Positions 1 to 27,145 of a DNA stretch of 27,145 nucleotides are shown here, piece by piece. The position numbers were made by a program, and so were the translations under genes. The stretch comes from a virus. Taxonomy: Duplodnaviria > Caudoviricetes. The stretch spans positions 1 to 27,145 of IMG/VR virus record IMGVR_UViG_3300044620_000978. One strand, given 5' to 3'. Every line of letters begins with the position of its first letter. Positions within the stretch are counted from its first letter, which is position 1. The notes under the pieces were generated by a model. The model was not told the DNA's origin. It saw nothing but the letters and a program-made list of their open reading frames with translations, and searched no databases.

Positions 1-34
1 GGCGAATTTCGCACCACATTTCGCACCATCCCCA

Positions 35-1012
35 ATGAGCGTCCGTATTGCACACAGCGCAAATGACGCATACGACTACCACACAGAAATTGTCAAGTCA
101 GTTGTAAACCCTCTTCGCGGTGATATTGATGACAGGATTCGCTGCATCATCTCTGATGTAGAGGGAGCAAAAGAATCACCACAAAAACAACTAGAAATGG
201 TTGGTCAAGTATTTGAAGTTGAACAAACGATGCTCAACATGTCGCAAACAATCTTCGTATCAGAAGAAATAGTTGACGAAATTCTTGAAGCGGAAAAAAC
301 GCTCATTGACACAGTAATCATCGAACAAGACCTGTTCACACCAGCAGGTCTTATCGTTCTTGAAAAACCACTCAAGTATAAACTGCTAGTAGACGACAGA
401 AAATATATTGAAACATGGCTAATCACATCAATCTGCTACACCTCTCTAGACGAACAAATCAACATCAATATCTATGGAACCCTGGAGTCAATCCGAACCG
501 TAGCGGGAGAACTTGTCTACTCGGTAGACGATGACAAGAATGAGTACATCTACACCAAGGAAGTGAAATCAATTCCCCGTAGTCGCACATGCTTAGCAGA
601 CATAACGGTATTTGGATTTGGTGAAACAAAAATTGCATACGATGATGCACTACTACAAATCAAACGATTCCTCATTGCGTTCTTCCGACTCACATATGAA
701 TATTTAGAGCGTCACACAGAGGCACCTCCACGCACAGCACGGCGTAGAGCAGAACGAGAGAATCGTCCGCAAGACGGATACACCGTCTATATGAAGTTGC
801 GTAGAACGCTTTACGATGGCGATAATGGTGGAACGACCTCTTCTCCTGCATACGCTTTTCGTGTTCGTGGACATTGGAAACGGGCGTATCTTCGCTCGCG
901 AGGATTCCCCGTGGGAGACCCCCGTTCGTACCGTCATGTTTATGTGAAGGACTATATTAAAGGTCGCGGCGACTTTGTTGACTCAAAGCGTCTAGTGAAA
1001 GTTGAAAAATGA
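35..1012 (+). CDS. Phage hypothetical protein with basic C-terminal FRVRGHWK motif
   Basis: 325-aa ORF; the C-terminal VRGHW...HVYVKDYIKG segment resembles a motif common in phage hypotheticals. Confidence 0.85.
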   Translation: MSVRIAHSANDAYDYHTEIVKSVVNPLRGDIDDRIRCIISDVEGAKESPQKQLEMVGQVFEVEQTMLNMSQTIFVSEEIVDEILEAEKTLIDTVIIEQDLFTPAGLIVLEKPLKYKLLVDDRKYIETWLITSICYTSLDEQININIYGTLESIRTVAGELVYSVDDDKNEYIYTKEVKSIPRSRTCLADITVFGFGETKIAYDDALLQIKRFLIAFFRLTYEYLERHTEAPPRTARRRAERENRPQDGYTVYMKLRRTLYDGDNGGTTSSPAYAFRVRGHWKRAYLRSRGFPVGDPRSYRHVYVKDYIKGRGDFVDSKRLVKVEK

Positions 1013-1155
1013 CAGACCCCCAAACAGAGTTGCTTGTCGCTATTGATGTGTTCATTAGCGATATCGCAAAGCAAAGCATTATCGAAACGGCTGTCGTAAT
1101 TGACCATCTTTTGGATATCCGAAACCTGGCCGAAGTTAGAACAGTCCCTGTTTAA
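1009..1155 (+). CDS. Small hypothetical protein (48 aa, MTDPQTELLVAIDVFISDIAK...)
   Basis: ATGA overlap with the upstream stop; translated by hand; fills the gap. Confidence 0.7.
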   Translation: MTDPQTELLVAIDVFISDIAKQSIIETAVVIDHLLDIRNLAEVRTVPV

Positions 1156-1192
1156 ATAAATTTATCTGCCAAGGAAAGGCCGTTGTATATTT

Positions 1193-1843
1193 ATGAGGTG
1201 GATAGCCCTCTACACCCAAAAAATCGTTGCCCTCCACTCGCTAGCAAAGCACGCTGAAACCACCCCAGCAGCCCTGTGCGAGGCATACGCAGACGCAAAA
1301 ACACAAAACGGACTCCTCAAGGCTGACATCTTTAAAAGCGCCCTGACAGGTAACTACACAGCCAAACAAGTGCTCCACATCAACGAAGTGTGCAACCTCC
1401 CACACAACCGAGACAGCCGAACACAGTTGCAATACGCAACAGACCTCATTATCGGATGGCTCTCAGAAGACGCAATCCTCAAAATGATTCCAGACGCACA
1501 ACTCATCGGCGCAGACAAAACCCGCAACTTCCTCACAAAAGAAACAATCAGCCACACCGCCGACATCCAAACCCCCACCAAAACAATAGAACTCATCTTC
1601 GACTACACAAACCACTGGTCAAAAGCAGACAAACTAGACCTACGAGACAACAAACTTGACTACCTCAAACAAAACAACATCACACTATTAGGTGTAGCAC
1701 CACGCACAGGAAAAGCACTAGTCATCACAAACTACGACAACTTCACATACGGCGAAATCCCCGCATACAGCAAGTCAGGGTGGACACTCCAAAAAGTATC
1801 CCAACACCTAAAACCCATCAACGAAGCAATAAACGAAATCTGA
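1193..1843 (+). CDS. Hypothetical protein, possibly restriction-endonuclease-like fold
   Basis: 216-aa ORF; ADIQ...IELIFD is weakly PD-(D/E)XK-like (inference). Confidence 0.65.
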   Translation: MRWIALYTQKIVALHSLAKHAETTPAALCEAYADAKTQNGLLKADIFKSALTGNYTAKQVLHINEVCNLPHNRDSRTQLQYATDLIIGWLSEDAILKMIPDAQLIGADKTRNFLTKETISHTADIQTPTKTIELIFDYTNHWSKADKLDLRDNKLDYLKQNNITLLGVAPRTGKALVITNYDNFTYGEIPAYSKSGWTLQKVSQHLKPINEAINEI

Positions 1844-1916
1844 GCGCGAAGCGCCCAACGCAAAAATTGAAAAACGCGCCCAAATTCACGACCATCCACG
1901 ACTAGAAAAACACAAT

Positions 1917-2351
1917 ATGCGTGAATACGACATACAACCAAACTTCCTAAAAGACCTCGCACACGGCGAACAAGGCGAAGAAACAATCAAAACCTTCCTC
2001 ACAAACCTCGCCCAAGGCGCAATAGAAGTAAAAACAGACCGATACCGCAACGGCAGAATCGTCATAGAAACAAACCAAAAACCACCAGGACAAAACTGGA
2101 AACCCTCAGGCATCAATGTCACCACAGCCCAATGGTGGGTCTACCAATACCACCTAGACGGCGCATTCATCACCATCAAAACCGACAGACTCAAACGCTA
2201 CCTCAGAGCCAACAAACACAGATACAACGAACAAACCAAACAAACAATGGGAACAAACGGAGACAACCCCACAAAAGGGTGGCTACTCCAACCACACGAA
2301 GTACAAGACATGATGCTCAACGAGAAGTACGACACTCCCCAATCGGTTTAA
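1917..2351 (+). CDS. PD-(D/E)XK-like phage nuclease family protein
   Basis: DLAHGEQGEE...IEVKTD...IVIE...KPSGINVTTAQWW pattern. Confidence 0.7.
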   Translation: MREYDIQPNFLKDLAHGEQGEETIKTFLTNLAQGAIEVKTDRYRNGRIVIETNQKPPGQNWKPSGINVTTAQWWVYQYHLDGAFITIKTDRLKRYLRANKHRYNEQTKQTMGTNGDNPTKGWLLQPHEVQDMMLNEKYDTPQSV

Positions 2352-2533
2352 TTTAAATGAAGTCATCAGAGTTATAAAAATTTGTCACGCACCCGCCCAC
2401 ATATGACCGCCCTCGCCCCAAGGAAGCAGTCCCGCATATGAATACTCTGGCATAACTCGCACTATCAAAACTTCCAGCCCATTATTTTTTGACGAAATCG
2501 GTTTTTGCATGGGACTTTTTTTACGAGGTCGTC

Positions 2534-2585
2534 TTTTTTTAGGTCATGCTTTTAGAGTGTTCGTGTTTTTTTAGGTCATGCTTTT
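2534..2585 (+). repeat. 20-bp direct repeat TTTTTTTAGGTCATGCTTTT x2 (2534-2553, 2566-2585)
   Basis: Exact copies with 32-nt period in a T/G-rich non-coding stretch. Confidence 0.9.
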
Positions 2586-2654
2586 GTGTTGTTCGTTGTT
2601 TTTTGGCTGATGGTTTTGTGGTGTTTTTGTGAGTTTTGTTTTGCTACTTAGTTG

Positions 2655-2668
2655 CGAACATTTGTTCG
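2655..2668. promoter_or_regulatory. LexA (SOS) box CGAACATTTGTTCG
   Basis: Perfect CGAAC-N4-GTTCG Actinobacteria/Firmicutes LexA consensus. Confidence 0.75.
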
Positions 2669-2699
2669 TGTTGTTGTTGTGTTGTTAGTCGTGCCTAAG

Positions 2700-2713
2700 C
2701 GAACATGTGTTCG
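2700..2713. promoter_or_regulatory. LexA (SOS) box CGAACATGTGTTCG
   Basis: Perfect consensus, just upstream of TTGTGT-N17-TAGTAT (2716-2744). Confidence 0.75.
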
Positions 2714-2772
2714 TGTTGTGTTCTGTATTACTAGTGTGTAGTATGTGTGTATGAAAGAAAGAAGGTATGACT

Positions 2773-2952
2773 ATGGATAACCATGTCACAGAACTGCATA
2801 CAGCGTGGGCTCATTCGATGCTGATTGATACTGATGGAAAGGTATTGACTCATGATGATGTTGCTCTCCTTGTTGCTAATCTCCTCGCTGATAGAGAGGC
2901 ATTGAGGAATGACTTGCTTGACTCTGAGGACTCACGGGTAGCACACGGGTAG
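2773..2952 (+). CDS. Hypothetical protein (start 2773 or 2767)
   Basis: AAGAAGG SD upstream; downstream of the LexA-boxed promoter. Confidence 0.6.
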   Translation: MDNHVTELHTAWAHSMLIDTDGKVLTHDDVALLVANLLADREALRNDLLDSEDSRVAHG

Positions 2953-2955
2953 TAC

Positions 2956-2984
2956 TTGACACTCATACACATAGTGTGTAAGAT
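2956..2984 (+). promoter_or_regulatory. Sigma-A-type promoter TTGACA-N17-TAAGAT
   Basis: Consensus hexamers; degenerate spacer box TCATACACAT; CCTACTAGACAAGGA leader at 3008. Confidence 0.75.
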
Positions 2985-3027
2985 ACTTTCATCACGCTAG
3001 TGATAGACCTACTAGACAAGGAACACA

Positions 3028-3132
3028 ATGACCATTGCTGAACTCATAGCAGAACTACAACAGCACGACCCTAGTGACAGAGTGGCATACGCTTATGTCA
3101 CTTACAAGAAGCGCAAGAAGAAGCGCACATAG
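3028..3132 (+). CDS. Small basic protein (34 aa, MTIAELIAELQQHDP...KKRKKKRT)
   Basis: Own promoter, conserved leader plus SD, and terminator. Confidence 0.7.
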   Translation: MTIAELIAELQQHDPSDRVAYAYVTYKKRKKKRT

Positions 3133-3160
3133 CCTACGGGTAGCCTACGGGTACATAGAT

Positions 3161-3195
3161 AGAGGGGGAGTAGCAATGCTCCCTCTTTTTCTTTT
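3161..3195 (+). terminator. Intrinsic terminator
   Basis: AGAGGGGGAG...CTCCCTCT hairpin followed by a T tract. Confidence 0.7.
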
Positions 3196-3204
3196 CCTAA
3201 TGAC

Positions 3205-3233
3205 TTGACAGTGATACACCCATAGTGTAATAT
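3205..3233 (+). promoter_or_regulatory. Box promoter TTGACA-g-TGATACACCC-N6-TAATAT
   Basis: ATG 7 nt after the -10 (leaderless). Confidence 0.8.
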
Positions 3234-3240
3234 CTAATAC

Positions 3241-3483
3241 ATGAAGGAAACATACCTACATAGCGACATGACACTACGGGAAACAATCGCCCACCTAGTC
3301 GCAACAGAACGAGAAGCACGAAGCAGGTTTCGTTGGGGGTCACCATGTCGCCTCATCCGCACAATAGACATCCTCGTACACATCGTGCTACCTGAACTCA
3401 TAGAGGACATAGCACCACAGGTGACTAGATACCTCAGAAGCACAAGCCCACGATGGGGCAGGTCATGGAGAGAGTGGGACTAA
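3241..3483 (+). CDS. Hypothetical protein, leaderless
   Basis: 80-aa ORF starting at the predicted +1. Confidence 0.65.
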   Translation: MKETYLHSDMTLRETIAHLVATEREARSRFRWGSPCRLIRTIDILVHIVLPELIEDIAPQVTRYLRSTSPRWGRSWREWD

Positions 3484-3698
3484 CCCACCCGCCACTTGCG
3501 GGCGTTGTACGCATGAATAACAATGTACGCAACAGCACCAAAAATAAACCCATACTGCCTAGTCACTAGCGCATACCCAATCCAAAGGCACTCATTCAGA
3601 GCAGTGATTCCCCACGCCCACCAATACCTGCGCCCAACCAGCAGAAGCCCCGTCACACCAATACATGACAGCACCCACGACCAGAGTTGCTCACTCAT
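3480..3698 (-). CDS. PnuC-like (nicotinamide riboside transporter-like) membrane protein
   Basis: Three hydrophobic helices with WSWVLS..GLLLVGRR.WWAW..NE.LW pattern typical of phage PnuC-like proteins. Confidence 0.7.
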   Translation of the reverse strand: MSEQLWSWVLSCIGVTGLLLVGRRYWWAWGITALNECLWIGYALVTRQYGFIFGAVAYIVIHAYNARKWRVG

Positions 3699-3774
3699 CA
3701 CGAGTAAACGACAACAGAATGATTAGCCCTGCCATCAGAGGGATAGCAAAGTACAGACGGACAAGCCAAATCAT
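3691..3774 (-). CDS. Small membrane protein (27 aa, MIWLVRLYFAIPLMAGLIILLSFTRDE)
   Basis: ATGA-coupled to the MazG stop and overlapping the next start. Confidence 0.6.
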   Translation of the reverse strand: MIWLVRLYFAIPLMAGLIILLSFTRDE

Positions 3775-4118
3775 CGGGTATCGCCGTCACCGCCAATGAC
3801 CCCACGGGTATCACGGTCACCAAGTTTATCCAAGTTCATCACAGCCACATCGGAGAGGTCAGTCTCAAGTTCGGTAGCGACCATAGCCACATACCAAAGC
3901 ACATCACCCAACTCAGCCAGTAGCACAGCCTTTCGCTCAGGGGAGATAACGCCACCCTCGTCACGGATAGCCTTCTTCAGTTTCCCAGCAACCTCGCCAG
4001 CCTCAGAAGCCATACCGAGGACTGTGTAGACAAGTCCTGACTCCTTCGGGTACTTAGCAGTCGTGGAGGCAAACATTTGGTAATCGTCAATATTCATGGG
4101 CGTTACCCTATCACTCAC
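3771..4118 (-). CDS. mazG: MazG-like nucleotide pyrophosphohydrolase
   Basis: LGMASEAGEVAGKLKK...ELGDVLWYVA...NLDKL motifs. Confidence 0.9.
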   Translation of the reverse strand: MSDRVTPMNIDDYQMFASTTAKYPKESGLVYTVLGMASEAGEVAGKLKKAIRDEGGVISPERKAVLLAELGDVLWYVAMVATELETDLSDVAVMNLDKLGDRDTRGVIGGDGDTR

Positions 4119-4365
4119 TCACCCACTGCCATGACCCATCCTGATTCAGAATCATGTACTGAGGAGCGACACACTTAGTCACATCCACGGGTGCATCAGA
4201 CTCCCAGCGAGCAGGTGAAGCGGAGACGATACGGATATCGCATAGTGGGGTGTCGTCACCGAAGTGACTGACGAATCCGAGAAGTAGACCTAGTGCTAAG
4301 CCTCCCCACACGGTTGTGCGAACGAGGCTACGGATGGTGTAGTAGATAGGGGCGTGTTTCTTCAT
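4111..4365 (-). CDS. Membrane-anchored hypothetical protein, leaderless (MKKHAPIY...)
   Basis: Start reassigned to ATG 4365, just downstream of the promoter; one TM segment. Confidence 0.7.
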   Translation of the reverse strand: MKKHAPIYYTIRSLVRTTVWGGLALGLLLGFVSHFGDDTPLCDIRIVSASPARWESDAPVDVTKCVAPQYMILNQDGSWQWVSE

Positions 4366-4372
4366 GTGGATA

Positions 4373-4401
4373 AGTATTACACACGGGTGTATCCATGTCA
4401 A
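4373..4401 (-). promoter_or_regulatory. Box promoter TTGACA-t-GGATACACCC...TAATACT
   Basis: Variant box at 4385-4394. Confidence 0.7.
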
Positions 4402-4404
4402 GGA

Positions 4405-5025
4405 TTATCGGTAATTGACCTCAAAGCCCAAGTCATTCAGCCCCTTAGCCAACAACTCACGAAGCAGTTCGCCGTTGTAGCCCATCTCCTCATGGTCAAT
4501 CTCAATAGACAACGCACGATGCAGAGACAACGGGTATCTCCCATCACGGAGGACAGTCGCCCCCTTATGTTGCAACGGGTCAGAGTAAAGCACCTTACGG
4601 GGAGGCTCATACTTGTATGGAACCACCACAAACAGCAACTCCTCTTCCTCCACATGGGTGAAGGCAAGACACTCACGCACAAAGTCGCAAGACGGGGAAG
4701 CAAACAACTGAGCCATGTCATTCCCCCGACTCTCCTCAGGATTCGTGGAACAGAAGCCCTCAGCAACCATCGTGAAAGCAGTCGCATCCCAACCTTGACG
4801 GAGGATGCAAGCCGCCTGAACCATCAGCCCATACCGCTCATCATGGTCAGCCATCAGAAGCCCCGACAACTGAGCAACAGCAACCAGTTCGTCGTCGCAC
4901 CAAGCCATCAGGCTGAACGACAAATCCTCACCGATTCCCTCTTGTTGGACGATGAGCGACTTTGCTATTTTAGAACTCTCGACAGCGAGTGCAACCTTGT
5001 CAAGTGTTTCGGGGTAGAAATCCAT
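4405..5025 (-). CDS. Hypothetical protein (MDFYPETLDK...)
   Basis: The N-terminal extension in the ORF track is the antisense shadow of the histone-like gene; ATG 5025 preferred. Confidence 0.75.
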   Translation of the reverse strand: MDFYPETLDKVALAVESSKIAKSLIVQQEGIGEDLSFSLMAWCDDELVAVAQLSGLLMADHDERYGLMVQAACILRQGWDATAFTMVAEGFCSTNPEESRGNDMAQLFASPSCDFVRECLAFTHVEEEELLFVVVPYKYEPPRKVLYSDPLQHKGATVLRDGRYPLSLHRALSIEIDHEEMGYNGELLRELLAKGLNDLGFEVNYR

Positions 5026-5100
5026 GAAACTGTACGCTACTAGAGAAATAACTGCTGATAGTGTAGAAATCTCAAGAAACATCGGACTAAGGTGAGACTC

Positions 5101-5457
5101 ATGGCAACAAAAAAACAACCAGCAAAGAAAACAGCAGCGAAGAAGCAGGTCGCAAAAAAGACAACTGCTAAGAAGTCTGCGCCCAAGAAGAAGGCTGCGC
5201 CGAAGAAGAAGCCAGCAACCAAGGGTGAAACAACCAAGAAGTTGAAGACAAGTCCCGACACCAGCGCAACACTTGTTGATGCAGTGGTAGAGGCAGTCAT
5301 CACAACTCCTGAAATCCAAGAGAAGATTGAGTTCGTTGAGGACAAGATTGAAGAAGCCAAGGACATCGCTGAAGAAGTTTCATCACTCATTCGCATGAAC
5401 GATGTGAAAACCGCACGCATCCGCAAGAAGATGCTCGCTTGGTTCCGCAAGAAATAG
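5101..5457 (+). CDS. Histone H1-like Lys/Ala-rich DNA-binding protein
   Basis: PAKK/TAAKK/APKKK repeats; TAAGGT -10 lies 7 nt upstream of the ATG (leaderless). Confidence 0.8.
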   Translation: MATKKQPAKKTAAKKQVAKKTTAKKSAPKKKAAPKKKPATKGETTKKLKTSPDTSATLVDAVVEAVITTPEIQEKIEFVEDKIEEAKDIAEEVSSLIRMNDVKTARIRKKMLAWFRKK

Positions 5458-5467
5458 CGGAGTTGTT

Positions 5468-6274
5468 CTAGAAGTCTGCGTGAGACTCTAGAAAATCAAT
5501 CAGTTTAGATGGTGTGGTGTCGCCAGCGATACCCGCATCGGAACGCAACCAGCGAAGAAAGTCGTACCAACGGCGTTGCTGTTCAGGCGAATCAAACACA
5601 AGTGAGTACTGAACGACCGCTTTGGACGAACCGCTCATCCCACCAGATGTAGACCCCTGAGTCACGAGTGATTTCGTGTCAGAGTCTTTCGGAGCCTCAA
5701 GACGAACCTCGCCCTCGGAGTCCCGCGTTGTAATAGGAGCAGAGTTTGACTGCGAAGGAAGCGATGGCGGACGCACGGGTGCTTCGTCATCCAGGAGTTG
5801 AATGATTGGCTGCTCGTAAACTCCAGGTGTTGCAAGTGCGCTTGTTTCAGTGGACAAATCGAGCATTGCTAACTCAAACTCGTCCCATTGCAACTCTTCC
5901 AGCAGGTCGCCGTAGTCATCAATGATTGTTCCGAGTGCGTCAGCAAGCAGTGAGTCATCAGTGTGACCCAACTCGTTTGTGCGGTTATCAGCGATTGCGA
6001 AAGCCATTGCACGGGCATCATCAACATCCATTGGAACAACAGCGATGTGTGACCAACCAAGTCGTTGAGCCGCTTGGAACTGGTGGTTTCCTGCAATAAC
6101 AGTCATTGTCCCATCATCGTTCGGGCGAACAACGATTGGTTTAACTTGTCCAAACTCGTCGTAGGAGGCGCAGATGGCATCAATGTTGCCGATACGGGGA
6201 TTGCCGACCAGAGTGCGAAGACTATCTAGCGGGGCTGCTAGATGCTCAATGGATGAATGGATTTTGTGACTCAT
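5468..6274 (-). CDS. ParB/Srx N-terminal domain protein
   Basis: NPR.G...FGQVKPIVV...VIAGNHQFQAA..LGW...IADNRT motifs. Confidence 0.85.
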   Translation of the reverse strand: MSHKIHSSIEHLAAPLDSLRTLVGNPRIGNIDAICASYDEFGQVKPIVVRPNDDGTMTVIAGNHQFQAAQRLGWSHIAVVPMDVDDARAMAFAIADNRTNELGHTDDSLLADALGTIIDDYGDLLEELQWDEFELAMLDLSTETSALATPGVYEQPIIQLLDDEAPVRPPSLPSQSNSAPITTRDSEGEVRLEAPKDSDTKSLVTQGSTSGGMSGSSKAVVQYSLVFDSPEQQRRWYDFLRWLRSDAGIAGDTTPSKLIDFLESHADF

Positions 6275-6624
6275 TAGTGGTGTCCAATCTGGGTTCTGAC
6301 ATTCGCATTCAGTGTGCGGAGTGCATCAATGGATGTACGCAAAGAGATTAGTTTCTCTCGCTTTGCTTTCACGAGTGCTTCTGAAATTTTGTAGTCATAC
6401 GACTCATCTGATAGTTTGTAGTCAGCCCATGCTTCTCGCTCACGGATAGACCCCTTAGCAGATAGGTACTCCTTAGCCCAGTTTGACTTGTACAAGGCTT
6501 CCTTCTTGGCTGAGTCCTCTGCGAGTTGCTCAAACGCTTCAGTGTGTTCTTCTAACAGTTCCATCAGTCGCATAATCTCTGATTCGACTTCCACCTGTGA
6601 GATGGGTGCATTTCTTTTATTCAC
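6274..6624 (-). CDS. Coiled-coil hypothetical protein (possibly recombination-mediator-like)
   Basis: GTG start, coupled operon, helical heptads; function is inference. Confidence 0.75.
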   Translation of the reverse strand: MNKRNAPISQVEVESEIMRLMELLEEHTEAFEQLAEDSAKKEALYKSNWAKEYLSAKGSIREREAWADYKLSDESYDYKISEALVKAKREKLISLRTSIDALRTLNANVRTQIGHH

Positions 6625-6626
6625 GG

Positions 6627-7139
6627 CTATCTTTCTAGCGCAGACCAGTCCACTTTGTCAAGTGCTGTGATTTGTTCTTTTGTCCATGTGAACTCAGTAA
6701 AACCAAGTTTAGTAAGAGCCATCTGCTCCAAAACCCAAGCGTCACATTCATCATTCCCGCCAGCACCAGCAAAGATGCGTCCAGTCTTGGCGGAGATTGC
6801 AGAAATAACTTCACCTTTTGATGCGTTTCCTCGGCCCGTCGCAAACTTAGCGCGTGAAGTTGGCGGGACTTCTACGAACGGGATACCCATGTCAAACAGC
6901 AGCACACGAACAACTCCTCCGAGTTCACCGATGCTGTGAGCCTGAGAGTTTCTGGACCCAAACGAGTAACCTTCGATGACCGCATGGGTAACTTGACAAT
7001 CCAAAAAGATTTCAGTAAACTGACTTCGTAAATCAGCAAGCCGTTCCACGCCCTTCTTTTTAGAAGAAACGACACGGGTAGAACCAGCAACAGACACACC
7101 TGAAGATGTTAGGGACAAATCAAGCCCAACGAGTTTCAT
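6627..7139 (-). CDS. ruvC: RuvC-like Holliday junction resolvase
   Basis: VGLDLSLTSSG, VIEGY, GELGG, KFATGRGNASK, NDECDA motifs. Confidence 0.9.
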   Translation of the reverse strand: MKLVGLDLSLTSSGVSVAGSTRVVSSKKKGVERLADLRSQFTEIFLDCQVTHAVIEGYSFGSRNSQAHSIGELGGVVRVLLFDMGIPFVEVPPTSRAKFATGRGNASKGEVISAISAKTGRIFAGAGGNDECDAWVLEQMALTKLGFTEFTWTKEQITALDKVDWSALER

Positions 7140-7441
7140 TATTCGTCCCATGCGTGCTTGGCTAAACCTAAATCAAACGCAAGTTGCGGGTAGTTCCCGA
7201 TACGGCGATGACAGTCTCGGCATACACACATAAGATTGTCCTCATCTAAGATAGACCCTCCCTGTGAACGACGCACAAGTTCGTGGACATCGACAGAGAG
7301 ATTACGCACATAGGTTATAAGACCATCGTGCTCAGCAAAAATTAGGCAAGCCTCGCAATAGGGGCGTTGAGCCAGAAGACGAGCGACAAGCGGACGACGA
7401 AGTTTGTACTCCGCATCCTTCTTCTTAGAGCGATGCTTCAT
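7139..7441 (-). CDS. HNH endonuclease
   Basis: CEAC...DVHE...GG....NLMCVCRDCH. Confidence 0.85.
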   Translation of the reverse strand: MKHRSKKKDAEYKLRRPLVARLLAQRPYCEACLIFAEHDGLITYVRNLSVDVHELVRRSQGGSILDEDNLMCVCRDCHRRIGNYPQLAFDLGLAKHAWDE

Positions 7442-7800
7442 CCGCCTCGTTCAGCGCGGGGCTTCTTCTTGTCGTGAATCCACTTCTCGCCGCACTGCAA
7501 GCAGGTTGTAGCCCACGGGTAGAAACGCTTCATGTTTGATGGATGCGGGCAGTCAAGAACATCTTTGACAGCAAGGTTTACTGCATCTCGAATAAACTCA
7601 GCCATAGAAATGCCACGCTTCTCGGCGGCTGCTTTCCAACGCATGTGGTCCAACTCTGTTGCACGCAAAAGTACCTGCTTACCAGCAGTTTCTCCCTCGG
7701 ATGCACCAGTCTTTGGCTTGCGGGTAGGACGAATGCTTTTCGCAACATCGTCCATTGCCATCTCCAAGTTGTCTTCTTCTACGAAATCTTCGTCATTCAT
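7438..7800 (-). CDS. Ribbon-helix-helix DNA-binding protein with C-terminal Zn ribbon
   Basis: QVLLR....RWKAAAEKRGISMAEFIRDAV plus CPH...CLQCG. Confidence 0.75.
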   Translation of the reverse strand: MNDEDFVEEDNLEMAMDDVAKSIRPTRKPKTGASEGETAGKQVLLRATELDHMRWKAAAEKRGISMAEFIRDAVNLAVKDVLDCPHPSNMKRFYPWATTCLQCGEKWIHDKKKPRAERGG

Positions 7801-8428
7801 CTGGTTCTACCACCTCTGCGTCTACGATGTCTGACTCTACCCCAGTTTTGTCCAGTTGCGGCGCAGTCCCGAGAAGTTGATTGATTGTTGCTGGCGGCAG
7901 CACACCAGAGTTGCCCATGATTTCCAGCAACTTCTTGACTTCTTCTTCTGGATTAAACGCATTAGCAGCGATTGCTTTATTGTTTGAGCCAGCCAATGTT
8001 GCACGAATCGGCTCATCAGCGCCAGCAACATCCATCTGAACATTGATGTTGGTCTGCTCCATACCCAGCAACTTGGAGCGCCTGTCCATGATTGACAATG
8101 CGGTTTGCACAGCCTTCATGTCAGGTTCCACAGTTACCTCAGTCCCATCGTCCATCCGCACTTTACGATGCTGCGTCAGAGGCCAAATTGATTGCTGAAG
8201 CGCATCAAGGCGTTCGAGTTCCATGCGAAGAACTTCTGGATACGCCATCAATGCTTCTGAGTTCATACGCTGCAGTTGGCGACGCACGGCGGTTCCAACA
8301 GCGGCGGTTGTCATCCCGAAACGACGGGCGATTTCATTGTTCGGGACTCCCGCCTGTCGCATCTTAAAGATACGCAGGTCTCGGTCAGCGAGGAACTCTC
8401 GCGTTAGCCCTTGGTTTGAGTTGCTCAT
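7793..8428 (-). CDS. HTH DNA-binding protein (possible terminase small subunit-like)
   Basis: N-terminal HTH (GVPNNEIARRFGMT) plus ELERLD...IMDRRSKLLG motif. Confidence 0.75.
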   Translation of the reverse strand: MSNSNQGLTREFLADRDLRIFKMRQAGVPNNEIARRFGMTTAAVGTAVRRQLQRMNSEALMAYPEVLRMELERLDALQQSIWPLTQHRKVRMDDGTEVTVEPDMKAVQTALSIMDRRSKLLGMEQTNINVQMDVAGADEPIRATLAGSNNKAIAANAFNPEEEVKKLLEIMGNSGVLPPATINQLLGTAPQLDKTGVESDIVDAEVVEPDE

Positions 8429-10203
8429 TCGTCTACCTTCATGAACTCCAAGACCTCAAATGGGAAAACTTTTCCTCTACGCATCTTTGTTGGGAACTTT
8501 CGCCTATCTCGTGCGCCACGGAAATGTGAAACATTGTAGACAAAACCCTCAGTTGATGTTGGGTCTGGCGTCAATGATAGACCGAACTCGGGCCAGCGAG
8601 ACCAAACTGCTGAACCGAACGGACGCAAATCCCTGGAACCCATTGACGAGCCGAGTGGAGCGTGATGCTCAAGCCACATGGCGCAGCCGTAGGTGTCCCG
8701 CAATCCATCCAGATACTTCGCAACCTCAATCGCAATAGACTCAGAGGTCCGTCCGCCTGGGTCTACGAATGCTTTGTACAAAGGTCCCATCACAAGCAAC
8801 TGAGGTTTTGATTCCTCAATAGCCTTCTCCAACACAGCACGGTCAGACATTTTCAGTAAATCTAAACCAGCAGGTTTGATGAGCAATTCAGCGTGGACAG
8901 TAGATGAATGTCCCAATCGCTTGGCTGCATTCATGATGTTGCGTGAGGTGCGACGGATGATGCGTTCAGGGTTCTCCAAGTCAACAGTCAATGTACGAAC
9001 AGGTTCCATCTTTGACATGGTGAACGGGTTGATGCCAGCGCTTGCACAAATAGCAACTTGTCGTGCCAGCATAGTTTTGCCAACACCTTCGGCTGCAACA
9101 ACAATAACTCGCTCTTGCTTCTCAATAACACCTGGGATTACCCACTCATACGAGTCGTCATCTGCTTCTTCCAAGAAATCTTCCCAGTGAACAAGCCGCC
9201 CGATGTCGGTTGCCGCCCCACGGGTGAATGAGTTGAGCAGGATGCCAGCGCGATTGATGCGGGACTCTTCAGAGAGGTCGTCACGATGTAGGAGTTTAGT
9301 GAGTCCAGACAGAAGTTCATCCATGTGGGACGATTCTTCGGGTTCTTCTTCGGGAACATCTTCCAGTTCCTCGGGTTCAGCAGGAATGTGTTCTTCTACT
9401 GAATCTGTGAATGAGTCAAGGTCGGTGACTGACTTGCCATCTTCGTACAAATCTGTAACATCTTTGTATCCCTTTGGCGGTATTACAAGTGTAACATGAC
9501 AGCCAGCATCTGTCAAGTTTTTAGAAACATCAAGTGCGTGCTTGCGACCAGGTTCATCATTGTCTGAACAAATCACAACATTCGCACCCGACAATGTTTC
9601 GGTATGCATTTCAGTCCAAGTTCCAGCGCCATTCGGCATTGTCGTTGCATGGTAGCCAGCATCAACAAGTGTGTCAGCATCTTTTTCGCCCTCAACAACC
9701 CAGATTATTTCGTTGTTCGCAACAGCATTCGCAATCTGCGGGAGTCGGTAAAGAACACGCGGGACTTCTCCCAACTGGTACGACCAGCCGCCGTTACCAT
9801 CAGGTTTGCGCTGACGGAAAGTTTTCTTCCCGTTTTCATCAACAAAGCGTTGCTTCTGGAACAAGAGTTCGCCAAGAGCATCTCGGTAATCATATGTTGC
9901 GATTAGAGATAAACTTTTAGACAACTTCTCTGAGGTAACTTTCACTTTTGCAGGTTCTTCGTCCTTTTTAGGGAACAAATCCTGCTTCTTTATTTTCATC
10001 GCATCGCAAATTTCATCAAGCGAACAACCGCCACCTCGATGGCAAGTTGCAAGAACACGACCATCATTGCCTTGACCGATGCTGAGCGACGGGTTCATGT
10101 CGTCGTTGCGACACGGGCATCTGGCATACCAGTTAGTCCCGCTTTTCTTTACGCCTTCCAGTTTGGAGAGGAATTCAGCAATCTGTGGCGATGCGTAGGT
10201 CAT
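8425..10203 (-). CDS. DNA primase-helicase (Zn finger, TOPRIM, RecA-like AAA ATPase)
   Basis: CPC..D..PSLSI...CH; VVEGEKDAD and DND; Walker A AAEGVGKT; VDLEN; EHH. Confidence 0.92.
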   Translation of the reverse strand: MTYASPQIAEFLSKLEGVKKSGTNWYARCPCRNDDMNPSLSIGQGNDGRVLATCHRGGGCSLDEICDAMKIKKQDLFPKKDEEPAKVKVTSEKLSKSLSLIATYDYRDALGELLFQKQRFVDENGKKTFRQRKPDGNGGWSYQLGEVPRVLYRLPQIANAVANNEIIWVVEGEKDADTLVDAGYHATTMPNGAGTWTEMHTETLSGANVVICSDNDEPGRKHALDVSKNLTDAGCHVTLVIPPKGYKDVTDLYEDGKSVTDLDSFTDSVEEHIPAEPEELEDVPEEEPEESSHMDELLSGLTKLLHRDDLSEESRINRAGILLNSFTRGAATDIGRLVHWEDFLEEADDDSYEWVIPGVIEKQERVIVVAAEGVGKTMLARQVAICASAGINPFTMSKMEPVRTLTVDLENPERIIRRTSRNIMNAAKRLGHSSTVHAELLIKPAGLDLLKMSDRAVLEKAIEESKPQLLVMGPLYKAFVDPGGRTSESIAIEVAKYLDGLRDTYGCAMWLEHHAPLGSSMGSRDLRPFGSAVWSRWPEFGLSLTPDPTSTEGFVYNVSHFRGARDRRKFPTKMRRGKVFPFEVLEFMKVDE

Positions 10204-10886
10204 GGGCAGACCTTACCGAACTCCACCCATGCTTTCCAAGTTTCTGGCATTTGTTCAGCGAACAACTTTTCTACTGCGTCTGCGAACTCACGAATTTCAC
10301 GCTGTGCGTTCGGGTCGGTGCGTAAAGCGAGAAAGTTCATCAAAGACCGTGCGTTTACTGTCCAATAAAACTGTGTGTACATAGAGACAGGAAGAACCAT
10401 GCGTGCAACTTCCTTCGCTACACCTGACTGAACAAGATGTGCGTATGTTTCATATGCTTTTTCATTAACTGAAGCAATCATCTCGACTGTGCTTTTTGCC
10501 AATGTTTCATTAACAGGCTCAAATGTGTATGCCCCTGGCTTGCCAACCTGAGTGCGGATTGCTGACTCGTCTGGGGTGAAGAATTCATTCGGGACTTCTG
10601 AGTACCGTGCAGAGAACTCATTAAAAGAACCGATGCGATGACGGAACCATTCTCGTGCAACAAACACTGGACACTTGACATGAAAACGAAACGCGTTATG
10701 CTCAAACGGAGTTCCATGATGTTCACGCATTAAAAACTTAATAAGCCCTTTGTCTGCGCCAGTTAATTCGTTGTGAAGTTCGCTTTGTTTTGCAAAACTT
10801 ACTCGTGCGGAATTAATAACTGATGCGTCGTCAGCCATTGATGCGTCCAGACGGACAAAGCCATCGCTAATATTCAGTTGGCTCAT
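10200..10886 (-). CDS. thyX: FAD-dependent thymidylate synthase
   Basis: HGTPFEH, REWFRHR..SFNEFSARY, NARSLMNFL.LR, AQREIR. Confidence 0.97.
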   Translation of the reverse strand: MSQLNISDGFVRLDASMADDASVINSARVSFAKQSELHNELTGADKGLIKFLMREHHGTPFEHNAFRFHVKCPVFVAREWFRHRIGSFNEFSARYSEVPNEFFTPDESAIRTQVGKPGAYTFEPVNETLAKSTVEMIASVNEKAYETYAHLVQSGVAKEVARMVLPVSMYTQFYWTVNARSLMNFLALRTDPNAQREIREFADAVEKLFAEQMPETWKAWVEFGKVCP

Positions 10887-11206
10887 ACGGAGTCCCGTTC
10901 TTTGTCTAATCGGCGTGATACACGCCTTGTTGAGTTGCTAATAGATGAAAGTGCTTCGGCAGTTAAATGAATGTTTCTGCGTCGGCGTTCGAGTTCTCTT
11001 TCGGATTCTCGTAATCCGCCCCATATTCCATGAGTTTCATTCGGCAATGAATACATCAAACACGCATTCCGAACTTCGCATTGGTTGCAAATCTTTACTG
11101 CGGTTCGTCCGTTTCTGATTGCTGTAACGCTTTTGTCTGGATACCACCAATCTGTGGGGTAGTCCCGACACGCACCTTTTTCAGCATCAAAAGTAATCTC
11201 TGGCAT
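10883..11206 (-). CDS. whiB: WhiB-family Fe-S transcription factor
   Basis: C-X21-CxxC-X5-C with GIWGGL turn and basic C-terminus. Confidence 0.93.
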   Translation of the reverse strand: MPEITFDAEKGACRDYPTDWWYPDKSVTAIRNGRTAVKICNQCEVRNACLMYSLPNETHGIWGGLRESERELERRRRNIHLTAEALSSISNSTRRVSRRLDKERDSV

Positions 11207-11253
11207 TGCTCTCCCCGTGTTGCGTGAATCCTACACGGGAAGAGAGTCAATCG

Positions 11254-11715
11254 TCAAACTGCTTTTCGGTCAGCCTTCGGGTCACGAAGTTCGTAAAGTC
11301 CACGCTTTAGTTTGCGGAAGATGTCAGGTCGGTCTCCGATGAACTTGAGTGCTGTCGGATATGAAATCTCACCAATCTCCATGATGGTGTTTGCAGTTAT
11401 CTGCTCAAAGAGATGTTCTTGTGTCCAGTCAATAATTGACTGATACTTGTCGGTGCGCTTCTGACGCTTAGAGAAAATCTCTGACTCCTCTGGTACTTCG
11501 CTCAGGTAGAAACCCCATACACGCCTGTCAATAGAGTAAGTCTTAAAGACCTCTGTTGGATTCGTGGATGGATTAGCAATGAGCGCATAGCCAGCACGGA
11601 GCCGTTCCCCTGCAAGGTATTGCTCCTCAGTTGGTACTTCTGACGGGTTCCCGTACTCGTCAATGAGTGCGGTAATCGTTTCCTTGTATGTGCGTGAGAT
11701 TGTCTCAGTATTCAT
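11254..11715 (-). CDS. Hypothetical protein (possible C-terminal winged helix)
   Basis: 153-aa ORF coupled to the upstream gene. Confidence 0.8.
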   Translation of the reverse strand: MNTETISRTYKETITALIDEYGNPSEVPTEEQYLAGERLRAGYALIANPSTNPTEVFKTYSIDRRVWGFYLSEVPEESEIFSKRQKRTDKYQSIIDWTQEHLFEQITANTIMEIGEISYPTALKFIGDRPDIFRKLKRGLYELRDPKADRKAV

Positions 11716-11978
11716 TACTTTCCTTGTCCTGCTACCTTTGCTTCGTACTGCTCTGCCTTGTAGCGATGGTATGTAGCGAGCGTTGCATTTGCACGCTCAA
11801 TGAAGCCGTTGATATTCTTTGCAAGACGAGCGAACTCTTGGTTCTCCATGACTCGCTCAATCTCAAGAACATTGCCTTGGTTGTTGTCAATGCGCTGACC
11901 TAACTCTAAGAGGTAGTCAGCCAGCATCTTCATGTCTTCGGTTGCATCGTTGATGACAAACTTGTGGTTGTGTTCCAT
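11715..11978 (-). CDS. Hypothetical protein
   Basis: AAGGAGG SD and box promoter upstream. Confidence 0.8.
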   Translation of the reverse strand: MEHNHKFVINDATEDMKMLADYLLELGQRIDNNQGNVLEIERVMENQEFARLAKNINGFIERANATLATYHRYKAEQYEAKVAGQGK

Positions 11979-12011
11979 GTTTAGTAGTCCTCCTTGTGAA
12001 CTGTTGAGATA

Positions 12012-12040
12012 ACTTTATCAGAAGGGTGTGTCAAAAGCAA
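12012..12040 (-). promoter_or_regulatory. Box promoter TTGCTT-t-TGACACACCC-N6-TAAAGT
   Basis: Box at 12024-12033; heads the whiB/thyX/primase operon. Confidence 0.75.
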
Positions 12041-12041
12041 A

Positions 12042-12476
12042 TCATTCATCCATGCGTGCAATACGCTTGGCTGTAGACAAATCCATAAACACCATTACAT
12101 AGCGTGCTTGCAGGTCACCCGAATCATCAACTTCTGAAACAACCTCAACCGCTTCTGGGGAAAGGCCCAGAGCCAAAACCAGCCCAGCCCGCAACCGTCC
12201 CGCATCCACCTCATACTCGGCATCAGCGTCGTACCACGGTTCCTCTAGCGGGACTTCGGCGTATGTCTCCCGCACAGCCAGGGATGCGAGTTCTTCGGCT
12301 TTCTCTTCCGCCACAACGCACCATGAGCAGGCAATCTTCGGCGCAGTTGATGGTCGCTTCCGTACCTCAGTGTGTCCGCAGGTCAGTCGGTGTCTGTATT
12401 CAACTTTTCCCCACTCGCCAGTTCGGTCGATAGAGAGAATGTCTTGTTGTGGTGCTTTTTTGAGGTTGATATCCAT
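12042..12476 (-). CDS. Hypothetical Zn-binding protein
   Basis: LTCGH...CSWC. Confidence 0.75.
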   Translation of the reverse strand: MDINLKKAPQQDILSIDRTGEWGKVEYRHRLTCGHTEVRKRPSTAPKIACSWCVVAEEKAEELASLAVRETYAEVPLEEPWYDADAEYEVDAGRLRAGLVLALGLSPEAVEVVSEVDDSGDLQARYVMVFMDLSTAKRIARMDE

Positions 12477-12480
12477 GAAC

Positions 12481-12509
12481 TTGACTTTGATACACCCATG
12501 TTGTAAGAT
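12481..12509 (+). promoter_or_regulatory. Box promoter TTGACT-t-TGATACACCC-N6-TAAGAT
   Basis: Leader CCTACTAGACAAAAGGAG at 12521. Confidence 0.8.
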
Positions 12510-12545
12510 GTTCTACATAACCTACTAGACAAAAGGAGTTAAAAA

Positions 12546-12692
12546 ATGGAACAACATGAGTGTGCCCGAGACGGCGACCCACATCTGTCCTGCGCTGGCG
12601 AAACTGTCATGCGTGCGGTTGAGTTCCCTGCGCCACCAGCACCGTACTGCGAATCGCATTGGGACGACATTTTGCGCAGTCTTTACCGATAA
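12546..12692 (+). CDS. Small Cys/His protein (48 aa, MEQHECARDGDPHLSC...YCESHW)
   Basis: Own promoter, SD and terminator; absent from the ORF track. Confidence 0.75.
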   Translation: MEQHECARDGDPHLSCAGETVMRAVEFPAPPAPYCESHWDDILRSLYR

Positions 12693-12703
12693 CTATTCGG
12701 TCT

Positions 12704-13120
12704 CTAAGCCCCTGCTTCGGCGGGGGCTTTTTGCTGTCCCACCAAATATTCCTTGGCTTCCACGACAGAATCAGCAAGGTCAGCAGACCAATCAAACAAC
12801 AAAGTAACAGCCCACGGCTTAATAGCCCAAACAGGCAATTCCCCCTTCATCGCAAGTTCCTGAGTCATCGGCTCGACCTTCTGCAAAACCTCCTGCACCA
12901 GCATCGCCTCTGTCTGGGCCTCAGCCTGACGAGCGAACCAGTCCCGCACCAGTTCCTGCTGCGCATCGCCACGCGGGGCTATTACGCCCTTCTCGGCAAG
13001 CAACGCATCACGGACAAATCTAGGCGGGAGCATCTTGTCCATCTCGGCATCAGGGTGCTTTTCGTTCCACAGGCTGAGGATAAGGTTCTGGATATCGTCT
13101 GGGAGAAGTTCGGAAATCAT
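12704..13120 (-). CDS. Hypothetical protein, leaderless, LexA-boxed
   Basis: 138-aa ORF; promoter TAGACA-N17-TAGTGT-N7-ATG. Confidence 0.75.
   Translation of the reverse strand: MISELLPDDIQNLILSLWNEKHPDAEMDKMLPPRFVRDALLAEKGVIAPRGDAQQELVRDWFARQAEAQTEAMLVQEVLQKVEPMTQELAMKGELPVWAIKPWAVTLLFDWSADLADSVVEAKEYLVGQQKAPAEAGA
12706..12732 (+). terminator. Intrinsic terminator
   Basis: AAGCCCCTGC-TTCG-GCGGGGGCTT-TTT. Confidence 0.8.
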
Positions 13121-13124
13121 GGGG

Positions 13125-13138
13125 CGAACACTAGTTCG
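13125..13138. promoter_or_regulatory. LexA (SOS) box CGAACACTAGTTCG covering the -10 of 12704..13120
   Basis: Perfect consensus. Confidence 0.8.
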
Positions 13139-13163
13139 GTCTTGGTCGGCTGTCTAGCACGAT

Positions 13164-13192
13164 TTGACATTGATACACCCCTGATGTATTAT
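13164..13192 (+). promoter_or_regulatory. Box promoter TTGACA-t-TGATACACCC-N6-TATTAT
   Basis: Drives the non-coding segment at 13199. Confidence 0.8.
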
Positions 13193-13198
13193 TTAGTT

Positions 13199-13288
13199 GT
13201 TATCCGTTGGGCTTCCCGAATGTCCATCGGTGGTTAAACGAAGCGAGTAGCGCCAACGGTGTGAAAGAAGCCGAACCCATCGGATAGC
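13199..13288 (+). ncRNA. Putative 90-nt structured RNA
   Basis: Begins at the predicted +1; 5' GTTATCCGTTGGG pairs with 3' CCCATCGGATAGC; no credible ORF. Confidence 0.55.
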
Positions 13289-13296
13289 CCCCCAAT

Positions 13297-13325
13297 TTGA
13301 CAATGACACACCCCTTTGGTATGAT
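13297..13325 (+). promoter_or_regulatory. Box promoter TTGACA-a-TGACACACCC-N6-TATGAT
   Basis: Leader ACTACTAGACACACCCGAGGAGG. Confidence 0.8.
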
Positions 13326-13365
13326 TTATCCATAACTACTAGACACACCCGAGGAGGTGAACTAA

Positions 13366-14064
13366 ATGAATACACGAGTAATGTTCGCAGGAGACATTCA
13401 CGGCAACCTTGACCATGCAGAATGGCTGTTCGGTCATGGCGTGGAGAATGATGTAGATGTCATCATCGCTTGTGGAGACTTCGGCTTCTGGCCTCACTAC
13501 GGCTGGGGCAAGACATACCTCAACGGCATTGAGCGTCTCGCACGAAAGTCAAACATCAAGTTGTACTGGATTGACGGCAATCACGAGAACCACGACATCA
13601 TTGACGAGTTGGTTGCTGAGAATGGCTCAGAAAACCTTATCCCTATTGGTAGCGAGTGGATTCAGTACATCCCACGAGGCTGTCGCTTCACTCTCGGTTC
13701 CAAGACAATCATGGGATACGGCGGTGCGTACAGTTGGGACTGGAAGCATCGTGAACTCGGACTCTCCTATTGGAAGCAAGAACTCATCAACGAATACAAG
13801 ATTGACGAGATTGCAGAAGAGAAGGTAGATATCCTTGTAACTCACGAAGCACCCTTCGGCAAGGAAATCTCCTACAAGGACGAAATCCCCATCTCTGTCC
13901 GTCAGCGTGAACTTGTCTTGGAAATCCAGAACAAGGTCAATCCCGACCTTCATGTGTGCGGTCACCACCACACACGGGAGAACTGGCAATCAGGAATTAC
14001 TGATGTTCATGTTCTTGGTCGTGATGACATGGCTGATGAGTCCGTGCTTATTATGGATATCTAA
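13366..14064 (+). CDS. Calcineurin-like metallophosphoesterase
   Basis: GDIHG, CGDFG, DGNHEN, VTHEAP, CGHHH motifs. Confidence 0.92.
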   Translation: MNTRVMFAGDIHGNLDHAEWLFGHGVENDVDVIIACGDFGFWPHYGWGKTYLNGIERLARKSNIKLYWIDGNHENHDIIDELVAENGSENLIPIGSEWIQYIPRGCRFTLGSKTIMGYGGAYSWDWKHRELGLSYWKQELINEYKIDEIAEEKVDILVTHEAPFGKEISYKDEIPISVRQRELVLEIQNKVNPDLHVCGHHHTRENWQSGITDVHVLGRDDMADESVLIMDI

Positions 14065-14073
14065 TCCCCCACA

Positions 14074-14119
14074 AAGAAAACCCCCACTCCGAGTTAATCC
14101 TCAGGGTGGGGGTTTTCTT
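14074..14119. terminator. Bidirectional terminator
   Basis: AAGAAAACCCCCAC...GTGGGGGTTTTCTT between convergent genes. Confidence 0.8.
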
Positions 14120-14154
14120 ATTGTTCGTTACGCCTCGCAGGACGGTTTAACGAA

Positions 14155-14595
14155 TCAGAAAGGTTCGTCTTCCTCAACAACCTTTGCGGTTGCCTTCTTG
14201 ACTGGGTTCGCCTTCTTGACTCCGCCTTCGCCTTCGGTGCGAGCCTTGCGAGTTACCTCGGAAAGTCCACCGACATTTGCGCCGATGCGGTCAGCCAGAA
14301 GTTGTACTCGTGAACGCTTTGCGCCAGTTTCCTTGTCTTCCCATGTTTGCTGTTCTAAGCGACCAACGATGATGACGCTCATTCCCTTTTCGAGAATGTT
14401 CGCTGCGTCTTCAGCGAGGTTTCTCCATGCAACAACATCGAAGTACGAGGTCTTTTCTTGACGCTCGCCGTCTTTGTCGTTCCAATATTCGTTACAAGCA
14501 ATACTGAATTCCAACTTGGGTGCTCCACCCGTTAGAAACTTTAACTCTGGGTCACTTGTCAAGTTCCCATAAATTGTTACTGCTGTAGATGCCAT
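14155..14595 (-). CDS. ssb: Single-stranded DNA-binding protein
   Basis: GNLTSDPELKF, VVAWRNLAE, KGMSVIIVGRLEQ, acidic EDEPF tail. Confidence 0.95.
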   Translation of the reverse strand: MASTAVTIYGNLTSDPELKFLTGGAPKLEFSIACNEYWNDKDGERQEKTSYFDVVAWRNLAEDAANILEKGMSVIIVGRLEQQTWEDKETGAKRSRVQLLADRIGANVGGLSEVTRKARTEGEGGVKKANPVKKATAKVVEEDEPF

Positions 14596-14676
14596 ACTAA
14601 TGCTCCTCAGATTGATGAAGCACGGAAGTCCCGTGGTTCACCGTGAATAGTAACAGGATGTGGTAGAAATAGCAAC

Positions 14677-14904
14677 ATGAATTCTAACGAAGCACGCCTT
14701 AAAGTTCACGGGGCTATTACGGAAGTTCTCGTAGCGATGGCTGTTGAGGACGAAGCAACCGACGACGAGATTGAGTCGCTCACAGAAGAAATGGGTGAAC
14801 TTGCTGATGTCATCATGGAAGACCTTGGCTTGGAAGTTATTTCAGTAAACGAAGATAAATCAATCAATGCCCTTCTGCGTCTGTTTATTGACGAGGAAAA
14901 CTAA
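14677..14904 (+). CDS. Acidic hypothetical protein
   Basis: 75-aa ORF filling the gap. Confidence 0.7.
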   Translation: MNSNEARLKVHGAITEVLVAMAVEDEATDDEIESLTEEMGELADVIMEDLGLEVISVNEDKSINALLRLFIDEEN

Positions 14905-15065
14905 TGAAACGCCGTGATTATCTAGCGAAATGCGATGAATGCGGTGCAATGTACGACCCAGATGCGGTCGAGCACATCACAGTAGAGGGTCAACCTTTGG
15001 CGAAGTGTTTGGTTGTTCCCTCTCCAACACCTCCCGAACCGCGCGGGTTAGATAAGTTTGACTAA
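14904..15065 (+). CDS. Possible small Zn-binding protein (53 aa, MKRRDYLAKCDECG...)
   Basis: TAATG coupling; overlaps the convergent gene by about 90 nt. Confidence 0.45.
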   Translation: MKRRDYLAKCDECGAMYDPDAVEHITVEGQPLAKCLVVPSPTPPEPRGLDKFD

Positions 15066-15429
15066 GGGAAAAAACTTCTCGTCGGTAATCCGACATCGCA
15101 GAAGTCCCGAGCACTTTACGCCAGATGTTTTCGTCAAAGATGTTGTGTCTACCCAGTAGATAATCCTCAACTTCGTACTTTTCCATCAGGATTTCTATGT
15201 CCCAGCCCATCTTGGTGCTGATGTAATTCATGAGGGAGATAGATACTTCGTCTTCTCCATGCTTTTCGTAAAGTTTGTCCAACAATCGAGATACTTCTTT
15301 GTTCACTCGCTTCTCTCTTCTGTCGGCTTCTATAAAGAACTGGCTGACCAGGTACGAAACAGTTTGTTCTGTGTCGGGTAGGTCAAGTGGGAACAGTTCG
15401 TCGTCGTCTTCGTCTTCGTAGTCGTACAT
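14977..15429 (-). CDS. Hypothetical protein (MYDYEDED...)
   Basis: Start reassigned downstream of the terminator; GAGG SD. Confidence 0.75.
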   Translation of the reverse strand: MYDYEDEDDDELFPLDLPDTEQTVSYLVSQFFIEADRREKRVNKEVSRLLDKLYEKHGEDEVSISLMNYISTKMGWDIEILMEKYEVEDYLLGRHNIFDENIWRKVLGTSAMSDYRREVFSLSQTYLTRAVREVLEREQPNTSPKVDPLL

Positions 15430-15463
15430 TCTTGCCTCACTTCTACTTGCTCTATCATAAACG

Positions 15464-15500
15464 AAAAGGGTGCCCCTCCGCACTGGAAGGACACCCTTTT
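15464..15500 (-). terminator. Intrinsic terminator after the DUF932 gene
   Basis: AAAAGGGTG...CACCCTTTT hairpin. Confidence 0.7.
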
Positions 15501-15512
15501 GTTGTTTTTGTT

Positions 15513-16538
15513 TTAGACGAGTTGCAGAACTGCGTGTTGTGTCTCAATCTTCTTTCGTGTTACCCACGAGTTGTCGTCCATTGACGCTTGCGCCATAGCC
15601 AACTTGTCGTCGTCACGATAGTGGTCGAGATACTCCACGATGGAGTTGTAGATACTCCAGCCGTTGTAGCCGTAGTTCTTTCCGTTTCGTTCATTGACAT
15701 AAAGCCCACGAACGAGTTGGTTGATTTCGTCACGGTTCTTGCGCTGACGGTCTGTTTCGTCTCTCTTCGCTGGGAAGACAGCGTTAACAACTTTGTCAAG
15801 CGATGACGAACCAAGAGGTACAGGGATAGCGAGCATGCGCTCTGCTGTTTCCTTAAACGACTTAGCCCAATCAATGGAGATACGCAACGCTTCGTTAGCG
15901 TCCTGAATTGCTGTGTCCACATTGCGTGTGTGACGAGCAGTAAAGGTGCGCTCAGCGTCTTTGAGACCCATGATTACAGTGTTCTGACATACAGCACGGA
16001 TATCGGTATTTGCATATCGAATCGGCCAAATGCCGTCATGACCAGTACTAACCACTAGGTAGCGAGCAATACGGTCGTTTACACCCATAGGGTCAATTAC
16101 AAGAGTTCCTAGGTCAATCGTGGAGAAGAAACGAGCGCCACCCTTGAGTACGCCACATGTATCAAGAACTGCATCGCCCTTGGTTGCACCGACAACTGCC
16201 AATGCACGCTCCATTACTTCACGGTTCTGACGCACTTCGTAACGAGTACCTACTGTTGCCAGTGGGTCGTAAGTGTTGTCGTCATTCTTGCGAATAGTTG
16301 CACGACTGTCCTCGATGATTACTGGGTGACCATTCTTATCAAGAATGAGTTTCCCGTCGTCATCAACCGCTGCGACCTTTGTTAATACAACATCGTAATC
16401 AGCCTGAGCCGCTTCCAACATTGCATCAAGGGTTTGGAGACCCTTCATTGGTTTTCCGAGACGGTGCCACGGTGCTTCACGGTCTGCGTATGCAAACCGA
16501 GCCTGTCCGTCTTTATTGACTTCCAAGTTATGTGCCAT
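15513..16538 (-). CDS. DUF932 phage/plasmid-like protein
   Basis: MAHNLE...PWHRLG, VGTRYEVRQN, L.GG.RFF, GHDG, IRAVCQNT, RHT, W..YN...EYLDH. Confidence 0.88.
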   Translation of the reverse strand: MAHNLEVNKDGQARFAYADREAPWHRLGKPMKGLQTLDAMLEAAQADYDVVLTKVAAVDDDGKLILDKNGHPVIIEDSRATIRKNDDNTYDPLATVGTRYEVRQNREVMERALAVVGATKGDAVLDTCGVLKGGARFFSTIDLGTLVIDPMGVNDRIARYLVVSTGHDGIWPIRYANTDIRAVCQNTVIMGLKDAERTFTARHTRNVDTAIQDANEALRISIDWAKSFKETAERMLAIPVPLGSSSLDKVVNAVFPAKRDETDRQRKNRDEINQLVRGLYVNERNGKNYGYNGWSIYNSIVEYLDHYRDDDKLAMAQASMDDNSWVTRKKIETQHAVLQLV

Positions 16539-16583
16539 GCCTTACCTTTCTAATAAAAACAAACCTTGTGGCTTGTTGAGATA

Positions 16584-16612
16584 AGTTTATCGGGTTACAA
16601 CTGGTTTGTCAA
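16584..16612 (-). promoter_or_regulatory. Sigma-A-type promoter TTGACA-N17-TAAACT (no spacer box)
   Basis: Consensus hexamers upstream of the DUF932 gene. Confidence 0.75.
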
Positions 16613-16621
16613 CTTAATTTA

Positions 16622-17599
16622 TCAGCCACGCCCAGAAGAGGCTGACCAATGACCAATTCCGCCATTATTAAATAAATACTGGGCTACCTTGAGATTGCAC
16701 TTAGAGTCCAAAAGAACATCAAGATTTCTGCTTCCGCATACATTCCTAGTAACTGTCCTCCACGAAGAGTTGATTTGCAACAACCCATAATCTCTTGTGC
16801 CGTTTGAGTTCTTCTTAGAGACAATCTTTTCTTGGCATCTGCTTTCACGCCACATGATGTACGAAAACTTGCTTACAGGAACAAGACCATGCGCTTTCAG
16901 TTGCTTTTCCCACTGCGGACATCTCTTCACTTCAGCGCCAAGGCCCTGCGATGAAACACGGCCCGAAAGCCCCGCCTCCTGAACTGTAGGAGTCATCCCG
17001 CGGGACTCTCTCCACTCAATCATTCCCTGTTCGGTGAAACGAACATGATTTGGTTTGCGAGTCCGCCAGTTGACGCAATTCTTTCCCCAGTTTTTTGAGT
17101 TTCTCCAACCGATGGCTGGGCGGAAAAAAGGTTTGTTGTTTTCTTTGTCCTCAAGAGTTCTGAATGTGTTGCGGGTTTGGAATCCGAAAAAAGAAATGCG
17201 GTTGGCAACAACAATTTGTTCTTCTTTTGTTGCCTTCTTTGGTGATGTAGCGAATTCCCATCCGCCGTATCCTCGCCATGCGCTTTGAGCAATGCCAAGT
17301 CCACCTGCGTAGTAGCCGCCGTCGTTCCATTTGTGGTTTGTCTCGCACCATGAGACTGCTTCCCAAAACTTTATGGAACCTGCTTTTTTGGTTTTGAGTT
17401 GCTCAGCGAGTTCTGGGTGAATTGTGCTGATGCTTGTTTCGTGGATGCCGAATGACAGCACGGGGCTCTTGACTTTGGCGTCGGGAGTCTCGATTGTTGT
17501 TGTGGCGATGATTGGTGCGCTATGTGCAGTAGTTAGTGGAATTGCGGTTCCAAGTAGAAGTGATGTGGATATGGAAAACAGAGTGATTGTTTTGTTCAT
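16622..17599 (-). CDS. Secreted double lytic transglycosylase: Rpf-like domain plus SLT-like domain
   Basis: Signal peptide; WEAVSWCET...YAGGLG...W..YGG...ATKEEQIVVA; RESRC...DYGLLQINS...CNL..A; GAAGGAG SD at ATG 17599. Confidence 0.85.
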   Translation of the reverse strand: MNKTITLFSISTSLLLGTAIPLTTAHSAPIIATTTIETPDAKVKSPVLSFGIHETSISTIHPELAEQLKTKKAGSIKFWEAVSWCETNHKWNDGGYYAGGLGIAQSAWRGYGGWEFATSPKKATKEEQIVVANRISFFGFQTRNTFRTLEDKENNKPFFRPAIGWRNSKNWGKNCVNWRTRKPNHVRFTEQGMIEWRESRGMTPTVQEAGLSGRVSSQGLGAEVKRCPQWEKQLKAHGLVPVSKFSYIMWRESRCQEKIVSKKNSNGTRDYGLLQINSSWRTVTRNVCGSRNLDVLLDSKCNLKVAQYLFNNGGIGHWSASSGRG

Positions 17600-17811
17600 G
17601 GTTTTCTCCTTCGCTCGGCGGATAAGGAACGCTGTCTGTCGGAAGGTGTTAGGCGCAGACAACGCTTTCTATGTCAAGTAGTCACAAGTTCTAGTTTACC
17701 AACTGTTGGCTTAGAGTTCTAGTGGTTCATACTCTCGGTTGTTAGATACGCTAGGAAACCCCCCGTTTATGGGGGGTTCCCAGCAGAAAAATTGTTAGAT
17801 AATTGGGTGAT

Positions 17812-18093
17812 TTACCAGTTCATTAGGTAACTGGGTGGGTCACGGTCATCGTCGTCATAATCGTCGTCGTCGCCGTTGTTGTCTGAGAAATAATCCAAGC
17901 AGGTCTCAAACCATTCGCTTTTCTTAAAGTCTTCTTCGGTCTTTCCTGCGCCGTCTTCTTCCAGCCATTCAGCAAGGTCTTCCTTGTACAGGTCTGACAC
18001 GATGTACTTTGCGTACTCAGCCTCGTAACGCTGTTCGCCTTCCGATTGCTCTCGGTATGGCTTTTCCAACCATGCGTCATAATCAATGCCCAT
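17812..18093 (-). CDS. Acidic hypothetical protein
   Basis: GAAGGA SD and box promoter. Confidence 0.75.
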   Translation of the reverse strand: MGIDYDAWLEKPYREQSEGEQRYEAEYAKYIVSDLYKEDLAEWLEEDGAGKTEEDFKKSEWFETCLDYFSDNNGDDDDYDDDDRDPPSYLMNW

Positions 18094-18122
18094 TGTTATT
18101 CCTTCCGTTTGGGTATGAGTAC

Positions 18123-18151
18123 ATACTACAGCAGGGGTGTATCAATGTCAA
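18123..18151 (-). promoter_or_regulatory. Box promoter TTGACA-t-TGATACACCC-N6-TAGTAT
   Basis: Box at 18135-18144. Confidence 0.8.
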
Positions 18152-18174
18152 GCATTACAAAAAGATTTATCTGA

Positions 18175-18250
18175 TGGTGGGTCACCTGGGATTCGAACCC
18201 AGAACCTGCGGATTAAAAGTCCGTTACTCTAACCATTGAGTTAGTGACCC
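18175..18250 (-). tRNA. tRNA-Lys(UUU)
   Basis: GGGTCAC acceptor, D arm, anticodon loop CT-TTT-AA, GGTTCGAATCC T arm, encoded CCA. Confidence 0.95.
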
Positions 18251-18336
18251 CAGTAGCCCCGCGCCAGCCATTTGCCGTGTCTCACGCGGGGCTGCGGGCA
18301 GTATGGCACGCCCAGAACCAGAAGGCAAATGCGGGC

Positions 18337-18367
18337 AAAAGAAAAGCCCCCACCCGAAGGCAGGGGC
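18337..18367 (-). terminator. Intrinsic terminator
   Basis: GCCCCTGCC-TTCG-GGTGGGGGC-TTTTCTTTT on the minus strand. Confidence 0.8.
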
Positions 18368-18388
18368 AAAACTTTATTTTCCTCTTAT

Positions 18389-18541
18389 TTATTTCTCGCA
18401 CTCCAAGCAGATGACTGCCGACTCTCCAGCATTAGCAGAGGCTACGGCAAACGGTAAGCGAGCATAAACCACTCGTGTTTCATCTGTTGTTATTTCTCCG
18501 CAATCATCACAGAATGTGAAGTCATCCTGTTCGTTTCCCAT
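18389..18541 (-). CDS. Small zinc-finger protein (50 aa, CDDC...CLEC)
   Basis: Box promoter, CCTACTAGAAAAAGGA leader, terminator. Confidence 0.75.
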   Translation of the reverse strand: MGNEQDDFTFCDDCGEITTDETRVVYARLPFAVASANAGESAVICLECEK

Positions 18542-18573
18542 TTTCTATTTTCCTTTTTCTAGTAGGTAATTAC

Positions 18574-18595
18574 ATCTTACTGCAAGGGTGTGTCG
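18574..18595 (-). promoter_or_regulatory. Box promoter CGACACACCC-N6-TAAGAT (no -35)
   Basis: Box at 18586-18595. Confidence 0.75.
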
Positions 18596-18612
18596 GGGTA
18601 ATCCCTGATGGG

Positions 18613-18762
18613 CTAGAAGGGCTGTTCGCCCTCCACCTCACGGAGCAGGTAACCCACTTCCTTATCGGAAAGGTGCTCCAAAGACCGCTTGGTCTCTGCG
18701 TAAGACTCATTCCATATGTTGGAAAGAATCTCAATCTTGTAATCTCGGCTTGCTGTTTTCAT
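18613..18762 (-). CDS. Small hypothetical protein (49 aa, MKTASRDYKIEILSNIW...)
   Basis: AAAGGAG SD; fills the gap. Confidence 0.7.
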   Translation of the reverse strand: MKTASRDYKIEILSNIWNESYAETKRSLEHLSDKEVGYLLREVEGEQPF

Positions 18763-18818
18763 GTTCGCTCCTTTGCGCTTGTACCTATCTAGCGCATGAG
18801 AACAGAAACATTCACGGT

Positions 18819-20735
18819 TTAGGTCAGACCCCGTTGCGTGAAAAGACCTACAAGGGCAGAGCCAAGACTCTCACCGCCAACAACACCACCCTCAGTCGCT
18901 GCGTCCACAATGCTTCGCTTCTTCTCAATCAAGTCGAACATATGTTCGTCAATCGTTCCCTCGCACAGCAGATAGGTCACAACCACGCTTCCCTTCTGTC
19001 CAAGTCGGTGACAGCGTGAATAAGTTTGGTCAAGGTCGCTCGGTGTCCACGGCAGTTCCATGAAAATCACATCTTGCGCCGCCGTCAAAGTGTGCCCAGT
19101 CTTTGCGGCTTGGATGCTCAGCACCATCACGGGAGCAGTCCCGACAGGTTCTTCCTGAAAACGGGACTTACACGCCTCAACATCTTCGATGTCCATTCCC
19201 CCCTGGATTTTTAGATTCCCGAACTTCGCTGCTAATTCATCAACAATGTCTCTGTGGTGTGCGGCGATAACAACTTTTTGTCCAGCCTCGATGTGTTGTT
19301 CGATGATTTCCATTGCTGCTGGCATCTTTGCTTTTGCAGAAAGGCGACGCAAAACAGACATCTCAACAAGTGCTTGGTTGTATTCGGCTTTGATGCGTGC
19401 AAGAACAGCAGCAGATTTTGGTGATTTACCGATTTCTTCAGCGATTCGTCTGGCTTGCTCAACCAGATACTCAACAATGTCGTCCTCGGCTTTTTTGTAT
19501 TCCCGCATCGCCGCATCGGTCCCGCTTACATAAACAGGGTTGTGTCGCACGGGCGGCAGGTCCAGAAGAACTTGTTCCTTGGTGCGGCGGATGTAGCAGT
19601 TTCCACGCAACTTTTCGTTTAGTTCATCCATGTGGCTGTGCCCAGAAATGTTCCATTGACCAAATCTGTCTCGAAATGCACCGCAATACCTTCGGTAAAA
19701 ACCCCAAAGCCCACCGAAATCATCAAGTTTTCCGAGCGCATCGAGTTGCGGTCCGTATTCGGCTGGGCGATTCGTGATTGGAGTCCCAGTCAGGCAAAGA
19801 ACAACTCCGTTCGGCGGGGCTGATTTGGCTATCTTGATGGCTGATTTGGTGCGTTGCGCCGTCGGGGATTTGATGTAGTGGGACTCGTCAAAGACATAAC
19901 CGTTGTGGTTGATGAGTTGTTTCTGCCAAGTTTGTATGTTGGAGTAACCAATTACCAGCACTTCGTATTCGGTGTCTGGGAAGTCTTTGCGGTTTGTAAC
20001 TGTCGCAACCTTTCGGTTGGGTAACCACTTCTCATATTCTTTTGCCCAGTTCAGGACAAGGTTAGGTGGACACACTATAACAGAGGGGTATGTCATGGTT
20101 GTTTCCAGCGTTGCAATCGCCTGAAGAGTTTTTCCAAGTCCCATGTCGTCAGCAATAAAGCATCTTCTGGCTGCCGCTGCGTATTCCACACCTGCTCGTT
20201 GGTAAGGAAGCAATGGAAGCCCCGCCACATCTATGGTTCCTTCTGTAGCGCGGGACTTCTCTACCGACGACTGATGCTTGTTGCGGAGGTCCTGGGATAA
20301 CTGCGCCAGGTCTTCTGGGAGGGTTTCACGAAACTTGCTTGCCCAGTCAATTACTTCGTGGATGGAACTCAGGGGGGCACGCCATGCTTTGGTCTTTGCG
20401 TGCCAAGTTATGCTCGCAATTGTTTTTACGGCTTTGACTTTTACTGGGTCATACGCAAAACTTAGGTAAATCCAGTCGTCTTCTTTGGTGATGCCGAACA
20501 CATTGTTGTCGGGCCTTGGCAAATCAAACAGCAAAACTTCGGTCTCGATGTTAAATCCGTGCTTTGTGGCGTAGTCCCGACTTTCGTTGAGGCTAGTCAT
20601 CGGGACTCTCCAGACTTTTGCGAGTTTGTCCCACTTTGCGCCGTCAATGCGTTTTATTTCTGCGACCTGACTCGCATCGTATGGGAAGTCCAGAATGAGA
20701 TGGTCGTCGTTGAGGAAAAGCCGTGAAGTCGTCAT
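18819..20735 (-). CDS. SNF2-family helicase with two N-terminal HARP-like repeats
   Basis: LPYQ, ADDMGLGKT, DESH, LTGTP, QTYSRCHRLGQ; start MTTSRLF with TATCAT -10 upstream. Confidence 0.92.
   Translation of the reverse strand: MTTSRLFLNDDHLILDFPYDASQVAEIKRIDGAKWDKLAKVWRVPMTSLNESRDYATKHGFNIETEVLLFDLPRPDNNVFGITKEDDWIYLSFAYDPVKVKAVKTIASITWHAKTKAWRAPLSSIHEVIDWASKFRETLPEDLAQLSQDLRNKHQSSVEKSRATEGTIDVAGLPLLPYQRAGVEYAAAARRCFIADDMGLGKTLQAIATLETTMTYPSVIVCPPNLVLNWAKEYEKWLPNRKVATVTNRKDFPDTEYEVLVIGYSNIQTWQKQLINHNGYVFDESHYIKSPTAQRTKSAIKIAKSAPPNGVVLCLTGTPITNRPAEYGPQLDALGKLDDFGGLWGFYRRYCGAFRDRFGQWNISGHSHMDELNEKLRGNCYIRRTKEQVLLDLPPVRHNPVYVSGTDAAMREYKKAEDDIVEYLVEQARRIAEEIGKSPKSAAVLARIKAEYNQALVEMSVLRRLSAKAKMPAAMEIIEQHIEAGQKVVIAAHHRDIVDELAAKFGNLKIQGGMDIEDVEACKSRFQEEPVGTAPVMVLSIQAAKTGHTLTAAQDVIFMELPWTPSDLDQTYSRCHRLGQKGSVVVTYLLCEGTIDEHMFDLIEKKRSIVDAATEGGVVGGESLGSALVGLFTQRGLT
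18935..18948. promoter_or_regulatory. LexA-box match CGAACATATGTTCG inside the helicase 3' end
   Basis: Perfect palindrome, but intragenic (overlaps the EHMF codons). Confidence 0.45.
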
Positions 20736-20770
20736 CGCTTCTGATGATAGTCGCAAAAATCTACAAGTAC

Positions 20771-20790
20771 TGACGGTGGCGTAAAGCGGG
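20771..20790 (+). repeat. 20-bp dispersed repeat TGACGGTGGCGKAWAGCGGG, copy 1
   Basis: Other copies at 22859-22878 and 25982-26001. Confidence 0.85.
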
Positions 20791-20794
20791 GGAA

Positions 20795-20823
20795 TTGGGA
20801 TTGACACACCCCCCTGATATTCT
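20795..20823 (+). promoter_or_regulatory. Box promoter TTGGGA-t-TGACACACCC-N6-TATTCT
   Basis: Box at 20802-20811. Confidence 0.75.
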
Positions 20824-20877
20824 TTGTGTATCGCTTGACAGCCCGTCAAGCCTGACCCACATGAAAGGTGGCTCCCG

Positions 20878-21378
20878 ATGAGCGCAACACTTGCCCCCAT
20901 CTCCGTATCCGAACTCGCAGGCTGGCTTGCCCAGCAGAACTGGTCAGCGTTCGCAATCTCGCTTGCACAGCAGTTTGCTCGCAATGGTCGTCTCTCCGAC
21001 AAGCAGGAGGCTTCGGCTCGCTCCATGTATGAGAAGGCGCAGGCTCGTCAGGCTCAGCGTCAAGTTGAGGCTCCAGCGAACCCTGTGACTGAGGTCGGTA
21101 TGTACATCAACGCTGATGGCGTTGCGTTCCGTGTCAAGCAGTCTAAGGCTGGTCGTCTTTACGCTTCACGCTTCGTTCCTGAGGCTCAGGCTCGTGCTGA
21201 CCGCTTCGTGTACGAAGGTGGTGCGGTGTATCGCTTGGACGCTTCCATGCGCATGACGCTGGAGCAGGCTAAGGCGTTGGGTGCGCAGTACTCGCAGTGT
21301 TGCGTGTGTGGGCGTGACCTCTCCGCTGAGGAATCAGTCGAGGCTGGTATCGGACCCGTCTGCGCAGGACGGCTCTAA
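20878..21378 (+). CDS. DUF6011-like Zn-finger protein
   Basis: CCVCGRDL...S.EAGIGPVCA C-terminus; GAAAGG SD. Confidence 0.85.
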   Translation: MSATLAPISVSELAGWLAQQNWSAFAISLAQQFARNGRLSDKQEASARSMYEKAQARQAQRQVEAPANPVTEVGMYINADGVAFRVKQSKAGRLYASRFVPEAQARADRFVYEGGAVYRLDASMRMTLEQAKALGAQYSQCCVCGRDLSAEESVEAGIGPVCAGRL

Positions 21379-21414
21379 CCCCCCTCTGCGCCCCTCACAC
21401 GGGCGCAACCACTC

Positions 21415-21447
21415 AGACCCTCACCTCACTACGGGGTGGGGGTCTTT
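21415..21447 (+). terminator. Intrinsic terminator
   Basis: AGACCCTCACC...GGTGGGGGTCTTT. Confidence 0.7.
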
Positions 21448-21523
21448 GGCGTTCTAGGGGCAATGTCCGATTATGAGACTGAACACACCTCTATGTGGTT
21501 GTAAGCAAATGAAAGGGCTGACA

Positions 21524-21694
21524 ATGACAACGACATACAACACCGCTATCTGTGCGTATTGCGCAGACGACTACAACCAAATGCAACTCGTCCGTCTCTA
21601 CGGAGAGGAGTTCAGCAACTACTCAGAAGAGAACGCAGACACCTCAGCACTCTGCGCTATCTGCGACCTTCCATGTGGGAGGGCTCGCTTCTAG
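21524..21694 (+). CDS. Small zinc-finger protein (CAYC...CAIC)
   Basis: GAAAGGG SD before ATG 21524. Confidence 0.7.
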   Translation: MTTTYNTAICAYCADDYNQMQLVRLYGEEFSNYSEENADTSALCAICDLPCGRARF

Positions 21695-21761
21695 CCACAC
21701 CACTACGAAGTTTCACAGTATCTGCTTGTATTCCACCCACGCTTCCAGTAAGTTTCATCAA

Positions 21762-21914
21762 ATGCACCCGCTTATCAAATGGTTATTCATAATGCTCTGG
21801 ACTTGCTGGACAATCCTGGTAGTCCCGCCCTGGCTTCTGCCATTTATGGTCGGGGCTTCTGTGTATGCGCTGACTCGTGTTGTTCGTGAGTGGCGTGCAT
21901 GGTCTGAAGAATGA
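21762..21914 (+). CDS. Small membrane protein, leaderless (MHPLIKWLF...)
   Basis: TTGTAT-N17-TAAGTT-N7-ATG; hydrophobic. Confidence 0.65.
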   Translation: MHPLIKWLFIMLWTCWTILVVPPWLLPFMVGASVYALTRVVREWRAWSEE

Positions 21915-21918
21915 CATG

Positions 21919-21946
21919 AAAAAACCCCGCCATTTCTGACGGGGTT
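21919..21946 (-). terminator. Intrinsic terminator
   Basis: AAAAAACCCCGCCA...TGACGGGGTT; near-identical twin at 22884. Confidence 0.75.
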
Positions 21947-21956
21947 CGTTCGGTTG

Positions 21957-22283
21957 TTATTGCCAGCAACTAGCGGTGTAAACCGTGTCGCTTATCTGTT
22001 CGCAATAGACATCGGTTGCTTCGTACTCCACGATGTCATCGCCTCGCCGTTCACCTCTCACGATATGACGGTAACGCCGTACTGTGTAGGTATCCATGAA
22101 GGACAGGGTGACCTCTACCGTGCGGTTGGTGCTACTTGGAAGTGAGATACCGATTACCTCGCCCTCACTATCTCGGATAGCACTCCACTTTCCGCCAGAC
22201 ACTGCACAGACGGTCATAAAACCTATCTGGCTAAGTATTTCCCTAGCGTCACAGTAGCGACCCTCTCGGATGCGCATACTCAT
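21957..22283 (-). CDS. Hypothetical protein
   Basis: Box promoter, CTACTAAAC leader, GAAAGGG SD. Confidence 0.8.
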   Translation of the reverse strand: MSMRIREGRYCDAREILSQIGFMTVCAVSGGKWSAIRDSEGEVIGISLPSSTNRTVEVTLSFMDTYTVRRYRHIVRGERRGDDIVEYEATDVYCEQISDTVYTASCWQ

Positions 22284-22312
22284 ATTTTCCCTTTCGTTTA
22301 GTAGATACGGAC

Positions 22313-22382
22313 ATAATACCTCATGGGTGTATCAGGGTAAAAATTGGTTAGGTTTATCCGTGATACACCTATCTGGCATAAT
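22313..22382. promoter_or_regulatory. Divergent pair of box promoters (minus TGATACACCC-N6-TATTAT; plus TGATACACCT-N6-CATAAT)
   Basis: Boxes at 22325-22334 (-) and 22361-22370 (+). Confidence 0.8.
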
Positions 22383-22432
22383 GGTTGTATCGCACGATTC
22401 CCGTGTGGTTGCTTACTAGAAAAAGGAAAAGC

Positions 22433-22651
22433 ATGACCGTTATCCAGAACCAAGTTCTCACTGTCGGGTTCGGCAAAGAGATTCAGATAGTTGTCACCGA
22501 CAAGGGCAACGACACACTGAACGCTATCGTTACCTTCGGCGCAAAGGTAAAGCGCAAAACCTTCCGAGGCGAAACGGCTCACCACTCAGCACAGCGTTGG
22601 GTGAACGACCTCACTCTCCCCGTCATTCACGGAGCGAAGGACAGCATTTAG
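22433..22651 (+). CDS. Hypothetical protein (MTVIQNQ...)
   Basis: TTACTAGAAAAAGGA leader. Confidence 0.75.
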   Translation: MTVIQNQVLTVGFGKEIQIVVTDKGNDTLNAIVTFGAKVKRKTFRGETAHHSAQRWVNDLTLPVIHGAKDSI

Positions 22652-22673
22652 TCCTCGCCACAAAAACCGAAAC

Positions 22674-22701
22674 AGCCCCTGCCGAAAGGTGGGGGTTTTT
22701 T
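22674..22701 (+). terminator. Intrinsic terminator
   Basis: AGCCCCTGCC-GAAA-GGTGGGGGTT-TTTT. Confidence 0.8.
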
Positions 22702-22738
22702 CATGTCTCAACTCAGCGAAGAAGCCCCGCACTGAATA

Positions 22739-22752
22739 CGAACAAATGTTCG
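22739..22752. promoter_or_regulatory. LexA (SOS) box CGAACAAATGTTCG
   Basis: Perfect consensus overlapping the -35 region of extended -10 TGtTATGCT (22770-22778). Confidence 0.8.
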
Positions 22753-22784
22753 CCTCGGGACTGTTGCCGTGTTATGCTTTTCAT

Positions 22785-22843
22785 TGGGGTGCATCGGGGT
22801 GTTTCCTTCCTTTCTACCCGATGCGCCCCACCTTTCTTTTGTT
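22785..22843 (+). ncRNA. Putative SOS-regulated hairpin sRNA with anti-SD loop
   Basis: 14-bp stem TGGGGTGCATCGGG/CCCGATGCGCCCCA, loop GTGTTTCCTTCCTTTCTA, T-rich tail; starts at the predicted +1. Confidence 0.55.
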
Positions 22844-22858
22844 AAATCCAACAACAAG

Positions 22859-22878
22859 TGACGGTGGCGTATAGCGGG
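22859..22878 (+). repeat. 20-bp dispersed repeat, copy 2
   Basis: TGACGGTGGCGTATAGCGGG. Confidence 0.85.
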
Positions 22879-22883
22879 CATAG

Positions 22884-22909
22884 AAAAACCCCGCCATCGC
22901 TGACGGGGT
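22884..22909 (-). terminator. Intrinsic terminator
   Basis: AAAAACCCCGCCA...TGACGGGGT. Confidence 0.75.
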
Positions 22910-22924
22910 AATTCGTTAGTTTTG

Positions 22925-23116
22925 TTAGAGAACTTCTCGTATCTGAACTTCATGGAAGTACTTGCGGAAAGTTTCTGCCTTTCCTTCTGCTTGACGCTTA
23001 CCGTGAACTCCGTCAAAGATAATCCACTCTGTCGGGTGAAGTGCGAAGTCTCCCCTGAAGATAGGGTCATTATGGTCTAGCGGTAAATGGGCTAGGACTA
23101 TGTACTTTGGGTGCAT
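22925..23116 (-). CDS. Hypothetical protein (63 aa, MHPKYIVL...)
   Basis: CCTACTAGAAAGGAA leader fixes the start at 23116. Confidence 0.75.
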   Translation of the reverse strand: MHPKYIVLAHLPLDHNDPIFRGDFALHPTEWIIFDGVHGKRQAEGKAETFRKYFHEVQIREVL

Positions 23117-23144
23117 AGTGTTCCTTTCTAGTAGGTATGGCATA

Positions 23145-23216
23145 AGTGTACCAAAGGGGTATGTCATAGATAGGTTTATCTAAAGACTTGACATTGACGC
23201 ACCCTTCTGTCATAAT
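23145..23216. promoter_or_regulatory. Divergent pair of box promoters (minus TGACATACCC-N6-TACACT; plus TTGACA-t-TGACGCACCC-N6-CATAAT)
   Basis: Boxes at 23157-23166 (-) and 23195-23204 (+). Confidence 0.8.
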
Positions 23217-23222
23217 GACTCC

Positions 23223-23435
23223 ATGAATTACTTACGCCTAGAAAGAGTCATAGCGCACTTAGAGCGTTATTCTTCGGGTAGCACCTACTACAAAGGTCTA
23301 CTCCGTCAGTACCAATTGCTAGGACGACTCTCTGAGAAACAAATAGCAAGCGTGGAAAGAGCAATGGCGCAGGACGAACAAATGGCGCAGGCGCAGGCAC
23401 GGCGTGAAATTCGTGAATGGAATTCCACCCACTAA
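23223..23435 (+). CDS. Hypothetical protein, leaderless (GRLSEKQ motif)
   Basis: ATG 6 nt after the -10. Confidence 0.75.
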   Translation: MNYLRLERVIAHLERYSSGSTYYKGLLRQYQLLGRLSEKQIASVERAMAQDEQMAQAQARREIREWNSTH

Positions 23436-23438
23436 CCC

Positions 23439-23460
23439 CGACACACCCCTGCGATATAAT
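23439..23460 (+). promoter_or_regulatory. Box promoter CGACACACCC-N6-TATAAT
   Basis: Leader CCTACTAGACAAAGGA at 23470. Confidence 0.8.
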
Positions 23461-23492
23461 AATCGCATACCTACTAGACAAAGGAAAAAATA

Positions 23493-23603
23493 ATGCTTGC
23501 TGATGTAGTAATCACAACTTGGTTCATTGAGGTCTCACTCCTCGTTGTTCTGAGCATCACACTCGGATTCACACTCGGACTAATGGCAACACTGCGAAAG
23601 TAG
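23493..23603 (+). CDS. Small single-pass membrane protein (36 aa)
   Basis: Promoter, leader and terminator; hydrophobic. Confidence 0.7.
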   Translation: MLADVVITTWFIEVSLLVVLSITLGFTLGLMATLRK

Positions 23604-23617
23604 TCCAAGCCAAAGAT

Positions 23618-23651
23618 GCCCCCAGCCAGAAATGGTTGGGGGTTTTTCTTT
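23618..23651 (+). terminator. Intrinsic terminator
   Basis: GCCCCCAGCCA-GAAA-TGGTTGGGGGT-TTTTCTTT. Confidence 0.8.
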
Positions 23652-23668
23652 ACCCCTAAAAGCCCCGC

Positions 23669-23866
23669 CTAGTCAAATAGCCCGACATCGTTGCGGGACT
23701 CTCCGCCTGTTTCTAAACAAATCTTGTGTGCATAGCCGAGCGGGGCTGATGCTTTCGTGATTGTTGTTGTTTGTTTGCCGTTCTTGACGACTGCCCATGC
23801 GATTACTTTGTGGGCTCTTGCTTGCCCTTGACCTATTTCGTTGTCGCATATTTCGCAGATAATCAT
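23669..23866 (-). CDS. Small Zn-binding protein (CEIC...HKIC)
   Basis: 65-aa ORF; TAAACT -10 just upstream. Confidence 0.65.
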   Translation of the reverse strand: MIICEICDNEIGQGQARAHKVIAWAVVKNGKQTTTITKASAPLGYAHKICLETGGESRNDVGLFD

Positions 23867-23916
23867 GACAACAGTTTATCGGGTGAGTATTTTTCACGCA
23901 ACGCTGTGGATAACCT

Positions 23917-23938
23917 TGATACACCCTGCTGTCAAACT
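23917..23938 (+). promoter_or_regulatory. Box promoter TGATACACCC-N6-CAAACT
   Basis: Leaderless ATG at 23945. Confidence 0.7.
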
Positions 23939-23944
23939 ACACAC

Positions 23945-24022
23945 ATGACATTTACATACATTGTTGCAATTATCGGATTACCTATCTACACCCTTTATCA
24001 GTTATGGAATTACAAACCATAA
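23945..24022 (+). CDS. Small membrane peptide (25 aa, MTFTYIVAIIGLPIYTLYQLWNYKP)
   Basis: Starts at the predicted +1. Confidence 0.6.
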   Translation: MTFTYIVAIIGLPIYTLYQLWNYKP

Positions 24023-24030
24023 CCGCCGAC

Positions 24031-24059
24031 TTGACCTTGATACACCCCTAGTGTAATAT
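24031..24059 (+). promoter_or_regulatory. Box promoter TTGACC-t-TGATACACCC-N6-TAATAT
   Basis: Leader CCTACTAAAC...AAGGA. Confidence 0.8.
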
Positions 24060-24093
24060 CTACTACATACCTACTAAACCAAAAGGAACAGCG

Positions 24094-24567
24094 ATGAAAG
24101 TTTTACTCCGCAACCACATTTACACACAAGCCCACAAAAAGAAATTGTCCGTCCCCGCTATTGAGGAAATTGCTCATCAGCGTTCGCAAGTGTTCTACAT
24201 TCGTGAGAACAAACTCGGCAAGTGCGACTCATGCGGAACAGCAAAGGAAGGCTGGAACGGCATCGGAACCATTGACGGAGTGCGCTACGCAATAGAGATG
24301 GTTGTCTGTCCTACTTGCGGAGATGCACGAACTGTCTACATGATGAACAATGCAGGTTGCACACCTATCCGTCAAGACCAATGGAATGACGGTCAGCGTC
24401 GTTTCACACGGCAGTGTGGCGACTGTGGCAAGTCGTTCACCATCACTGCACAGACTTGGGAGAAGTTGTCTGAACAGACAATGCACAAGTGCAAGAACGG
24501 CAAGCGAGTAGACCTCATTGCTGACGAACACCGAGACATGAAGGGCAAGTATTTCCCGAAAGGGTGA
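24094..24567 (+). CDS. Multi-zinc-ribbon hypothetical protein
   Basis: CDSC, CPTC, CGDC, HKC. Confidence 0.8.
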   Translation: MKVLLRNHIYTQAHKKKLSVPAIEEIAHQRSQVFYIRENKLGKCDSCGTAKEGWNGIGTIDGVRYAIEMVVCPTCGDARTVYMMNNAGCTPIRQDQWNDGQRRFTRQCGDCGKSFTITAQTWEKLSEQTMHKCKNGKRVDLIADEHRDMKGKYFPKG

Positions 24568-24586
24568 TACACCCCCATGTCATACT
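24565..24586 (+). promoter_or_regulatory. Box promoter TGATACACCC-N6-CATACT
   Basis: The TGA of the box is the upstream stop codon. Confidence 0.75.
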
Positions 24587-24615
24587 GATTACATCGCCTA
24601 CTAGAAAGAAATAAA

Positions 24616-24789
24616 ATGAGAAACACTCCCGACAGAATGGACATAGCGAACGCACTCAGCAAAGTCCGCAATGAAAGCAACCACTCCGAGTGGGTTACGG
24701 CTTGCGTGGCTATGGCTAACTTGCTCACACATGATGACGCAACGAAGCAAGCGTTCCTAACTATTTGTGGACTTGACACACCCCTCTGA
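24616..24789 (+). CDS. Small hypothetical protein (57 aa, MRNTPDRMDIA...)
   Basis: CCTACTAGAAAG leader. Confidence 0.7.
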   Translation: MRNTPDRMDIANALSKVRNESNHSEWVTACVAMANLLTHDDATKQAFLTICGLDTPL

Positions 24790-24795
24790 TAAACT
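24774..24795 (+). promoter_or_regulatory. Box promoter TGACACACCC-N6-TAAACT
   Basis: Embedded in the last codons of the upstream ORF. Confidence 0.75.
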
Positions 24796-24828
24796 TATCT
24801 ACATCACCTACTAGAAAGAGAAACTGAC

Positions 24829-24993
24829 ATGGCTAAGAAGCGTCACAACATAAAGGCAGGGCACAAGCAACGCCCACTCACACCTGAGCAATTGCGTGAA
24901 GCAATGGAAGCGAAGTTGCGAGCGCAAACAATTCCTGACCGTCGCAAGGTCAAGGACAAGAGAGAGTGTCGTGACTTCCGTTGGCAAGGCTGA
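24829..24993 (+). CDS. Small basic protein (54 aa, MAKKRHNIKAG...)
   Basis: CCTACTAGAAAGAG leader. Confidence 0.7.
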   Translation: MAKKRHNIKAGHKQRPLTPEQLREAMEAKLRAQTIPDRRKVKDKRECRDFRWQG

Positions 24994-25026
24994 CGGGAGA
25001 CACTTCCATATCCACGAAAGGACAGC

Positions 25027-25245
25027 ATGAGGCTGACATACAACTACACAAAAGATGATTACGCACTTCACCCTGAGGAACACACCGACAAAGTTGTTTC
25101 CGTTGTGAAAGAGATAAACGACTACACAGAGACATACGACATTACGCACTGGACATTTGATGATGTCCTTGCGTTTGAGGCACTTGCGAGTGCAGACCGT
25201 GTTGGGCTGATGGAAGGCTTGACGCAAGTTGGGAGCGCACAATGA
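25027..25245 (+). CDS. Hypothetical protein
   Basis: GAAAGGA SD. Confidence 0.7.
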   Translation: MRLTYNYTKDDYALHPEEHTDKVVSVVKEINDYTETYDITHWTFDDVLAFEALASADRVGLMEGLTQVGSAQ

Positions 25246-25517
25246 GCAAGGGAGACCGCATTAGGCTTGTCCACACCTCAGACCCGCACACAAGACTTGT
25301 AGCGGGCGACATGGGGACTGTGAGGCTCATTGACGGCATGGGCACTGTCCATGTCAAATGGGATAAAGGCTCATCGCTTGGGCTTGTACCAGATGAGGAC
25401 AGTTGGGAAATCATTGACCAATGGGACATTGACAACGGCTGTACGCATGACTGGAACTTTATTGACGGCAATGAGAGCGTGATGAAGTGCGCTGAGTGCG
25501 GGAACTATCAGTACTAA
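25242..25517 (+). CDS. DUF4314-like protein with C-terminal Zn ribbon
   Basis: GDRIRLVH.SDP...GDMGTV..IDGMGTVHVKWDKGSSLGLVP.ED. Confidence 0.85.
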   Translation: MSKGDRIRLVHTSDPHTRLVAGDMGTVRLIDGMGTVHVKWDKGSSLGLVPDEDSWEIIDQWDIDNGCTHDWNFIDGNESVMKCAECGNYQY

Positions 25518-25520
25518 CCC

Positions 25521-25542
25521 TGATACACCCGCCTGCCATAAT
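25521..25542 (+). promoter_or_regulatory. Box promoter TGATACACCC-N6-CATAAT
   Basis: Leader CCTACTAGACAAAGGA at 25553. Confidence 0.8.
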
Positions 25543-25572
25543 AGATACATCACCTACTAGACAAAGGAAACC

Positions 25573-25821
25573 ATGAAGGGCTTAGATAACTTTCTCACGA
25601 AGGCATCGTATGATTACGATTACTTCACCCCCGTCACACGGGAGTCATTCTCTGAGTCGGTTGAGGGTATGAACATTCCTATCCTCATTGACGAAGTGCA
25701 ATGCGCTAACTGTGAGGCTGGAATTGGTTGGTCATCAGACGGAACTTTCACCGACTTTTGGACAAACCAAACTGAAACTCAATACATTTGCGACGACTGT
25801 TGCGAAGACGACTGGAAATAA
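25573..25821 (+). CDS. Small zinc-finger protein (CANC...CDDC)
   Basis: Promoter, leader and terminator. Confidence 0.75.
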   Translation: MKGLDNFLTKASYDYDYFTPVTRESFSESVEGMNIPILIDEVQCANCEAGIGWSSDGTFTDFWTNQTETQYICDDCCEDDWK

Positions 25822-25824
25822 CGG

Positions 25825-25857
25825 AAGGACTCCAACTCGCAAGGGTTGGAGTTTCTT
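25825..25857 (+). terminator. Intrinsic terminator
   Basis: GACTCCAACTC-GCAA-GGGTTGGAGTT-TCTT. Confidence 0.7.
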
Positions 25858-25981
25858 AGTAGTCCCGCCGCAGCCCAGATGCTAAGCAGACACAGAAGCC
25901 CCGCCGCCCATTTGTACGGGAATTGGGGCGGGACGCACGAGCGCACGCACGCAGAGGTGCATGAGGGTTGCACGAAACAAC

Positions 25982-26001
25982 TGACGGTGGCGGATAGCGG
26001 G
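25982..26001 (+). repeat. 20-bp dispersed repeat, copy 3
   Basis: TGACGGTGGCGGATAGCGGG. Confidence 0.85.
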
Positions 26002-26058
26002 GAAAATAGTTGCGAGCGCAATCAGTTGGTGAGTTTATTTCATTCACCAAATCAACTC

Positions 26059-26196
26059 TGATACACCCTTCTGGCATAATGTTGGAACACGGCGCAGTTC
26101 AGATAAACTAAACCGTGATACACCCCTCTGATAGAGTGGTAGTTATCAAGGCGAGGGACACCAACCCGAAACCCTGATACACCCACCTAGTAAGAT
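26059..26196 (+). promoter_or_regulatory. Three tandem box promoters (boxes 26059, 26116, 26175; -10 CATAAT, TAGAGT, TAAGAT)
   Basis: Exact TGATACACCC x3, each 6 nt from a -10. Confidence 0.8.
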
Positions 26197-26225
26197 GAGT
26201 GTTACCTACTAAGCAAAGGAAAAAA

Positions 26226-26378
26226 ATGAACACAGTAATCGGCATCTACATCTCGGACGAAGTAAGCGAAATCGCTGGCGGAATTGTCATCTATGTAGTC
26301 CACCAAGACGGTGAGCGTGTACGCAATGTCATCGCTCCAGAAATGGTGAACGCATACAAGGTTCCAGTCCTCAACTAA
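26226..26378 (+). CDS. Small hypothetical protein (50 aa, MNTVIGIYISDEV...)
   Basis: CCTACTAAGCAAAGGA leader. Confidence 0.75.
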   Translation: MNTVIGIYISDEVSEIAGGIVIYVVHQDGERVRNVIAPEMVNAYKVPVLN

Positions 26379-26381
26379 CCC

Positions 26382-26492
26382 TGACACACCCCCTTGATAA
26401 AATGGGGGCAGTTGATAGGGAGTACCCGTAGAAGCACGAAGGAAGAACCAAGAGTGTGACGGGGAAACCTTGATACACCCCACCGATACACT
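26382..26492 (+). promoter_or_regulatory. Two tandem box promoters (26382, -10 TAAAAT; 26471, -10 TACACT)
   Basis: Box-N6-(-10) architecture. Confidence 0.8.
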
Positions 26493-26524
26493 GGTGGCAT
26501 ACCTACTAAGCAAAGGAAAAAACA

Positions 26525-26923
26525 ATGAATACAAAGACAGCAACCAAGGCATACCTTGAGGCTCGCAAGGCTCTGGAGATTGCAGAAGCAATCAAGAAGC
26601 AAGCAGAAGCAGAGATGAAGAAAGCACTCGCTCAGGACGGCGTAGACTTCGCAATCGTGGACGGCGTGAAAGTCACAGTCGTACAGGGTGAGCGTCCTAA
26701 CTACAACGCTGAGACGCTCCGTGCGCTCGTTGATGAGGCAACCTTTGAGGCAGTCACCAAGACTGCTGTGGACGGCTCAAAGATGAAGTCGGCAGTCAAT
26801 GTCGGGATGGTCACCGCAGAGGTCGCAGAAGCGGTCACAACGGTCACCTACTACGACCAAGTGCGAGTCACAGAAGTCGCTAAGGCAGTCGCTGAGACAA
26901 CCGAAGCGGTCAAGGTCGCTTAG
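26525..26923 (+). CDS. Hypothetical protein
   Basis: 132 aa; CCTACTAAGCAAAGGA leader. Confidence 0.85.
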   Translation: MNTKTATKAYLEARKALEIAEAIKKQAEAEMKKALAQDGVDFAIVDGVKVTVVQGERPNYNAETLRALVDEATFEAVTKTAVDGSKMKSAVNVGMVTAEVAEAVTTVTYYDQVRVTEVAKAVAETTEAVKVA

Positions 26924-26961
26924 TGGGTCGGGGGGTAACTCCCCCCACTCGCCCACCAATG

Positions 26962-26990
26962 TTGGAAATGTATGACATACCCGTTATACT
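26962..26990 (+). promoter_or_regulatory. Promoter TTGGAA-N17-TATACT with shifted box TGACATACCC
   Basis: Box only 2 nt from the -10; leader CCTACTAGAAAG at 26998. Confidence 0.65.
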
Positions 26991-27018
26991 GAAATTACCT
27001 ACTAGAAAGAAGAACGCA

Positions 27019-27145
27019 ATGGGCTTAGACAATATGCCAAATAACTACCCCTGCAAGACGCAGGGAACGGCTGTAATGGTTCAGCGAACGAACCACGAAG
27101 GCACACTCCTCACAGAAGAGGACGGCTCACCAATGATGAGCATTG
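27019..27145 (+). CDS. Hypothetical protein, partial (MGLDNMP...)
   Basis: Open to the window end; conserved leader. Confidence 0.7.
   Translation, partial: MGLDNMPNNYPCKTQGTAVMVQRTNHEGTLLTEEDGSPMMSI

Follow-up and report, generated by a model that had tools for sequence, protein, structure and literature searches.

The question raised by this locus is why one short sequence, CTACTA (hereafter the tag), recurs at so many gene starts of a phage, and what reads it there. The stretch of DNA analysed (27,145 nt; the window) is a fragment of a WhiB-encoding family of phages with genomes of about 140 kb, and the presence of the WhiB gene (10883..11206, minus strand) makes actinobacteria the likely hosts of this family. 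The phages bearing the tag are uncultured; searches for host clues with SSB and WhiB (cluster members and Atlas) led to phage-like proteins, no cultured relatives were found by megablast with window bases 1-25000, and the helicase and terminase matches obtained in the search for such relatives were all below 60% identity. A 50-kb stretch of phage DSL-LC01 contains no tagged leader, the Rfam matches in the window are limited to a tRNA, and a literature search for a CTACTA leader motif found nothing relevant.

Our analyses have identified 18 matches to CTACTAR on both strands of the window, compared with a mean of 2.76 and a maximum of 8 in 100 shuffles. Fifteen exact copies and one variant are located at gene starts, and the remaining three exact matches (386, 5037, and 25856) lie outside leaders; the original prediction of about 16 tagged leaders is thus borne out, 15 of its 16 sites being exact and the site at 22412 being the variant CTTACTAG. 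On the plus strand, tags with a box promoter upstream are found at 12522..12528 (17 nt before the ATG at 12546; promoter 12489), 13336..13342 (23 nt before the ATG at 13366 of a metallophosphoesterase gene; promoter 13305), 23471..23477 (15 nt, ATG 23493; promoter 23440), 24071..24077 (16 nt, ATG 24094; promoter 24039), 24598..24604 (11 nt, ATG 24616; promoter 24566), 24808..24814 (14 nt, ATG 24829; promoter 24775), 25554..25560 (12 nt, ATG 25573; promoter 25522), 26206..26212 (13 nt, ATG 26226; promoter 26176) and 26503..26509 (15 nt, ATG 26525; promoter 26472). Two further box promoters upstream of the 26206 tag (26060 and 26117) have no exact tag of their own, and a second one upstream of the 26503 tag (26383) has no tag. 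The corresponding minus-strand copies are at 18559..18565 (17 nt, ATG 18541; promoter 18594), 22298..22304 (14 nt, ATG 22283; promoter 22333) and 23128..23134 (11 nt, ATG 23116; promoter 23165), and one more plus-strand copy (26999..27005) lies 13 nt before the ATG at 27019 of an ORF that runs off the window. The tag CTACTAG at 3009..3015 (plus strand; 12 nt before the ATG at 3028) is served not by a box promoter but by a plain TTGACA-17-TAAGAT (2956-2961 and 2979-2984), and a 5-bp hairpin (2991-3004) separates its +1 from the tag. The variant (22412..22419, plus strand; 13 nt before the ATG at 22433; box promoter 22362) has a hairpin upstream as well (22391-22407, read from the sequence). The CTACTAA copy at 11981..11987 (minus strand) follows the Shine-Dalgarno (SD) sequence, as had been noted, and ends 2 nt before the ATG at 11978, a placement that is identical in the relatives G001 and G002.

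The distances of the tag to the promoter and to the start codon bear on the level at which it acts. At the 12 window sites with a box promoter directly upstream, the tag starts 8-12 nt after the -10 hexamer, and all pre-SD copies in the window end 11-23 nt before the ATG. In the long leaders at 3009 and 22412, the tag stays with the start codon (12 and 13 nt) and not with the -10 element (24 and 29 nt), in agreement with the original prediction. The window has 23 scored box promoters. A CTACTA leader follows 13 of them and a leaderless ATG 3, which upholds the view that most of them lead to one or the other; the remainder feed a one-mismatch leader (2), a tagless leader (2) or no gene within 75 nt (3). 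When G000, G001, and G002 are counted together (counts that are not independent, because G001 overlaps the window), CTACTA is present in 53 of 63 leadered box promoters and behind none of the 14 promoters that lack a gene within 75 nt. Among 97 sites with a promoter call, 65 start 8-13 nt after the -10 element and 32 at 15-92 nt, and 24 of these 32 remain 9-16 nt from the ATG; this set, like the long-spacing and post-SD sets and the 132-site set used for SD register, required a downstream SD and ATG, and its 3' distance is thereby bounded. At 12 of the 15 sites located at least 27 nt from the ATG, a hairpin between tag and start codon cuts the distance to 23 nt or less. Hairpins are tolerated on both sides of the tag, tandem copies occur, the mean predicted unpaired probability of the tag is 0.72, and G makes up 2.7% of positions -5..+5. 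Post-SD copies are found at 8 sites, a count that ties with two other permutations (permutation median 1).

The tag overlaps the SD template at 11 of 132 sites. Contiguous pairing with a longer 16S tail was considered and rejected, just 26 of the 132 sites being in register and the others ranging between -4 and +22; because the register varies, the tag is unlikely to be a contiguous extension of SD pairing, and the description of it as fused to the SD was too strong. A reading of its end as a stop codon (TAA or TAG) was likewise rejected, position 7 being C in 31% of cases. The behaviour of the tag, which is strand-specific and tracks the start codon rather than the promoter, supports its interpretation as a start-associated element acting as RNA, as originally proposed; its absence behind 14 of 14 gene-less promoters agrees with this.

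The tag is not confined to the window. In 46 relatives chosen by a protein marker, whose genes were called with a simple purpose-made caller that set some starts wrongly, CTACTA precedes 200 SD-led starts, vs. a median of 10.5 for 90 permutations. In 45 marker-selected loci, 202 of the 274 hits in the -80..+40 interval begin at -30..-11, and none of 30 antisense hits falls there. These results and the box-promoter count in G000-G002 are the less circular of our tests. The tag is found in lineages with 44-65% GC and 36-100% marker identity, and it is present in G010 and G012, whose promoters have no ACACCC box. The core shared across the family is CTACTA followed by A, G, or C, so that the core of the predicted consensus CTACTA(G/A) holds and its restriction of position 7 to G or A does not. 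Fewer than three copies are present in 18 of the 46 marker loci. Conservation in homologous leaders of related phages, which had been set as a refutation test, was observed in the two closest relatives (11/11 and 9/10); beyond G001 and G002, only 4 of 26 such leaders retain an exact CTACTA. The tagged genes are non-structural and clustered in one genome region, and none of the capsid (0/8), portal (0/7) or SSB (0/11) leaders carries the tag. Unrelated phages with a tag-like leader contain 1-5 copies per record, and multi-copy use of the tag is therefore specific for this family. When 185,579 species genomes were searched with the complete promoter-tag-SD cassette (not the bare tag), one match was obtained, in a Clostridiaceae contig, and hence the full cassette is not a chromosomal feature.

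In a sister clade, our analyses have identified a syntenic predicted small RNA with two hairpins, of which loop 1 mirrors the SD and loop 2 (GUAGGUGG) mirrors the tag, the two loops standing in the antiparallel order of the leader. With a model built from 7 sequences, 5 further RNAs were recovered (44-52 bits), and in the alignment 13 of 14 retain GTAGGTGG whereas the stems diverge. The loop pairs better with tagged than with untagged leaders in 6/6 loci, and Rfam returned nothing credible in the 6 loci holding this RNA. Its conservation, its structure and its loops, which complement sites common to the leaders, make this predicted RNA gene resemble that of a trans-acting antisense small-RNA regulon, in the sister clade only. 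The suggested comparison with phage small RNAs thus yielded a complementary predicted RNA, but only in lineages other than that of the window. Searches for this RNA gave no copy in the window or its closest relatives, none in the near-complete tag-bearing genomes G004, G006, and G008 (97, 98, and 100% complete), and none at the syntenic site of G001, G003, G005, and G013; for the window and G001, which are 18 and 31% complete, it may lie outside the sequenced part. Since tag-bearing genomes are found without it, this RNA cannot be the sole reader of the tag. A first synteny search of 12 genomes gave no shared antisense site, the RNA emerging only in the wider marker set, and 3' of the terminase there is no gap for an RNA gene in 7/7 genomes.

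The window itself contains a predicted stand-alone small RNA (22785..22845, plus strand) with a 14-bp stem, an 18-nt loop GUGUUUCCUUCCUUUCUA and a U-rich tail (-29.5 kcal/mol, z -7.1). Its loop is the complement of UAGAAAGGAA, i.e., the last three tag bases and the SD, and in G002 the stem sequence is replaced and the loop kept. The pairing energy is -10.2 kcal/mol with tagged and -9.7 with untagged leaders, and because untagged SD leaders pair almost equally well, this RNA is probably an anti-SD rather than an anti-tag RNA. An extended -10-like TG-n-TATGCT (22770-22778) was seen upstream by eye, and a sigma-70 scan listed no promoter for this RNA. Also upstream is a CGAAC-N4-GTTCG palindrome (22739..22752), kept in G001 and G002, which resembles a LexA box when compared with the consensus in PMC9380542. 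Besides the two-loop RNA, a second hairpin, located after an early operon, keeps its loop GGUAGUAG with 4 of 12 stem pairs changed on both sides, and G007 has an anti-SD hairpin followed by a UCUAGUAG hairpin. Four other anti-tag candidates were rejected: the one at 25856 in the window is not kept in G001, that at the ATPase stop of G001 and G002 consists of tandem stop codons, the G004/G008 hairpin is a Tyr-stop on the other strand, and that at 35758 in G005 is not kept in G006.

The explanation that we tentatively prefer is that the tag is a ribosome-loading element, masked by phage RNAs in some lineages. CUACUA lies 9-23 nt before the start codons of genes that are likely early, in a G-poor stretch predicted to be single-stranded, where it would serve as a loading site that helps host ribosomes to initiate, and in some lineages small RNAs of the phage would mask it and so shut the early genes off later. 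The tagged genes are probably early because they have host-type promoters, are small and lie in one genome region. Its reader may be a part of the host that is slow to change, for example the 30S subunit or S1, since the core is constant while promoter boxes, flanks and genes turn over; like S1-dependent enhancers and standby sites, the tag is predicted to be single-stranded and lies upstream of the SD. The predicted RNAs would have to be made and their pairing to repress, and silencing of an S1-dependent enhancer by a small RNA has a precedent (10.1101/808485). Several observations argue against a loading element: known A/U-rich enhancers need less strict sequence conservation than the tag shows (as described in PMC2176067), a few copies are located after the SD, where an upstream enhancer would not act, and the tag is not bound to particular genes. 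Capsid, portal, and SSB genes need strong translation, and a general enhancer might be expected in their leaders, which are tagless. Against masking stands the failure to find the RNA in the lineage of the window, as far as sequenced, or in G004, G006, and G008. A bolder and doubtful version is that the early genes of this large family form an RNA-addressed regulon, with the tag as a barcode before the SD of each early mRNA, and that one two-loop phage RNA grips the barcode and the SD together, switching the whole early set off without a protein repressor; this would also explain the purpose of the start-associated sequences of actinophages.

The restriction of the tag to one gene class and its sequence specificity would also suit an operator at which an RNA-binding repressor encoded by the phage, in the manner of T4 RegA, would compete with the 30S subunit and bring early translation to an end. 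Copies before the SD, after it and in tandem all lie within the ribosome footprint, and G000, G001, and G002 all retain the post-SD copy; post-SD copies are few, however, and the core is constant, whereas a reader encoded by the phage should have drifted together with its site. The RNA-binding regulator envisaged in the original prediction, which overall is partly supported, has no recognised counterpart: Pfam searches of 103 shared proteins and PHROGs searches of 68 of them revealed neither a RegA-like nor any other RNA-binding family, although most of these proteins had no match, and PHROGs gave no RegA-family protein among 46 window proteins. We consider an operator unlikely. Somewhat less probable again is that the tag is mainly an address for antisense RNAs which regulate the whole early set, every lineage possessing one that has diverged or lies outside the fragments. 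The two-loop RNA, the second hairpin with its kept GGUAGUAG loop and the hairpin pair of G007 all point this way, as does the occurrence of UAGUAG in strong hairpin loops of 9 of 45 sequences (maximum 6 and median 2 in 40 permutations), but two of these nine hits are Tyr-stop codons of the other strand. Position 7 of the tag agrees with the loop in G007 (G) and in L489 and L469 (C), whereas the loops show no preference for leaders of their own lineage, the best-pairing context is similarly frequent among tags where the RNA is present (27/74) and where it is not (29/88), the window hairpin is not tag-specific, and the genomes and syntenic sites named above lack a recognisable RNA.

It is improbable that the tag has no function of its own and is a passenger on promoter-leader cassettes copied and homogenised by recombination, like the PeSLs of T4-like phages. 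Its flanks are lineage-specific and common to unrelated genes (in G007 including a whole hairpin), and close relatives differ in the order of the genes that follow the cassettes; nevertheless, from one lineage to the next the core persists although its flanks, the promoter box and the spacing change, additional promoters of this type in tandem upstream are tagless, and the sister clade has complementary loops. If the tag worked as DNA, immediately after +1, either as the target of a phage repressor or through an effect on promoter escape, this would account for the 65 of 97 sites that begin close to the -10 element, and the family encodes ribbon-helix-helix and HTH proteins. The untagged gene-less promoters, distances to the -10 element of up to 92 nt, the copies after the SD and a site of only 6-7 bp that is asymmetric and in one orientation make this highly improbable. 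Equally hard to credit is that a sequence-specific ribonuclease cleaves or processes the mRNA at the tag, as T4 RegB does at GGAG. The predicted single-strandedness of the tag and its limitation to initiation regions of likely early genes would fit such a site, but no such nuclease was recognised in the same protein sets, and CTACTA has no specific depletion in coding sequence (observed/expected 0.69, rank 59 of 94 two-TA hexamers, median 0.63).

Among the closest parallels to the tag are the start-associated sequences (SAS) of cluster K mycobacteriophages and cluster EF Microbacterium phages (PMC3203893, PMC7302621), to which the original prediction compared it; the analogy holds for behaviour and fails for membership, and the tag appears to work like a cluster K SAS without being one. 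Like the SAS described there, it is asymmetric, in one orientation, present in 10-20 copies at starts of non-structural genes and common to unrelated genes. The SAS consensus (GGGATAGGAGCCC) is 13 bp long, includes the SD and is placed 3-7 bp from the start codon, whereas the tag has an unrelated, G-free 6-nt core that is separate from the SD and whose distance to the start codon varies, in the pre-SD copies of the window, between 11 and 23 nt; unlike the SAS as described, it has a complementary predicted RNA in a sister clade. About half of SAS have a 17-bp inverted repeat upstream (ESAS). The element upstream of the tag is, by eye, an asymmetric promoter box. The 2011 description of SAS left open whether a host or phage protein or an RNA reads them (PMC3203893). 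The tag family offers a short, minimal tag, natural variants with hairpins before or after it, and a candidate RNA partner whose pairing is defined, and therefore makes this question testable with reporters and compensatory mutations; a translation enhancer for actinobacteria, or a phage RNA that silences multiple targets, would if confirmed also be of use as a tool for gene expression. The sites of T4 RegA and RegB, as described in PMC3014915, are similarly unstructured, located in initiation regions of a set of phage mRNAs and read after transcription. RegA sites, however, are A+U-rich, have no clear consensus and overlap or abut the AUG, which is true here for the 8 post-SD sites only, and the cleavage target of RegB is the SD; neither protein has a recognised homologue in the tag family. 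The PeSL cassettes of T4-like phages (PMC2839356, PMC4122927) share with the present cassettes a repeated host-type sigma-70 promoter and SD before small variable genes, but they are defined by a stem-loop at the promoter, which most cassettes here appear to lack (inverted repeats were seen at some promoters of relatives), and the PeSL descriptions in these two papers contain no conserved leader tag. The predicted RNAs resemble SgrS, which pairs upstream of the SD on the S1-dependent manY enhancer (10.1101/808485), and the icaR 3'-UTR, which pairs with the SD (PMC3868564), both blocking initiation. In these accounts, SgrS and icaR have single targets in Enterobacteria or Staphylococcus and act Hfq-dependently or in cis, whereas here one predicted phage RNA with two loops would address a tag common to many genes.

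The CTACTA(R) leader element, hereafter the tag, occurs 18 times as CTACTAR in the window against 2.76 expected, and the gene-start sites listed in the original prediction were recovered as fifteen exact copies and one variant. Most window tags lie behind a host-type promoter in which a GAYACACCC box precedes the -10 hexamer by six bases. When hexamers are ranked by their enrichment ahead of starts in a set of nine distant records, CTACTA comes third, behind two Shine-Dalgarno (SD) words (97 copies versus 10.5 expected). A motif-independent test set, built on a vWA-like marker protein by taking the 78 best of its 212 relatives and collapsing them to 46 distinct loci, contained 200 SD-led starts preceded by CTACTA, the top count for any of the word's 90 permutations (median 10.5); at least 3 copies are present in 28 of the 46 loci and fewer than 3 in 18. 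The family-wide consensus is (C/T)A(A/C)CTACTA(A/G/C), and shorter variants, AAACCTAAAC among them, also occur in some lineages. All metagenome-contig loci with at least two promoter-plus-tag cassettes match this phage family by protein; unrelated phages carry 1-5 tag copies.

The window (a linear virus record of 27,145 bases, 18% complete by CheckV) encodes WhiB, primase, helicase, SSB, a ThyX-type thymidylate synthase, RuvC, ParB and tRNA-Lys(UUU) (window 18175-18250, minus strand). Because the WhiB family is exclusive to Actinobacteria (PMC6282962, excerpt), its presence points to an actinobacterial host. Sequence and protein searches found no cultured relatives; uncultured related records reach 133-145 kb, and eleven were taken whole, with genes predicted by a simple self-trained caller. 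The words AGCT, GGCC and GATCGA are strongly avoided in the coding sequence of 8 related genomes, which is probably restriction-site avoidance and possibly a clue to the host.

About 23 window promoters (e.g. 3213, 12489, 13172, 23196 and 24039) carry the GAYACACCC box, located in the spacer between -35 and -10, at 6 nt from the latter; relatives use TTACACCC or CTACACCC. The box contains GACAC/GATAC and so resembles the WhiA motif, but the WhiA/WhiB complex sits at or upstream of -35 (PMC10243135, excerpt). Five CGAAC-N4-GTTCG palindromes (window 2655, 2700, 13125, 18935 and 22739) match the actinobacterial LexA consensus (PMC9380542), and such palindromes also occur at promoters of three relatives (G006, G007 and G012), which suggests that some phage promoters may be under SOS control. 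A T/G-rich low-complexity stretch (window 2510-2740) combines a direct repeat, ttttttaggtcatgctttt, with two LexA-like boxes. At 26060, 26117 and 26383 (plus strand), box promoters that lack an immediately downstream gene stand in tandem ahead of tagged promoters, and other box promoters precede predicted leaderless genes (3241, 23223 and 23945, plus strand; 4366, minus strand), some of whose first codons contain tag-like words, viz. ACTAGAC in the homologues of 23223 in the closest relatives, G001 and G002. Behind promoter 13172 lies a structured non-coding stretch (13200-13290, plus strand) that has no counterpart at that position in G001 and no Rfam match. G007 (69-99 kb) and the early regions of G004 and G008 also have promoters of another type, in which (C)GTGCGTA(A/G)T occupies the -10 position. 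The repeated intergenic element TGACGGTGGCG (reverse CGCCACCGTCA; window about 20770, 22855 and 25978, plus strand), also present in many relatives, is often close to predicted RNAs and a replication-initiator-like gene.

The 45 marker loci give 274 sense CTACTA matches, of which 202 start at -30 to -11; none of the 30 antisense matches falls in that range. In G000-G002, a set that includes the two closest relatives, 53 of 63 leadered box promoters have the tag, and it is retained in G010 and G012, whose promoters lack the ACACCC box. Leaders of the capsid, portal, SSB, primase and terminase genes do not carry it; coding sequence shows no specific avoidance of it. A contiguous extension of SD pairing, considered as the nature of the tag, was ruled out by register comparison.

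A first synteny search of 12 genomes revealed no shared antisense site, and no intergenic gap follows the terminase. Complementarity to phage small RNAs, raised with the original prediction, did emerge in the wider locus set, as three classes of predicted RNA. Class (a) comprises anti-SD loops. No other hexamer turns up in the loops of non-coding hairpins as often as CCTTTC, which 22 of 49 sequences have there, and 33 of 46 marker loci contain an anti-SD hexamer no more than 150 nt beyond the vWA stop codon. The conserved hairpin 3' of the vWA gene (G001 37173, G008 33918, G007 95680 and most of the marker loci L417-L494) has the loop CCCCUUU in those lineages in which AAAGGGG is frequent in leaders. 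The window's own class (a) hairpin (22785-22830, z -7.1), whose G002 counterpart keeps the loop on a replaced stem, pairs with tagged leaders hardly better than with untagged ones. Class (b) is a hairpin about 25 nt past the point where the final gene of an early operon stops; in six aligned sequences, five of them close kin, its loop GGUAGUAG is fixed in all and 4 of 12 stem pairs have changed on both sides. Class (c), a predicted RNA with two hairpins and a length of about 110 nt, is oriented divergently to the replication-initiator-like gene and has a promoter-like sequence, an anti-SD loop 1, a GUAGGUGG loop 2 and a U-rich end; Rfam gave no credible match. It is found on the minus strand in L439 (15281-15392), L440 (14823-14933) and L449 (13357-13467), and also in L452, L465, L469, L473, L477, L480, L481, L485, L487 and L489. 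A model built on 7 sequences retrieved five further copies at 44-52 bits; GTAGGTGG is kept in 13 of 14 aligned copies, and the loop is present in 15 of 45 marker loci. After its vWA gene, G007 has a similar hairpin pair with the loop UCUAGUAG.

That the tag serves antisense RNAs only would accord with class (c), where GUAGGUG and CACCUAC, the tag's 5' part, are complementary and the loop order is antiparallel to the leader's tag-then-SD order. However, no class (c) RNA turned up in the window, in G001, G002, G003, G005 and G013, or in G004, G006 and G008, which are near-complete; the best-pairing tag context is no commoner with the RNA (27/74) than without it (29/88); most copies read UUGUAGG, with one tag base mismatched; and the loops show no preference for leaders of their own lineage. 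The two-hairpin shape derives from single-sequence folds and a 7-sequence alignment (34 pairs, 11 with two-sided change). Automatic consensus folding of all 14 aligned sequences yielded no more than 6 pairs. We consider this explanation doubtful, and slightly more so than an operator for a phage protein, itself unlikely; a search of 103 shared proteins, most of them without annotation, showed no family of RNA-binding repressors. The motif goes with the translation start and not the promoter: 24 of 32 tags far from -10 are still near an ATG, and box promoters without a gene within 75 nt have none (0/14; G000-G002). Where tags lie far from the ATG, a hairpin fills the gap in 12 of 15 cases. A DNA site seems to us highly improbable, and a nuclease site equally so.

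The reader of the tag is most simply something conserved in the host, because the core stays constant despite the turnover of promoters, flanks and genes and because the tag exists in genomes without a complementary RNA. Hence we tentatively prefer, among these explanations, a ribosome loading site read by a conserved host component and later masked by phage RNAs. The tag's position and its G-poor, unpaired context would fit such a site, and A/U-rich enhancers act together with the SD (PMC2176067, excerpt); the later off-switch would consist of phage RNAs masking the SD (widespread) or SD and tag together (one clade and G007). Conservation in homologous leaders, expected under the original prediction, held for G001 and G002 (exact CTACTA in 20 of 21) and only seldom in more distant relatives (4 of 26), a low retention that counts against gene-level constraint. 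Passive homogenisation of the tag we regard as quite improbable.

The proposed masking resembles that by SgrS, which masks an S1-dependent enhancer (10.1101/808485, excerpt), and the predicted sister-clade RNA provides a testable partner for the tag. Literature searches found no paper on this motif. A repeat known from cluster EC, situated 22-30 bp ahead of start codons (PMC7302621, excerpt), could bear on its novelty. The cluster O repeat differs in being palindromic and not start-linked (PMC4351075, excerpt). The suggested analogy with the start-associated sequences (SAS) of cluster K holds in part: the tag shares the behaviour of the SAS in cluster K and EF phages but differs from them in sequence and position (PMC3203893 and PMC7302621, excerpts). 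The tag is real, and is a variant of a known, unexplained kind of start-associated element.
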